NCBI GenBank assembly: GCA_965226885.1
Contig: CBDDEL010000015.1
Coordinates: 352,001 to 416,000 of the forward strand
Reading direction: 5' to 3'
Origin: Opitutales bacterium
GTDB taxonomy: Bacteria; Verrucomicrobiota; Verrucomicrobiia; Opitutales; UBA2987
Length of the DNA stretch: 64,000 bases
The position numbers and the translations under genes were made by a program. Below, one piece after another: positions 1 to 64,000 of this stretch (the stretch's first letter is position 1; every line of letters starts with the position of its first letter). The notes below the pieces were generated by a model, which was not told where the DNA came from, searched no databases, and saw nothing but the letters and a program-made list of their open reading frames with translations.

Positions 1-9
1 AGATGGCAT

Positions 10-2907
10 GTGAGTATTTGCGATTGCATCGAATGGATGACGCCAATAAAAATCTGTATCGTGCATGGCAGTCTCAACATTCCGGTTGATTTTCTTCGAA
101 GGGACCCATTAAACGCTTCGTCCGGTAGCTTCCTCGTATGCTGCCTACTGCCCATTCTCCCGTTGACGGCCGCCAACGGTGAGTTCTGGACCGACACCGG
201 TGCGTCCTTCAATGACGGCACCCTGGGCAACTCCGGCCAGAATCTCTACGTTAACCGGTGGGGCGAACTGGAGATCATCCGCCGTTACGACATCGATGGC
301 AACGGCTACCTCGACCTACTGTTCAACAGTTCCCATGACAACTACCATGCCGTGCCGGCCACGTTGGCCACCATAATACCGGGACCAACTGTAAGAGTTA
401 CCAATCTCGGCGTGGACGGAAGCCGCCGCGTTATCCCCTACGATTTGAATCGGGACGGCTTTACCGATTTGGTCTTTATGCCCAACCTTCAGAACATCAA
501 GGAGGACCGAGCTTCGGTCATAATTGCCTGGGGCGCCGCCGATGGATGGAGAGCTGCCCGGCTGACCCGCCAGCTTCCCGGCAACAACATGGAAAGCCTG
601 GCCGTGGGGGACCTCGATGGCGACGGTTGGCCGGATATACTCACGCTTAACAGTGAAGGTTGGCTTTTCGGCCAACCACGTGGCCGAATTGTCCGCATTT
701 TTTGGGGCGGCCCGGAAGGCTATTTCCTGACCAATTATCAAGATCTTGGAATTCCCCGGGCGATCGAAGTTGTGGCTGGCGGCTTTGGGGCGCAGCGGGA
801 ATTTTCCGCCGCGGTTCTCGCTGATACCGGTGCGATCCACTATTTGGCGCCCACAGCCAATGGGACCGGCCTCCATCTCGCCCAAACCGTCCAGTTGCCT
901 GTCACGGGAGACGTTCCCGCCAAACCTCAATGCCTGCTCGCCCAGCCTGGCACGGGCCCTTCCGGCGACACCTTGTGGGTCGGCACCGATTCTCCTGTGC
1001 TGTTTCATGTCGGCGGCACGGGGCTTCCGGACAACTTCCAATCCATTGAAGCCCAACCCGCTACTCACCTGGCGCTCGGCCGCCTCGACAACGACCCGTG
1101 GCCCGACCTGGTGCTCACCAATTATCCCTTTTCCATTGCAGCAGCGATGTTGCACGCACCCGACCCCAACCCTTCGGTCACCGTCCTTTGGGGCGCTGCC
1201 GAGGGCTTGAGCACCGGGGGCAGCGTCGCCCTGTCAATTCCCAACGCGATATCGACTGCTATTGGCGACCTCAATACCGACGGTCATGGCGACTTGCTCG
1301 TATCGGTCCGTCAGGGCGATAAAACCATGAAAGCGTTCTCACGGGTGTATATGGGTGATGGCAGTCGCGAACTGCCCGCCACGGGTTTGCCCGTAGCTAC
1401 CGAGGGTGCGGAGGGTGTGGCGGTCGCAAAAATCACTCCGCAGTCCCAGCCCATGGCGATTTTCGCCAATAGCCTGGCCGCCACCCTGGATGCCGACGTG
1501 CCCCTGCATCTTTACTGGGGTTCGGCCGATGGTTTCTCCACCAAAGCGAGGACCGACATCCGAAATATCAGCGGTTATAAATCTAGCATCTCCGACCTCA
1601 ACAGCGATGGCCATGTCGACCTCATTTTCATAAACGCAAGTGGCGAGGTGAGTGAAGCGGACTTTGCGCGCATTCCTGAAGGGGGCGCTAACATATACTG
1701 GGGAGGAGATGAAGGAAGCATCCACGGCCCGGGACCCACGCGCTTCGATCCCGCCCGCCGCCAGATTCTCCGCGAGTCGGGCCTCGGCTCGATCAACGTC
1801 GCCGACCTCAACGGCGACAGTTTCCTCGACATAGTGCTAGGATCGTTTCAGTCCCCATCAAATCTGGTCATCTACTATGGCTCGGCCGCCGGCTTACTCC
1901 CCGAAAACCGTGTGGTGTTGCGCGTGCCCGACCGCTCGATCGGGTGCCTCATCGCCGACTTTAACCGCGATGGCAGCCTCGATATCATCGTCGGTGGCTA
2001 CAAAATAAACCGGATCTTCACCTATTGGGGTAGTGCCGGTGGCTACAGCGAAAGCAATAAGACCATACTACCTTACACGGCGCCCATCGACCTCGAGGCC
2101 GCCGACCTGAACGACGACGGCTGGCTCGATCTGATTGTGGCCAGTTATGATGACCCAGTAGCCGGACACCGCGACACCGGAAATTCCATCTTCTGGGGTG
2201 GGGCCGAAGGCTGGAGGCAGGCTGATTCGCAGTGGTTACAAGGGATGACCCCGATTGGGCTGGCCGTCGCCGACCTCGACGCAGACGGATTTCTCGACAT
2301 CGTCTCGCCGCACTATGCCGGTGATATAACGCGTGAACACATGCCCTCGTATATCTATTGGGGCTCCCCGCAGGGCTATGCGCCCTTGCAACGCACCTCC
2401 CTGACCGTCGACTCGGCATCTGAGGTCGTCATCGCCGACTTCGACCAGGACGGAAGACCCGACCTGGCTTTCACCGCGCACTCGGTCAATGCCGGCCACC
2501 GCACCGATACCCCAATCTACTTCAACGACGGCAACCGCTTCCAGTCGCCAAAGGTCCAATACCTGCCGGTATCCGGGCCACACTATATGTGGGTCCAGGA
2601 TATCGGCAACATCTACCACCGCCGCCATGAGGAGATCTTTACCTCGCGCGTTTTCACCTGGAAGAAAACCCGCCGGCACGGAGAAATCAAGATCGCCTCC
2701 GCCACGCCATTCGACTCCCGTGTCGGCCTTCATGTACGTAGCGCATTGGATGAAACCGCTATGGCCTCGGCGCGTTGGCGCGAAGTCTCCGGTGAATCGT
2801 TTGAAGTGTCCGGTGGCGATCGCATCCTCCAATATCGTCTCGACCTCATCAGTGCCAACGGCGATGCCTATCCACTCATCCGCAAAGTCGACCTCTCCCT
2901 CAGATGA
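10..2907 (+). CDS. Secreted 14-blade FG-GAP/VCBS-repeat protein, paralog 1 (start codon uncertain)
   Basis: Repeated D-[LF]-[ND]-x-D-G-x-x-D-L loops and IYWG motifs; hydrophobic leader FLVCCLLPILPLTAA; N- and C-terminal domains shared with 42769, 47277, 59241 and (N-terminus) 62097. Confidence 0.85.
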   Translation: MSICDCIEWMTPIKICIVHGSLNIPVDFLRRDPLNASSGSFLVCCLLPILPLTAANGEFWTDTGASFNDGTLGNSGQNLYVNRWGELEIIRRYDIDGNGYLDLLFNSSHDNYHAVPATLATIIPGPTVRVTNLGVDGSRRVIPYDLNRDGFTDLVFMPNLQNIKEDRASVIIAWGAADGWRAARLTRQLPGNNMESLAVGDLDGDGWPDILTLNSEGWLFGQPRGRIVRIFWGGPEGYFLTNYQDLGIPRAIEVVAGGFGAQREFSAAVLADTGAIHYLAPTANGTGLHLAQTVQLPVTGDVPAKPQCLLAQPGTGPSGDTLWVGTDSPVLFHVGGTGLPDNFQSIEAQPATHLALGRLDNDPWPDLVLTNYPFSIAAAMLHAPDPNPSVTVLWGAAEGLSTGGSVALSIPNAISTAIGDLNTDGHGDLLVSVRQGDKTMKAFSRVYMGDGSRELPATGLPVATEGAEGVAVAKITPQSQPMAIFANSLAATLDADVPLHLYWGSADGFSTKARTDIRNISGYKSSISDLNSDGHVDLIFINASGEVSEADFARIPEGGANIYWGGDEGSIHGPGPTRFDPARRQILRESGLGSINVADLNGDSFLDIVLGSFQSPSNLVIYYGSAAGLLPENRVVLRVPDRSIGCLIADFNRDGSLDIIVGGYKINRIFTYWGSAGGYSESNKTILPYTAPIDLEAADLNDDGWLDLIVASYDDPVAGHRDTGNSIFWGGAEGWRQADSQWLQGMTPIGLAVADLDADGFLDIVSPHYAGDITREHMPSYIYWGSPQGYAPLQRTSLTVDSASEVVIADFDQDGRPDLAFTAHSVNAGHRTDTPIYFNDGNRFQSPKVQYLPVSGPHYMWVQDIGNIYHRRHEEIFTSRVFTWKKTRRHGEIKIASATPFDSRVGLHVRSALDETAMASARWREVSGESFEVSGGDRILQYRLDLISANGDAYPLIRKVDLSLR

Positions 2908-3070
2908 CGCTCACCCCATTCCGGCGTTAAAGCGCATATCGCCAAGCGCAGAAAAGAGACGCTGCCGCCGACTTTATGGTTGGCCGAGAAGGAAATCCCA
3001 GCATGGATCCGGAGGATTTCATCATGAACAGAGCTATGGATGGGTCGGATTCGCGCTTCCCTAAATCGCG

Positions 3071-4301
3071 TTATTTTTTGGTCTCGAAAATCAGGCGCAA
3101 AATCTTGTCATCGTCTGGACGCAATCTGGCTCGTCCATCGGTATTGCTGGTCAAAACGTAGAGGTGGCCGTCCGGTCCAACGGCCACGTCGCGCAGGCGT
3201 CCGTAGATTCCGTTGTGCGGGTCGCGAGCAAACCAACGTTCAATTTTCACCACTTGATAGTCGTCCTCAAATTGGATGCGAAGGAGCGCTTCACTTCGCA
3301 AAGTGGCAACGAAGAGATCGCCCCGATAGAAGTTGATTCCTGGGGGAGGCACCGAAAAATCGCCCCACCAGATGATGGGATCCCGGTATGCAGCGATGTG
3401 AGGCGCGCCGACGACATTGGCCCAACCGTAGTTGGCTCCTTTCTCAACGATATTGATCTCGTCGCGCCCAATGACTCCAGGCCATTCACCGGATGGGCCG
3501 TGCTCGGAGTTAAACATAAGGCCGGTTTCGGGGTCCCACGCCAGGCCTTGGACTACGCGGTATCCATAGGAAAATACGGGGGAGCCAGGGAAGGGGTTAT
3601 CCTTCGGAATCTGGCCGTCCGGAGTGATGCGAAGGATTTTCCCAGCCAATGATTCGAGATCTTGGGAGAGCGGCGCCTGCCAGAGATCGCCCGTCCCGAT
3701 GTAAAGCATCCTATCGGGACCAAACGCAATCCTGCCACCGATATGAATGTCGTGGCCGGGCAAGTTGTCCAATATGACGCGGTTCAATACTCCGGTGTCA
3801 CCTTGATGGCGGAGACGAATGACACGGTTGACCATCTGGTCATCTTTTCGATAACTGTACATAGCGTAGACAAACGGGTGCGGGTGCTCTTGGGTGCGGG
3901 TGCTCTTCAAATTGGGGATGCAGGGCCAGTCCCATGAGCCCGGCATCAACGACATGGGCAACCTCCTCGATATTGATGTAGAGTTGCGGCTGGTTTTGCC
4001 CATGAGGAATTCGCTGAATGCGACCAGGTCGTTCCGAAACAAGAGCATCGCTGTTTGGCAGGAAAACCAGAGACCAGGGAATCTGTAGGTTCTCTACCCA
4101 AGTCTCGACCCTGACGCCCTCCAATTCGAGAAGAAAAACGTCGGTCACGCGTTGCGGCACTTCGCCGCGGATGGGTTGGCCATAAGTGATGCTGGAAAGG
4201 CAAAAGGCAACCAGCAGCGACAAAACTTGTTGGAACTGTGAAAAGCGAAACCAATGCCCTTTGATCGGCGGGTTTGCAGTTCTACATCTGAAGTACATCA
4301 C
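3071..4301 (-). pseudogene. PQQ-dependent glucose/sorbosone dehydrogenase family, frameshifted
   Basis: N-terminal part (PWSLVFLP..ERPGRI..GLMGLALHPQF) in ORF 3840-4301; rest (HIGGRIAFGPD..LAGKILRI..SEHGP..GRLRDV) in ORF 3071-4048; 16-bp tandem duplication 3876-3907 at the frame switch. Confidence 0.88.
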
Positions 4302-4547
4302 GGTCCTTTCCTCCGCCTATCACTGTGGACACAATCAGTTTAATGACTCACAACGTTATGGATGAGCTGCCGAGTCACAGGCGAAATCGGCTCGATTCTT
4401 TCGAAATATCCTGTCTCATGCAATTGGCTTTTTGTCTTGAAAGCAAAATTAACCCTCCCGGCAAAGCACGTGTCACCCGACTGACCGCTTTCCTACCGGG
4501 AACCAATGCATTCAATCAAAATAATCTTCATCTTCATTCAAGCTCTA

Positions 4548-5531
4548 TCAGTGGACTTGCTTTTCGATTGCTTCTATCAGCCCCTTCATGTAGCCGACTG
4601 CAAAGAGGCGGCCCATCATCGCGTAACCCGGCTCAGCATTGCTCTCACCCTCCATAGTGGGTGCATGATCGGGCCTCATGGGTCCCTTAAACCCGATGTC
4701 GTAGTAGGCTTTCATGGCCTCGAACATGTCAATTTGACCATCGTCATGGAAAGTCTCCACGAATTTCTCCCGTGTCCCTTGAATGTTCCGGAAGTGAACG
4801 AAAAAAATCTTCTTTTGCGCTCCGAAAGTGCGAATACAAGAAGGCACGTCTTCCCCCATTTCCGAAAAACAACCCTGGCAAAAGGTAAGTCCGTTCGCCG
4901 GGCTCGGATAGAAATCGAGGAGCCGTTGGAAGTGGCTCGGGCAGGTCATTATCTGGGATAATCCCCTGATGAGCGAAATCGGGGGATCCGAGGAGTGCAT
5001 GGCCAGCTTTACCCCCGCTTCCTCAGCAATCGGAATAACCACCCGAAGGAAATACTCGAGCGCTTCCCATAGCTGATCCTCGCTCACCTCACCGTACTTC
5101 GTGAGCGGCTGTTTCATCATTTTTTGATGGTCGTAGCCGGTCACCAAGGCGCCCGCTCTCGTCGGCACGTCGAAATCCGTTCTAATCCAATTGAAGACCG
5201 GAATCCAATTGTAACACAAAATGGGAATGCCTGCCGCTCCCATGTTCCTGATATTCTGGCAAAATACTTCGAGATCCGCATCCCGCCCCTCGAGTCCCAA
5301 CCTGATGCGGTTTGAGGGCTGCGGTCCGAGACCTTCTAGAACCGAGAGGCGCAACCCGTGAGCTTCCGCCCGACGCCGCATAGCGCTCAACTCTTGCAAT
5401 GGCCATAACCGTCCATGCAGTGATTTCGGCAGGTCCAAAACGACGTCCGTGGCGCCCATCTGGGCAATCAATCGCAGTTGCGACCCTTCACCGTTGCTCT
5501 TGAAGGCAATACGAATTCTTCCCTGGCTCAT
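4548..5531 (-). CDS. uxuA: Mannonate dehydratase (UxuA) family
   Basis: Motifs ILCYNW, NGLTFCQG, FVHFRN, ETFHDDG, MRPDHAP; the usual HPDDPP reads HSSDPP. Confidence 0.8.
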   Translation of the reverse strand: MSQGRIRIAFKSNGEGSQLRLIAQMGATDVVLDLPKSLHGRLWPLQELSAMRRRAEAHGLRLSVLEGLGPQPSNRIRLGLEGRDADLEVFCQNIRNMGAAGIPILCYNWIPVFNWIRTDFDVPTRAGALVTGYDHQKMMKQPLTKYGEVSEDQLWEALEYFLRVVIPIAEEAGVKLAMHSSDPPISLIRGLSQIMTCPSHFQRLLDFYPSPANGLTFCQGCFSEMGEDVPSCIRTFGAQKKIFFVHFRNIQGTREKFVETFHDDGQIDMFEAMKAYYDIGFKGPMRPDHAPTMEGESNAEPGYAMMGRLFAVGYMKGLIEAIEKQVH

Positions 5532-5824
5532 TTTCCAATTTCCTCTCTTATCCTTTGCGATGTGGCCAGCGGCCGCCGATACCCGATGGCAATCATTGAG
5601 CGAGTATTAAGGGCGGACAACCAAATAATACTCGCCTCTCGCTGAGGGACGAAATTAGACACCCATACTTCAGTAAATTGAGGTTGGCATTCACCAATGT
5701 GTCTCACGTTGTGGGTGGGATATTAAAGCAATTTGCCGTTGACACCATGAACCACTCGTATGTAGGCTCATAATTCCCTTTGACGGCGCCAATTGCGCAC
5801 CGCGAAAGAGACTAACATGTCGCC

Positions 5825-6937
5825 ATGATTGAATACATCGAAAGCTCGACGGTCTATGATAACCCGAATCCCAAGGCGCGCAGCCGGCATGCCTATTTTC
5901 CTGGTGTGGTGCAGCTTCCCTCGGGCGAGTTACTGGCCCTGTTTCCCATCGGGGAGGCATTTGAGTCGGCAGACCAAACCACCTATGTCTCTCGTTCCAA
6001 CGACTTGGGAAAAACCTGGAGATTGCAGGGTCCGCTCTACGACAGGCGCCAGGATCCGGTACCGATTAGTGACAGTCTCAAACCACTGGTGTTACGAGAC
6101 GGCACGCTGATCGCGCTCGGTTATGGTTTCCACCGCCACGATCCCGAACACCCGATTACGGTGGAAGAGACGGATGGTGTCCTGCCCGGTGAAGATTTGG
6201 TTTCGTTTTCATCGGACGAGGGGCATAGCTGGACCGAGCCTCGCGTGATTCCGCGCAGTATTCCCGAATTGGTGGAGATTCCCGGTCGCTCCGTGCAACT
6301 GCAATCTGGCGATATTGTGGCTACCGGCGGATTATTCCGTCTTCCGGACGGCACTACTCCGAGCGGCCAGTTTGGCGTGCTCATACGGAGCAAAGATAAC
6401 GGCCGCACATGGGATGACACGGTGCACTTTTTTGAGAGTCCCGACAAGACGGTGGCGGCCTACGAATCGAATGTAATTGAAATGCAACCAGGACGCCTGG
6501 TCGCCATTTGTTGGGCCTTCCAGATCAGTACCGGCAAACATCTTCCTAACCATGTCACCGTTTCCCATGATAATGGATATACCTGGTCGGCGCCTATCAA
6601 TACTGGTCACCTAGCGGAGTCCTCGAACATCTTTTATCTGGGAGGGGACCATCTGCTCAGCATCCACTGCCATCGAGGGCGCGATGTCGGTCTTTATGTG
6701 CGGTTGATCGACTTTAGCCAGGACCGTTGGAAGATGCTCGAGGAAAAAGCCATTTGGGGTACATCAATCGAATCCCAAACCCGTGATGGGCAGACCTTTC
6801 ACGAGTTCGCCGGTGCGATCCGCTTTGGCCAGGGCTCGTTGCTTGGCCTGACCAACGGCGATATCCTGGCTACTCATTGGTGCGTGGAGGAGGGCCAGGG
6901 AAAAATCCTGACCCACCGGTTGCGAGTCACCGTCTGA
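5825..6937 (+). CDS. BNR/Asp-box (sialidase-like) beta-propeller protein
   Basis: Four Asp-boxes (SNDLGKTW, SSDEGHSW, SKDNGRTW, SHDNGYTW); no FRIP motif and no signal peptide. Confidence 0.8.
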   Translation: MIEYIESSTVYDNPNPKARSRHAYFPGVVQLPSGELLALFPIGEAFESADQTTYVSRSNDLGKTWRLQGPLYDRRQDPVPISDSLKPLVLRDGTLIALGYGFHRHDPEHPITVEETDGVLPGEDLVSFSSDEGHSWTEPRVIPRSIPELVEIPGRSVQLQSGDIVATGGLFRLPDGTTPSGQFGVLIRSKDNGRTWDDTVHFFESPDKTVAAYESNVIEMQPGRLVAICWAFQISTGKHLPNHVTVSHDNGYTWSAPINTGHLAESSNIFYLGGDHLLSIHCHRGRDVGLYVRLIDFSQDRWKMLEEKAIWGTSIESQTRDGQTFHEFAGAIRFGQGSLLGLTNGDILATHWCVEEGQGKILTHRLRVTV

Positions 6938-7053
6938 CCGGTGCGATTCACGCTTTACGGGTAGAGTCGCATCCCATAAGAATTACTAGCATCGGAGTTT
7001 GTATTAATCAATTCTTTGAGTCTCGACAACCATCGATGTGAAGGAAGGATCTT

Positions 7054-8007
7054 TTGAGCAATTTCAATGCGGCATGTGTGGCCTGGGATTCAGAGGAAAT
7101 ATCCGAATGGGTGCGGCCGCAAATCGAGGCAGCGGGCGTCGAATTCGTAATGCGGCAGTGTGAGACCTCTGAGGAGGTTGTCGACACGGCCCGCGATGCG
7201 GACGTTGTATGGGTCTTGGGCGGCTCGATCCTGCTTACGGCCGAGATACTTCCACGGCTCGAGCGCTGTGGCACCGACAATATTCCGGTCGACAGTGCCA
7301 CGGAGCGCGGGATTATCGTGGCCAACACTCCGGATGCGACGGCGGTGCCGGTGGCCGAGCACGCAGCGGCGTTGCTGCTGTCAGTCGTGCGCCAAATTCC
7401 CATACACGACCGTTTTATACGACAGGGTATCTGGAATTGCGAGGAATCCAGTCCACGTATTCTGCTTCGGGGGAGTACGGTCGGCCTACTCGGCTTCGGC
7501 CGTATCGCACGGTGTGTGGCCGAGCGGCTCCATCCCTTCGGTCCGGACCGAATCATAGCGTGTGATCCCCTCGTTGACCCAAATGTAATGGTGGAGCACA
7601 AGTTGCAGGGCGTCGAACTGCCACAATTGCTGGCCGATTCGGACTTCATCTCCATTCACACCCCGTTGTTGAAAGAGACGCACCACTTGATCGGCGAGGC
7701 GGAGCTCTCTCGGATGAAGCCTACCTGTGTGGTGATCAATACTGCCAGAGGCCCAATTATCGACTCGATGGCTCTGGCGGCGGCCGGACTGGATGTCCTG
7801 GAAAGTGAGCCGCCCTCGGCAGACGATCCGCTCGTAGGCCTGCAAAACGTAGTGCTGACGCCACATATCTCCGGCCATTACGATGGTTTCCTGAACGAGT
7901 TCTGGCGACTTTCGGTGGAGACGGTGATCGATCTATCCCGCAAGAAGTGGCCGCTCTCTTTCGTCAATCCAGGCGTTGAACCACGTTGGAAACTGACGGA
8001 AAGGTAG
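7054..8007 (+). CDS. D-2-hydroxyacid dehydrogenase family, probably degenerate (two apparent in-frame deletions)
   Basis: GFGRIA Rossmann motif, INTARG, LDVLESEP, TPHISG; segments around CGTDN and ALAAAGLDV look shorter than the family norm. Confidence 0.8.
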   Translation: MSNFNAACVAWDSEEISEWVRPQIEAAGVEFVMRQCETSEEVVDTARDADVVWVLGGSILLTAEILPRLERCGTDNIPVDSATERGIIVANTPDATAVPVAEHAAALLLSVVRQIPIHDRFIRQGIWNCEESSPRILLRGSTVGLLGFGRIARCVAERLHPFGPDRIIACDPLVDPNVMVEHKLQGVELPQLLADSDFISIHTPLLKETHHLIGEAELSRMKPTCVVINTARGPIIDSMALAAAGLDVLESEPPSADDPLVGLQNVVLTPHISGHYDGFLNEFWRLSVETVIDLSRKKWPLSFVNPGVEPRWKLTER

Positions 8008-8049
8008 AAATATTAGCGGAGGAAGAAACATCTGTAACCAATAACCATT

Positions 8050-9402
8050 ATGAAAAAATTATCCCGGCGAAAGTTTGTTAAAACAACTGCCACTATTTCG
8101 GCAGGCACTTTTATTTTGCTCCGGTTTAGCATTGGGCAGTCTGTTCCATCGGCTAACAGCAAACTGAATCTCGCCTTTATTGGGGTCGGCGGCCGTGGGG
8201 TACAAAATCGGAAAGGATTGGTCGATGAGAATATTGTGGCTCTTTGCGACGTTGACGACGGGCGACTGGGCGAGGCCCAAGAGGAGCATCCCAACGCCAG
8301 GAGATTCAAGGATTTTCGGGTCATGCTGGACAAGATGGACAGCGAAATCGATGCGGTGGTGGTATCGACACCTGACCACATGCATTTTGCCTGCGTCATG
8401 GACGCGATGCAACGGGGCAAGCATGTTCTTGTGGAAAAGCCGCTCGCGCATAACATCTGGCAATGCAGAATGCTCAAGAAAGCCGCCCGTTATTACAAAG
8501 TCATCACAGCCCTGGGGAACCAGGGGCATGTTATGGAAGGCATACGATACATCAAGGAGTGGGTTGATGCGGGAGTTCTGGGCGATGTAACGGAAGTGCA
8601 CGGATGGAGCGCGGGTCCCTACACCGAGGAATTATTTTATCGAAAGCCAGACAAAAGTCCGCCGACGCCGGAGGAGGTTCCTCAAGGATTGGACTGGGAT
8701 CTCTGGCTGGGCGTTGCCAAACAGCGCCCCTACAGCCAGTTTTATCAACCAAGAACTTGGCGCGCATGGTATGATTTCGGGTCCGGCGAGTTGGGCGACT
8801 GGGTCTGTCATACACTGGATGCTCCCTTTTGGGCGCTGGATTTGGGGATGCCGACGGAGGTCAAACCAACAAGACGTCCACGGTCTCTGGAAGGTTTTGT
8901 CCCCGACCGGTCCATCACTCGCTTCAAGTTTCCGGCGCGGGGAAATAAGCCGCCGGTTACACTGAAATGGTATGACGGCGGTCTCAAACCGCGGTTGCGA
9001 TCCGAGTGGAGAATGAAGCAACTGGCGACAGAGGGGATGATCATGGTCGGAGACAAAAATACTTTGATAACTGGGGAGCGACCGGGAAGCCCCAGATTGT
9101 TGCCGAAAGATGTGTGGGAGGATTTCCGTAGAAACCTGCCGCCAAAAACAATACCGCGGATCAAAGGATCCCACTGGAAGGAATGGACCCGAGCTATCAA
9201 GGGAGAGGGTCCGATGCCCATGTCCAGCATTGATTATGGAGCGGAACTGACGGAATTGGCATTAGTGGGAGTATTGTCCCAACGATTCAATACCCGCATC
9301 AAATGGGATGCCCGGAACATGCGGGTGACCGACCGCCCCGACCTCGATGTCTACATAAAAGAACCCGTTCGCAAAGGTTGGGAATACGGTGAGGAAATTT
9401 GA
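8050..9402 (+). CDS. Tat-exported Gfo/Idh/MocA oxidoreductase
   Basis: SRRKFVK twin-arginine motif; IGVGGRG, STPDHMH, VEKPLAH, DWDLWLG, GELGDW. Confidence 0.9.
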   Translation: MKKLSRRKFVKTTATISAGTFILLRFSIGQSVPSANSKLNLAFIGVGGRGVQNRKGLVDENIVALCDVDDGRLGEAQEEHPNARRFKDFRVMLDKMDSEIDAVVVSTPDHMHFACVMDAMQRGKHVLVEKPLAHNIWQCRMLKKAARYYKVITALGNQGHVMEGIRYIKEWVDAGVLGDVTEVHGWSAGPYTEELFYRKPDKSPPTPEEVPQGLDWDLWLGVAKQRPYSQFYQPRTWRAWYDFGSGELGDWVCHTLDAPFWALDLGMPTEVKPTRRPRSLEGFVPDRSITRFKFPARGNKPPVTLKWYDGGLKPRLRSEWRMKQLATEGMIMVGDKNTLITGERPGSPRLLPKDVWEDFRRNLPPKTIPRIKGSHWKEWTRAIKGEGPMPMSSIDYGAELTELALVGVLSQRFNTRIKWDARNMRVTDRPDLDVYIKEPVRKGWEYGEEI

Positions 9403-9543
9403 AATTCCGTTACATAGCTCGGCGGCGGGGATAAATAGTTGTCGAGATTTCCGTTACCAGAAAATATCCACATGGTGGACACGTTCGTTTTTTTACAGAG
9501 ACATTTGTGTAAAATAGAAGATTGCAACAACTCATTATACTCC

Positions 9544-10230
9544 ATGAAGAACATCATTTTTTGCTTTGTTTTTGTTTCGATATCCTGCGGCTCCTTTTCA
9601 ATTGCGCGTGGCGCCCACCATGAGGAGAAAAATGACTGGATTTCACTTTTCAATGGAAAAGACCTAGAAGGATGGGTCCAGCGCAACGGCACTGCGACTT
9701 ACCGAGTGGAGGATAACGCCATCGTCGGGAAAACTTCGGTGGGAAGCCCAAACTCGTTCTTATGCACCAAGAAAGATTACAGCGATTTCGAGCTGATGTT
9801 TGAAGTGAAAGTTGACGACTTACTTAATTCAGGCGTCCAAATCCGCTCGAAAAGTGTGCCGGAGTTCAGGAACGGGCGCGTGCATGGCCCACAGGTAGAA
9901 ATTGCGATAGATGGCACGGCCGGCTTTATTTTCGGAGAAGCGATGGGAAAAGGTTGGTTTAGCAGGGATCTCGACAATGAGCAAGCACAGGCCGCTTTCA
10001 AAAAAGGCGAATGGAACAGCTACCGCGTGCGCGCTGAAGGACAATCGATACGGACTTGGGTTAATGGCGTGCCCATCACTAATCTAACAGACGATATCTC
10101 GAATATGGACAAAGGTTTCATAGGTTTGCAAGTCCATGAAATCGAGGCTGGCACGGGACCGGGACCGTTCGAGGTTCATTGGCGAAACCTCAAAATTCGA
10201 AAATTGAATCCCAAGGAGAAAAGCCCGTAG
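9544..10230 (+). CDS. DUF1080 (3-keto-glycoside hydrolase-like) secreted protein
   Basis: WISLFNGKDLEGW, NSGVQIRS, GPQVEI, GEWNSY, GFIGLQVH, WRNLKI; signal peptide after ATG 9544. Confidence 0.9.
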   Translation: MKNIIFCFVFVSISCGSFSIARGAHHEEKNDWISLFNGKDLEGWVQRNGTATYRVEDNAIVGKTSVGSPNSFLCTKKDYSDFELMFEVKVDDLLNSGVQIRSKSVPEFRNGRVHGPQVEIAIDGTAGFIFGEAMGKGWFSRDLDNEQAQAAFKKGEWNSYRVRAEGQSIRTWVNGVPITNLTDDISNMDKGFIGLQVHEIEAGTGPGPFEVHWRNLKIRKLNPKEKSP

Positions 10231-10256
10231 AGTAGTTTTTGGAGAGACGCGAATGA

Positions 10257-11376
10257 TCAATTCAGGTCGGGCTGCAACGCTGCGCCCGCCACGGTCTTGT
10301 TCAATGCCGGCATCAACTCCTTGACGAACAGTTCCATGCTGCGGATCCAGCTCGGCTTGTCGTCCCAATCATAACCCATCAAGACCAAAGTGCCAAATAT
10401 GCCCGTTTCTTCAATCAGACCTATCAGCCGACGGAGAACTTCATCGACATCACCGGCCATAATCTGCTCGGTCATCAGGTAGTCGAGTTGGCACTCAGAA
10501 TCAGGCATATCAGGATCGCGCTTGTAGAGATGCGCCGGCCGAGACCCTGGTCGAGGAGCCGACCGATATATTTGTATTTCATTCCCAACGAATTGCTGCG
10601 GACGCGCTCTTGTGCTTCCTTTGTCGTGTCGGCCAGGAAGATCGAGCGGGCGACTTTCCAATCGGAACGATTGGGTTCGCGCCCGGCCGCCCGCGCCGCA
10701 GTTTCATAGGTACAACACAGATCGGCCACGACATTCCCTGGAATCAGGCAATGGGCGAAGGGTTGGCATCCGCGTTGTACGGCAATTTTCATGCTGTAGG
10801 AATTGCGGCTCATCCTAGGTATGGCGATGGGCGGAGTGAGCTGCTGTAGTGGCTTGTGAATGAAGCCAATGAGCGTCTCTAGGTCGAAGTGCTCTTCGAG
10901 ATTGATCTGCCAATACTTGCCATTGTGCCTGTAGGGCGGATCGGAGACCACAGCTTCAAAATAACGTCGAGGGCCTCGAGTGCCATTTCGCCGCCCTGCT
11001 TGGGATCGAGTCCGTAAAGTTCGTGATCTGCAGTTACGCTGCCGGGGCCGAAGTAAAGATTCAACCGGCCTTTCGACAAGTGATCCAGAAAAGGCAGGCG
11101 GCTGGCCACATTGGCGGGGTGGTGCTGGTTGAGGCACACAGGTGCCGCGCCCAGCCGCATACGGCTGGTTTCGCCTAACGCCCGTGCGATAAATATCTCG
11201 GCCATCACGATAGTCTCATATTTCATGGTGTTGTGTTCACCGATCCAAAACTCGTCGAAACCGAGCTCCTCGGCTCTGATGATCAGCTCCAGGTCCTCGT
11301 CATAACCTTGAGCGAGCGGCTTTTCCGGTGAATAAAATGGCATGATAAACATGCCGTACTTGATTGGATTGGACAT
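10257..11376 (-). pseudogene. Luciferase-like (LLM class) flavin monooxygenase, two frameshifts
   Basis: AEELGFDEFWIGEH and LDHLSKGR in ORF 10879-11442; continues in 10475-11137 and 10257-10661 (GTLVLMGYDWDD..SMELF); RBS AGGAGG before ATG 11376. Confidence 0.85.
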
Positions 11377-11510
11377 GGTGCCTCCTAACCTAAGACCGCC
11401 GTCTCTAGGCGACCTGGGTCTGTCTCGTCTGCGCCGAGCCAACGGACGGGCAGAGGGTAGAGCGTCAGCGACCGGTCTTCCAGGGGCAGTTTCACCGGCG
11501 CGCTGCCTAA

Positions 11511-13091
11511 CCCGGATATTTCATGAAGGGTAAAGTTTGGCTCGTTATTGCTATTGGAGATGGATTTCTTTGTATTTTGAGCAGATCGTCTTGATTTTTA
11601 GGTCTTGATTTTTAGGTGTTTTTCAGGGTGTAGAGACACTGCCCCCTTTCCCCCATTGGTTCGGTAGTGCCGGGGGCAGCACCAATGCACCCTTTAGGTT
11701 GGCACCAATCGGCGGGCCGCATGGTTGAAAAGACTGGCCCAAGGATAACTCTCACTTAGGTGAAAGTGAATCGTTCGGGTGTTGCGCACGATGACCGCTC
11801 CGATCTTGATTAATTTGAGCCGCAGGGTGTGGCATTGGGCCCGCGCCCACTTCGTCCCTTTTAAGGCTAACCGGCGCATGGCTTCCATCAAGGTGTAGGC
11901 CAGCGCCGACAAGAGCAATCGCCACTGATTGGCCCACCATTGATGGGCGCTGGTGCGCTCGCTGAACAATTGCATCTGTTCCTTGATTCGGTTCTCCATT
12001 TCACCGCGGCCACAGTATACCTTGTCGTAAAGCTCCTGGGGATCGCCCGGCAGGTTCGTCACCACGAAGCGCGGGTTGGACCCCTGTGCGGTGTGTTCGG
12101 CTTTATGGATGACCAACCGCAGCCATCGCCACGAATCGGCAGCATAGACGAAGTCCTGGAATAACCGTTGTTTTTTACCCCTTAGTTCGAACCATTCTTT
12201 GGCCTGCTTTTGCAACTGCTGGGCGTCTTGCTGCAAGCGTGCATTGCGAGCCATCCCCACGATGTAACTAACTTCGTTGCGGTCGCACCAAGAGAGTATC
12301 CGGTCTCGACAAAATCCACTGTCGGCGCGCCAAATAATCCGCGTACGGGGCCAGCTTTGGCGAATCCGTTTAACCAGCAATTTGAGGATGGCCCCGGCAT
12401 GCTTGCTGGCATCGATCTTGCTCGGCCGCAGGTAGGCCACCAGCAGCTGATCACCGCAAAAAACATATAGCGGCAGAAAACAGTAATGATCATAATAACC
12501 GTGGAAAAAACGTCCCTCCTGGAGCCCGTGCACCGGATTGTCGGTGGCGTCAAAGTCCAGGATGATCTCTTCGGGTTCCTCGGCAAAGGAGCCCATGAAC
12601 TGTTCGACCAACAGCTCGTTTACCGCAAAGGCCGCCCGCCGATCCTGCCCGTTTTCAAAACGACACAAAGTCGGCGCGCTGGCCAACGTTTCAATGCGCC
12701 CCGTTACCGTTTGCAACAATGGATCGTGGCGCAGGGTATCAAAGTCGTTCAAATCCTCATAGCCCGCCACCAGCCCGTAAACGCGCTGCCGCAGCATCCC
12801 CAATACCTCATGGCGTACTTTGCCCTTCTGCCGTTTGTCCACTAACTGTCGGGCCGCTCGTTCGGTCAAGCCCAACTGCCGATCCACTTCCCGGATCAAA
12901 AGCAGTCCGGCATCCGAAGTAACCTCTCCGCCCTTGAAATCAACCCGCACACGGCGGCCTTTTACCCTTGTCAACTGTAGCTTTAATTGTTTACCTTTTG
13001 TCATCGCTGATATTGCTTTAATTATTGATCTATCCTGCTGTATATCAGCAGTTAAGCATATCAACGATACTTTTTTTACGAAATATCCGGG
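11511..13091 (-). mobile_element. IS1380-family insertion sequence, complete (1581 bp)
   Basis: Terminal IRs CCCGGATATTTCATGAA / CCCGGATATTTCGTAAA (15/17); 4-bp target duplication CTAA at 11507-11510 and 13092-13095. Confidence 0.95.
11694..13004 (-). CDS. IS1380-family transposase
   Basis: TSDAGLLL, GYEDLND, LDFDATD, WRADSGF, YCGRGEMENRIKE motifs. Confidence 0.95.
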   Translation of the reverse strand: MTKGKQLKLQLTRVKGRRVRVDFKGGEVTSDAGLLLIREVDRQLGLTERAARQLVDKRQKGKVRHEVLGMLRQRVYGLVAGYEDLNDFDTLRHDPLLQTVTGRIETLASAPTLCRFENGQDRRAAFAVNELLVEQFMGSFAEEPEEIILDFDATDNPVHGLQEGRFFHGYYDHYCFLPLYVFCGDQLLVAYLRPSKIDASKHAGAILKLLVKRIRQSWPRTRIIWRADSGFCRDRILSWCDRNEVSYIVGMARNARLQQDAQQLQKQAKEWFELRGKKQRLFQDFVYAADSWRWLRLVIHKAEHTAQGSNPRFVVTNLPGDPQELYDKVYCGRGEMENRIKEQMQLFSERTSAHQWWANQWRLLLSALAYTLMEAMRRLALKGTKWARAQCHTLRLKLIKIGAVIVRNTRTIHFHLSESYPWASLFNHAARRLVPT

Positions 13092-14119
13092 CTAACTGCA
13101 CCGACAGCTTGGCGGCAATCGCCACCTCCAGCGCCTGGCGCAGGTCGTGCCCCGATAACCACAGCTTGCTGCCTGTTTCCACAGTCGCCAGGAAGGAGCG
13201 GATGGAACCGGTAAGGTACCTGAACTGGCTCCACTGGTAGGGGGTGTAGGGCCTCTCGACCCTTACCCTTTCGCCCTTGGCGTCGAAGCCCTGGTAAATC
13301 TCGGACGGCACGCCCCACTTGCAGCGGACGAGTGAATCCCGGCTCCAGACATCCACACCGCGCTCTCGAGTAGGCGTTCCGAATACGGTACACTCCCGCC
13401 CATTGGAGAGGCGGAAGCGGGCATTGATGATGAGCCCCTCGTCGATGTCTCTGGCCACCACTTCCTCGAACCAGTAGGGCGCATCCCGGTGCGTGCCCCA
13501 CGTGATGATCTCCTCGATCTCGGCATCCGTCATTAGGCGCAGCATGGAAACATCCTGGCAGCCGCCACCGGAGATCTCGGCTCCCCACCCGATTATGCTG
13601 GCCCCAATGAGCTCTCCATAATCTCCTGCCCATAGCCAGCCGGCCGCCTCCTGATTCTCATTCAACGCTCGCATGAGGTTCCCTCCGGCGAAAACCACCC
13701 CAAGCCTTTCACAAGTATCCACCATCTCGTCGGCGTCGGACAGTTTCGCCGCAATCGGTTTGTCTGTAGACACTCCCTTCACGCCCACCTCGGCGCAGGC
13801 GATCACCGCCTCCTTGTAGTATTTCGTAGGAGTCACCACCGCCACGATGTCGGTCACCACGTCCTTCAAGAGGGCATTTACGTCCTCGTATAAAGCCTTC
13901 ACGCAAAACTTCTCTCCGACCGCCTTGCGTCTCTCGGTCCGACCGCCTTGCGTCTCTCGGGATTGTACTCTGCGATAGCCACGATCTCACAATCCGGGTA
14001 GGTTGAGTACGCGTCGACGTAGATCTGCCCCATGAGGCCGCAGCCGACAATCGCCACACGGTGTTTGACTTCGCTCATGATTGAGCCTCCTTTCTTTTTT
14101 CCAAACGAGAGTTTATCAT

Positions 14120-14606
14120 AAGCTTTCTCCGCCGCTCTTCCCGCCCATTGGTCACCCATTCAGGTCTATTTCGGCATCACCGTTGTGCTATCGTTTTTGG
14201 GCTGGACCGGACGGACTGGCTCTCGTGGTGCGGGGTAAGGATCCTCTCCCTGCGTGAAGAAGACTATGCCACGGCTGCGCTTCTTTGTGGAGCGAGCAAG
14301 TGGCGCATCATAGTACGGCACCTCCTGCCCGGATTTGCCAGCCACATCATTGTCACACTGACCTTGACCTTGCCCATCATGATCCTGGGCGAAACCGCCC
14401 TGAGCTTCCTCGGTCTCGGGCTACGCCCTCCGGTCACGAGTTGGGGAGTCCTCCTCAAAGAGGCTCAAAACGTACAGGCAGTGGCTCTGCAGCCGTGGCT
14501 TTTGATCCCGGCGGTGGCTGTCATCGCCGCGGTGCTGGCCTTCAATTTCCTCGGCGATGGCCTGCGCGACGCAGCTGATCCCTATGCACATGGAGACTCA
14601 TTATAA
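14120..14606 (+). pseudogene. C-terminal fragment of DppC/OppC-type ABC permease
   Basis: LSLREEDYATAALLCGAS..RHLLP..ETALSFLGLG..FNFLGDGLRDAADP; 5' half absent and small frameshifts near 14207-14240; no partner ABC genes in the window. Confidence 0.85.
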
Positions 14607-14615
14607 AAGGATTGG

Positions 14616-16163
14616 CTACCACCCAGAACCGGCATTTTCGACCGTATCCCCGTTTCCACCGAAGCGCAAAGCATACAGATCTGCGTCATGCAGGTGAAAT
14701 CGAAGTCGTACCGGTTTGCCAGCTAGTGAACTCACCTCCCGGCCACTGCGCCATCGAACTGGATATTCGATTGCATCGCCGAAAATTTCAGGACAGTCAG
14801 CGAGAGAAAATCCTTTGATGGGCGTGCCCTGGCTGTTCTGAATCTCCACCCGGATGCCGCCGGCCGCGGAAGTCGAATAGTTGATCGTCATTATGCCGCC
14901 TTCGAAGATGAGGGGTTTGGTGGTGAATTCGCCGCCTTGCAAGGGTGCGTAAACCGAGACGAAGCCGTCGATGCGCAGTGTGTAGCGCCGCAGTCTCGAG
15001 CTGTTGCCCGTAAAGTAACTTTCAGTGGCATAGAGGGATAGTTCCGGCGGCGAATCGTCATCCGCGGATTCCGTCTCCACGACATGCCAGGCCACATAAT
15101 TATCCCCATAGGCCCAGTTGTGCTGGGTGCGCAAGCCCGGGCGGAGGAAGGCCTCGTCCCAACGGTGAAAGGTTAAACCATCTCGGCTGGACATGAAGAG
15201 GGCGTCGGTCACGGCGGTCCCGTAGCGGCTGTTTGTCTGGGCGCGTTGCCTGCGAAGTTCCAGTGAAGGGAGGGCAATGGTGGCATCGGTCCAGCCGCGA
15301 TCCACGTACCTGGCCGGAAACCCGATCAAGAGGTGCTCGGCGCGGTAGTACGGTTTTATCTGGTTGGTATAAAGCTGCTCCATGGGTGCTCCTGGAAATC
15401 GCAGCCATTCTCGCTCCGACCAGTGAATGAAGTCATCGGATGTGGCCGTCATGATGCCCCGGCGTCCTTCGTGGAAATCGCGAATGTAAACGCGATATTT
15501 GCCAATGTTGGGGTCCCAGAACGCGATATTCTGCGTGTCGAATGGGTGCCCCGTCATGACCGGCCGGTTTTGGTTATAGAGGGTCCAGTGAATGCCGTCG
15601 GGGGACTTGAAAGCGTAGAGGCCGGCGGGGTTTGCGCCAAGACCCACGGCTTTATACTCTTCTCCCGGCATCACCTGCGGATTGGCATCCTTGAAAACAG
15701 AAAAGTCGTGACAGCCACTCCCGTTGATGGTGGCAAGGATGATATTGTTTTCCTTGGAACCTTCGTACTCGACTAGGCCGAGTTTCGGTTTGACCCAGTG
15801 GATGCCGTCCTGGCTTTGCGCATAGGCGATGAAGAGGGGATGCCCCTGGCCACCGTCTGACGGAATGTGCCAGGCATGATAATACATGCGGTAATCGTCG
15901 CCGTCCCGGAATACGGTATGGTAACCGCACGCGCTCCCCTCCCAAGGCTCATCGTGAACCATGGCAATTTCGCGACGCACCGGGTGATTGAGACGCAGTG
16001 CCGCCTCCCCTTTCATTTCTGCAATCAGGTGCTTGTCGACGAAAAGTTCCCGGTTTTGACCGATGTCGATGAGATCATTTCCGGCCTGGACACTCGTTGT
16101 CGCAAGCAAAGTTAAAAGCGAAAAAAGGGAGACCGTCCTTTCCACATAGACCCTACGCTTCAT
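14616..16163 (-). CDS. Secreted hypothetical glycoside-hydrolase-like beta-propeller protein
   Basis: Signal peptide; RELFVD, YRMYY, AQSQDGIHWVKP, FDTQN, SRDGLTF, LRIDGFVS and C-terminal LAGKPVRLRFHLHDADLYA. Confidence 0.65.
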   Translation of the reverse strand: MKRRVYVERTVSLFSLLTLLATTSVQAGNDLIDIGQNRELFVDKHLIAEMKGEAALRLNHPVRREIAMVHDEPWEGSACGYHTVFRDGDDYRMYYHAWHIPSDGGQGHPLFIAYAQSQDGIHWVKPKLGLVEYEGSKENNIILATINGSGCHDFSVFKDANPQVMPGEEYKAVGLGANPAGLYAFKSPDGIHWTLYNQNRPVMTGHPFDTQNIAFWDPNIGKYRVYIRDFHEGRRGIMTATSDDFIHWSEREWLRFPGAPMEQLYTNQIKPYYRAEHLLIGFPARYVDRGWTDATIALPSLELRRQRAQTNSRYGTAVTDALFMSSRDGLTFHRWDEAFLRPGLRTQHNWAYGDNYVAWHVVETESADDDSPPELSLYATESYFTGNSSRLRRYTLRIDGFVSVYAPLQGGEFTTKPLIFEGGIMTINYSTSAAGGIRVEIQNSQGTPIKGFSLADCPEIFGDAIEYPVRWRSGREVSSLAGKPVRLRFHLHDADLYALRFGGNGDTVENAGSGW

Positions 16164-16165
16164 AT

Positions 16166-17095
16166 TCACAGTTTCAACAATTCGGGAGTGTTCGCTTCCA
16201 TCCATGCTCGAAGTTCCTGCACGTCCTGGTCAGTGACGCTGAGGTAGGGGCCACGCGAACGCGCGCTCATTGTCAGGAACCCCGAGGTAACACCCATCAA
16301 CCGGTCGTAGGCTGTATCCGTGTAGCCTTTTTCTGTAAAGGGTCTCAATCCTTCGCGGACTAGCCGGTCCAGCATGTCCGTCCACGGATTCAGTTCGACC
16401 CACTTTTGACGCCGCATCAGATCGAACATGTGAAGTACAACCCTCGGATTCATGTAGACTAACGCGCTGGCGGCTCCAATGAGGCCGTGCGGACCCAGGC
16501 GGCTCCATTCATTCTCAGCGGCCCAAACATTGACGAACTCATTGAGTTCCCGGCATCCCTCCGGTGTCGCGCCCACCGTGCCCGCATTTGCCTTCACCGC
16601 GACATAGCAACCGGTGGCTTCAGAGACGGCGCGATGCTGGTCCACGGTAAGCGTTTTTTTCGCGCGCAATGTTTCGTAGATCGATAATGCCAGGCTTGGG
16701 CATGCATCGGTCACCTCTTGGAGAAAGGGAACGATCTGACGGTTGTCCAACTCCATCCAGAATGGCAAAGCCACCTGCACGGCGTCCGCCCCCACCTTTG
16801 CCGCATAGGCTGCCCGGCGTTGGGCACCCAGGGTGTAGGTGGAAGTGACGCCAATCATTACGGGAGTCCCGTGCTTCCGGCACTCCTCCACGGTCGCCTT
16901 GGTAACCGCCTTCCACTCGTCGAACTCCATGGCGTAGAACTCACCGGTTGTTCCCGCCGTGTAGACACCCGGAACACCTGCCTTGCATATCCGCTCGACT
17001 ACCGCGCGATAGGCCTGTTCATCGAACATCAGGTTCTCGTCCCAGGCAACTGGTAGGCCGGCCCAGGGCCCGATCATCTCATTACGTGATAGCAT
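16166..17095 (-). CDS. Dihydrodipicolinate synthase/N-acetylneuraminate lyase family protein
   Basis: AGTTGEF motif, Tyr in SIYET, likely Schiff-base Lys in VAVKAN. Confidence 0.85.
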   Translation of the reverse strand: MLSRNEMIGPWAGLPVAWDENLMFDEQAYRAVVERICKAGVPGVYTAGTTGEFYAMEFDEWKAVTKATVEECRKHGTPVMIGVTSTYTLGAQRRAAYAAKVGADAVQVALPFWMELDNRQIVPFLQEVTDACPSLALSIYETLRAKKTLTVDQHRAVSEATGCYVAVKANAGTVGATPEGCRELNEFVNVWAAENEWSRLGPHGLIGAASALVYMNPRVVLHMFDLMRRQKWVELNPWTDMLDRLVREGLRPFTEKGYTDTAYDRLMGVTSGFLTMSARSRGPYLSVTDQDVQELRAWMEANTPELLKL

Positions 17096-17136
17096 CTATT
17101 GGTTTCCTCTTGATTACTAAGTTGAAATTAACCTAA

Positions 17137-18890
17137 TCACGAAGTCATTTTCTTGATCGGCCAGGGTTGCACACCGCAGCGTTGGGCCCAACGCTCGTAA
17201 ATTTCCGCGAGCTCGGAAACTTTATCGGGATATTGCTTTGCCAGGTCATGCAATTCTGTGCGGTCGGCTTCCAAATCGTAAAGTTCCCACTTCTGATGAT
17301 TGGTAATGGTGGTCCAGTCATCCCATTGGCCGGCATTCTTTTGTTGTCTTATGTGATTTGCTTTTTCGACCAGCTTCCATTTGCCTTTCCGCACGGCGCG
17401 GTCGCCGGTAAGCTCCCAGCAAAGGGATTCATGCCCCGGGCGCTGCTTTCCCTGGAAAATGGACATCAGGCTTTTCCCTTCGAGCGGGATAATTTCCCGA
17501 TTAATATAGGTCTTCGGATACTCGATTCCCGCAACGTCAATACAGGTGGCCAAAATGTCCATGACATGACCAACTTGGTGGGTAATGCCAATGTGGTTTC
17601 TAATGACGGCCAGCCAATGAGAAATCAGAGGAGTCGCAATACCGCCTTCATGCATCCAGGTTATGTAAAGCCGGAAAGGGGTGTTACTTGCGTTGGCCCA
17701 GGACAAGCCGTAGGACATATAGGAATTGACGTTGCCGGGCGGGTCCTGGTCCTTCCCGATGTTTATCCCGGTGGGACCGCCCCAAGAGGCTGCGCCATTG
17801 TCCGAGAGGAAAAGTACGAGGGTATTTTTTTCCGCGTCGATATCTGCCAGTTTGTCGAGAATTTTTCCGATGCCTTGATCCATCCGGTCGATTTGGGCTG
17901 CGTAAATGGCCATTTTCATGTCCATCAATTCCTTATTTTTTTCCTCTTCCAAAGACCTGGCATTGGCATCCCGAGGGGTTAGTTCCCAATTTCTGTCGAT
18001 AATGCCCTGGTCAATCATGCGTTCATAGCGTTCTTGGCGCAGTCTTGGCGCAGTCGATCCCAACCTTTCATGTATTTTCCTCTATACCGGGCAATATCCT
18101 CCGGCAATGCCTGCAGAGGAACATGGGGGGTCGTATAAGAAACATAGAGGAAAAAGGGTTGTGTTTTAGCGTCATGATCATCGAGGAATTTGACGGCATA
18201 ATCGCTAATCGCATCGGTCATATAAAACCCCTCTGCATCCGGCTCGAACCTCTCACCATCCAAGGCTACTCTCCTTATCCCGTCTTCGGGAAAGTAGGGC
18301 GCTTTCATGCCGGATTTGACATCAAAATAGTTGGCGCCACCGCTGATCAATCCGAAATACCTGTCAAATCCGCGATCTACAGGCCAATGCGGGCGCGTTT
18401 CCCCCACATGCCATTTCCCGGACATCATGGTGCGATATCCGCCTAATTTAAGAGCTTCCGCGATGGTGACGCAGCGATCATTCAAATGCCCCAGATAAGC
18501 GGGATATCCTTTCCCCGCCAGTTGGGCCGGTATCTGTGGATCATGAACCATAAATCCCAGTCCCGTCTGATGTGCATACAAACCGGTTAAAAGAGACGCG
18601 CGAGTAGGACAGCATACCGCCCCATTGTAAAATTGCGTGAAACGAAGCCCCTCACCAGCCAAACGATCTATGTTGGGAGTGCGGATTTCACCCCCGTAAC
18701 AACCCACATCGGAAAATCCCATATCATCAGCCATGACCACTACAATATTGGGGCGATTCGCGGAGATTTCCCTTTCGCTTTTTGTTTTTTTCAGAAAAAA
18801 ACCCTTGGCCGGACTGGATACCGCACTTGAGGCCAGGATCCCATGGCAAAGTGAACTCAGAAACTGTCGTCGGCTGTAGTTTCGATTCAT
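17137..18890 (-). pseudogene. Tat-exported arylsulfatase, frameshifted
   Basis: SRRQFL; PNIVVVMADDMG, CCPTRASLLTG, GKWHVG; 11-bp duplication 18032-18053 splits WDRLRQ|ERYERM; C-terminal half SDNGA, HEGGIATP, WELYDL. Confidence 0.92.
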
Positions 18891-18944
18891 TTGAAAAATC
18901 AGGATCCGAGAATCGATTTGAGAATTATTTCTGGACGCTTTTGG

Positions 18945-20897
18945 TCAACGGTTCAGGGGCAGATCAAGCGCGGGGTTGAGTTCGAAAAAGTCGAAGGGCC
19001 GCACTTCAAATTCGTGCCAGACCGTAGGAAGGACGGGCCAATCTTCGGCTCGCACCACATGATGAAATCCAAGCGTATACCATAGCACGATGTCGGTGTT
19101 TTCAATGGGGCGATTGGCCTTTGTCCAGGTGGGCAGACCATCTCCACCTTTGCTTTGGTTGGGGTAAGTCCCACTAGCATAGCGTTCTTCCGATTGGTAG
19201 GGAGTCACCCAAAGATGATAATCAGTGAAACCGGCCCGTTGCTGCGGATAATCGTCGGAAGTCAATAACGAGACGGCATTAGCCTTGAATTTGAGTTGGT
19301 AACTGACGGGATAGCCAAGTGGCCCACTGATATTGGGGTTGATGACGCGCCAGAGGGCGGGTTTCTGAAGATTGATCCGCAACTTGGCCTCTTGCTCGGT
19401 CGCGGCAATATGCGGATCGATCACCCAAACGCTTTTCCGTGGACTATCAACTCCTAAATTCACCGTTTTAAGTCGATCGAGGAGAAAACTGTTTTCAGTG
19501 CCATCGACATCGAAATCGAGCCTGAAGGAAAAAAAGTGATCGTGGTTGATAGCCACCGTATGTTCCGCTACCATGCGGCCGTAAGCCATATTACGATCCT
19601 GTGTTTTTTCTGCGGCGGTACGGTTTTGCACCGCCGCGACCTGCTCGATTCCGCTGGCCCCCAAAGCGACCTTTATGGACCCGGTTAATCCGAACACAAA
19701 ATCGATAATGTAATCGTAGTTTCCGATCGCCGAAATGGAACGTAATACAAGCTCTGTTCTTTTCCGGACATCACTTTGGCCATGGTTGCCTTCAAAATGC
19801 CGCCATTCCATGTCGCCCGCGTAACGCTCAAAGAGGCAGACCGCATTTTGCTGTTTGTAGGGACGGCCCCGATCGTTCGCAAACTCCGCGTCAAAAAAAA
19901 CCGCGTGCTCGGGGGCATCCAGCCCCTTTACCAACGGCGCGGCCAACTTGCCCACGCCATACTCGCCGGCGTCCAGGTAGGTTCGGAAGTACCACCCGAT
20001 GTCGGGGTTCATATAGGGAACGAACAATTCCGATAAGGCGCCCTGATAGAGGATTGAGCGGGTTTTACCGTTGTCATCGTAACTCACGGTCGAAATCACA
20101 GGGCCAAGCCTTGGATCGATGCGGAAATGAAACCGCCAGTTTTGCCAACTCACTTGATGACCTTCGACTGTAAAGTTCGGGCCTTTTGGCTGAGTCATCG
20201 AGACGGGGTTTGCCGCTTTGCGCAACGGACCAACGGAACCCTCATCGAGATCGATGGGCGTTTGCGGTATTTGAACCGGACCGGTGTCGATCAACTTAAT
20301 GACTTCGCCCTTTTCGATATCTACAACAGCCGTAATTCCCTCAATCGGCCTTCCCCAAAAATTATTTGTACTCCGTCCATCGAAACTGACAACCTTGATG
20401 AGCCGCCTTCCCTCCTCTTCAGCCAGGCCGAAGTAACCGGCGGTTAGGGGGATGCATACCACCTTCCCAAATTCGGTGATTCCTCTCTTCCTGACGGCGG
20501 CCTGCCATGCGGGATTCGATTGAACGATTTTCTGGGCAAGAGTCCATTCCTCGATCAGCACGCCGGGCTGCACACCGTGAATCTGTTTCCAGGAAACCAC
20601 CTCGTTTTGGTCAATATCAATAATCGCCTCGAAGGTTTCGGCGCCTTTTTTGACAATAGCAAACGCGGCCCTAGGCAAAGTGCCGCCCGGTTTCCAACCC
20701 AACACGGCGGCCTTGTCGGGCTCCTGCAATGTAATTAAAGAATAGCGGCTTGAGTCATCGACTAATTTCTCTGCCTTTAAAATCGTTATAACCGCAACGT
20801 ATTCATCCGAAGTCAATGGATCCATTGGATGGAAAACCAACCCAGTTCCCCATAGAGATGTGTTAATCGCCATGAACGATAACAATATTCTCATCAT
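18945..20897 (-). CDS. tynA: Copper/TPQ primary-amine oxidase (TynA-like), secreted; start uncertain
   Basis: HPMDPL, YLDAGEYG (catalytic Asp), GNYDY (TPQ consensus), NHDH and GFHHVVRAEDWP copper ligands. Confidence 0.9.
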   Translation of the reverse strand: MMRILLSFMAINTSLWGTGLVFHPMDPLTSDEYVAVITILKAEKLVDDSSRYSLITLQEPDKAAVLGWKPGGTLPRAAFAIVKKGAETFEAIIDIDQNEVVSWKQIHGVQPGVLIEEWTLAQKIVQSNPAWQAAVRKRGITEFGKVVCIPLTAGYFGLAEEEGRRLIKVVSFDGRSTNNFWGRPIEGITAVVDIEKGEVIKLIDTGPVQIPQTPIDLDEGSVGPLRKAANPVSMTQPKGPNFTVEGHQVSWQNWRFHFRIDPRLGPVISTVSYDDNGKTRSILYQGALSELFVPYMNPDIGWYFRTYLDAGEYGVGKLAAPLVKGLDAPEHAVFFDAEFANDRGRPYKQQNAVCLFERYAGDMEWRHFEGNHGQSDVRKRTELVLRSISAIGNYDYIIDFVFGLTGSIKVALGASGIEQVAAVQNRTAAEKTQDRNMAYGRMVAEHTVAINHDHFFSFRLDFDVDGTENSFLLDRLKTVNLGVDSPRKSVWVIDPHIAATEQEAKLRINLQKPALWRVINPNISGPLGYPVSYQLKFKANAVSLLTSDDYPQQRAGFTDYHLWVTPYQSEERYASGTYPNQSKGGDGLPTWTKANRPIENTDIVLWYTLGFHHVVRAEDWPVLPTVWHEFEVRPFDFFELNPALDLPLNR

Positions 20898-21038
20898 CAG
20901 ATTAGTTTTTTCGAATTTCATGGGAGTCATTTTTTCTAAAGTTGTAGACGATTTCTCCAATTCCATCGCTGTGGTCTCTTTCCTTCGCATCTCGGAATAA
21001 CCTTCAGCATCCAAATCGGTTGCCTACCATTTCCAGTC

Positions 21039-21780
21039 TTATGCAAGGTAGTCGTGGACTATCTTGCCATGGCCTTGAGTGTAATCGCAAACCTGATAGT
21101 AGGACCCGAGGAATTCCTTTGGTTTAAGTCGCCAAAAATCACCGGCAACCGTTGGACGAAAACTTACAATGCCCGGACCTTTGAACAGTTTGTGAATCTT
21201 GACATCGCCAATCTCGCCGTTTGCTACCAACTGCTTGATGGCAGCTTCATTTGAGTCCGCCTTCGGAATCATCTTAAGCAAGTACATTGGAAAGAGGGGC
21301 GGGAAGGGGCGGGACCTCTTCAGGGGTGGCTATCTCCATGCACCGGGAATTCAACTGCATGAATTGAATGCCGGCTCGAACCGCTGTTGTGGTCAGTTCA
21401 CTGCCATATTGCTCAATGGTAATGTCCGCGATCTTCTTGGGACAGCCCCAGATCTCCCGGCCGGGGGCAATCGCATCGGAACTAGACAAAAACAGGCACG
21501 GCAAGAAAAAGGCCTCCTCGCCCTCGTAAACAACCTTTACGCAGACACCGACCTCGTTGAAGGGTCCCCAATGGGTGCAAAACGGAACTTTAATGCTAAA
21601 AGCGCAACAGATGCCGTCCTCGGCCGGCTCCAATGGCTTTGGAAGCAAGGCGGCGACATTGTCCTTTTCCGTTGTGAAGTAAACCATTTGAAACAGGGTG
21701 TCGCGGTAGTAAGGTGGAAGGGTTGGGTAAGCCGGCGAATCGAACGGCATACACCAATTCTCATTTCGATATGTTTTCAT
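21039..21780 (-). pseudogene. Acetoacetate decarboxylase-like family protein, frameshifted
   Basis: GREIWGCPKK motif; 10-bp duplication 21295-21314 separates EEVPPL from FPMYLLKMIP..IVHDYLA. Confidence 0.85.
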
Positions 21781-21819
21781 AATTGCGGTTCCTCATTTAT
21801 ATTGCTGGAGAAGTATCTC

Positions 21820-22560
21820 CTATACATCATTTTTAAAGTCGTGGACGATTTCCCCAAACCCATCGGTGTGGTCTTTTTCCAGGTAGTAGGCTCCATAATA
21901 TTCAAGCGGTGTGAAATCGAATAGATTGTAGGCGGCCGATGGATTGAACTGCACAACGCCATCTCCTGCCATGCAAATATGGACGGTTACGTCGCTTTGC
22001 ACGTTGGTGTTATCGATAAGCTGCATAACATCGACACCATTCCCGTCGGCTCGCGGGATAACCTTTAGCATCCAGATCGGTTGCAATGCAGGAATTTCAC
22101 TTACATTCGATTCCTTATGCATTGTCGATCGAATGCTCATCACCGCGGTTCCGCTTAAATTGGCTTCGGTATGCATCACGCGTTCCGCCATGCCTACATT
22201 TACATCAGCATAAACTTTGGGAGTGCCATAAATTTCACGTCCCGCCGGTATGCTGCATTGCGTATTGAGAAAAGACACAATACAGAAATAGCCGACTTTG
22301 CCCTGGAATTTGCATTCGACAAACAGGTTGCAGGCTTCAAATTTTCCATAATGGGCCGACCACTCGACATAAATACCGATGGCGATGCACAAACCACTAT
22401 CGGAAAGCTCAAAACAGGCAGGCAACACCCGATCGATAGCCCGTGAATCCGCACGGAAAAAAACTAACTGCGATTTGTTGTTTCGATACCGTGCGGGAGG
22501 CCTTGGAAAATAGGGCGAAAAGGCCGGAATCGCCTCGATCTTATCCATAGGTATAGTCAT
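21820..22560 (-). CDS. Acetoacetate decarboxylase-like family protein
   Basis: GREIYGTPK motif, LKVIP, C-terminal IVHDF; paralog of the adjacent gene. Confidence 0.85.
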   Translation of the reverse strand: MTIPMDKIEAIPAFSPYFPRPPARYRNNKSQLVFFRADSRAIDRVLPACFELSDSGLCIAIGIYVEWSAHYGKFEACNLFVECKFQGKVGYFCIVSFLNTQCSIPAGREIYGTPKVYADVNVGMAERVMHTEANLSGTAVMSIRSTMHKESNVSEIPALQPIWMLKVIPRADGNGVDVMQLIDNTNVQSDVTVHICMAGDGVVQFNPSAAYNLFDFTPLEYYGAYYLEKDHTDGFGEIVHDFKNDV

Positions 22561-22596
22561 AAAATTAAGTCTCCGATTAGATTTTTATTGGACCAA

Positions 22597-23910
22597 TTAT
22601 TCATAGCCGCACCAGTCCATCGCGGCAAGGGCGAAGGTCTTGGTGGCGGTTATTAATTCCTCGATAGTTACATATTCATCAACGGCATGGGCTTGCAGCA
22701 AATTGCCAGGCCCGTAAATCACCGATGGGGTTCCCGATATATTGAGAAACGCCGCATCGCAAACCGCCGCAAATCCTTGAATTAAATCGCGATCATCCAC
22801 TGACTTTGGACTTATAGCCAACTGGTGCGCATCGACACAAGTCCGCACGATCGGGTGGTTCGTGGGAACCTCTGCCGGCGGCCAATGGAGATTGAAACTA
22901 ATTTCAGGAGGGTTTTCACACAGCCAAGGGTCCACTTGACAGGCTTTCTCAATGTACTCCGATATCTCTTTCTTGATATCTTCCTCATCCTCTTGCGGAG
23001 GATACCAAACGGCGTATTCAATGGTGCAAAATTCAGATATCAAAAAAGGGATCAAAACGCCATTGGGCCCACCCGTAATCACGCCAGGATGAAGAGTAAA
23101 ATGTCCGGGCCGGAAAAGCGGATGCTTCTTGCTTTGGCCCCACTGATCTTCAAGTCCACGCAGGGCATTCATAATGAAAACACCTTTCTCAATGGCGTTG
23201 ACGGCGATTTCCGAACCTTTGCCTCCGGCTCGAATCATTTCATTTCTCATGGATGCATGACTGGATTTTCCACGGCACGTTATGGTAAACCAAATCAGCC
23301 CCGAGGTAACTGGCATAACCGCCAAAGGCTGTTGGGCAGCGGTAGGCTCGGAGACAATGGCACCGTCGGCTTTGTATTTCTCACAAACTGCGGAAACGCC
23401 AACCTCATGACTCATTGTTTCTTCGCCTACGACGCTTTCCAGAATAACGTCCCCCTTTAACGTGAGGCCGCAGCGTAGAACCGCTTCGATGCCTTTAAGC
23501 TGGGAAACGAGTCCGCCCTTCATATCACATGAGCCCCGTCCATGAAGTTTGCCATCTTCGATTTTTCCGCTGAAAGGATCGTTATATTTCCAATCGGAAT
23601 GCTTGCCCACGGGCACAACGTCGATATGTCCGTTGTAGATAAGGGAACGCCCTTCTCCGGTTCCATTCAACACCCCTACTAAGTTAGAACGGCCTTTCTC
23701 TGCTTCAATAAATTCAATTCCGCATCCGATTTCTTTATACGCCTCGGCCAATCTTTTGTTGCACTCCGTTTCGCCGCCTACCTCCTTGTCGTAATCCATC
23801 CCCGGGTATTTTGGATTAACGCTAGGCATTCGCACCAACTCTGCCGTCAGGGAAACGATTTCATCCCTCATCTTTTCAACGGCATCCAGAACATTTTTTT
23901 TCTTATCCAT
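22597..23910 (-). CDS. ArgE/DapE-family M20 deacylase
   Basis: NGHIDVVP, GRGSCDMKGG, VGEET, SEPT, AHAVDE metal-ligand motifs all intact. Confidence 0.9.
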   Translation of the reverse strand: MDKKKNVLDAVEKMRDEIVSLTAELVRMPSVNPKYPGMDYDKEVGGETECNKRLAEAYKEIGCGIEFIEAEKGRSNLVGVLNGTGEGRSLIYNGHIDVVPVGKHSDWKYNDPFSGKIEDGKLHGRGSCDMKGGLVSQLKGIEAVLRCGLTLKGDVILESVVGEETMSHEVGVSAVCEKYKADGAIVSEPTAAQQPLAVMPVTSGLIWFTITCRGKSSHASMRNEMIRAGGKGSEIAVNAIEKGVFIMNALRGLEDQWGQSKKHPLFRPGHFTLHPGVITGGPNGVLIPFLISEFCTIEYAVWYPPQEDEEDIKKEISEYIEKACQVDPWLCENPPEISFNLHWPPAEVPTNHPIVRTCVDAHQLAISPKSVDDRDLIQGFAAVCDAAFLNISGTPSVIYGPGNLLQAHAVDEYVTIEELITATKTFALAAMDWCGYE

Positions 23911-24001
23911 AATCAAACATCAAACCTTTCATTAAGTTATATTAATAGCGAGACAAAATTATTTATTTAAGTTGATCTCGATGTTGCATACAGCACGCTC
24001 G

Positions 24002-25105
24002 CTACAGCTCAATTTGCTCCAGGGTAAATTTTTCGAGCAGTTCCTCATCGGGTCTCACTCCAATTCCTGGATCATCCGAGGCTTTGAACTGGGAAGGCGC
24101 TGAATGCTCATTGGGGAGGATGGTTAAATCCTGTTTGTAAAATCTGGAGGTAGGGAAGATATCCGATGGATATTTCATATTAGGAAGTGTGGCCAAAGCT
24201 ATACAATGGGAAGCGCCGATGGCGGATTCAAGCATTCCGCCCACCCAGCATGGGATTTGATTTTTTTCACACAGTTGTCGAATTTCGAGAGCGTTGGTTA
24301 TTCCCCCGACCCTTCCCGGTTTTATGTTCACCCAACGGCAAGCCCCAATTTCAATAGCCTTGCGAGCCTTGGCCGCAGAGGTAATGCTTTCATCTAGGCA
24401 GATCGGCGTTTTCAGTTGGCTTTGCAGGGCCGCATGGTCGATCAAGTCATCATAAGCCAAAGGTTGTTCAATCATGGCTAATTGAAGGTTGTCCAGTTCC
24501 TTGAACATTTCCAGATCATCTAACGTATAACCACTGTTGCAATCGATATGGAAGATTGTATCCGGAAATTCAGACCGGACCGCTTTGATCATTTCCAGGT
24601 CCCATCCAGGACGATATTTCAATTTAACACGTTTATAGCCCTGTGTATTTGCCTCGAAAATTGCTTTAATCAATTGGGGGATGCTATCCATGGCGCCAAA
24701 ATCCGCTCCCGCCTCCACGACGGGACTGCGGCCGCCCAGGATTTTCCACAAAGGCTGGTTTTGCTCCCGACTGTAAAGATCCCACCAAGCCAGGTCGAAA
24801 GCTCCTTTGGCAAAAAAATTTCCCTTGATATGCTTGAGCCGGTCTTGCAACGCTTTCCCGCTGGTAATCTCCTGGTGCAGCAACAAGGGCGCGATAATGT
24901 CCCGGGAAACGATAAATTGGGTAGCGGCGCATTCAGAACTATACGCGGGAACACTGAAGCATGTTCCCTCCCCCCAACCCGGATTGCCACCACCTGAAAG
25001 TCTTATCAAAATCGATTCTATAACCTCGTCATTCCCATAGGCGGTTCTAAACGGATAAACCAAGGGTAGGGCAACCCTCACGATTTTAATGGTTTCAATT
25101 TTCAT
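24002..25105 (-). CDS. menC: o-Succinylbenzoate synthase / N-succinylamino acid racemase (NSAR/OSBS subfamily)
   Basis: PFRTAYG, KLK, IDCN, IEQP, LDES, NIKPGRVGG, GGMLES; no other men genes in the window. Confidence 0.8.
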   Translation of the reverse strand: MKIETIKIVRVALPLVYPFRTAYGNDEVIESILIRLSGGGNPGWGEGTCFSVPAYSSECAATQFIVSRDIIAPLLLHQEITSGKALQDRLKHIKGNFFAKGAFDLAWWDLYSREQNQPLWKILGGRSPVVEAGADFGAMDSIPQLIKAIFEANTQGYKRVKLKYRPGWDLEMIKAVRSEFPDTIFHIDCNSGYTLDDLEMFKELDNLQLAMIEQPLAYDDLIDHAALQSQLKTPICLDESITSAAKARKAIEIGACRWVNIKPGRVGGITNALEIRQLCEKNQIPCWVGGMLESAIGASHCIALATLPNMKYPSDIFPTSRFYKQDLTILPNEHSAPSQFKASDDPGIGVRPDEELLEKFTLEQIEL

Positions 25106-25165
25106 TGCGTTTTTTGGTGGCTGGATGGATGCAATTCTGCGAATTCACACCCATCCCCATTATTA

Positions 25166-26341
25166 TTATTGATTAGGAAGCGTGAAGCTTTTTCCTTTAA
25201 GAACATTATCGTTGTCGTAGGCGCTTAAATATCCGTCCTCCCGATAGGCTCTATTATATTTCCGCATCTTCTCTCGATCGATTTCAAGACCGAGTCCGGG
25301 TTTGTTTTGAACTTTTATATGACCCAGTTCAATGACTTCCGGCTCGGTCACTATATCATCACAGAGGATATGATGATAAGTCAGATGGGCAAGGAAACAC
25401 ATTGAGCTCGAGCACAGGATCTGCATCGCGGCCCGGGTTGCGATAGTGAGGGGAGCAAAACTATGATAAACCAAAAGAAGCCCGGCCGCCTCACAAAGAG
25501 CCGCCGCTTTATAAAAACCGGATATGCCTCCGCTCTGCCAAGGGTCGGACATGATCACATCAGCGGCATCAATCTTCAGTATGTCGAGAATGTCCCAGTT
25601 CAGCCAACTGCTTTGGTTGGCCGCGATTGGCACCGGCGATCGCCGCCGTAACAGGGCCATTTCACTGAGCGCGCGCATGCGAATCGGCTGTTCGATATAC
25701 TGAAGATCAAGATTCGCCATGGCATGGGCCATGCGCAATGCGGTCCCCGGAGACCAGGCTTCATTCGCGTCCACACGGATCGGGACGTCGGGACCCGCTC
25801 CTTTGCGCAACGAACGGGCTGCTTCCAAATCTTTCTTTTCATCGATCCCAACCTTGGTGTAGAGAGTCTTGTAGCCCATCGAGACCATCTCGTGGGCCTC
25901 CCTTTCGATCTGCTCAGGTGTCGTGTTCTGGACGAATCCCATGATGGGAACTTGTTGCCGTATCGCCCCACCCAAGAGCACATGTACAGGTGCATTCAGC
26001 GATTTCCCAAGGATATCCCAACAAACGATTTCAATTCCAGCCATTGGCGCATTGCCCACATAGGGGAAACTGCACCATCCTCCTTGACTTAAAAGATCGA
26101 GCCAACGATGCACAATTTCACGAGGATCCCGGCCAATCAAGAGTGAGGAAGCTGCATTAATGGCCGCAATTGTGACTTCTGGGGTGGGAGCCGGAACCGA
26201 TTCTCCGATGCCTGAAATTCCGTCGTCTGTTTCGATTTCAACGATAACCGCAGTGACACCATGACGAATTCCCTGCGACCAGATTTCCGGCTCCCTGAAT
26301 AAAATGCTAACCGGGGTCGCGTTGACCGATGTGATTTTCAT
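25166..26341 (-). CDS. Enolase-superfamily (mandelate racemase/muconate lactonizing-like) enzyme
   Basis: GIGES, WDILGK, RVDANEAW, IEQP, PGLGLEID. Confidence 0.88.
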   Translation of the reverse strand: MKITSVNATPVSILFREPEIWSQGIRHGVTAVIVEIETDDGISGIGESVPAPTPEVTIAAINAASSLLIGRDPREIVHRWLDLLSQGGWCSFPYVGNAPMAGIEIVCWDILGKSLNAPVHVLLGGAIRQQVPIMGFVQNTTPEQIEREAHEMVSMGYKTLYTKVGIDEKKDLEAARSLRKGAGPDVPIRVDANEAWSPGTALRMAHAMANLDLQYIEQPIRMRALSEMALLRRRSPVPIAANQSSWLNWDILDILKIDAADVIMSDPWQSGGISGFYKAAALCEAAGLLLVYHSFAPLTIATRAAMQILCSSSMCFLAHLTYHHILCDDIVTEPEVIELGHIKVQNKPGLGLEIDREKMRKYNRAYREDGYLSAYDNDNVLKGKSFTLPNQ

Positions 26342-26363
26342 ATTTTAGGAATAAAAAGTAAAA

Positions 26364-27239
26364 TCACTCTAATTCCCAACGGCTCGGGTTGATTCCCGGC
26401 GCCTCGACCGGCATGTTGTCCGGCTTGTCCACCGCATCGAAAACCCATATTCGCTGATTGCGGTCTCCCATCAGGGCTTGCACTTCTGGCGGGCATTGGG
26501 CCACTTTTTCCGCTGGCCAGTTCTCGATTTCACTGGCGGGTCCCGCCCATGAGGGGCGATAGGCTATGGCCAACATCTCACGAGCCGAAGTTCCAATGTT
26601 AGGATAATTTCCGTGAATGACATTTTGATTGATGAGCACGGCATCGCCCGCTTTTGCCGTTATCATTACTTCCTCAGGATGCCGCTCATAGCGGAGGTAG
26701 GGATTGCCTTCGTTGTGAAAACTCAAGTGTGAACGCGGCACAACTCGAAAAGGTGAAATTTCAGGTGTCAGGTCATCCAGATAATATAGACAGCGGATCA
26801 GGCGGGGGCAACTGTATTCAAGTCCGAAAATTTTCGATCCCCAGGGTTGTCCGTCGCTGTGCAGGCTGATGCCCGGATGACCCGGCTCGGACCGGGCATA
26901 ATCATAGCCCATCATTACAATCCCCAGGCCGAAGAGCGCGTTGATGAACTTAATCATGGGCTGGTGGGCAATGAGGTCGGTCACCGCGCCACCGGCCCAC
27001 TGCACCTCCTTGTTTCCACGCTGTTTATCACTGTAGCTGACTGCTTTGGTCGCAAAGGTCGCGGTTTGCTCCTTCAGACGTTTGATAAGGTTCGCATCGA
27101 GCATTCCTGGCCTCACGAGATAACCTTCCACCTCGATATGTCTGATTTGTTGGCCGAGGGTCAAGTTGGGCCAGTCGGCATCCGGGGTGCGACGGGTGGA
27201 GATATCCGCCAGCGTCGGGTCAATCGTTGTATAAGTCAT
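26364..27239 (-). CDS. Phytanoyl-CoA dioxygenase (PhyH)-family Fe/2OG enzyme
   Basis: EGYLV, LHSD (HxD), VVPRSH, AGDAVL..HGNYPN..R. Confidence 0.85.
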   Translation of the reverse strand: MTYTTIDPTLADISTRRTPDADWPNLTLGQQIRHIEVEGYLVRPGMLDANLIKRLKEQTATFATKAVSYSDKQRGNKEVQWAGGAVTDLIAHQPMIKFINALFGLGIVMMGYDYARSEPGHPGISLHSDGQPWGSKIFGLEYSCPRLIRCLYYLDDLTPEISPFRVVPRSHLSFHNEGNPYLRYERHPEEVMITAKAGDAVLINQNVIHGNYPNIGTSAREMLAIAYRPSWAGPASEIENWPAEKVAQCPPEVQALMGDRNQRIWVFDAVDKPDNMPVEAPGINPSRWELE

Positions 27240-27351
27240 ATAGGTCCTTTCTATTTATTTCTAATAAATATTTTCGTGTAGTCTAAAATTTGATCAATGC
27301 CAATAATTTGATCAATGCCAATAAAACCCTTAACCAATAAAACCCTTAAAT

Positions 27352-27381
27352 AAAAAGCACGGACCGAAGTCCGTGCTTTTT
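27352..27381 (-). terminator. Intrinsic terminator, potentially bidirectional
   Basis: AAAAA GCACGGAC TTCG GTCCGTGC TTTTT on the minus strand: perfect stem, cUUCGg loop, A/T tracts on both sides. Confidence 0.85.
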
Positions 27382-27514
27382 TAAAGGCTCATACATCGCC
27401 TTAGGTTGCAACCCTGAACATTAGCCGCTACGGCCACTGAGGGGTTACCTCACAAACGGAAGAAGAAAGAGAACATCCGCTTAATCTATTAACCACACTG
27501 GAAGCTTAAGCTTA

Positions 27515-27609
27515 CTTTTTCTTTAATTTACATATATCAAGCAGGTTCTTTTTCTTTCAAGCAGGTTCTTTTTCTTTAATTTACATATCTACATATATCA
27601 AGCAGGTTC
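27515..27609. repeat. Nested tandem duplications
   Basis: 33-bp unit ctttttctttaatttacatatatcaagcaggtt repeated, with an internal 20-bp duplication (27538-27577) and a ~8-bp tacatat duplication. Confidence 0.85.
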
Positions 27610-27622
27610 CAAGAGATATTAA

Positions 27623-29950
27623 TTAGAACGTATAGGCCACAGAGAATTTGACGTGGCGGGGGTCCTCCGCGTGGCCCAGGGCCGCGAAGATTGAGGAGAT
27701 GGTACCCACAACATCGGTAAAATTATTGATATTTACTTGCAAGCGCAATTTACCGTTTTTGGTTACGTAAGAAACGAAAGCATCAGCTCTCGTATACCCT
27801 TCCGTGACAAAGGAGCTTCTAGTATCGCCGAAGCGGTCGGCGAGATTTACCACCGCCACTCCGGTTGTCAACCCTCTGAGACCTCCCTCCAAAAAGGTGT
27901 ATTTGGCAACACCCGACCAACGGAAGCCGTTTTGACCATTGCGCTGACGCCGGGTTTTGTCCTGGGTCTCTTCGTTGAAGCCTAAAGTTTCCTGGTCGGT
28001 CAAGGCCACCAGAAAAGTGAAATTGTCATTGAACCTCCAGGCCAGATCTATTTCCCACCCATCAGAGGTCGTGACGCCCTCCTGAACACTCTCGTCCAGC
28101 CCGGTCTCCTCATTGAAGATCCGGATCGGAGCATTAAGAACATCAAGTTTAAACCAGTTCGCGGTCATCAAAAGGGAGTTATCGAAAAACTGCAATTTGA
28201 CTCCAACCTCATTAATTTTGCCTTCCAGATTTTTAGCAGGAACGCCGGGTACAAGTTCGCCGAATCGACTCTCAAACGTTTCCGAACGGTTATAGTAGAT
28301 GGACACTTTATCATCGATTACCTGGCCCACGAAACCGAACTTAGACACCCAGTTGTTGGATTTGTTGCCACTGCTGGAGGCACCGGTCAAGAGTTCTGTG
28401 CTCCCGCCAGAATTACCAAAGTCATAGCGGACGCCGCCCGAGAAGACTAGACGGCCCTCGGCAAGAGTGATGTTATCCTGGACCCCAAAATTAAACCGAG
28501 TATTCCCATCACTCTCAGAGATGCTATGCGGCCCGCCGGGGGGAAAATCATAATAGTCGTTACTCTCTCCGAGAGGAAATGAATTCTGGGTGATGATACT
28601 GTAGGCATTGTCCAGATTCAGGTTTGCGTTGAGAGCAGAGCCGCCGAATTCCTCCTTGATCGTCACGTCGGTCCATGAGCTTTTGGAACGACCCTGGGTG
28701 AACTGGCTGTAAATCAGGAGGTTATGGGAAAGACCGCCAGTCTCAAAACGACCCGTGAGGTCCGTAAAGAGGCCCCAGGTTTTGTTGATGCTCGGCCCGC
28801 TTACCCGGGCAACAGCGTTGGACATCTTGATATCCGCATAGGCGGTCCCAAAATCCGCGAATTCCGGTTCCCCCGGGGTTGACCGGGTTCCGGTTGTTCC
28901 GAACACGCTTCCGTCGGCTCTCAGAAAGGAATAGCCGATAGCAATAATGTCGGCGGTGGGGTCGTTGTTTTCGCTCTCAATGTATCGCGTTACAAGGCGA
29001 AAATTCCAATCGCCGATCAATCCTGAAAATCGATTGGCAAAACCAAATTCGGCATAAAATTCATCGCGTTGTTCGTTATTGGGAACCGGAACAGTCGAAA
29101 TCGAACTTCCAGTAATATCTGTGGAAGGGCGGCCCGCACCGTCCCAAAACACACCCGGAGTTTCATGGCCGGTTTTAATATGTTTTTTAAACCCCCGTCC
29201 CCACATTCGGGTATTTCCATTTTCTGATTCGTACTGAAGCGTCGCATAAAAATTCTCCTTTTCATCAGCGGCGCCAGCGCCCTGGGTCACCTCGCCATCA
29301 CGAACGACGCCGATAAACCGATAGGTAAACTTCCCTTCCTTGTCGATGGGACCGCCATGATCGACCGAACCCTGAACGGTGTCGCCGATACTCGAATAGA
29401 GGAATTTTAGCGTGGTCTGCCGTTCTTTGGGGGGAGCTTTGAATATCCGGTTTACGAGGCCGCCGAAGGAATGGTCCCCGTAGAGTGTGCCGACCGGCCC
29501 TTTGATGATTTCATACCGTTCTATGAATTCCGTTTCCTGTTCGGTCTCTGGTCCGGGCAGGCCGTCCAGGAATGAGGAGTTGGAGCCACGCGTCGGAAAC
29601 CCGCGAATAAAAAATGTGCCGATGGTGACGGTGGAGGAGGGTCCTATGCCGGCGACATAGCGCAAGGCATCTTCGGAGTCAAAGGCGGCCACATCATCCA
29701 TTAACTCGTGGTTCACCGGAATGACGCTATGCGAAAGATCCAATAGATCGACGTTAAAGCGGGATCCCCCGGAGGTCACGTTGGTGCCATAACCGACTGT
29801 AGTAACTTCGGTTAGGACAAAGGGATCGAGTTCGATCATTTCTTCTTCGTCGATTTCCGTTCTCTCTGTCGTTTCCTGTCCAAAAAGGAATCCGGCGAGG
29901 AGACAATTAACAGCCAGTATCAGGCCAAGTTTCTTAAGCGATTTTTTCAT
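27623..29950 (-). CDS. TonB-dependent receptor
   Basis: Signal peptide from MKKSLKKLG; IELDPFVL; plug motifs DALRYVAG, IRGF, ERYEIIKGP..LYG..GGLVN; C-terminal NINNFTD..VAYTF. Confidence 0.92.
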   Translation of the reverse strand: MKKSLKKLGLILAVNCLLAGFLFGQETTERTEIDEEEMIELDPFVLTEVTTVGYGTNVTSGGSRFNVDLLDLSHSVIPVNHELMDDVAAFDSEDALRYVAGIGPSSTVTIGTFFIRGFPTRGSNSSFLDGLPGPETEQETEFIERYEIIKGPVGTLYGDHSFGGLVNRIFKAPPKERQTTLKFLYSSIGDTVQGSVDHGGPIDKEGKFTYRFIGVVRDGEVTQGAGAADEKENFYATLQYESENGNTRMWGRGFKKHIKTGHETPGVFWDGAGRPSTDITGSSISTVPVPNNEQRDEFYAEFGFANRFSGLIGDWNFRLVTRYIESENNDPTADIIAIGYSFLRADGSVFGTTGTRSTPGEPEFADFGTAYADIKMSNAVARVSGPSINKTWGLFTDLTGRFETGGLSHNLLIYSQFTQGRSKSSWTDVTIKEEFGGSALNANLNLDNAYSIITQNSFPLGESNDYYDFPPGGPHSISESDGNTRFNFGVQDNITLAEGRLVFSGGVRYDFGNSGGSTELLTGASSSGNKSNNWVSKFGFVGQVIDDKVSIYYNRSETFESRFGELVPGVPAKNLEGKINEVGVKLQFFDNSLLMTANWFKLDVLNAPIRIFNEETGLDESVQEGVTTSDGWEIDLAWRFNDNFTFLVALTDQETLGFNEETQDKTRRQRNGQNGFRWSGVAKYTFLEGGLRGLTTGVAVVNLADRFGDTRSSFVTEGYTRADAFVSYVTKNGKLRLQVNINNFTDVVGTISSIFAALGHAEDPRHVKFSVAYTF

Positions 29951-30332
29951 GAGTTTCTTCGTTTGGTTGTTAAATAAATATTTTAACTTAACTGGGGAAT
30001 GGGTTGGTCTGGGGAATGGGTTGGTCAACATTAATCTTATTCTAATATCGGATACAATGAGATACCTTTCCCATAGTAGGGAAGGAGTGAACCAAAGGGA
30101 AAATGGATTGCCAAAAAGAAATATCTGGTTAAATTTCTTTACCATCCTGGAGAAATTGGAGAAATAACCTTGGATTATTGGAAGAGAAAATCGCCTTCTG
30201 CTTATTAACCCATATTTTCCATTTCATCTTAAGAATATATGCTTGAAATAATCGATATGCTTGAAATAATCGCTATGTGATTAATAATAAGTTAGTTAAA
30301 TATACTTATATCGAGCAAATTCTTAAAATCCT

Positions 30333-30629
30333 ATGGGTGACGCAAAAAAGGGCAGTTTTCGGGTTCAATTTAACCGCCGAATCAAGCTGGAGCTCCACGG
30401 TGCGAAGGTTACCAGTGATGCAGGAATGTTACTCTACCGGGAACTCGATGAGGCTTTCGGACTGACGGCGATAGGAAGCGAAAATGTGGTGGAGGAGCGC
30501 ACGGGCAAAAATATCCAGCACGGCAGAGCCGCTCTGCTTCGGCAGTCTGTCTTCAGTCGCCTGGCAACCTACAAGACACGAACGATGCGGAACGCCTGCG
30601 GTTTGATCCCGTCATGAGGCAAATTGTCG
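30333..30629 (+). pseudogene. IS1380-family transposase relic (5' fragment)
   Basis: KVTSDAGMLLYRELDE..LLRQSVFSRLA; after a 1-nt shift DTNDAERLRFDPVMRQIV, then truncated; clearly diverged from the intact IS1380. Confidence 0.85.
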
Positions 30630-30732
30630 AGGCGGGGGTGTGAAAATTTCATAATTTCGAGATTATTGACATTTAAGTCATTTTCGAGATTATTGACATT
30701 TAAGTCATTTTATTGCTATTTCATAAAGTCCA

Positions 30733-32073
30733 ATGTCTAAAAAATTCTCTTACTCCCTCTCTGCAATATTTCGCTACTCAATACTCTCTGCCTTGTTCCT
30801 GGCCTTAGCCACGTTCCTGCATGGGGCTGAATCCCCGCCAACTTTCGAACTTAAATGGGGCACTGAGGGCTCAGGCGACGGGCAGTTTAGTGCTCCAGGC
30901 GGCGTAGCAGTGGATAGTTCCGGTAATGTTTATGTGGCGGACATCCTCAACAACCGCATCCAGAAATTCGACAGCAGGGGCAACTTTCTCCTCAAGTGGG
31001 GGGCATACGGCTTCGGCGACGGGCAGTTTAGAGATCCCACCGATGTGGCAGTGGATAGTAGCGGTAACGTTTATGTGGTGGATAGAAACAACACCCGCAT
31101 CCAGAAATTTGACAGCAGCGGAAATTTCATTCTCACGTTTGGCGATTGCCCCGCCAATTCCAAATGCAACGCAGATGGGCAGTTGCATATTCCAACCGGC
31201 GTAGCGGTGGATAGTAGCGGTAATGTTTATGTGGCGGACACGAACAACCACCGCATCCAGAAATTCGACAGCAGCGGCAACTTTCTCTTCAAGTGGGGGG
31301 CATACGGTGGTGAAGGTGGTGTTACCTCCAATGGCAGCGGCGACGGGCAGTTTAGTGCTCCACAAGACGTTGCGGTGGATGGTTCCGGCAATGTTTATGT
31401 GGCGGAAAGTGGTAACAACCGCATCCAGAAATTCGATAGTAGCGGCAACTTTCTCCTCAAGTGGGGCACACCCGGCTTCGGCGACGGGCAATTCAACCAA
31501 CCAACCGGCGTTGCGGTGGATAGTTCCGGCAATGTTTATGTGGCGGATAAATACAACGACCGCATTCAGAAATTCGACAGCAACGGCAACTTTCTCTTCC
31601 CGTGGGGGACAAACGGCAGCAGCGATGGACAGTTTAGTGCTTCTCGCAGCGTGGCGGTGGATAGTTCCGGTAACGTCTATGTGGCGGATGAATTCAACGA
31701 CCGCATCCAGAAATTCTCTCAAATTACCATGGCAGACATCTTCGGTGGCGAATCCATTGCGGGCTTCCCTGGCTGGCGCGCTTCCTCATGGTTTATGAAC
31801 TACAACGTCGATTTTTGGCCGTGGATATACCACGACGAGCACGGCTGGCAGTTCCTTTTCGATGGCAGCACGGAGCAGGTTATCTACTTGTGGGATTTGG
31901 GCCTGGCAAATTGGATCTTCCTGAATGAAAGCAACTACCGTTGGCAATACCTATTCGGACCCGAACAAGGCTTTATTTTTACTTTCCCCGACAACACGCC
32001 GGACAGGCGTTTTTTTCAGAGGGGTGACGATGGGAGCCTCTTCAACGTCACGGCGGGATTACCCACTGATTGA
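30733..32073 (+). CDS. Secreted NHL-repeat (6-blade) protein with Trp-rich C-terminal module
   Basis: Signal peptide; six VAVDxSGNVYVxD/E..RIQKF repeats; C-terminal ~110 aa shared with 33814-36006. Confidence 0.92.
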   Translation: MSKKFSYSLSAIFRYSILSALFLALATFLHGAESPPTFELKWGTEGSGDGQFSAPGGVAVDSSGNVYVADILNNRIQKFDSRGNFLLKWGAYGFGDGQFRDPTDVAVDSSGNVYVVDRNNTRIQKFDSSGNFILTFGDCPANSKCNADGQLHIPTGVAVDSSGNVYVADTNNHRIQKFDSSGNFLFKWGAYGGEGGVTSNGSGDGQFSAPQDVAVDGSGNVYVAESGNNRIQKFDSSGNFLLKWGTPGFGDGQFNQPTGVAVDSSGNVYVADKYNDRIQKFDSNGNFLFPWGTNGSSDGQFSASRSVAVDSSGNVYVADEFNDRIQKFSQITMADIFGGESIAGFPGWRASSWFMNYNVDFWPWIYHDEHGWQFLFDGSTEQVIYLWDLGLANWIFLNESNYRWQYLFGPEQGFIFTFPDNTPDRRFFQRGDDGSLFNVTAGLPTD

Positions 32074-32307
32074 TTGGGCGGGGGAGGTTGAGCATCTGAG
32101 CCAGTTGCGATATACAAGTTGCGATATACATATTATTCAGGTCATCCATCCAATCTTTTATAAAAAAGGGGGGGAACCTGATTTGACACGCATCATCCAG
32201 ATTTTGTTGGATTTTACAACCCACTTCAAATAGAATAAGAATAATAAAATAATGGAGAAGAAAAAAGACAATGTATGTGGGAAATATCCCATTAATTGAT
32301 ATCGAAC

Positions 32308-33423
32308 ATGCTGCAAATCCCCAGACGAATCTCCTTGATATCCGAAACGGCCTCTATTTTGAGGGATGGGATCAATAAGGGACATTGGAAGGGAACCCTT
32401 CCGGGGGAGCGCGTCCTTTGCGACCAGTTGCACATCAGCCGTCCAACCTTGCGGGCCGCCCTTTCACTCTTGCAAAGGGAAGGAATGATTCGGGTTACTC
32501 ATGGCAAGCGGCGTAAGATTTTCCCTGTTGAAAAGATACCTGTGTTCGCCCCGATACCTGTGTTCGCCCCAAAGAGGATGATCGGATTAATTATTAACAA
32601 ACCAATATCCGAAATCTCTCACCTATCCTTCCAGGTATTGATGGAGGCACGCCATCATCTTCACTTGGGGGGATTCGAAACTGAAATCTTCATTTCGCCC
32701 ACCCAGGAATTTCGTCATCAAAGGTTGAAATTAGAAAACTTCATTAGAAAGCATTCAGTATCCTGCTGTATCCTCCTGCTCTCCTCCGAGGAACAGCAAA
32801 AATGGTTTTACCAAAAAGGCATTCCGGCTTTGGTCTTCGGTTCCAATTACCCCTCTGTCAAGTTATCCTCTCTGGACGTGGATAATTATGCGGTGTGCCG
32901 TCATGCAGCCGGTATCTTTCTAGGTCGCGGCCATCGACGGTTGGCTTTCATACGGTCCGATAATCGAATTGCCGGAGACCGTGCCAGCGCAGAAGGCTTT
33001 ATGGATGGGATCACGCAGTCCCGTCATGCCAAGGCCAAAGGGACTGTCATCCGCCACAAGGACACAAGGCGGGATCTTATTCGCCGGTTAGATGGGCTCC
33101 TTGATTCCGAGGACTTAAGACCGACGGGGATTCTTACCTCGAGACCTCTGGAAACCTTGATGGTGGTAATGCACCTGCTGAAAAGAGGCATAACTCTTCC
33201 CGAGGATATTTCATTGATCGCGCGCGACAGGGATCATTCTTTTAATTTTCTAGAGCCGAAAATCGCCCACTACGCTTACCCCAGGGATCTGTTTTCGCGC
33301 CGATTGACGCGGGTCATTCTTTCGCTCCTCGATAACGTGACGGTTTACACCAGCAGAAATCTGATCCAATCGGAATTCATTGATGGGGAGAGCCTGGGCA
33401 CTGTCGATCCCGCTCCGGATTAA
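32308..33423 (+). CDS. GntR-type wHTH / LacI-type sensor-domain transcriptional regulator
   Basis: LPGERVLCDQLHISRPTLRAAL; DVDNY..GHRRLAF, PTGIL, PEDISLI; in-frame 18-bp duplication gives IPVFAPIPVFAP. Confidence 0.88.
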   Translation: MLQIPRRISLISETASILRDGINKGHWKGTLPGERVLCDQLHISRPTLRAALSLLQREGMIRVTHGKRRKIFPVEKIPVFAPIPVFAPKRMIGLIINKPISEISHLSFQVLMEARHHLHLGGFETEIFISPTQEFRHQRLKLENFIRKHSVSCCILLLSSEEQQKWFYQKGIPALVFGSNYPSVKLSSLDVDNYAVCRHAAGIFLGRGHRRLAFIRSDNRIAGDRASAEGFMDGITQSRHAKAKGTVIRHKDTRRDLIRRLDGLLDSEDLRPTGILTSRPLETLMVVMHLLKRGITLPEDISLIARDRDHSFNFLEPKIAHYAYPRDLFSRRLTRVILSLLDNVTVYTSRNLIQSEFIDGESLGTVDPAPD

Positions 33424-33813
33424 AATCGGGACCGGTCGATCGCGGCTCCTTTTCAGGATCGACCGATCTGAAAATTAGACCGGGTTGAAGGCTGCTGCGG
33501 GGGCATAGGCCGACCCGTTCCATTCGCGCGAGAAATCTTCAGTGGTAAAAAAATCTGTCCTTTATCGTGTCATTGACGGTCCTCTTTCCGCACCCACCCT
33601 GCATAAAGAAGTGAACCACTTCACTGTCCAGGTGTTCAGGGAATCGGAAAAAGCCCAATCCTGCTCGGTAAACCGATTTGATTTGACTTGATTTGGTAAT
33701 CCAGCATGATTTGACTTGATTTGGTAATCCAGCATGATTTGACTTGGCTAAGGATGGATCAAAATTTGGACAGAAGCGAACATCAAAAAGATTGTTACTC
33801 ATCGATCGATCGA

Positions 33814-36006
33814 ATGAAATCTTACACGTCCACGACTAGTAGGTTATCCACTGATATCAGGTTGAGGGAAAATTTCGTCCTCTTCCGGAAATATCAGCGC
33901 AGGTTTGGAAAAGTCAACCGGCAACTCCAGAGGCAGCTTGAAAATGGGGCCGTTTCGCGCCTGCCACCCGGGAGTCGATGCTGCCTCCTGCGAAGATACA
34001 TTGCTCTTAAAGCTCAACTGGAGCGGCTCAAGAGGCGTCTCTTGAGAATAGCGGGGATTGCCGGCCTCAGTCTGGCCTTGGCCTCTTCCTGGTCCCACGC
34101 CGATGTATCGAGTCCGATAGACCTGTCCAGTCTGGACGGGAACAACGGTTTCATCATTAACGGCATTGACCCGATTGATCAAAGTGGCCATGCGGTGAGC
34201 AACGCCGGAGACGTAAACGGGGACGGCTTCGACGACTTGATTATAGGCGCCGGTGATGCCGGCCAGATTGGTAGAGCGAAAAATGGCGAGACTTACGTGG
34301 TGTTTGGCCGAGCGGGCGGCTTCCCATCCACCCTGGAGTTGAGCGAACTGGACGGGAGCGATGGCTTTGTCCTTATCGGCATCAGCGCAGGTGACCAATC
34401 GGGCCGTTCGGTGAGCGGCGCCGGGGATGTAAACGGGGACGGTTTCGACGACATCATCATCGGTGTCCCTGATGGCGACCCCGTCGAAATCGTTGATGGC
34501 GAACCCAAGGGAAGACTCAATGCGGGAGAATGCTACGTAGTGTTTGGTCATGATGATCCCTTCGAGGCCACTGTGCAGTTGGGCATATTGGTAGGCCCTA
34601 CTTTTGTGCCCACTCTGGACGGGAGCAATGGCTATGTCATTAATGGCATCCTCCAGGAAGACCAGGCTGGATATGCGGTGAGCGCCGCCGGGGACGTAAA
34701 CGGGGACGGCTTCGACGACCTCATTATCGGCGCCTATGATTTCGATCCCGAGGCTCGCATTAACGCCGGAGGAAGCTTCGTGGTGTTTGGTCATGGGCCC
34801 CCCTTCGAGGCGGTTCAGGAGTTGCGCGATCTGGACGGGAGCGATGGCTTTGCCATTTACGGCATCGGCGCGGGGAACCAAGTCGGACGGGCGGTGAGCG
34901 GCGCCGGGGACGTAAACGGGGACGGCTTCGACGACGTCATCATCAGCTCCTACGTCGCCAGCAATAGGCTGACGGGCGAGAGCTACGTCGTGTTTGGGAA
35001 GGCAAGCGGCCTCGGGGCAATTCTGCAGCTATCGGCCCTTAACGGGAGCAACGGTTTCGTCATAAAAGGCATCAAGGAGCGGGACAACTCCGGCCGTACC
35101 GTCAGCGGCGCCGGGGACATAAACGGGGACGGTTTCGACGATCTCATCATTGGCGCCGATCGTGGCGACCCCGTCGGTCGCACCGATGCCGGAGAAAGCT
35201 ACGTCGTGTTTGGAAAGGCAAGCGGTTTCCCGGCCAGCCTGCAGGCGTCGAGCCTGAATGGAAGCAACGGCTTTACCATCAATGGCACCGACCAGTTTGA
35301 ACAATCCGGTATTGCCGTGAGCGATGCCGGGGATGTAAACGGGGACGGCTTCGACGACCTCATCGTCGGCGCCCACATCGCCGCCCCCGGCGGTCGCGGT
35401 GAAGCGGGAAGAAGCTACGTCGTTTACGGTCATGGGGGCGGCTTCGGGGCCAACTTCGAGCTTTCCAGTCTGGATGGAACCAATGGCTTTGTCATCAACG
35501 GCATCAAGGTGCGGGACAAATCCGGTTTTGCGGTCAGTGGCGCCGGGGATGTGGACGGGGACGGTTTCGACGACCTCATCATCGGCGCCTATCAAGCCGA
35601 CCCCCACGGTACCAATGCGGCTGGACAAAGTTACGTGGTCTTCGGCGATGGCGAAGCCGTTGCAACAGATGTCTTCGGAGGGGTCGATATCGACGGGTTT
35701 CCCGGCTGGAAGGCCTCACCCTGGTATCTGAATTACAACGTCGATTTCGAGCCCTGGATTTACCACGACGAACACGGTTGGCAGTTCCTTTTCGATGGCA
35801 GCACGGAGCAGGTTATCTACTTGTGGGATTTGGGCCTGGCAAATTGGATCTTCCTGAATGAAAGCAACTACCGTTGGGAATACCTATTCGGGCCCGAGCA
35901 AGGATGGATTTTTACTTTCGCAGACAATACACCGGAAAGGCGCTTTTTCCAAAAGCTTGACGACGGCAGCATCTTCAGCGTACCACCCGGACTTCCGGTT
36001 CAATAG
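33814..36006 (+). CDS. Integrin-alpha-type FG-GAP 7-blade protein with extended leader and Trp-rich C-terminal module
   Basis: Seven AGD[VI][ND]GDGFDD..YVVFG-type repeats; long basic leader before the hydrophobic stretch IAGIAGLSLALASSWSHA. Confidence 0.9.
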   Translation: MKSYTSTTSRLSTDIRLRENFVLFRKYQRRFGKVNRQLQRQLENGAVSRLPPGSRCCLLRRYIALKAQLERLKRRLLRIAGIAGLSLALASSWSHADVSSPIDLSSLDGNNGFIINGIDPIDQSGHAVSNAGDVNGDGFDDLIIGAGDAGQIGRAKNGETYVVFGRAGGFPSTLELSELDGSDGFVLIGISAGDQSGRSVSGAGDVNGDGFDDIIIGVPDGDPVEIVDGEPKGRLNAGECYVVFGHDDPFEATVQLGILVGPTFVPTLDGSNGYVINGILQEDQAGYAVSAAGDVNGDGFDDLIIGAYDFDPEARINAGGSFVVFGHGPPFEAVQELRDLDGSDGFAIYGIGAGNQVGRAVSGAGDVNGDGFDDVIISSYVASNRLTGESYVVFGKASGLGAILQLSALNGSNGFVIKGIKERDNSGRTVSGAGDINGDGFDDLIIGADRGDPVGRTDAGESYVVFGKASGFPASLQASSLNGSNGFTINGTDQFEQSGIAVSDAGDVNGDGFDDLIVGAHIAAPGGRGEAGRSYVVYGHGGGFGANFELSSLDGTNGFVINGIKVRDKSGFAVSGAGDVDGDGFDDLIIGAYQADPHGTNAAGQSYVVFGDGEAVATDVFGGVDIDGFPGWKASPWYLNYNVDFEPWIYHDEHGWQFLFDGSTEQVIYLWDLGLANWIFLNESNYRWEYLFGPEQGWIFTFADNTPERRFFQKLDDGSIFSVPPGLPVQ

Positions 36007-36062
36007 CACAATTTTCAATCTGGTTTTCCAAGCTTTCTTTTTTTTGGTCGGGTCGGGTCGTA

Positions 36063-37184
36063 TTGAAGGCCCTTAACTGTTCTATACTCCAAAAAAACTC
36101 CAAAAAAACTTTGGACGAAATTAAAGATAATTTACCCCGGGGTCAGGAAAAGAAATTTGAAGCAGTCGCGTCTCGCCAGTTCACTTCGTGGTTGCTCGAG
36201 CAACGAGTGAGCCTGGCTTTTACGACCTACCAGACAGGCAAGTTGTTTCTCATTGGTCTCGGACAAGACGGGCGGCTCAGTATATCCGAACGTACCTTCT
36301 CCCGTTGCATGGGACTCTGCGCAGCGGACAGCAATACCCTCTACATGAGCAGTCTCTACCAGCTCTGGAGATTTGAAAACGCCATACCGCTTGGACAGAC
36401 TACCAACGGTTATGATCGCCTTTATGTGCCGCAGGTAGCTTATACTACGGCGGATCTGGACCTGCACGACATTGCTATGGATGACCGGGGCAGCCCTCTT
36501 TTCGTTAACACCCTATTTTCCTGTCTGGCGAGGCCCAGCGAAACGCACAGCTTCGTCCCAATCTGGAAGCCGAAATTCATCAGCAGATTGGCAGCGGAGG
36601 ATCGCTGCCATTTAAACGGACTGGCCATGGAGACAGGTAAACCCCGCTACGTCACCGCCGTAGCTACCACTGACGTGCACGAGGGCTGGAGGGAGCACCG
36701 CAAAGAGGGCGGGGTAGTCATCGATGTGGAGAGCGATGAAATTGTCGCCCGTGGTCTCTCCATGCCACATTCCCCGCGCCTCCACGATGGAAAGCTCTAC
36801 CTAGTCAATTCCGGCAAGGGAGAATTCGGAACATTGGACCTGCAAAGTGGAAAATTCGAGTCCATCGCTTTTTGTCCCGGCTATGCCCGCGGGATGACCC
36901 TCATCGGCAAGTTTGCCATCGTCGGCCTTTCCCAGATACGCGACAATAAGACATTTTCGGACCTTCCTCTGGATGCCGCCCTGAAGGAAAAGAAAGTCGA
37001 GGCCCGTTGCGGGCTGCAAGTGATCGATCTATGCTCAGGTGATTCTGTTCATTCCCTGAATTTCCGTGGAATCGTGAAAGAACTCTATGATGTGGTGGCC
37101 CTTCACGGGGTTTCACGACCTACCGCTCTCGGCTTTAAAACCGATGAAATTCGGCGAATCATTACGATCGGAGATGACGATTAA
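36063..37184 (+). CDS. TIGR03032/DUF4915 family protein
   Basis: SLAFTTYQTGKL, DLDLHD, VNTLFSCL, EDRCHLNGLA, GLSMPHSPR, PGYARG, ELYDV. Confidence 0.88.
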   Translation: MKALNCSILQKNSKKTLDEIKDNLPRGQEKKFEAVASRQFTSWLLEQRVSLAFTTYQTGKLFLIGLGQDGRLSISERTFSRCMGLCAADSNTLYMSSLYQLWRFENAIPLGQTTNGYDRLYVPQVAYTTADLDLHDIAMDDRGSPLFVNTLFSCLARPSETHSFVPIWKPKFISRLAAEDRCHLNGLAMETGKPRYVTAVATTDVHEGWREHRKEGGVVIDVESDEIVARGLSMPHSPRLHDGKLYLVNSGKGEFGTLDLQSGKFESIAFCPGYARGMTLIGKFAIVGLSQIRDNKTFSDLPLDAALKEKKVEARCGLQVIDLCSGDSVHSLNFRGIVKELYDVVALHGVSRPTALGFKTDEIRRIITIGDDD

Positions 37185-37300
37185 TGATTCCCTTCGTACT
37201 GGTCTAAAAACCTGTCCGTTATTCCGGACTTTACCTTTTTGTTGCGAAGAAGCGTAAAATCAGGCTGAAATTCTTAGAAGCAAAACTTCTTCCTTTTTCC

Positions 37301-38104
37301 ATGATTTCCCAGGTTATGACTGAAATATGTGACTTCAATCGCACTTACGTTCGTTGGGGGTTCGACACATTGATAAAAGCCCCCATAACGGTTTCTCACA
37401 AGCCTCCGCATACTTTTAACAAAGTGCGCGTGCCAGCTGAATGCCTGGCCGAGGCGAGGGATAGAAAAACCGGCCAGGCCACTTCGTATCTCCTCGGCGC
37501 AGCCTGCAAAACGGAACGAGTTGGAGTCGAACAGGACATCTGGACCGAACCCAATGCCGATTTCTTCCCCGTCGCTTCGGCGGAAAATATGCTAATCATT
37601 AAAAAATGGGATCGCTGCGATAAAGGAGTCATGCGCTATCCGGAAAGCCTCGGGGTTCAACCGGAGCGCCAGTTCGAGAAAACCTCGGACGCCTATACCC
37701 ATTTTGCTCGGGAAATAAACAAAGGCCCGGGTATTGTTGTGGATGATATCGAGGAAATGATAAGCATATTGGAATCGGGCCAACACATGGTATCCAGGAC
37801 CTTGATAGCAACCGAACATTATGACCTTATTCTGGAATATCCGGTAAAAACCGTTAACTGGAGCCCTCGGGAGAAATATTACCAGGTAGATACCGGCCCC
37901 GTTCTCCTTCCCGATTTGACCCTGCCGGCATCTGAAATCCACCAATCCTTCCAACTTGCCTATGTCGCGCATACGAAAAAGGATTGGGCGGAATTCCTGC
38001 TGCGCGTTCCAACTCCGGTGTCCGAGGATATACAGGTGCATCATTATTCGAAATCTGTCCGCATCGATTGTCAAAACAGCATGATCGCAGTGCAATCGGC
38101 CTAG
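37301..38104 (+). CDS. Hypothetical protein
   Basis: 267-aa ORF with protein-like composition at the head of a co-oriented gene run; no motif recognised. Confidence 0.7.
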   Translation: MISQVMTEICDFNRTYVRWGFDTLIKAPITVSHKPPHTFNKVRVPAECLAEARDRKTGQATSYLLGAACKTERVGVEQDIWTEPNADFFPVASAENMLIIKKWDRCDKGVMRYPESLGVQPERQFEKTSDAYTHFAREINKGPGIVVDDIEEMISILESGQHMVSRTLIATEHYDLILEYPVKTVNWSPREKYYQVDTGPVLLPDLTLPASEIHQSFQLAYVAHTKKDWAEFLLRVPTPVSEDIQVHHYSKSVRIDCQNSMIAVQSA

Positions 38105-38148
38105 AAAACCGGGCCTCTCGAATTCCTCACTTCAACTAAATTGAACAA

Positions 38149-38400
38149 ATGGTGAATATGACTCTTTCCGAATGGATAGGTTCGCTGGGGGTGGCATTGC
38201 TGCTGCTGGCATTTGGTTTGAATTTGTTCGGGTGGTTGACACGCGCCTCGCGTAGTTACCAAAGTCTCAATGTGCTCGGGGCGAGCCTGGCCTGCTACGC
38301 CTCCTGGAGAATCGACTTCATGCCTTTCGTTGTGCTTGAGGCCACCTGGGCAGTGGTCGCGCTGACGGCGCTGTTGCGTCCCAATCAATCCGCCGCTTAA
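38149..38400 (+). CDS. Small 3-TM membrane protein (CBU_0592-like)
   Basis: IGSLGVALLLLAF..YQSLNVLGA..PFVVLEATWA. Confidence 0.75.
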   Translation: MVNMTLSEWIGSLGVALLLLAFGLNLFGWLTRASRSYQSLNVLGASLACYASWRIDFMPFVVLEATWAVVALTALLRPNQSAA

Positions 38401-38408
38401 CCATCACC

Positions 38409-39353
38409 ATGACAGGCCCGCAATTGAGAAAGCTGATCGTCGGCGCCATCGCCACGGTACCGACGGCTTTCGACGACAATTTCGAAATCGACCATGGACT
38501 TATGGCGGCCGCCACGGAGGGTTGGATCGAAGCCGGCCTGGTCAACGGCCAATCGACACTAAAGGTTGCTGCCTCCATTGGCGAAGGGCACCTGTTGCGG
38601 GAAGAGGAATGGCCGCGCCTGCTGCAAACGGTAGTCGAAGCTGCCAGGGGCCGCGTGCCGGTCCTGGGTGCAATCCATCACAAAGACACACGCCGCACAA
38701 TTGAAGATGCCAAACGGGCTGCCGATGTGGGCGTGCCTGCTTTGCAGATATCGCCGCCCATCTTCAATCTGCCAAGCCAGGAAGACATCCTGCGTTATTA
38801 CGGCGCCGTTTCCGACGCGGTTGAAATCGGCATCATTGTTTACACAACACCCTGGCTCAATCACGGTGCCATCCACCCCCAAACACTCGCCAGGATGGTC
38901 GATTTCGAGCAGGTCGTAGCCATCAAATGGTCGCCACCGCCAGAGGCTGAATACGCCGATGTATTTAAATTGGCCGACCGATTCAACATCCTCGACAATA
39001 ACAACGACCCGATTAGTTGTCACAAACTAGGGGGGCATGGCTTTCTCATCGACGGTGTGGAGGCTTATCCGCCTTTCTATCTGATTCTTTGGGAACTGAT
39101 CTTGCAGGGCCAATATGATAATGCCCAAGCAAAGTGGAACTCCTTCGTTGAACCGTTCGGGCAGTTCTTTAGCAAGGTAGTTACGAAATCCGGCAGCGAT
39201 TCCAAGGTGGCCAAGGGAATGTCTAAAATAATGGGCCTGGACCTGGGCCCGCCCCGCCCCCCATCGGTGCCGATGGATGAGCGGGAACTTGCTGAACTGC
39301 GCTCTATGATGATTAGCTGGGGTTGGCCAGTGCCGGATATCTCTGGTCAATAA
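38409..39353 (+). CDS. Dihydrodipicolinate synthase family protein
   Basis: TVPTAFDD, ASIGEG, GRVPVL, IIVYT, VAIKWS, GPPRPP. Confidence 0.85.
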   Translation: MTGPQLRKLIVGAIATVPTAFDDNFEIDHGLMAAATEGWIEAGLVNGQSTLKVAASIGEGHLLREEEWPRLLQTVVEAARGRVPVLGAIHHKDTRRTIEDAKRAADVGVPALQISPPIFNLPSQEDILRYYGAVSDAVEIGIIVYTTPWLNHGAIHPQTLARMVDFEQVVAIKWSPPPEAEYADVFKLADRFNILDNNNDPISCHKLGGHGFLIDGVEAYPPFYLILWELILQGQYDNAQAKWNSFVEPFGQFFSKVVTKSGSDSKVAKGMSKIMGLDLGPPRPPSVPMDERELAELRSMMISWGWPVPDISGQ

Positions 39354-39376
39354 GTAAAATTAAGGAAATTAATTAA

Positions 39377-39787
39377 ATGCCGGAAAATTCCAATCTGAAT
39401 GAAGTTATCCGCAGGAGCCGGGTCGTGGTCCGCAGGGGACGTTTCGCCTACCTTAAAGCACGGGCACAAACAGACTTGGCCAATCACTTCCTCATCTCCC
39501 GGGACCAGGATGAAATCACCATTGTTACGGAGGAGGCAAATGTCGCCGGGACTTCGTTTGAAGAGGGCGTCAAATGGTTTAAACTCATTGAAGTGAGGGT
39601 TTCCCAACCATTCGTGGCAAAAGGATTTATCGCCAGTATTACTAAGGCAATCTCGGATCGGGACCTGAATGTGCTCGTGATCTCTACATTCTCCAAGGAC
39701 TATTTTCTGATCCGGGAGGAATCAATTGAAGCCGCCGTTTCAGCCTTGCAGGATCTCGGGTTTCCCCTAACCTTTGAGGAATCGTAA
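39377..39787 (+). CDS. ACT-domain protein (ACT_7/CASTOR-like)
   Basis: DEITIV..GFIASITKAIS..NVLVISTFSKDYFLI. Confidence 0.75.
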   Translation: MPENSNLNEVIRRSRVVVRRGRFAYLKARAQTDLANHFLISRDQDEITIVTEEANVAGTSFEEGVKWFKLIEVRVSQPFVAKGFIASITKAISDRDLNVLVISTFSKDYFLIREESIEAAVSALQDLGFPLTFEES

Positions 39788-39788
39788 T

Positions 39789-40589
39789 ATGGAAATCGGT
39801 TCACAACATCGAAAGCAATTCGAACAGGAAGGCTACCTGGTTGTTCGGAATCTGATCACGGGAAGTGATTTAGTCGAACTGGATCGTATGATCGATCACC
39901 TCCTGGACGGTGAGCTAAAACCTGAGACCGGCTACAAAGGCTGGAAGCCGGATCACTTTTATACGTTTTGGGAACCGGAGATGAAAGACCGCCCGGACAA
40001 ACCGCGCCGCGAACGTGTGCGCCTGATGTCGAATATGTTCCATCACCACCCGTATTTCAGGTCAATCGGCAGCCATCCGGCTATCTACGAAGTGGTATCG
40101 TCGCTTTTCCAAACCGGAGTGAAGATGTTCAGCGATACCGTGTTCATGAAATCCGCCCGCCACGGCATCGAAGCCGCCATGCACCAGGATACTTCTTTTT
40201 GGCCCAAGCTGGAACCAAATGCCATGAACTTCTGGCTCGCCATAGATCCAGCCACCATCGAAAACGGCTGTCTGCACATTATACCGGGCTCTCACACCAT
40301 AGACCTCCCGCACCACGATCATCCCGTCCAGGGAAATCTACTTCATGAGAACGAGGTGGAAATCGACAAGCTCATCCCCATCGAGATGGATCCGGGCGAC
40401 GGCATTTTTTTCAATAGCGGGTTGGTGCATAAAAGCTTTCCCAATCGGAGCGATCACAGCCGTCGCGCCTATGCAGCGGTCTATGGGGCGGAAAATCTGC
40501 GGCACCTGGAACCGTGGAAATTATCGACCATCGCCGAGGATGTCCCGGACTACAATTTCGAGCTGATCGAACCGCCTATTCGGGCATAA
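39789..40589 (+). CDS. PhyH-family Fe/2OG dioxygenase
   Basis: FEQEGYLV, MHQD, WLAIDPATIENGCL..PGSH, VHKSFPNRS..RR. Confidence 0.9.
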   Translation: MEIGSQHRKQFEQEGYLVVRNLITGSDLVELDRMIDHLLDGELKPETGYKGWKPDHFYTFWEPEMKDRPDKPRRERVRLMSNMFHHHPYFRSIGSHPAIYEVVSSLFQTGVKMFSDTVFMKSARHGIEAAMHQDTSFWPKLEPNAMNFWLAIDPATIENGCLHIIPGSHTIDLPHHDHPVQGNLLHENEVEIDKLIPIEMDPGDGIFFNSGLVHKSFPNRSDHSRRAYAAVYGAENLRHLEPWKLSTIAEDVPDYNFELIEPPIRA

Positions 40590-40610
40590 CAATAAGAACC
40601 CAAGTGACGC

Positions 40611-41561
40611 TTACCAAGAGTGGGCCCACTCCATTTCGATATATTTCAGGGGCTCATCACCGATTACCTTGCTGCCATGGAACACCTGCTTGGGGGCAAA
40701 AACCAAATCTCCGGCCTTCACTTCCCGCGTTGTTGATCCAATTTCATAAAGCCCTCTGCCCGAAAAAATAAGAAAAGCCTGCTCGCGGTCGTGATGAGTA
40801 TGCGAAGGTGTCCCACCCCCTGTACCATACTCGGATAAGGCCGATCTTATCATCAGGCTGTTGCCTTTGAAATCCCGGCTTTCCAGGTCTTCGGGATAAA
40901 ACATGAGGGAGGCAGATAATTTGGTATGTCCTCCTGCCCCGATGACCTCCAATCCAGAGTCTTTTTGGCGGGCCGAAGGAGTCACCGTAATGTACCCACC
41001 TTCGCTGTAATAACTAAACGGGTGGGTAATTTCCGAACGTACCACAGGCGCGACGTTATCGTTGGGAATCGCGGCCTCTTCCGTCCAGATTGCTTTCACC
41101 AGGCGAAGCGGTTCGTCTCCCGTGACTTTTGCCTCAAAAGGCATTCCCGCCGGAACCAGGATGAAATTTTCCTTTTCGACATGAGAGCGGAAGGAGCCGA
41201 TCTGAATTTCGGCCGAGCCACCGGTAATTACGACCAATTTTTCACTTTTCCCCTTGGACGATTCCCAGGAGGCCTTTCCCCCGGGAGCGTATTCCAAACG
41301 AACTATGGTCGCCAGAATCGAGTTTGCCCGATGATCAAAATTCTTATTATCTTTCGGGGACACGAGCACCGCCATAGACTTGCCCCGCTCAACTTTGGAA
41401 TCGGGAACCGTCCGCACCGGATTGGTTTTTTCATTAAAGATCAAATGCCCCCATCCAGGACCTTCCGCGGATTGAAGACTCCCAGGCCAGGCAATGAAAA
41501 GAAAGAGAAAGGCAATTAAAGTCCTTTCAGGTTTGTTCCGAAGATATTTGCAGACGAACAT
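40611..41561 (-). CDS. Secreted bicupin protein (start uncertain)
   Basis: Signal-like IAFLFLFIAWPGSLQSA; two cupin repeats, only the second with the metal motif HTHHDREQ..HG. Confidence 0.75.
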   Translation of the reverse strand: MFVCKYLRNKPERTLIAFLFLFIAWPGSLQSAEGPGWGHLIFNEKTNPVRTVPDSKVERGKSMAVLVSPKDNKNFDHRANSILATIVRLEYAPGGKASWESSKGKSEKLVVITGGSAEIQIGSFRSHVEKENFILVPAGMPFEAKVTGDEPLRLVKAIWTEEAAIPNDNVAPVVRSEITHPFSYYSEGGYITVTPSARQKDSGLEVIGAGGHTKLSASLMFYPEDLESRDFKGNSLMIRSALSEYGTGGGTPSHTHHDREQAFLIFSGRGLYEIGSTTREVKAGDLVFAPKQVFHGSKVIGDEPLKYIEMEWAHSW

Positions 41562-41720
41562 TACAAATGAAAATGAAAACATTAGTGTCAGCTGTGAAAC
41601 CAGCAAGATGAAAATGAAAACATTAGTGTCAGCTGTGAAACCAGCAAGTAATCTAATCTGGATAAGAGTTATGACCATTGGAAGGTTATTGTCCGGCCCG
41701 TCTCTGCTCTAAAGGTAATA

Positions 41721-42509
41721 ATGATGCGCCAATCACTCATCATGAAACGCATCAGAGCCGGACAGCCCGCCTTGGTGGCCTGTCTTTGCACCCCCATTCC
41801 TTGGTTTCCCCATTACGCAAAGAAAAATGGATACGATGGGGTTTGGTTGGAAACGGAACACCACATGTGGGACAACCGTGAAATTCAGTCCTACCTCTCC
41901 AGGCACCAATCCAGCGGCATCGATTGCATGGTACGGCCGGCCAGCCGTTCCGAAAGTGAAGTTTACCGGCTCCTCGATAGCGGTGCGACCGGTGTTATGA
42001 TTCCCCATGTCGAGTCACCGGAGGAGGCGCAAACATACGTTAATTCAATTAAATTTCATCCCCTCGGCGATCGCGGAGTGGACGGTTATGGTTTGGATAC
42101 CGTATATGGTTTGGAAAAACCGGACGACTACTTTGAAGAGTCCAACCGGGAACGTTTTCTCTGCGTTATGCTGGAATCCCCCGAGGCGGTTAAACAGGCC
42201 GACGCCATAGCCGCCGTGCCGGGAGTCGATCTGTTATTTATCGGTCCGGCGGACTTGTTGAGCCGCATGGAATTGCCGATTGACATCACCCATCCCGCTT
42301 ATCTTGAAGCCCAGCGGGAAATCAGTCAAGCCGTCCGATCCCAGGGCAAAGCCTGGGGTTGCCCTTGCCCCAACCCGGCAGCGGCAAAAGCCGCTCTGTC
42401 AGCGGGCGCGGGGTTGGTCGTGATGGGAGGTGATTTTCTTATCATTATAAATGGTCTGGAAAAATCATCACAAGATTTCAGAGAGTGCCGAGACCAACTC
42501 GCGGAATAA
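41721..42509 (+). CDS. HpcH/HpaI aldolase family
   Basis: WLETEH, LDSGATGVMIPHV, PLGDRG, MLESPE, LFIGPADL. Confidence 0.9.
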   Translation: MMRQSLIMKRIRAGQPALVACLCTPIPWFPHYAKKNGYDGVWLETEHHMWDNREIQSYLSRHQSSGIDCMVRPASRSESEVYRLLDSGATGVMIPHVESPEEAQTYVNSIKFHPLGDRGVDGYGLDTVYGLEKPDDYFEESNRERFLCVMLESPEAVKQADAIAAVPGVDLLFIGPADLLSRMELPIDITHPAYLEAQREISQAVRSQGKAWGCPCPNPAAAKAALSAGAGLVVMGGDFLIIINGLEKSSQDFRECRDQLAE

Positions 42510-42535
42510 TCCAACACAGTCGCTCAAGGCGGAAT

Positions 42536-42758
42536 TTCGGTAAAGGCCGAATGCTTCGGTAAAGGCCGAATGCATAGGTTAGCTTTTTTTACCACTACTA
42601 TGGAATTGCTACCGTTGAATGGCTGAAGTTGAATGGCTGAATTCCAATTTTAAGGCGCTTTCCATCGGGCCACGGGCCAACAACCCATCGGGCCACGGGC
42701 CAACAACCTATCCACTTTGAGTCAAATATTCCTAAAATTGAGTCAAATATTCCTAAAA
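42536..42758. repeat. Four independent perfect tandem duplications (19, 14, 23, 21 bp)
   Basis: 42536-42573, 42614-42641, 42662-42707, 42717-42758; each has two exact copies and the units are unrelated. Confidence 0.95.
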
Positions 42759-42768
42759 CATTGCGTCT

Positions 42769-45660
42769 ATGAAAAAATACTATGTTCGCTCAGTCCGGTT
42801 CCGCCGTCTTCCAGGGGCCTTTTTTTCCACTATTTCCAGCCTGCTGCTGTTGGCAGCCATGCTCCCGGGAGCCTCCAATCCGGAGGCATGGACACAAGAT
42901 ACCTTTGAAGATTTCTCCCGTGGCCAGCTTGGAAACGTCGGCAATAACATCTACGTAACCAGGGAGGGAAAGGTTGAAACCATCCAGCGATGGGATCTGA
43001 ACGAGGACGGATTCCTCGATATTATCTTCAACAGCACCCACGATAGAATGTCTTGGGTGCCCCCGACCCTGGCCGAAGTGGATTCGAGTGGAAAGGTTTC
43101 TTCCCGGAAACTGAGCGTTCTGGGTAGTAAAGCCGCGGTGGTCGGGGATTTTAATAAAGACGGCTATAGCGACATCGTCTTCATGCCAAACCAGCAAAAT
43201 GTGCAGGGCTCCTCACGCTATTACCTCACCATCATTTATGGAGGTCCGGACGGCTGGCCCGCGTCCAGAACACAACGACCGCTTCCCCTCTACAACCCAT
43301 CCGCTATTGAAAAGGCGGACCTCAACGCGGACGGCTGGCCGGACCTGGTGCTGGCGGAAAATTTTTCGGGGAAACCGGGATATCGCGATGGTCATTTCAT
43401 GAGTGTTTACTGGGGATCCGAAGATGGATTCAAAGTTGATTCCCTTTCCCAATTCGAGATCGATAAACCGGTCGGGATGGCCCGAGGCGATTTTGATGGC
43501 AGTGGGGGCGTTGATGTGGCCATTGTTGCGGCAGAATCGACGCTTTACACCCTCTACGCGACAAAAGACGCAGAACAAGACTGGGACTGGAAACCGATAT
43601 CCTATACACTCTCGGAAGGGAGTGCGGAAAAGGCAAAAGATTTGAATCTGCAGGCTGTTGCGGCGGAGGATATCAATGGGGACGGCATCCTCGATCTTGT
43701 TTTCGGAAGTTCCGAACCGCGTCTTTATATTCTCAATGGAGAATCAGGTAAGGATTGGGGCGCCCTTGAATCCATTGAAGCCTTTCCCGCCACCCAGGTG
43801 ACAGCCGGAGATATCGATGGGGACGGCGCGCCCGATCTGGTGCTGACCGATCTCAAACTGGGTCAAGCCATGGGAGGGGAAGCCGCCGGAGCCCGTCCCG
43901 ACAGCGTCAGTTCGGTGCGCATCCTATGGGCTGGATCGGATGGATACTCCGCCGACCGAATACTGGTGTTGAATATTCCGGCGGCCATTCACTCGGCTAT
44001 CGGGGAATTTAACGGTGACGGCCGTCCGGATTTAGCCATCGCCGTCCATCAAGGGACCATCACAACGGAAGCCGATTCTCTTCTCTATTTCGGAGCCTCT
44101 GAAAGAAGACTGGATCGGGCTTCAGAGGGCATTCCCACAAGCGGAGCCACCCAGGCGGTTGTGATACCCGGAATGAAGGACACGCCCGATAAGGTTGTGT
44201 TTACGAACAGTATGTTCACAACCTTGGGTGAACTGGTTCCCATACAGATCTACTGGGGCTCCTCGGAAGGCTTTTCACCGGATAATCGATCGGAATTCCC
44301 GAACCGCAGCGGGTATGAATCCAGCGCCGCCGATCTGAATAATGATGGCCAGGTTGACCTGGTATTTGTGAATTCCGGCCATGCCGGGCCTGCGTTTTCG
44401 AAAAACGATCCGGAATTGGGCGCCCATATCTACTGGGGGGGAAAAAGCGGGACGACTCCCGGTCCCAACAAATTCGATATCTCTCGAAGAACTGTTTTGA
44501 ATGAAATAAATCTCGGAGGCACCAATATTGCCGACCTGAATCGGGACGGATACCTCGATCTCATTCTCGGCGCCTTTGAAGGACCAGTCCTGGGCACGCA
44601 CCTGGTGATCTACTATGGGTCAAAGGAGGGATTCAGCGCTGCCGCTCGCGAGGCCATCCCCGTAACGGGCCGCTGCATTAGCCCCCTCGCGGCGGATCTG
44701 AACGGCGATAACTGGCTCGACCTCACCGTGGCTGCTTTTGATGCCGACACACTCTGGACCTTTTATGGCGGCCCGGATGGCTTTTTCGAGGAGAACCGAT
44801 CGAAGAACCGATCGAGACTCTACGTCTCGTCGCCGATCGATATCGAAGCGGCGGACCTGAACGGAGACGGGCATCTCGACATTGTGGCTTCCAGTTATTA
44901 TGACAAGAGCACCGGTTTATCCGATATGGGCAATCGGATTTTCTGGGGAAGCGCGGCCGGCTATACTGCGTCAAACGCCCAGTGGCTGCCGGGGACCGCA
45001 TCGATTGGCTTTGCCGTGGCGGATTTGGATGCAGACGGCTATCTCGACCTGTTCTGCCCCAATTACAATGCAATCGCCACTCGCGAGCATATTCCCTCTT
45101 ACCTTTACTGGGGTGGGCCCGATGGGTTTTCCCCTCAGCTTCGCACCATCATCGTGGCCACTTCGGCCCATGACGCTCAAGTCGCTGATTTTAATCGTGA
45201 CGGGCTTCTCGACCTGGCGTTATCCGAGCATTCAAGCAACAACGGACATATCATCGAATCCACGATATTCTATAATGATGGGAACCGCTTCTCCGACCCC
45301 GAGAAAACAAAGCTGCCCACCATCGGCACTCATTTTATGTGGGTCCAGGACATGGGAAATCTCTACCACCGGCGGTTTGAAGAAACCTACACATCAGAGG
45401 TCTTTTCCTGGAACCGATCCAGCCGCCATGGGGAACTGACCGTTCAGGCGCAAACACCTACGGGAAGCAGCCTGAAAGCCCAAGTCCGCTCTGCCGCAAA
45501 TTCCGGGGCGCTGGAAAACGCATCCTGGCGCCCGGTTAACGAGAATCGGCTCGCCCTCGCTCGCAAGGACCGGGTGCTCCAATACCGGCTCATGCTTCAT
45601 TCTCAATACGGGGATCTTTACCCGTCGGTTGAACGCGTTCAGGTAAACATCGGTCCCTGA
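42769..45660 (+). CDS. Secreted 14-blade FG-GAP/VCBS-repeat protein, paralog 2
   Basis: Signal peptide; WTQDTFEDFSRG..NIYV; 13 clear plus 1 degenerate DxNxDG loops; C-terminal LQYRLML..P domain; most similar to paralog 1. Confidence 0.88.
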   Translation: MKKYYVRSVRFRRLPGAFFSTISSLLLLAAMLPGASNPEAWTQDTFEDFSRGQLGNVGNNIYVTREGKVETIQRWDLNEDGFLDIIFNSTHDRMSWVPPTLAEVDSSGKVSSRKLSVLGSKAAVVGDFNKDGYSDIVFMPNQQNVQGSSRYYLTIIYGGPDGWPASRTQRPLPLYNPSAIEKADLNADGWPDLVLAENFSGKPGYRDGHFMSVYWGSEDGFKVDSLSQFEIDKPVGMARGDFDGSGGVDVAIVAAESTLYTLYATKDAEQDWDWKPISYTLSEGSAEKAKDLNLQAVAAEDINGDGILDLVFGSSEPRLYILNGESGKDWGALESIEAFPATQVTAGDIDGDGAPDLVLTDLKLGQAMGGEAAGARPDSVSSVRILWAGSDGYSADRILVLNIPAAIHSAIGEFNGDGRPDLAIAVHQGTITTEADSLLYFGASERRLDRASEGIPTSGATQAVVIPGMKDTPDKVVFTNSMFTTLGELVPIQIYWGSSEGFSPDNRSEFPNRSGYESSAADLNNDGQVDLVFVNSGHAGPAFSKNDPELGAHIYWGGKSGTTPGPNKFDISRRTVLNEINLGGTNIADLNRDGYLDLILGAFEGPVLGTHLVIYYGSKEGFSAAAREAIPVTGRCISPLAADLNGDNWLDLTVAAFDADTLWTFYGGPDGFFEENRSKNRSRLYVSSPIDIEAADLNGDGHLDIVASSYYDKSTGLSDMGNRIFWGSAAGYTASNAQWLPGTASIGFAVADLDADGYLDLFCPNYNAIATREHIPSYLYWGGPDGFSPQLRTIIVATSAHDAQVADFNRDGLLDLALSEHSSNNGHIIESTIFYNDGNRFSDPEKTKLPTIGTHFMWVQDMGNLYHRRFEETYTSEVFSWNRSSRHGELTVQAQTPTGSSLKAQVRSAANSGALENASWRPVNENRLALARKDRVLQYRLMLHSQYGDLYPSVERVQVNIGP

Positions 45661-45755
45661 ATTCCATGACCCCGAGAGTTTACTCGAACGGGAAGGGCGA
45701 CAGGTCTCTTCGGCCGTCAGATTTGAAGCTGCCTAACGTAATTAGTAAGTAATTC

Positions 45756-47255
45756 GTGCACCTGCACACTTTAGATTTCGTCGTCATCACCCTCTACCTC
45801 GTCGGCCTCCTGGGAGTTGGTTTTTTCTTTGCGGGCCGCCAGAAGGGCAAGGAAGACTACTTCCTCGGCAACCGGAAAATGCCCTGGTTTCTAGTCGGAA
45901 TCAGCGTCGTCGCAACTTTGCTTTCTACCGTAACCTACCTCGCGGTACCAGGGGAAATGATCCGTTATGGGATCGGGTTCGCATCTCTGCTCCTGTCCTT
46001 CATTTTTATCATTCCGTTCGTCAACCGGATCATCATTCCCTTTCTCATGAACCTGCGGGTGACGAGCGTTTACGAGTACATCGAAGAGCGCTTTAATGTG
46101 CAGACCCGCCTCCTGGCCGCTTCGGCCTTCATAATTTCCCGGATCATCTGGACGGGTTTGATCACCTACATGGCTTCCTTCGCCATTGCTTCCATGACCG
46201 GTTGGAATAAGCCCATGATTATACTGTTCATCGGTCTCATCACGACCGTATATACCTCCGCGGGCGGAATAAGGGCTGTCATGTGGACCGATTTTGCTCA
46301 GTTTGTCATCTTGTTTGGCGGGGCCTTGTTCGTTTTGTTATACATCGCCATCACTACCCATACCGGGCCGCTCACCTGGTGGGAGACCTTTTCCGCTGCC
46401 GGTAGAACCGAAGTGCCGGTATTCAGCCTGGACCCCGAAGTGCGGCTGACCATGGTGGGAATGATTGCTATCGGTTTTATCTGGAACATTTGCACCCATG
46501 GGGCCGACCAGGTAGCCGCTCAACGCTACCTGAGCACTCCCTCAGCCGCCGCCGCCCGACGCTCCGTCTGGATTTTTTCCATAGCAAACGTAGGCATGAT
46601 TTTGATCCTGATGGTTATCGGTCTGGCCCTCTTTTACTTCTTCTTCCTGAAATCCGGCCTCCCGGTACAGGAATTCCAGGAAAAAATCGCGCCCGAAGCG
46701 GACCAACTGTTTCCACGATTCATCGCAACAGAGCTACCTCCGGGAGTGTCGGGACTCATCCTGGCCGCTATTCTCGCTGCCGCAATGTCCAGCTTGAGTT
46801 CCGCTATCAATTCAATTTCCACAGTGGCGGTGACGGATTTTCTCGATCGTTTCAAAGTCCTCGAAAAGTACCAGGACCACCTCTACCTCGCTGTGGGGAT
46901 GGCGGTTTTAGGTGGTTTGCTGGGAATATTTTCCGCTCTCACCGTAAATCAATTCATGGAATCGGGAGAGTGGAATCTTCTGGAACTGACGGAACGCGCC
47001 AACCACCTCTTCGTAGCCCCACTGGCAGTTCTCTTTTTTGTCGGCATTCTTTTTCCCCGGGCCGACCCAAGGGCCGCCCTCGCCGGATTTTTCGCCGGTT
47101 TGGCAACCGCTATATTCGTCGCCTTCAGCAAGGAACTGTTTGGCATGGAAACCCCGATTGGTTTTATCTGGGTCCTCCCCGGATCCTTTTCAATCAGCTT
47201 TGTTGTCTCCTGGTTGATGAGCCTCGTCTTTCCCCAAAAACCTTCCGCCTCTTAA
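45756..47255 (+). CDS. Sodium:solute symporter (SSS) family transporter
   Basis: DYFLGNRKMPW, SVYEYIEERF, YTSAGGIRAVMWTD, DQVAAQRYL, AAAMSSLSSAINS. Confidence 0.95.
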   Translation: MHLHTLDFVVITLYLVGLLGVGFFFAGRQKGKEDYFLGNRKMPWFLVGISVVATLLSTVTYLAVPGEMIRYGIGFASLLLSFIFIIPFVNRIIIPFLMNLRVTSVYEYIEERFNVQTRLLAASAFIISRIIWTGLITYMASFAIASMTGWNKPMIILFIGLITTVYTSAGGIRAVMWTDFAQFVILFGGALFVLLYIAITTHTGPLTWWETFSAAGRTEVPVFSLDPEVRLTMVGMIAIGFIWNICTHGADQVAAQRYLSTPSAAAARRSVWIFSIANVGMILILMVIGLALFYFFFLKSGLPVQEFQEKIAPEADQLFPRFIATELPPGVSGLILAAILAAAMSSLSSAINSISTVAVTDFLDRFKVLEKYQDHLYLAVGMAVLGGLLGIFSALTVNQFMESGEWNLLELTERANHLFVAPLAVLFFVGILFPRADPRAALAGFFAGLATAIFVAFSKELFGMETPIGFIWVLPGSFSISFVVSWLMSLVFPQKPSAS

Positions 47256-47276
47256 AATTCTCCTGAATCCACAATC

Positions 47277-50129
47277 ATGCTCACCTCCCGTTACCGCTCA
47301 TCAATTCTCCCCCTCGCGATAGCCTGCACTTTCTTCGCCGTTCCTTTCGGCCTCTCGGGCGAGTCCGAAAAAAAGGCAGACCAGCGGACCTCCGGGAAAC
47401 GTGCCTGGGTTACTCAATCCTGGGAAGATTTCGAGGCCGGCACTTTCTCCGACGGAGGGGTCAACATGTATGCCGCGGCCGACGGCACCCTCAGGTTGAT
47501 CAATCTCTGGGATCTGAATGGGGATGGCAATATCGAGCTTCTTCTTCCCAACTCCCATGGGTCCAACAGCAAGCCGGACCTCTATATTTATTGGGGGCGC
47601 GACGAATGGTCCGAGGATTCCCGGACCCGTCTGCCGGCGAATGGCGCCAAATCGGCCGCCGTGGCGGATTTCAATCTCGATGGCTGGCCGGATCTGGTGG
47701 TCGCAAACCGTTCTAATGGTATAAGGAATGACCTGGACAGCTTCATCTATTGGGGAAGCAAAACCGGCATGTCGCAGGAACGGCTAACCCGGCTACCGGC
47801 TGTAGGACCCGAGGCGGTAGCCGCCGCGGACCTGAACGGAGATGGCTTCCCCGAAATCGTCATAGCGAACAACGGGATGGGTTATCACGTCGCGGAAGAT
47901 TCGTTTCACCGGTCTTTTATTTACTGGAATCGGGAGGGCGCCTTTTCCCCCCAGGACCGGACCGAATTGGAAACATCCAATGCCCAAGGAGTTGCGGTAG
48001 GCGATTTCAACCAGGACGGAAAACTCGATATCGCCTTTGCTAATAAAGGAAACGAGGAGGGAGAGGCCGGCATCTTTATCTACCTGGCGCAGTTAAGGGG
48101 TGAATTCGCAGATCAACCCTCGATACACCTTCCGGGTGAGCGCAGCAGCGCCCTGGTTGCCCACGATCTGAACGGTGACGGCTGGCTCGATCTGGCCCTC
48201 GCAAACGCCTTTCGCCTTAAGGACCGCGAAGGTGGAATTTACGACATCGTGGATACGGTCGCTCTGGATTCCCCGGTTTATTGGGGCGGTCCGGATGGAT
48301 TTTCCGAGGAGCGCGCAACACTGCTTCCCACTGTCAGCCCGACGGCGGTGGACGCAGGGGATCTCAACGGTGATGGCTGGCCCGACCTGGTATTCGCGCA
48401 AACCGCAGGTGGACACAGCTTTGTTTACTGGGGCAGTCCGCAAGGACCGGCCCGGAACCGACGCTTGCAAATTCCGGGCGCCCATTCAGCCACCCGTATC
48501 GCGGACCTGGATGGCGATGGGCGCAATGACCTCATGCTTTCCACAAACGTAGTATCCGGATCCAGCGATGCCCCCACTACCATTTACCTAGGGCGGGACG
48601 ATGGCCTGTCGCTCAGCGATACCCTGGTGGTCCCCTCCTCGCATGCCGGCGGCCTGGTGGCCGCAGATCTGGATCTGGACGGAAAGAAGGATCTGGTCGT
48701 CATCAACATCTCGTCGGGAGGGGGCATTGGAGCCCCAGCCTACATCTACTGGGGGGAGCCGGACGGACGGTTTTCCCCATCCAACCTCACCCTGCTCCCC
48801 GGCACCCAAGGCTCGGGCTCCAATGCGGCGGCCGATTTCAACGCTGACGGACACGTTGACATTCTTATCGCGCAAAACCCTCCCATCATTTTCTGGGGAG
48901 GTGAGAAAGGCTTTTCAGAAGAGCGATCGGAAGCCCTACCCTCTGAACCCGGCTTTTCAGGACGAACCGCGGATTTCAATCGTGACGGGTATCTCGACCT
49001 GGCCATGAGCGAATGGGAACCAGGCAGCGATTCGACTCACCTTTATTGGGGAGGCCCGGGAGGTTATTCTAAGGCAAACAGCCAGACTTTCCCGATCGGG
49101 GGCGTCCGTTATCACACCATCGCGGATCTGAATCAAGACGGATGGGTGGACCTGCTTTATCCCAATTCCTCCGATCAATATGTAGCCATTTTCTGGAACG
49201 GGCCCAATGGGTTTGCGCCGGTTAAAGAGACACGGCTGCCCGCGCGAGCCACCGTCGTCATTGAAGTCGCCGACCTCAACGGGGATGGATTCCTTGATGT
49301 CATTGTTCCGAACATGTATGATAAAAATCCGGCTCCAGGTAAGACCCGGGCATTCGGGGGATCACCCGAGGGAGACACCTTTATCTACTGGGGAGGACCG
49401 GAAGGGCCGGACCCCGGCAACCGCACCGTGCTGCCATCCATCGGAGTGCACGACGCGGCCGTCGCCGATTTAAACCGGGACGGGCACCTCGATCTGGTTT
49501 TGACCTCCTATCACGCCGGGGTAACCCGTTCTCATCCCTCTTATATTTACTGGAACAGCGCCGAGGGGTTCGACACGCGCCGGGTAACGATGCTACCGAC
49601 CCATTCCGCCGCCGGAGTCCTGGTGGCCGACTTTGACCGCGATGATTGGCCGGATATCTTCTTTGCCAACCATACCCGCGATGGCAATCATACTAACGAA
49701 TCCTGGTTGTATTGGGGATCGGCCGATGGTTTTTCACAGACCCGGCGATTGTCTTTGCCCGGGCTTGGCCCGCACAACCTGACCGTAACCGATATCGGTC
49801 ATATTGCAGACCGAAGTGATATCTGGACCTACACCTCCCAGCCCTATTATGCCGGCTCCGGCTCCCGCTTTACTCGTCTGGAATGGGAGGCGGATACCCC
49901 GCACCGCACTCGGGTCGCCTTCCAGGTCCGCGCCGCCTCCGATAGCGAGGCCCTGGGTGATGCCCCCTGGACCGGACCCAAGGGTCCGGATTCCTTCTGG
50001 GATACTTCCGGGGCCCGTCTGCCCGGTTCCCTTTCTCCGAACGCCTGGGTGCAATACCGTATCCGGCTGATTAGCCCGAATTCCGCTAATTCCCCGATCG
50101 TGCGGTCCGTCACTCTTTATCACCGCTGA
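47277..50129 (+). CDS. Secreted 14-blade FG-GAP/VCBS-repeat protein, paralog 3
   Basis: Signal peptide; WVTQSWEDFEAG..NMYA; 14 DxN/DxDG loops; C-terminal WEADTP..FQVRA..VQYRIRL. Confidence 0.88.
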   Translation: MLTSRYRSSILPLAIACTFFAVPFGLSGESEKKADQRTSGKRAWVTQSWEDFEAGTFSDGGVNMYAAADGTLRLINLWDLNGDGNIELLLPNSHGSNSKPDLYIYWGRDEWSEDSRTRLPANGAKSAAVADFNLDGWPDLVVANRSNGIRNDLDSFIYWGSKTGMSQERLTRLPAVGPEAVAAADLNGDGFPEIVIANNGMGYHVAEDSFHRSFIYWNREGAFSPQDRTELETSNAQGVAVGDFNQDGKLDIAFANKGNEEGEAGIFIYLAQLRGEFADQPSIHLPGERSSALVAHDLNGDGWLDLALANAFRLKDREGGIYDIVDTVALDSPVYWGGPDGFSEERATLLPTVSPTAVDAGDLNGDGWPDLVFAQTAGGHSFVYWGSPQGPARNRRLQIPGAHSATRIADLDGDGRNDLMLSTNVVSGSSDAPTTIYLGRDDGLSLSDTLVVPSSHAGGLVAADLDLDGKKDLVVINISSGGGIGAPAYIYWGEPDGRFSPSNLTLLPGTQGSGSNAAADFNADGHVDILIAQNPPIIFWGGEKGFSEERSEALPSEPGFSGRTADFNRDGYLDLAMSEWEPGSDSTHLYWGGPGGYSKANSQTFPIGGVRYHTIADLNQDGWVDLLYPNSSDQYVAIFWNGPNGFAPVKETRLPARATVVIEVADLNGDGFLDVIVPNMYDKNPAPGKTRAFGGSPEGDTFIYWGGPEGPDPGNRTVLPSIGVHDAAVADLNRDGHLDLVLTSYHAGVTRSHPSYIYWNSAEGFDTRRVTMLPTHSAAGVLVADFDRDDWPDIFFANHTRDGNHTNESWLYWGSADGFSQTRRLSLPGLGPHNLTVTDIGHIADRSDIWTYTSQPYYAGSGSRFTRLEWEADTPHRTRVAFQVRAASDSEALGDAPWTGPKGPDSFWDTSGARLPGSLSPNAWVQYRIRLISPNSANSPIVRSVTLYHR

Positions 50130-50244
50130 CGGATGTTCTCGCAGGCGGAAGTTCATGCACTACTCCGCGCTCGGGCAGCGCGCAACGTGCTTTTGAGCTA
50201 CGACGAGTAATGGAGGCTTTTCACACCCATCCGTTCAAGGAGAA

Positions 50245-51332
50245 TTGACAGTGTCCAGATTATTCGGCCGCACCTACTCCAAGCAGCAACTCCGAGACCG
50301 TACGGGTGACATGAGCCAACTGGCCGGCGCCCGCTACGCTCACCTTGTCGAAGGCAATGAGCGCGGCGCCGACCTCATCGAAGTCTTCAACGCATCAGGT
50401 CTGTGCTTCTCGGTGCTGCCCGGCCGCTCCCTGGACATCGCTTCAGCCCACTTCAAGGGCATGTCCCTGTGCTTCCGCGGCAATACCGGCGACGTCGGCC
50501 CGGCCTTCTACGAACCCCAGCGCGCCGGCTGGATGCGCGGCTTCTTCGGCGGCCTGGTCACCAGCTGCGGCCTGATTTTTGTCGGGCACCCGGAGACAGA
50601 CCCCGAGGAGGAGAATGAGGAGCTTGGCCTGCACGGCCGTCTCTCCTTCATCGCGGCCAAAGGTGTCGTTGCCGATTGCGATTGGCAACACGAGGAATAT
50701 GTTGTAAAGGTCCGTGGCCGCATACGCGAAGCCGTCGCATTGCATTCGGCACGGACTTGGAACTCAGGCGCGAGATCAGCACCGTCCTGGGAGAGAAATG
50801 CCTACGCATTCACGACCGCGTCGAAAACCTGGGCGCCGACCGCTCGCCTTTGATGTTCGTCTACCACAGCAATCCCGGCTTTCCGCTTTTGGACGCCGGT
50901 GCGCGCCTCGTGCTGCACAGCCGCTTGAGCACCGCGAGGAGCGACGGCCGGCAAGTCCTTCCCGAGGAATATACCATAGCCAAAGGACCGCGGAAGAAAA
51001 TGCGCGACGATGTCTATCTGCACCGCCCCATGGCCGATAAAGACGGCAATGTGCATGTCGGCCTGATCAACGATAAGCTGGCCTTGGGCCTCTATTGGAA
51101 GTTCCCCATCGCCGAGCTCCCCATCCTCAACCACTGGCAGCACTTCCACCGGGGCACCTACGTCACAGGCATCGAGCCGGGCAACACCTCAGTGCTGGGG
51201 CGGAAGTGGAACCGTGAGCATGGCACCCTGCAGTACATCGGACCGGGCGAAATACGGCATTTCCACTTGGAAATCGGAGTCCTTGAGGGCAAGAAGGAGA
51301 TCGCCAATTTCGAGCGTATGGTGGCGCCCTAA
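50245..51332 (+). pseudogene. Aldose 1-epimerase-like (DUF4432) protein, frameshifted
   Basis: VLPGRSLDI, GLVTSCGL, LHGR in the first frame; DRVEN..YHSNPG..YVTGIEPG in the second; 5-bp duplication gcatt 50737-50746 at the switch. Confidence 0.85.
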
Positions 51333-51464
51333 ACCGGATTCGAGCGCGTCCGGTTCCCTTTGTTGTGCAATAAAGAGAATCTCCCCGGGAACATTAAAAA
51401 ATAGAATATGCACTTACACCCGCACGATTTCGTTGTCATCACCCTCTACTTTGGCGGCCTCTTA

Positions 51465-52595
51465 TACCAAATCGCAAAAGGATTGATAAAGATTAAAAAA
51501 CAGCTATAAAGGCGGAATGAGAAGATATATGGGAACCGATGAAGACCGTGAACGTATCAAGAAATTGCTCAACAAAGAGGCTGTCGGCTGGCGTAAAGAG
51601 CGTTTGGTGGCATTAAAAATGGGCTTCCAGCCGCACCACAGCATTGATGAAATTGGAGCCATCGTGGGCCGAGGCAAAGCGACGATCCAGCGTTGGTTTG
51701 ACAAATATCGTGCTGCAGGGCTCGGGGCGGTGCTTACACGCGCCTACAAAGGCGGGATCAAAAGCCGTTGCGACAAAGAGGTGGAGGCCTTCTTGCTCAA
51801 TGGTTTGAAGGTCGCGCGCTGGAACACAGCCGTTCAGGCGGGGCAAGAGCTGGAGCGACATTTCGGGCGCTCCTTCGCCTACAAGACGGTGTGGCGATGG
51901 CTAAAAAAATGCGCCGGGGTGCTTCGAGTCCCTCGCCCCGTGCATGAGAAACGGGACTCGGCAAAAGCGGAAGCGTTCAAGCGAGACTTTTTTAAGATCC
52001 TCCAGGAGCTTTCCCTCACCCGAGGCAATCGGGTTCGGGTGTGGTTTGCCGATGAAAGCCGTTTTGGTTTGCTTCCGGTGTACCGCCGGTGCTGGACGCA
52101 AAGAGGGCTTCGGCCGCACAAAAAATATCAGACAAGATACCAGTGGAGCTACTGTTACGGAGCCCTCGACGTGGTCAACGGCGAGATGGTATGCATCCAA
52201 ACCCCTAGCACGAATCTACAGTGGACGGAGGCTTTCCTCCAACAGATCAAAAAGCAATATCCTGAGGAGGAACATGTGGTTGTATGGGACGGGGCAGGCT
52301 TCCATCCGCACGACTCGGAGCACCCCAACGTCCCCCCGGGCATACATATCGTGAATTTGCCGCCGTATAGTCCTGAACTCAACCCGATTGAAAGACTTTG
52401 GGATATGATACAGGATCAAACGGCCAACAAACTGTGGCCGAGCATTGAGCGACTCGAAGAAGTCGTCGCAACCCATCTCAAAGACTGGTGGGAGGACACT
52501 GAAAAAGTCCTCTCTTTAGTTGGCGGAGGCTGGCAGCACATTCAAGCAAACGCTTCTGCCAAATAACTTATTATCATACCTAATGAGATTTGGTA
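51465..52595 (+). mobile_element. IS630-family insertion sequence, complete (1131 bp)
   Basis: IRs TACCAAATCGCAAAAGGATTGATAA / TACCAAATCTCATTAGGTATGATAA (20/25); TTA on both flanks (51462-51464, 52596-52598). Confidence 0.93.
51517..52566 (+). CDS. IS630-family transposase
   Basis: N-terminal HTH; WFADESRFG, VWDGAGFH, LPPYSPELNPIERLW (DDE). Confidence 0.95.
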   Translation: MRRYMGTDEDRERIKKLLNKEAVGWRKERLVALKMGFQPHHSIDEIGAIVGRGKATIQRWFDKYRAAGLGAVLTRAYKGGIKSRCDKEVEAFLLNGLKVARWNTAVQAGQELERHFGRSFAYKTVWRWLKKCAGVLRVPRPVHEKRDSAKAEAFKRDFFKILQELSLTRGNRVRVWFADESRFGLLPVYRRCWTQRGLRPHKKYQTRYQWSYCYGALDVVNGEMVCIQTPSTNLQWTEAFLQQIKKQYPEEEHVVVWDGAGFHPHDSEHPNVPPGIHIVNLPPYSPELNPIERLWDMIQDQTANKLWPSIERLEEVVATHLKDWWEDTEKVLSLVGGGWQHIQANASAK

Positions 52596-54173
52596 TTAGG
52601 GATCGGGTTTTTCTTCGCGGGCCGCCAGAGGGACAAGGAATCCTACTTCCTCGGCAACCGGAAGATGCCCTGGTTTCTGGTCGGAATCAGCGTCATAGCA
52701 ACGATTCTCTCGACCGCGAGTTACGTGGCTGTACCCGGAGAAATGATCCGATATGGTGTCGGATTTTCAGCCTCCCTTCTGGCCTTCATCCTTATTATTC
52801 CGTTTGTGAACCGGATCATCATTCCATTTCTCATGAATTTGTCCGTCACGAGCGTTTACGAGTATATCGAAGAGCGCTTCAGTTTGCCGACCCGCATCCT
52901 CGCCGCTTCGTCCTTTATATTTGCCCGTCTCATCTGGAGCGGCCTGATCATCTACATGGCTTCCTTCGCCATTGCGGCCATGACCGGCTGGAACAAACCC
53001 CTGGTTATCCTGTTCATCGGTCTCATCACGACGGTTTACACCTCCGCGGGTGGAATCACTGCGGTCATATGGAGTGATTTCGCGCTGTTTGTCATCCTGT
53101 TGGGCGGGGCTATATTCGTGCCGGGATACATCGCCATCGCCACCGACGCGGGTCCCCTCGCCTGGTGGGAAACCTTTTCCGCGGCAGGCAGAACCGAGGT
53201 GCCTGTATTCAGCCTCGACCCTGGGGTGCGGCTGACCATGGTGGGAATGATCGTCTCCAGTTTTATTTGGAACATCTGCACTCATGGGGCTGACCAAATA
53301 GCCGCCCAACGCTACCTGAGCACCCCCTCCGTTGCAGCCGCCCGCCGCTCGGTCTGGATTTTTTCCATCGCAAGCGTAGGCATGATTTTGCTTCTGATGC
53401 TTGTTGGGTTGGCCCTTTCTTTCTTTTTCTTCGAGCAATCCGATCTCACGGTCCAGGAATTCCAGGAAAGTATCGCTCCTCAAGCGGACCAGATGTTTCC
53501 CCGGTTCATCGCAAACCAGCTTCCTCCGGGAGTGTCCGGATTGATCCTGGCCGCCCTTCTCGCCGCCGCCATGTCCAGCCTGAGTTCGGCTATCAATTCC
53601 ATTTCCACGGTGGCGGTTACCGATTTCCTGGATCGCTTCAAAGTTCTTCAGAAATACCAGGACCACCTCTACCTCGCTGTCGGCATGGCGGTTTTAACCG
53701 GGCTGCTCGGGGTAATTTCCGCTTTAACCATAAACCAGTTCATGGAAACGTCGGAATGGAATCTCCTTGAACTGATGCAACGCCTCGACCACCTCTTCGT
53801 CGCCCCGTTGGGGGTTCTCTTTTTTGTGGGCTTTCTTTTTCCCCGGGCCGATACGCGGGCCGCCCTCACCGGGTTCATCGCCGGTGTGGCCACCAGTGTA
53901 TCCATCGCTTTCAGCAAGTCGCTTTTCGGCCTGGAACAACCAATCGGGTTCATCTGGGTCATTCCTGGATCCTTTTTCATAAGCTTTGTTGTCTCCTGGT
54001 TGATGAGCCAGTTCTTACCCAGAAAATCACTCACTCCCTGAATCTATACTTCCATTCTTCCCGTTCACGGTATTGAATTTCCTCTCAACCACACCAAGCT
54101 GGAGGGCCGCTGGGCAGAAGGCGGTGCCAAGTTCATGGATATCGGACAGAATTCTAAAGAGAGGTGATTTCGG

Positions 54174-55220
54174 ATGGAATACCGCAGAATGGGATCGAGC
54201 GGCTTGAAGGTGTCTGAGTTCTGTCTTGGGACCATGACCTTCGGGTATAGCGTGAACGAAGTGGAGGCTCGTCGCATGGTGGACCTGGCGATGGATGCGG
54301 GGGTGAATTTTTTCGATACCGCAAATGCCTACAACGACGGAGAGTCTGAGATCATTTTGGGTAAGGCCCTCAAGGGCCGGCGGCGTGACGCGGTAGTCGC
54401 CACCAAGGTTTTCAACCCTGTCGGTCCCGGGCCCAACGATTCGGGGGTGTCGCGGTTGCATATTATCAATGCGATCGAAGACAGCCTGCGGCGCCTCGAT
54501 ATGGACTACGTGGATCTATTTTATGTCCACCACGTGGACGTTCAGACACCGCTGGAAGAGATGCTCAGGGCGTTGGACGATCTGGTGCACCAAGGCAAGG
54601 TGCGGTATATCGGCTGCAGCAATTATCAGGCGTGGCGCCTCTGCGAGGCGCTCTGGATCAGCGAAACGAAGAATCTAGCCCGCTTTGCTTGCTATCAGCC
54701 TCAATACAGCTTGGTGGTGCGGGATATCGATCAGGAATTGATGCCGCTGTGCCGCGAGAAGGGGCTGGGGGTTGCGGTGTGGAGCCCGCTGGCCGGAGGG
54801 TTCCTTGCAGGCGGATACAACCCGGGGGAACGTTCCGTGCCGGGCACACGGTCGGCGGACGACTGGGGAATCCCGAAGGATTTTTTTGCGCCGAATGCGG
54901 ATGAGTCGCTGCGGGTGCTTCTGGAGGTGGCCGAGGGGCTGCACCCCGCTCACGTGGCGATCCGCTGGGTGCTGGAGCAACCCGGGATTACATCGGCGAT
55001 TGTCGGCGCCCGTAACGCGGAGCAGTTGAGGAATAATCTGGGCGCGTGCGGCTGGAGGCTTGAGGAGGAGGTGCTCAACCGGCTGAATGAGGTTTCTCGT
55101 CTGCCGGACCGTTACCCGGAGTCAATGGAGAGAGATATGCGCGAACGGCGCGATCAGGCAGTGGTTGGCGGCATCCAACCTCTGTCGCCCGACACGCGGA
55201 CCGCGGGACCGGAAAAGTAG
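54174..55220 (+). CDS. Aldo/keto reductase
   Basis: GLKVSEFCLGTMTFG, FDTANAY, VATK, SLRRLDMDYVDL, GKVRYIGCSN, WSPLAGG. Confidence 0.93.
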   Translation: MEYRRMGSSGLKVSEFCLGTMTFGYSVNEVEARRMVDLAMDAGVNFFDTANAYNDGESEIILGKALKGRRRDAVVATKVFNPVGPGPNDSGVSRLHIINAIEDSLRRLDMDYVDLFYVHHVDVQTPLEEMLRALDDLVHQGKVRYIGCSNYQAWRLCEALWISETKNLARFACYQPQYSLVVRDIDQELMPLCREKGLGVAVWSPLAGGFLAGGYNPGERSVPGTRSADDWGIPKDFFAPNADESLRVLLEVAEGLHPAHVAIRWVLEQPGITSAIVGARNAEQLRNNLGACGWRLEEEVLNRLNEVSRLPDRYPESMERDMRERRDQAVVGGIQPLSPDTRTAGPEK

Positions 55221-55339
55221 CAATTGTGTTCCCGACCGGCAAAGCCCTCTCCACCGTGTGCGCCGATGCCGACGATACGCTGGGCAGTCATGATGTGGGA
55301 GCAGAATCGGGAGCAACACACTGACCCCTGCTTTCACCC

Positions 55340-56275
55340 TCACTCTGAGTATGGATAGAGCGCGTCGGCGTCTTTTTTCAGGACGCGCCGAATCGCCTTC
55401 TGGCAGGATTGAGTGAGTGGGTAGTTGAGGTGATTTTTCCAGGTGCGGAAAATGCCCATTTCTACCAGAAGATGTTTTTCTCCCGAGAGCCAGCAGGCGC
55501 ATTTTTGGCCGCCGTATACGTCAAACATGATGCGGTTCATGCGGGCCTGGAGCTGTTTGGCAAGAGCGATGTTCTTCTGCGACACTGCGGTGATGATCTG
55601 CAAAGCGAGATATCCGTTGAAAACTCCGCCACCCAGTAGCAGCCCGTTATAACCTGCGACGAGATATTCAACACAGTTAAACTCGTCTCCGCTGAGCAGG
55701 CATAGGTCGGGACGTTTTTTTCGGGCCGCCAGAGCGATGCGCCGGCGCTCAGGGTTGGCGGAACTGTCTTTCACAAGAACCACTTTCGGTTCGGCGTAGG
55801 CGGCTTTAATGACCTGATCGGGAATGATCACGGACCCTGCGAGGCCCCGGTCGTAGATGCCTACCGGCAGAGGGCAGCTTCGGATGGTTTCCAGGTAGAG
55901 GTCGCGCAAGTTCTGTGGCGTGGTGTTGAACCGAAAGTAGGGCGGAGCAATAACCGCGATGTCGGCACCGTCTTCTTTTGCGGCCCGCATATTCTCCCGC
56001 ATGCGTTGGGCAGAATTATCGGTGACCTGTACGGCAATGGGCAATTTGCCTTTTGCGTATTTTGCAACCGTCTGGATAAGAATCCGGCGATCGACATCGG
56101 TCATCCAGGGGCCTTCGCCATTGGTGCCGGCAAGAAAAAGACCTTTGATACCCAGCCGGATTTGGTGGTCTACCATCCGTCTTACGGCGACCCTGTCGAT
56201 GGACATTCTACCCGTGAAGGGTGTCGGCGATGCAGACCAGACGCCGGAGAAATTCATCTTTGATTGGAGAGGCAT
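55340..56275 (-). CDS. Dihydrodipicolinate synthase family protein
   Basis: SPTPF, LAGTNGEG, APPYF, GIYD, VKDSS, GDE. Confidence 0.88.
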   Translation of the reverse strand: MPLQSKMNFSGVWSASPTPFTGRMSIDRVAVRRMVDHQIRLGIKGLFLAGTNGEGPWMTDVDRRILIQTVAKYAKGKLPIAVQVTDNSAQRMRENMRAAKEDGADIAVIAPPYFRFNTTPQNLRDLYLETIRSCPLPVGIYDRGLAGSVIIPDQVIKAAYAEPKVVLVKDSSANPERRRIALAARKKRPDLCLLSGDEFNCVEYLVAGYNGLLLGGGVFNGYLALQIITAVSQKNIALAKQLQARMNRIMFDVYGGQKCACWLSGEKHLLVEMGIFRTWKNHLNYPLTQSCQKAIRRVLKKDADALYPYSE

Positions 56276-56299
56276 GATGATTAACCTATCTTAGTTCTC

Positions 56300-56396
56300 C
56301 AATTCGTAAATACGTTGATGTATGTGGGAGCGGGCGCTTTTGGCGCTGCCCAGCATCCAAAATCGCCTCGACATACATCATCGCATTTACAAATTG
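56300..56396. repeat. 97-bp inverted-repeat element (REPIN/MITE-like)
   Basis: Arms 56300-56325 and 56371-56396 match at 23/26 and enclose GTGGGAGCGGGC..GCCC. Confidence 0.6.
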
Positions 56397-56523
56397 ATTA
56401 CTTCATTCTCTATCCACCGTTAACACGTTACAAACATTTCCTGATCCCTTTTCCAATCGTTCGCCATCCCTGCCTTTAAGTCGTAATATCCGCCAATAGC
56501 CACCCACAGACTCATTCATAATC

Positions 56524-59187
56524 GTGAATATTATCAGCGCGATAATAAAAACCGCTTTCGAAATGAACGATGGCCCGCCCGGTCGCGACCATCATCGGAT
56601 GTCTGCTCGGTATTCAACGCCTGTATCGGCGATGTCCTGCCGCATTGCGCTTGCCTGTGGGTTGTTGATCATCGGCGCCGCTCGTGGCGAACCGGGGCGG
56701 GGGCAGTCGACTCTAGTAGAATGGAATCTTGAAGCGCCATTCCCCTACGTTCATGGAGGGACCAGAACCTGGCCCATTTTTCGCGGGCTGTTGCCTGAAG
56801 GAACCGGTATTACCCTGACCGCGCGGCACGATGATGAGCTGCTGGGCGAGGGAGAAGTGTTACATTTCTCCGGTTTTCGCATTTCGATCAACCAACAGGA
56901 TCATCTTCAGGTGACTTCGGAGCAGGCCAGTCCGATGATGTCGTTCGAACTGGAGGTCGCACTAAGTTGGCCAGACGGCGCCTCTGAGTCGCAAAAACTG
57001 GAGGTGCGCCCAGCGCCGCCGAATCGGCCCATTTCCTACGTGGCCGATTTCATAGACGACATTATCAGTATCTTCCAGACTTCGAATGGCATGGGATTCC
57101 GCAATATCGAAAAGAGTGCTTTTGATCAATACTTTCGGCGGTTGCAGGCACAAGGAATTACCCGCCTTATCGTCTGGCTGTTTCCATTTCCCTTTATAGT
57201 CGATCCGGGAAATTACCCGGTTGAGGATTGGGACCGCTATGAAAAGCAGGCCCGCGCGATCCTCGAAAGCAAAGAGCTTACCAAAGCATTTCAAGAGCAT
57301 GGGAAATCCGTCAGCTGGGTGTGGATAAGGAAGCAACTCGAGCTGCGCCTCATGAAAAACTTCGGTGCCCTGCTGTCTGATAGCGCCATCGACCACGGTA
57401 TCTCCCTGACAGTTAGCTTTCGGCCGTTTGAAGCCGCAGTCACCAAATTCATCAATCCGGTCCCCGTTTTTGACAGCGACGGGAGATTTCTCTGGAATTT
57501 CCTGCCTATTGCGACCCCGATCGTCAACTACCACCCGGATCAAGCTTGCTTTGCCCACTACCGTACCATCCTGGGCGAAATGGGATTGTCGGATTTCGGA
57601 AAAATCGATACTATCGAAATACCAGGAGTGCAAAATGCTGATGCTTTTCTGAAACGATTTCTTGCCCAGCGAGATAATCTGAAAATACTGGCAAGTGAAT
57701 TCGCTCCCCTGCGCGAAGATACCTTTGTCCTGCGCCGCCGTCAGGACGGTTCTTTCGAGACTCTTCGCTTTCGTGAAATCCAACCCGAGGTCGAAAAAGC
57801 CCTTCATGTCGTAACCGGCTACAATATAGAACCTGCTGAAAACGACAGTCTAAGAATCACCGGCTTGGATGTTCCCAATCACTGCGGATTTATACTTCTC
57901 ACGAATCCTGCCGAGGTCCCGGAGGCGCTCGATCTTTCAGCGCGCGAACCTGTCAGGTTGTATTCCAAGACCGGTACGCGCCTGGGCCGTAAAAACGTCT
58001 GGTGGGTCCTGAACGACAGCACCGAGCAGCGCAGGAAAACGCTAGTTGCGGGTATCTCTCCTGAAAACGGGGATAATACCGATTTTTTTACTACCGAGCG
58101 CAGTTTGGAGTTCCTAAGGGCCGGGCCGGGCCGGCTGCAGTTGATCGACAACATCCTCGTGATCGATCGCGGGGCGCCGTGGTCGGTGGAAATGATGGAT
58201 TTTAACCAGGCGCCCATGAGGCAAAACGTCGTGAGAGAGTTGAGAACCGTGCTTTCATATCCGGCTTTCGACGAAATCTTCATCAACACCCGGTCTCATA
58301 CCCAGTTGGCCGGTTATATGGGCGATGGCGAGCTGGGCATTCGGCCCGGCGCCTGGTATCGCGACAAAAATATGAACTACAAACACCTTGGAATCGATCT
58401 GGCGTACGCGCCCCGTACCGTAGCACGGGCGGCTCGATTTCGAAAGCTGGCATCCGATCCCAGCACCGTCGAACAGATTACGACGAACCAGGCTGGGGAA
58501 TGGAATGAGACCTGCCAATCGCCCGATTCACCTTATTGCTGGCGTTACACCCGCAATCAGGAGATCGCCCAAGGCGTGCGGAAATTGCTTGTCGACCTTC
58601 AACAGACCTTTCCCGGCGTGCGGATCCGCGCGGTTATACCCGAACGCGAGCGTGTTTTTCACGCCGTCAAAGAGGAAGTCGCTAAAGATAGTTTGGTAGA
58701 GGACGCCGAGCAAAACGTTGCTACCTATGGCCAACTCTACGGCTTGGACTGGTACCACAACTTCTGGCGCAGAACGAATCACATTCCATCTCTTTGTGAA
58801 GGCATGGCGCTGTTGGACCTCACGGGGCTTTCGGTTGAACCGGTGTTTCTGGGCATCCGCCACTTGCCGGCGCAACGGCCTCTTGATTTCTATCTACGAG
58901 AGTGCATCAAGGATATGACAGATAATCATGGCTCAGACTTTCAGGGGCCCCGCAGCTTTTTCTATGAAACCAACCCCACTTTCAGCTTCGAGCCGGCAGC
59001 GCAGGCCCGACGTCGCCGAGAACAAATCGTCTGCTATCTGTTGTCTCATAAGCGAGATATTAACGAAGTGATTCTCTACGAAGCCGCGACTTTGGTGTGG
59101 CACCTGGATATTTCCGACCCTGATCTCTACGGCCACGGTTTTCTGGACCATGCTGATGAGATACTCAGCGAACTTGACATACCGTAG
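56524..59187 (+). CDS. Large secreted hypothetical protein (start probably further downstream)
   Basis: 887-aa ORF; signal-like IALACGLLIIGAARG; no family recognised. Confidence 0.75.
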   Translation: MNIISAIIKTAFEMNDGPPGRDHHRMSARYSTPVSAMSCRIALACGLLIIGAARGEPGRGQSTLVEWNLEAPFPYVHGGTRTWPIFRGLLPEGTGITLTARHDDELLGEGEVLHFSGFRISINQQDHLQVTSEQASPMMSFELEVALSWPDGASESQKLEVRPAPPNRPISYVADFIDDIISIFQTSNGMGFRNIEKSAFDQYFRRLQAQGITRLIVWLFPFPFIVDPGNYPVEDWDRYEKQARAILESKELTKAFQEHGKSVSWVWIRKQLELRLMKNFGALLSDSAIDHGISLTVSFRPFEAAVTKFINPVPVFDSDGRFLWNFLPIATPIVNYHPDQACFAHYRTILGEMGLSDFGKIDTIEIPGVQNADAFLKRFLAQRDNLKILASEFAPLREDTFVLRRRQDGSFETLRFREIQPEVEKALHVVTGYNIEPAENDSLRITGLDVPNHCGFILLTNPAEVPEALDLSAREPVRLYSKTGTRLGRKNVWWVLNDSTEQRRKTLVAGISPENGDNTDFFTTERSLEFLRAGPGRLQLIDNILVIDRGAPWSVEMMDFNQAPMRQNVVRELRTVLSYPAFDEIFINTRSHTQLAGYMGDGELGIRPGAWYRDKNMNYKHLGIDLAYAPRTVARAARFRKLASDPSTVEQITTNQAGEWNETCQSPDSPYCWRYTRNQEIAQGVRKLLVDLQQTFPGVRIRAVIPERERVFHAVKEEVAKDSLVEDAEQNVATYGQLYGLDWYHNFWRRTNHIPSLCEGMALLDLTGLSVEPVFLGIRHLPAQRPLDFYLRECIKDMTDNHGSDFQGPRSFFYETNPTFSFEPAAQARRRREQIVCYLLSHKRDINEVILYEAATLVWHLDISDPDLYGHGFLDHADEILSELDIP

Positions 59188-59240
59188 GGAATGGAAATTT
59201 ATCTTGCCCCAGGCATTGATCTTCCAATCAACTATCAAGA

Positions 59241-62042
59241 ATGGCCTTCAACCGTATTATCCTCGCCATCTCCATGGGAGCTTTTATGTGCGAACCCTTG
59301 GCGTCTGCTCCCGAGTTCAGGTCATGGATAGAGGAAACCTTTGAGGATTTCTCGGATGGTCAGTTTGACGGCGCCGGCGCTAACCTTTACGTGTCCGCCA
59401 AGGGCACCGTGCAGCTGATCAACCGGTGGGACCTCAACCAGGACGGCCACATCGACCTCTTTTTTGGCAATACCCATGATTTGAAGTACGTCGTGCCGGC
59501 CTCGATCTATTTCCAGGGACAAGCAAAGCAGATCGCTTTGCCTTCAAAGGGCGGCTACCGAATGGGTTCAGCCGATCTCAATGGCGACGGCTATAGAGAT
59601 CTGGTGCTGGGAAACCGTGACAACAATGTGAGCAAGCGACTCAACTCGTATGTTTACTGGGGATCGGTCAATGGTTATTCTGAGGATCGCCGCACTGAGT
59701 TGTGGAGTGAGGGAATTTCGGGCATTGCCAGCGGTGATCTCAACCGCGACGGTTTTCCCGACCTGGTGTTTGCCAACGAGGTAAGTGATGTCTCTTTTAT
59801 TTATTGGGGAGGGATTGAGGGATTTTCCAACGGGGACCGGACCGATGTCCCTACCCGTGGGGCAAAAGGCGTGGCCATCGCAGATCTCGACCAGGACGGC
59901 GCCCTTGATCTGATCTTCGCCAACGGCAGCGGTGATGCCGGGGGTTCGTTTATTTACATGGGGGGCTCTGAAGGTTTTGCAAATGCCAGTAGCGGTCCGG
60001 TGATTTTGGAAACACGGCGGCCCGTGGGGGTGGCAGTGGGAGACTTGGACCGGGACGGGCACCTCGATCTGGTTTTCGCCAATAGCGAACGCGATAGAGA
60101 CGGGACCGCCCGGACCACTATCTACTGGGGGAGTCGCAACGGCTATTCGGGCGCTCGACGGCTCGCCCTGCCCGCCGACGGAGCCAGCGGCGTGGCGTTG
60201 GCCGATTTGGACGGCAACGGATACCTCGACCTGGTAGTCCCCTGCATTTATACGGGTCTGCGCCATTGGATGGTACGAATGTATCGGGACAGGGGGGCGG
60301 CGGAGGGAGATCCCCCCTCCTTGATTTACTGGGGTGGAAGCGAGGGATATTCGGCGCAGCGCATGACCGCACTGCCCACCTACGCAGCCACCTCCTGCAG
60401 CATTGGAGATTACAATCGCGACGGCAGACTGGATGTGGCCTTTAGCCAGTTACGTAACAAGAGACAATTCGAGGCTGACTCCCTTTTGTTCCTGAACACC
60501 GCCTCCGGTATCAACCTGGAAAATCCACTCCCTTTCAAAACTGTGGGCGCAACCGACGTGGTGATGGATGATTTCAATGGCGACGGAATGCCCGACCTGG
60601 CCTTTGCCAATAAGATCAGCGGAAATGCCGAGAGCACGGTTCCAAGCTACGTCTATTGGGGAAGCCAGGAGGGTTACTCAGCCGATAATCGCCTTTCTCT
60701 GCCTTCATCGAGTGCCAACGAGGGTAAATTCGCAGACTTTAACGATGACGGCTGGACGGACGTTCTGGTCGTCAACATGGATCACGGTGACCACACCCTG
60801 AAAACGGGAGGCAGAATCTTTTTCGGCGATGCGCAAGGTATTTCGCCGGATCGCTTCAGCCGTGTGGATGTGGACTTGCCCTATGGCTCTTCCGTGGCCG
60901 ATCTCAACAAGGACGGTTATCTCGACATCGTCTTTTCAACAACACCCGACGACGAGGCTGAGAATGCCCTCTTCGTTTACTGGGGCGGATCCCGGGGTTA
61001 CTTACGGCAGCGGCGCACGGAGCTTCCCCATCGCGACGGCAGAGCCACCGCTATCGGGGATCTCAATCACGATGGCTACCTCGACGTTGTCGCTGCAAGT
61101 GTAGGAGAAAGCATAGTGAGAATTTTCTGGGGAGGCCGGGATGGATTTTCGGCCACTCGGTTCCGGTCGCTGCCGGGTTTGAGCCCCGTCTCGACGGAGA
61201 TTGCGGACCTCAATGCGGACGGCTATCTGGATCTCGTGCTATGTAACTTCAGGAATCCAAGGACCCACAACCACGGGGTGCAGTCCTATATCTACTGGGG
61301 TGGTCCATCGGGCCCGGGCCCGGAGCGTCGCAGTGAGTTGCCCACCATGGCTGCACACGACGCCACCGTGATTGATCTTAACCGGGACGGACATCTGGAT
61401 GTCATCTTCAGCAATTATCGAAGTAATGATTCACGGATCATTCCCGCCTATGCGTATTGGGGCAGTTCGACTGGCTTTGATCCTCGCCACCGCTCGCTTC
61501 TTCCCGCCAGGGGCGGGGCGGGTATGTTGGCGGCTGACTTGAACGGCGACGGAATCGTTGACTTGGTCTTCGCCAATCACAGCGACAACGAGGGGAACCA
61601 TCAGATTGACTCCATGATCCTGTGGGGAAACCGGCAGGGCCATCAAGGGATGGAAGTCACCTGGTTGCCGGCGCTGGGACCTCATAACATGCTCACAGTG
61701 GACGTCGGAAACCGCCATACCCGAGAATTGAAAGAGGAGTATGTTTCGTCCTTTCACCAGGAGGAACAAGGGTTTTCCACGATCCGTTTATTTTGGGAGG
61801 GAGAGACTCCTCATGGCACCGAGTTGCTCTTTCAGATTCGTTCTGCCGCAAGTCGAGAGGAATTGGACAAGGCCTCCTGGAAAGGTCCTTTGGGTGCGGA
61901 GAGCTTTTTTGAGTCTTCCGGACAGCAGCTTTTGCTTTCAGGGACCCAACACTTCTGGCTGCAATACCGGGTCCTTCTCGAGACACCCGATGGAGGAAAC
62001 AGCCCGTTGCTGCATAAGGTCGAAGTGCAAACGCGACATTAG
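59241..62042 (+). CDS. Secreted 14-blade FG-GAP/VCBS-repeat protein, paralog 4
   Basis: Signal peptide; WIEETFEDFSDG..NLYV; 14 DxN/DxDG loops; C-terminal WEGETP..FQIRS..LQYRVLL. Confidence 0.88.
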   Translation: MAFNRIILAISMGAFMCEPLASAPEFRSWIEETFEDFSDGQFDGAGANLYVSAKGTVQLINRWDLNQDGHIDLFFGNTHDLKYVVPASIYFQGQAKQIALPSKGGYRMGSADLNGDGYRDLVLGNRDNNVSKRLNSYVYWGSVNGYSEDRRTELWSEGISGIASGDLNRDGFPDLVFANEVSDVSFIYWGGIEGFSNGDRTDVPTRGAKGVAIADLDQDGALDLIFANGSGDAGGSFIYMGGSEGFANASSGPVILETRRPVGVAVGDLDRDGHLDLVFANSERDRDGTARTTIYWGSRNGYSGARRLALPADGASGVALADLDGNGYLDLVVPCIYTGLRHWMVRMYRDRGAAEGDPPSLIYWGGSEGYSAQRMTALPTYAATSCSIGDYNRDGRLDVAFSQLRNKRQFEADSLLFLNTASGINLENPLPFKTVGATDVVMDDFNGDGMPDLAFANKISGNAESTVPSYVYWGSQEGYSADNRLSLPSSSANEGKFADFNDDGWTDVLVVNMDHGDHTLKTGGRIFFGDAQGISPDRFSRVDVDLPYGSSVADLNKDGYLDIVFSTTPDDEAENALFVYWGGSRGYLRQRRTELPHRDGRATAIGDLNHDGYLDVVAASVGESIVRIFWGGRDGFSATRFRSLPGLSPVSTEIADLNADGYLDLVLCNFRNPRTHNHGVQSYIYWGGPSGPGPERRSELPTMAAHDATVIDLNRDGHLDVIFSNYRSNDSRIIPAYAYWGSSTGFDPRHRSLLPARGGAGMLAADLNGDGIVDLVFANHSDNEGNHQIDSMILWGNRQGHQGMEVTWLPALGPHNMLTVDVGNRHTRELKEEYVSSFHQEEQGFSTIRLFWEGETPHGTELLFQIRSAASREELDKASWKGPLGAESFFESSGQQLLLSGTQHFWLQYRVLLETPDGGNSPLLHKVEVQTRH

Positions 62043-62096
62043 CGGGGAGCAGAACCCTGTCTACAATCTGCCAAATCAAAAATGTGGGGCAATATT

Positions 62097-64000
62097 ATGG
62101 AAAAAGATATCAAAACAATAATGTCAATCGGGACAGCGTTAGGCTGTTTGCTAACTACGGTTCTCTTGATTAACGCGACCCAGGTTAGCGCGCAGCACGA
62201 GCCTAAGAAGAGAGAGACCTGGGTCCAAAAGGGCTTTGAGGAATTTGCGAGGGGGCAGTTTGAAGACGGCGGGAGCAATCTTTACGTCAACGCCAATGGC
62301 GTCATCGAGATGATTCACCGGCTGGATGTAAACAACGATGGCTACGTCGACCTGGTGCTGGCCAATTCGCACGATTATATCGAACGCGGGCCGACGCACG
62401 TTTATACGCTTCAGGACAAGGGCGCGAGTTGGACCCGGATGCAGATGTCCGCTGACAGCGGTTGGATGAGCCGGATCGTTGATCTTGATAGGGACGGCCA
62501 TTCGGACCTGGTTGTGGCTAACGGCGAGAACGGTGTTACCTCAGAGCTTCCCTCGTTTGTTTACTGGGGCGGCCCCGACGGGCTCGGTGTCGAGCGAACC
62601 GACCTGCCAACGACCGGGGCCTACGATGTGGCTGTCTTAGATATTAACCGCGACGGCATCCTGGATCTGATCTTCCCTACTTCCTGGAACGATCACCATA
62701 ATCCCGGAAAGCCCATGCTCTCCCGGGTCTATCTTGGCGGAGAAGATCGCCGGTTCACCGAGGCCACGGAAGAGTATGCGATCATGGGAATTGCGGCGAT
62801 CTCCATTGCCGCCGCCGATCTCAACCAGGATGGATTTGTCGATCTTGCCCTGGCGAACTATCGAGTTGAGCACGACTACAACACTGAGTCCTACGTTTAC
62901 TGGGGCACGGAGGGTGGATTCGATACATCCGAGCCGGTGCGGCTGCCGACCGCCTACCCTTTGCGGGTGATCGTTGCCGATCTCAATGACGACAAATGGG
63001 AGGATGTCATTTTTTCCGGTGGAAACCGCGTCCAGATCTATTGGAACCGGCAAGGCAAGCTCAACAAAGACGACACCCGGATCATCGAAGCTACCGGATA
63101 TTCTTCCATGTTCAGCACCGGGGCGATCGGTATCGATGTCGCGGACGTCACCGGCGATGGCAAAAACGATCTCCTCATGGCCGCAGCTGAGGGTGTGGAG
63201 ATTCGCTCCGGAACAGATCTTCAGACGGTGCATCTATCGTTGCCGCTGACACACACCGATTGGGTCACGGCGGTCGATCTCGATGGCGATGGGCGAAAGG
63301 ACCTGGTGGTCAGCCGGCATGACGACAACGTGAACTACGATGTTGATTCAGCGGTGTTCTGGAACGACTCAACGGGCTTCTCCATGGATCGAGTGACCTG
63401 GTTTCCGACCGGCGGCGGCGTCGGCAATACGGCCGGCGATCTGAATGGGGATGGCCGACCGGAAGTTGTTTTCAACAACACCATGAGCGGCCATCTGTCC
63501 AAAATCCACAATTACGTCTATCTCGGCAACGAAAAAGCCGAATATGGAATCGAGCGGCGGTTGGAGTTCCCCGTCGACGGCAGCAGCATTGCCCTTGTGG
63601 CCGATGTTGATCTCGACGGCTACCCGGAGTTCATCTTCGACGCTTCGGTCAAGACCGATACAGGATGGACCCCCTTCATTCGAATCCATCCTGGAGGCCC
63701 GGACGGCCCGGCGACGGATCGATTTCAGGACATCCCGGCGAATGATGGCCTCCAGGACCTTCGGCTGGCCGACTTCAATCGCGACGGCTACCTCGATATT
63801 CTAGCCTTTGCGCAAGTGTATGACGCCAAACCGGAAACGCTGGCGAAATCCTCGAGGATTTACTTTGGTTCGGAAGCGGGGTATTCCCTTTCGCGTTCGC
63901 GGGGATTAGAGACTTATGGAAACACGGGCAAACTTGCGGACGTCAACAAGGACGGATTCCTCGACATCTTATGCACCGATAAACGCAATGAGATCCTCAT
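62097..64000 (+). CDS. Secreted FG-GAP/VCBS-repeat protein, paralog 5 (runs off the window; absent from the ORF track)
   Basis: Manual translation: MEKDIKTIMSIGTALGCLLTTVLLINATQVSAQ..WVQKGFEEFARGQFEDGGSNLYVNANG..LDVNNDGYVDLVLANSHD, then further repeats. Confidence 0.88.
   Translation, partial: MEKDIKTIMSIGTALGCLLTTVLLINATQVSAQHEPKKRETWVQKGFEEFARGQFEDGGSNLYVNANGVIEMIHRLDVNNDGYVDLVLANSHDYIERGPTHVYTLQDKGASWTRMQMSADSGWMSRIVDLDRDGHSDLVVANGENGVTSELPSFVYWGGPDGLGVERTDLPTTGAYDVAVLDINRDGILDLIFPTSWNDHHNPGKPMLSRVYLGGEDRRFTEATEEYAIMGIAAISIAAADLNQDGFVDLALANYRVEHDYNTESYVYWGTEGGFDTSEPVRLPTAYPLRVIVADLNDDKWEDVIFSGGNRVQIYWNRQGKLNKDDTRIIEATGYSSMFSTGAIGIDVADVTGDGKNDLLMAAAEGVEIRSGTDLQTVHLSLPLTHTDWVTAVDLDGDGRKDLVVSRHDDNVNYDVDSAVFWNDSTGFSMDRVTWFPTGGGVGNTAGDLNGDGRPEVVFNNTMSGHLSKIHNYVYLGNEKAEYGIERRLEFPVDGSSIALVADVDLDGYPEFIFDASVKTDTGWTPFIRIHPGGPDGPATDRFQDIPANDGLQDLRLADFNRDGYLDILAFAQVYDAKPETLAKSSRIYFGSEAGYSLSRSRGLETYGNTGKLADVNKDGFLDILCTDKRNEIL

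What the first reader, a model, noticed from the sequence alone, without database searches (positions are those of the whole stretch)
10..64000. Five-paralog family of 14-blade 'VCBS' proteins with an invariant four-His site: candidate new secreted metalloenzyme family
Seen: genes at 10, 42769, 47277, 59241 and 62097 share a signal peptide and an N-terminal W-x(5)-F-x-x-G..N[LIM]Y segment. The four complete copies have 14 FG-GAP-like blades (some of blades 4-8 degenerate in paralogs 1 and 2) and a C-terminal TP..VRSA..W..QYR..L..P domain. Despite high overall divergence, all four keep the same non-repeat residues: blade-1 [ST]H (SSHD, STHD, NSHG, NTHD; NSHD in paralog 5); blade-13 Y-x5-R (YAGDITR, YNAIATR, YHAGVTR, YRSNDSR); blade-14 H-x5/6-H (HSVNAGH, HSSNNGH, HTRDGNH, HSDNEGNH); and a closing G[PT]H..D-x-G[NH]..R. 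Inference: two 7-blade propellers, with blade 1 and blades 9-14 closing one ring so that the four His cluster into a metal or catalytic site, and blades 2-8 forming a variable inserted ring. Known precedent: propellers with such Ca-binding loops can be enzymes (PL11 rhamnogalacturonan lyases, aldos-2-ulose dehydratase). These proteins may therefore not be the adhesins that default annotation implies.
Basis: partly seen in the sequence, partly recalled or inferred. Interest (0 to 1): 0.85.

Follow-up and report, generated by a model that had tools for sequence, protein, structure and literature searches.

The report
Double-propeller protein family with conserved histidine site
A marine Opitutales bacterium carries 13 copies of a large, unstudied exported protein built from two calcium-loop propellers, with a strictly conserved histidine, tyrosine and arginine cluster that looks like an enzyme active site.

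Summary
The window has five paralogs (four complete) of a ~950-aa protein with an exported-type N-terminus. P0003 and P0004 each have 14 DxDxDG blades, and the reported motifs are all present. The genome holds 13 copies.

An AlphaFold2 model (pLDDT 92.9) and the ranges of structural alignments support the proposed topology. Blades 2-8 form one ring. Blade 1 plus blades 9-14 form the other.

Across 92 aligned rows, H799 and H805 are invariant, H833 is 90/92, Y745 91/92, R751 90/92 and H94 83/89. Single-ring relatives keep the closing segment and C-terminal domain but lack the histidines, so the histidines are not needed for the fold.

Metal binding is untested. The same residue types also fit the metal-free His/Tyr/Arg chemistry of propeller polysaccharide lyases (PMC8377490).

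No Pfam, NCBIfam, PDB or literature match beyond generic FG-GAP was found. Neighbouring genes encode symporters and acid-sugar or amino-acid catabolic enzymes.

Verdict: a real, large, uncharacterised family and a probable periplasmic enzyme of unknown substrate. This scan had not met the family before on other DNA.

The parts
10..2907 (+). Paralog P0001 (965 aa as read). The ORF is open at the 5' window edge and the likely ATG is at 37. It has 10 intact DxDxDG loops and the full His/Tyr/Arg set.
41721..42509 (+). HpcH/HpaI-family aldolase, co-directional and directly upstream of P0002.
   Evidence: GarL/HpaI-like, below the equivalog cut-offs
42769..45660 (+). Paralog P0002 (963 aa), with 10 intact DxDxDG loops and the full motif set.
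45756..47255 (+). Sodium:solute symporter (SSF) lying between P0002 and P0003. The propeller-SSF-propeller order recurs in Opitutales loci L003 and L006.
47277..50129 (+). Paralog P0003 (950 aa), the modelled reference, with 14 DxDxDG blades.
47394..47600 (+). P0003 residues 40-108: N-terminal cap plus blade 1. This includes H94 (codon 47556-47558).
   Evidence: most conserved segment, mean identity 0.495
47601..48716 (+). P0003 residues 109-480: blades 2-8, a contiguous seven-blade ring.
   Evidence: LGI1 EPTP Z 31.1, AUDH 4a7k Z 30.9, integrin alpha Z 29; all span 109..480
48717..49766 (+). P0003 residues 481-830: blades 9-14, which close a second ring with blade 1. Holds Y745 (49509-49511), R751 (49527-49529), H799 (49671-49673) and H805 (49689-49691).
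   Evidence: (7-blade chains aligned over 81/85..836/939)
49767..49814 (+). P0003 residues 831-846: closing segment G-P-H833...D839-x-G841...R846. G841 and R846 are also invariant in the His-less single-ring relatives.
49815..50126 (+). P0003 residues 847-950: C-terminal jelly-roll beta-sandwich, with R885, W898 and Q926 invariant.
   Evidence: best Z 7.4, no specific relative
52590..54041 (+). Second SSF symporter in the same gene string.
56524..59187 (+). 887-aa protein with no family match, co-directional and 54 bases upstream of P0004. There is only a weak lead to GHL6/GHL10-type glycosidase-like clusters.
   Evidence: (score 0.81-0.82, lead only)
59241..62042 (+). Paralog P0004 (933 aa), with 14 DxDxDG blades and the full motif set.
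62082..64000 (+). Paralog P0005 (likely start 62097), cut by the window end. The complete gene has the C-terminal module and the full motif set (par9).

Best explanation
These genes encode exported (probably periplasmic) enzymes of an undescribed family within the FG-GAP/VCBS propeller superfamily.

The chain folds into two seven-blade, calcium-stabilised propellers. Blades 2-8 form one ring. That ring is inserted into a second, discontinuous ring made of blade 1 and blades 9-14. A short closing segment and a small jelly-roll domain follow.

The working site is a pocket on the face of the discontinuous ring opposite its calcium loops. It is built from the B-C loops of blades 13, 14 and 1 and from the closing segment. 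It holds three near-invariant histidines (H799, H805, H833), a fourth His or Gln (H94), Y745, R751 and D839.

The most likely chemistry is cleavage of a carboxylate-bearing sugar or glycan. One route is beta-elimination, with Arg as charge neutraliser and His or Tyr as base and acid. The other is a His3-bound divalent metal. The products would be taken up by the adjacent sodium:solute symporters and fed to the neighbouring acid-sugar enzymes. The 13 paralogs would differ in substrate.

Shown: the family, the topology, the conservation and the gene context. Inferred: the clustering of the residues, catalysis, and the substrate class.
For: 1. AF2 model with pLDDT 92.9 and pTM 0.90. Alignment ranges fit two rings with the stated blade membership.
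2. DSSP of the model puts H799 and H805 at the two ends of the blade-14 B-C hairpin, Y745 and R751 in the blade-13 B-C loop, H94 in the blade-1 B-C region, and H833 just after strand D of blade 14. The DxDxDG loop is the A-B loop in this superfamily (PMC8023676, passages). All six residues are therefore on the opposite face of three neighbouring blades.
3. Conservation in 92 rows (91 ORFs; P0003 counted twice): H799 92/92, H805 92/92, H833 90/92, Y745 91/92, R751 90/92, D839 91/92, H94 83/89. Among 67 long (850 aa or more) 50%-identity representatives: 64, 62 and 59 of 67 for the three histidines.
4. Single-ring relatives (P0147, P0179, P0214, P0228) keep G841, R846, R885, W898 and Q926 (56-57 of 57 short rows) but lack the histidines. 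The histidines are therefore not a folding requirement.
5. Cap plus blade 1, and blades 13-14 plus closing segment, are the most conserved segments (0.495 and 0.485, against about 0.41 elsewhere).
6. Where residues are lost, they are lost together: par12 has H94Q, H833R and D839H, and also lacks a signal-like N-terminus; par11 has R751G and H833S.
7. 12 of 13 paralogs have a hydrophobic signal-like N-terminus.
8. Context: SSF symporters directly beside the genes, plus HpcH/GarL-like aldolase, three DHDPS-family genes, enolase-superfamily dehydratases, UxuA, AKR and DUF4432. Window neighbours recur near homologs elsewhere: SSF 15, HpcH 15, GFO/IDH/MocA 15, PhyH 14, DHDPS 10, and a GH130/GH32-like unknown 16, each of 79 loci.
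9. Propeller lyases PL24, PL25 and PL42 use exactly an Arg neutraliser plus His/Tyr catalysts with a neighbouring conserved His, on the usual anterior face (PMC8377490, passages).
10. The AUDH propeller, an enzyme, is among the best structural matches (Z 30.9).
Against: - No distances could be measured, so the clustering rests on blade register, not on coordinates.
- No activity, metal content or expression data exist.
- No classical GH or PL gene is a consistent neighbour. In 24 loci from other genomes (two genes on each side) the neighbours are heterogeneous. Many are of amino-acid or amide type: peptidase M19 (2 loci), creatininase (2), amidase, GGT, DAO, PALP, M20. The own genome adds DAO, PALP, beta-eliminating lyase, M19, M81 and amidase.
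- The 79 loci include many orthologous loci from closely related MAGs, so the neighbour counts are not independent.
- AUDH matched the inserted ring (109..481), not the ring that carries the conserved site.
- Structural matches of Z 25-31 are given by any seven-blade propeller, including non-enzymes such as integrins, LGI1 and WD40 proteins.
- The family-wide invariants R846, R885, W898 and Q926 persist in the His-less relatives. The common function of the wider group may therefore not need the histidines.
Confidence: 0.5

Rival explanations
1. These are enzymes, but not carbohydrate-active. A His3-metal plus Tyr/Arg site on a propeller would act on a small nitrogenous or peptide-derived compound, as an amidating-lyase-type, lactonase-type or amidohydrolase-type reaction. 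The product would be imported by the neighbouring SSF, MFS or xanthine/uracil-type permeases.
For: Neighbours in other genomes include peptidase M19 (2 loci), creatininase (2), amidase, gamma-glutamyltranspeptidase, DAO, PALP, M20, Orn/Arg decarboxylase and a dimethylformamidase-like protein. In the own genome they include DAO, PALP, beta-eliminating lyase, AstE/AspA, M19, M81, amidase and amidohydrolase. Recalled, not tested here: peptidyl-hydroxyglycine amidating lyase is a propeller with Zn bound by three histidines, plus catalytic Tyr and Arg.
Against: The genes immediately flanking the copies in the window are acid-sugar-type enzymes (HpcH/GarL-like, DHDPS/KdgD-like, enolase-superfamily dehydratases, UxuA, AKR). 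Weakly glycosidase-like unknowns also recur. No single amide-type neighbour is conserved across phyla.
Confidence: 0.15
2. These are non-catalytic ligand-binding proteins: lectins, periplasmic capture or scavenging proteins, or adhesins. The conserved His/Tyr/Arg pocket, with or without a metal, binds an anionic ligand, and the paralogs diversify specificity.
For: Most characterised members of the FG-GAP/VCBS superfamily are binding proteins, such as integrins, PVL lectins and CRTAC1. These are also the only sequence-level PDB matches. The C-terminal domain resembles CBM32/discoidin-type jelly rolls, though only at Z of 7.4 or less. The genes sit beside transporters.
Against: Binding sites of paralogs only 24-40% identical rarely keep six or seven identical polar residues across three phyla. 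SSF and MFS transporters are not known to use binding proteins (established knowledge). Thirteen copies inside catabolic gene islands is the usual pattern for substrate-specific enzymes.
Confidence: 0.22
3. The histidines form a purely structural site (a metal or hydrogen-bond network) that locks the discontinuous ring, the closing segment and the C-terminal domain together. The functional surface lies elsewhere.
For: The residues sit exactly at the ring-closure point (blades 14 and 1) and in the segment leading into the C-terminal domain. The double-ring forms, which have an extra insertion to stabilise, are the ones that carry the histidines.
Against: Single-ring relatives close the same ring and dock the same C-terminal domain without any of the histidines. 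Y745 and R751 in blade 13 are not at the closure. No other conserved polar patch exists that could serve as an alternative functional surface.
Confidence: 0.1

Closest known systems
Aldos-2-ulose dehydratase (AUDH) of Phanerochaete chrysosporium, PDB 4a7k
   Same: It has a VCBS-type seven-blade calcium-loop propeller that is an enzyme domain. It is the best Foldseek hit (E 1.3e-12) and ties for best VIA match (Z 30.9, rmsd 3.1, 343 aligned). The VCBS superfamily paper lists AUDH as a member (PMC8023676).
   Different: AUDH has one propeller followed by cupin and lectin domains. No cupin was detected here. Overall TM is only 0.21-0.23. It aligns to the inserted ring (109..481), not to the ring with the conserved site. 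That its propeller binds Zn is recalled, not checked: the paper is not in the searchable library.
Propeller-type polysaccharide lyases PL24, PL25 and PL42 (LOR_107, PLSV_3936, FoRham1)
   Same: They are seven-blade propellers whose anterior-face site combines an Arg neutraliser, His/Tyr base and acid, and a neighbouring conserved His (PMC8377490, passages). The same residue types are conserved here. They also act on uronate-containing glycans, which fits the acid-sugar genes next to the paralogs.
   Different: Those enzymes are BNR/Asp-box-type single propellers without DxDxDG loops, and no sequence similarity was detected. Equivalence of residue positions could not be tested. No unsaturated-uronate genes such as KduI/KduD were identified here.
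Bacterial integrin-type FG-GAP propellers and CRTAC1 (PDB 9etn)
   Same: They share the repeat family (Pfam FG-GAP_3 E 2.6e-81, FG-GAP E 3.2e-51). They are the only sequence-level PDB matches (9etn E 4.5e-12 with the profile; integrin alpha-V about 1e-10).
   Different: They are single seven-blade rings with no discontinuous second ring. They lack the H-x5-H, GPH and Y-x5-R motifs and this C-terminal domain. Their known roles are binding, not catalysis.
Single-ring relatives with the same closing segment and C-terminal domain (e.g. P0147, P0150, P0179, P0214, P0228; uncharacterised)
   Same: They share the cap, seven blades, the D-x-G...R closing segment and a C-terminal domain with invariant R885, W898 and Q926.
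   Different: They have no inserted ring and no His triad (for example the patterns 'NKS', 'GPT', 'RHS' at positions 799, 805 and 833). They are equally unstudied.

Membership tests
FG-GAP / VCBS beta-propeller superfamily (Pfam PF01839, PF13517) | Tandem blades of about 50-60 aa, each with a DxDxDG calcium loop between strands A and B | tested here: met
   Pfam FG-GAP_3 E 1.4e-42 to 2.6e-81 for the five proteins. 14 DxDxDG motifs in each of P0003 and P0004.
FG-GAP / VCBS beta-propeller superfamily (Pfam PF01839, PF13517) | Seven-blade propeller fold | tested here: met
   AF2 pLDDT 92.9. Integrin alpha, AUDH and CRTAC1 propellers align at Z 27-31 over residues 109..480.
Aldos-2-ulose dehydratase (AUDH) | Propeller followed by cupin and lectin domains, giving a bifunctional dehydratase/isomerase | tested here: not met
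   No cupin or other domain in Pfam. Global TM 0.21-0.23. Only the propeller matches.
PL11 rhamnogalacturonan lyase (YesW/YesX) | Eight-blade propeller with sequence membership in RGL11 | tested here: inconclusive
   No PL11 chain among 60 PDB profile hits at E of 1 or less, nor among the 50 listed VIA rows. The rings here have seven blades. Absence from a list does not exclude distant kinship.
PL24 / PL25 / PL42 propeller lyases | Arg neutraliser plus His/Tyr catalysts on the anterior face of a seven-blade propeller (PMC8377490) | not testable with these tools
   The residue types are conserved and lie on the B-C/D-A loop face by register. Residue-level superposition was not possible without coordinates.
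PL24 / PL25 / PL42 propeller lyases | Sequence membership (BNR_4-type propeller) | tested here: not met
   No BNR-type or lyase Pfam hit at E of 0.01 or less. No such PDB chain at E of 1 or less.
   Model coordinates are not exposed to scripts. No experimental data exist.

The most novel reading that the evidence does not exclude
This is a new enzyme class: a discontinuous seven-blade propeller whose active site is assembled exactly at the ring-closure point (blades 13, 14 and 1, plus a closing segment and a jelly-roll domain). A second whole propeller is inserted after blade 1 and acts as a substrate-selecting lid. On this reading it would be a new carbohydrate-active (lyase or hydrolase) family with a His3(+His/Gln)-Tyr-Arg centre, expanded to 13 substrate-specific copies in one marine Opitutales genome and spread through Acidobacteriota and Planctomycetota.
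Probability: 0.35. Interest if true: 0.75.

Novelty: new variant of a known kind. Interest (0 to 1): 0.58.

Why it matters
The family is large. A profile of its C-terminal module finds 403 clusters (50% identity) at E of 1e-30 or less and 1102 at 1e-10 or less. A separate search found at least 1001 clusters (90% identity). It occurs in abundant, mostly uncultured heterotrophs of sea and soil: Opitutales, Acidobacteriota and Planctomycetota. Every source names it only 'hypothetical' or 'VCBS repeat'.

If it is an enzyme family, current annotation misses a whole class of extracytoplasmic catalysts in organisms known for degrading complex marine and soil organic matter. The 13-copy expansion beside symporters would then mark unrecognised substrate-utilisation loci. 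The architecture, one propeller inserted into another with the conserved site at the closure, would also be a new way of building a propeller active site.

The claim is directly testable with two or three recombinant proteins.

Tried and rejected
- Measuring His-His distances.
- Sequence links to any characterised family. Pfam and NCBIfam gave only repeat-level or sub-threshold hits: TcdB_toxin_midN, PliI, Dockerin, XAC2610 and FusH are all matches to calcium-loop repeats. PDB phmmer found only CRTAC1 at E 7.8e-4. The PDB profile search found only CRTAC1 and integrins. The ESM Atlas gave only FG-GAP clusters.
- Foldseek on the whole model. The top rows (AUDH, DDB1, SF3B3, integrins) have TM 0.14-0.30, so they show multi-propeller resemblance only.
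- C-terminal domain folded alone. Best Z is 7.4 (PirA, phage tail proteins, GOLD, CBM32/discoidin-like), which is within the noise band for that tool, so no specific fold assignment was made.
- Literature. Nine searches were answered and none found a paper on this family. One search was badly posed and uninformative. The AUDH and PL22 primary papers are not in the searchable library, so statements about their metal sites are recalled.
- The idea of a classical polysaccharide-utilisation locus. No consistent GH or PL neighbour appeared in 24 loci from other genomes.
- 'Variable inserted ring'. Identity of blades 2-8 (0.415) is no lower than that of blades 9-12 (0.407).
- Short proteins that carry the His triad (P0151, P0159, P0196, P0197, P0198). 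They turned out to be N-terminally truncated gene calls, not single-ring forms.
- No complex prediction, RNA read mapping or sequencing-run search was run.
Full report
**The observation.** The window carries five + strand ORFs at 10-2907, 42769-45660, 47277-50129, 59241-62042 and 62082 to the window end. Their translations (P0001-P0005) align over their whole length at 24-40% identity to the first.

- blade 1: SSHD, STHD, NSHG, NTHD, NSHD
- blade 13: Y-x5-R
- blade 14: H-x5/6-H
- closing segment: G[PT]H...D-x-G[NH]...R
- C-terminus: QYR

P0003 and P0004 each have 14 DxDxDG calcium loops. P0001 and P0002 have 10. Pfam sees only FG-GAP_3 and FG-GAP (E down to 2.6e-81). The other hits are sub-threshold repeat noise. 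NCBIfam has nothing specific.

Two details need correcting. The first ORF is open at the window edge, and the fifth continues beyond the window.

**Size of the family in this genome and elsewhere.** I built a profile of blade 14 plus the closing segment plus the C-terminal domain (A3). In the window's own 5.48-Mb genome it finds 13 full-length copies, ten of them on the window's contig. The extracted ORFs are 925-1051 codons long. Twelve of the 13 have a signal-like hydrophobic N-terminus.

In a sample of 150 other genomes of the same phylum, only 4 have a match at E of 1e-20 or less, with 1-2 copies each. In some of those genomes not all candidates were scored. The 13 copies are therefore a lineage-specific expansion.

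Public data hold at least 1001 clusters (90% identity) related to residues 700-950 of P0003. Where a source names them at all, the name is 'hypothetical', 'VCBS repeat' or 'FG-GAP-like repeat'. The A3 profile finds 3109, 1102 and 403 clusters (50% identity) at E of 1e-3, 1e-10 and 1e-30 or less. The blade part of that profile also hits unrelated FG-GAP proteins, so only the strict figures describe the family.

Genomic loci come from MAGs labelled Opitutales/Opitutaceae, Acidobacteriota (Terriglobia, 'Versatilivorator', Bryobacteraceae, Aminicenantes), Planctomycetota and Acidimicrobiia.

**Fold.** AlphaFold2 with a 79-sequence alignment (A2) gives pLDDT 92.9 and pTM 0.90 for P0003. I could not read the coordinates, so topology comes from alignment ranges.

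In an all-against-representatives structural search, most seven-blade chains align to residues 109..480:
- LGI1 EPTP: Z 31.1, 304 aligned
- AUDH 4a7k: Z 30.9, 343 aligned
- integrin alpha: Z 29
- CRTAC1: Z 27.0

That segment corresponds to blades 2-8 forming one contiguous ring. Other seven-blade chains align with about 290-303 residues across 81/85..836/939 (1l0q, 6nau, 3hfq, 8bn0). That is only possible if blade 1 and blades 9-14 form the second ring and the 372-residue first ring is skipped.

Foldseek on the whole model lists AUDH first (E 1.3e-12), but with TM 0.21. The rest are multi-propeller proteins such as DDB1. None of this gives a functional assignment.

The C-terminal 108 residues folded alone (pLDDT 90.9) form a jelly-roll sandwich. 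The best match has Z 7.4 (PirA, phage tail tips, GOLD, CBM32/discoidin-like), which is inside the noise band.

**The conserved site.** I aligned 92 rows to the family profile: 13 paralogs of this genome, 78 ORFs from the 79 loci, and P0003 a second time as the reference. Conservation is as follows:

| Residue | Conserved |
|---|---|
| H799 | 92/92 |
| H805 | 92/92 |
| H833 | 90/92 |
| Y745 | 91/92 |
| R751 | 90/92 |
| D839 | 91/92 |
| G841, R846, W898, Q926 | 92/92 each |
| R885 | 91/92 |
| H94 | 83/89 (Gln in 6; 3 rows truncated) |

Listing all columns conserved at 93% or more shows that, apart from the repeat consensus (D, G, YWG, LP), the conserved polar residues lie only in blades 13-14, the closing segment and the C-terminal domain. 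The exception is R569, which sits inside the blade-10 calcium loop.

The DSSP string of the model places the residues as follows:
- H799 immediately after strand B and H805 immediately before strand C of blade 14
- Y745 and R751 in the B-C loop of blade 13
- H94 in the B-C region of blade 1
- H833 three residues after strand D of blade 14

In this superfamily the DxDxDG loop is the A-B loop (PMC8023676, passages). In any propeller the A-B and C-D loops face one side and the B-C and D-A loops face the other (established knowledge). All six residues are therefore predicted on the same face, opposite the calcium loops, of three consecutive blades of the discontinuous ring. This is an inference, not a measurement.

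These segments are also the best conserved. Mean pairwise identity is 0.495 for the cap plus blade 1, and 0.485 for blades 13-14 plus the closing segment. It is 0.407-0.415 for the rest.

**A natural control.** Among the best 150 representatives, 124 carry the whole C-terminal module. The 67 long ones (850 aa or more) keep H799, H805 and H833 in 64, 62 and 59 cases.

The 57 shorter ones are a mixture. Some are N-terminally truncated gene calls that keep the triad (checked for P0151, P0159, P0196, P0197, P0198 and others). Others are complete single-ring proteins of about 520-680 aa, with their own signal peptide or cap, that lack the histidines (P0147, P0179, P0214, P0228; P0150 keeps only H833).

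All 57 short rows still keep G841, R846 and R885 (57/57), and W898 and Q926 (56/57). The closing segment and C-terminal domain therefore belong to a wider group and fold without the histidines. The His/Tyr/Arg set is a specialisation that goes with the double-ring architecture. That argues against a purely structural role.

Within this genome the two deviant copies lose several site residues together: par12 has H94Q, H833R and D839H and no signal-like N-terminus, and par11 has R751G and H833S.

**Gene context.** In the window the copies sit in co-directional strings:
- HpcH aldolase, P0002, SSF symporter, P0003, DUF4432 (frameshifted), IS, SSF symporter, aldo-keto reductase
- an 887-aa unknown, P0004, P0005

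Around them lie three DHDPS-family genes, two enolase-superfamily dehydratases, UxuA, GFO/IDH/MocA, a 3-keto-disaccharide hydrolase, BNR, a sulfatase (broken), a TonB receptor, PhyH dioxygenases, a cupin and a GntR/PBP regulator. A copper amine oxidase, acetoacetate-decarboxylase-like and M20 genes are also present.

Around the other copies in the genome there are again SSF, HpcH, AKR, DUF4432, PhyH, MR_MLE, BNR and NanM/Kelch genes. There are also DAO, PALP, beta-eliminating lyase, AstE/AspA, M19, M81, amidase and amidohydrolase genes.

Searching the window's neighbours against the 79 foreign loci gives these counts:
- unknown 529-aa protein (window 14616-16205): 16 loci
- SSF: 15
- HpcH: 15
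- GFO/IDH/MocA: 15
- PhyH: 14
- DHDPS: 10

The 529-aa protein has only weak GH130/GH32-like signals. Many of the loci are orthologous, so these counts are not independent.

A Pfam scan of two genes on each side in 24 diverse loci shows transporters (SSF in 3 loci, MFS in 4, xanthine/uracil permease in 2) and a heterogeneous set of small-molecule enzymes (TPP enzyme 3, creatininase 2, M19 2, NanM/Kelch 2, and one each of amidase, GGT, DAO, PALP, DHDPS, PhyH, SGL, M20 and others). No classical GH or PL appears. The context therefore says 'extracytoplasmic step of a catabolic route ending in a secondary transporter'. It leans towards acid sugars in this genome, but it does not fix the substrate.

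**Mechanism and rivals.** My best reading (confidence 0.5) is a periplasmic enzyme whose pocket is formed by blades 13, 14 and 1 and the closing segment.

Two chemistries fit the residues. The other is metal-free beta-elimination, as in the propeller lyases PL24, PL25 and PL42. There an Arg neutralises the uronate carboxylate, His or Tyr act as base and acid, and a second conserved His sits beside them on the usual anterior face (PMC8377490, passages). I cannot discriminate between the two.

The rivals are:
- an enzyme acting on nitrogenous small molecules (0.15)
- a non-catalytic binding protein (0.22)
- a purely structural site (0.10)

**Comparison with known families, and novelty.** The proteins are members of the FG-GAP/VCBS superfamily; the repeat and fold tests are met. 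They are not AUDH (no cupin). No sequence link to PL11, PL24, PL25 or PL42 was detected, although they may work like the latter. Statements about PL22 and the amidating lyase as His3-metal propellers are recalled and untested.

Nine answered literature searches found nothing on this family. Supplements were not consulted. Subscription papers are outside the library, so 'not in print' holds only for what was searched.

I rate the finding as a new variant of a known kind (propeller enzymes or binding proteins). The unusual features are the propeller-in-propeller architecture and a conserved site at the ring closure.

This scan had not met the family before: one search found only an unrelated FG-GAP adhesin sharing 3 of 110 words.

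Noticed in passing
window 17137-18890 (- strand), repeat at about 18033-18054: A sulfatase gene is split into two overlapping ORFs (Pfam Sulfatase N- and C-parts). At the junction the sequence TCTTGGCGCAG occurs twice in perfect tandem. This is an 11-bp duplication that shifts the frame.
   Followed up: partly
window 50245-51332 (+), repeat at about 50748-50757: The DUF4432 gene directly downstream of P0003 is split into two ORFs that match profile positions 2-125 and 125-304. GCATT occurs twice in tandem at the overlap. This is a 5-bp duplication of the kind earlier notes reported for this genome.
   Followed up: partly
G000:C15:421097-423967 (par5) and C15:341311-344208 (par7), outside the window: The N-termini of two paralogs carry exact in-frame tandem duplications: 'YHRISIK' twice in par5 and 'SGVYAT' twice in par7. 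par6 is otherwise near-identical in this region and has the second unit once.
   Followed up: no
window 33721-37184 (+): A different, 761-aa FG-GAP protein (six FG-GAP repeat matches, without the family's C-terminal module) is followed directly by a DUF4915/TIGR03032 gene (E 2e-143).
   Followed up: partly
window 11694-13902 (-): A DDE_Tnp_1_4 transposase (456 aa) abuts a GFO/IDH/MocA gene that keeps only the end of its NAD-binding domain. Near-identical 456-aa transposases lie beside four other paralogs elsewhere in the genome, so IS copies surround this gene family.
   Followed up: no
window 14616-16205 (-): A 529-aa protein without a family (weak GH130/GH32N-like signals at E 1e-4 to 5e-4) has homologs in 16 of 79 loci that hold a family member. 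Some are directly adjacent, in L029, L048 and L075-L078. It may be a conserved partner.
   Followed up: partly
window 56524-59187 (+): An 887-aa protein with no Pfam or NCBIfam match even at E of 1 lies 54 bases upstream of P0004. It has one strong homolog in an acidobacterial locus (L035, E 3e-258). The Atlas search gave only 'hypothetical' clusters and a weak GHL6/GHL10 lead.
   Followed up: partly
L081:2750-3822 and L081:3962-5093 (G000:C15, just beyond the window): A phosphotriesterase-family gene and a peptidase M19 gene are each split into two ORFs that cover successive parts of their Pfam profiles. These are further broken genes in this region.
   Followed up: no
window 18945-23916 (-): A copper amine oxidase, an acetoacetate-decarboxylase-family gene and an M20 peptidase lie in a row next to two enolase-superfamily genes and a PhyH dioxygenase. 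This is an amine or amino-acid-type catabolic block inside the sugar-acid island.
   Followed up: no
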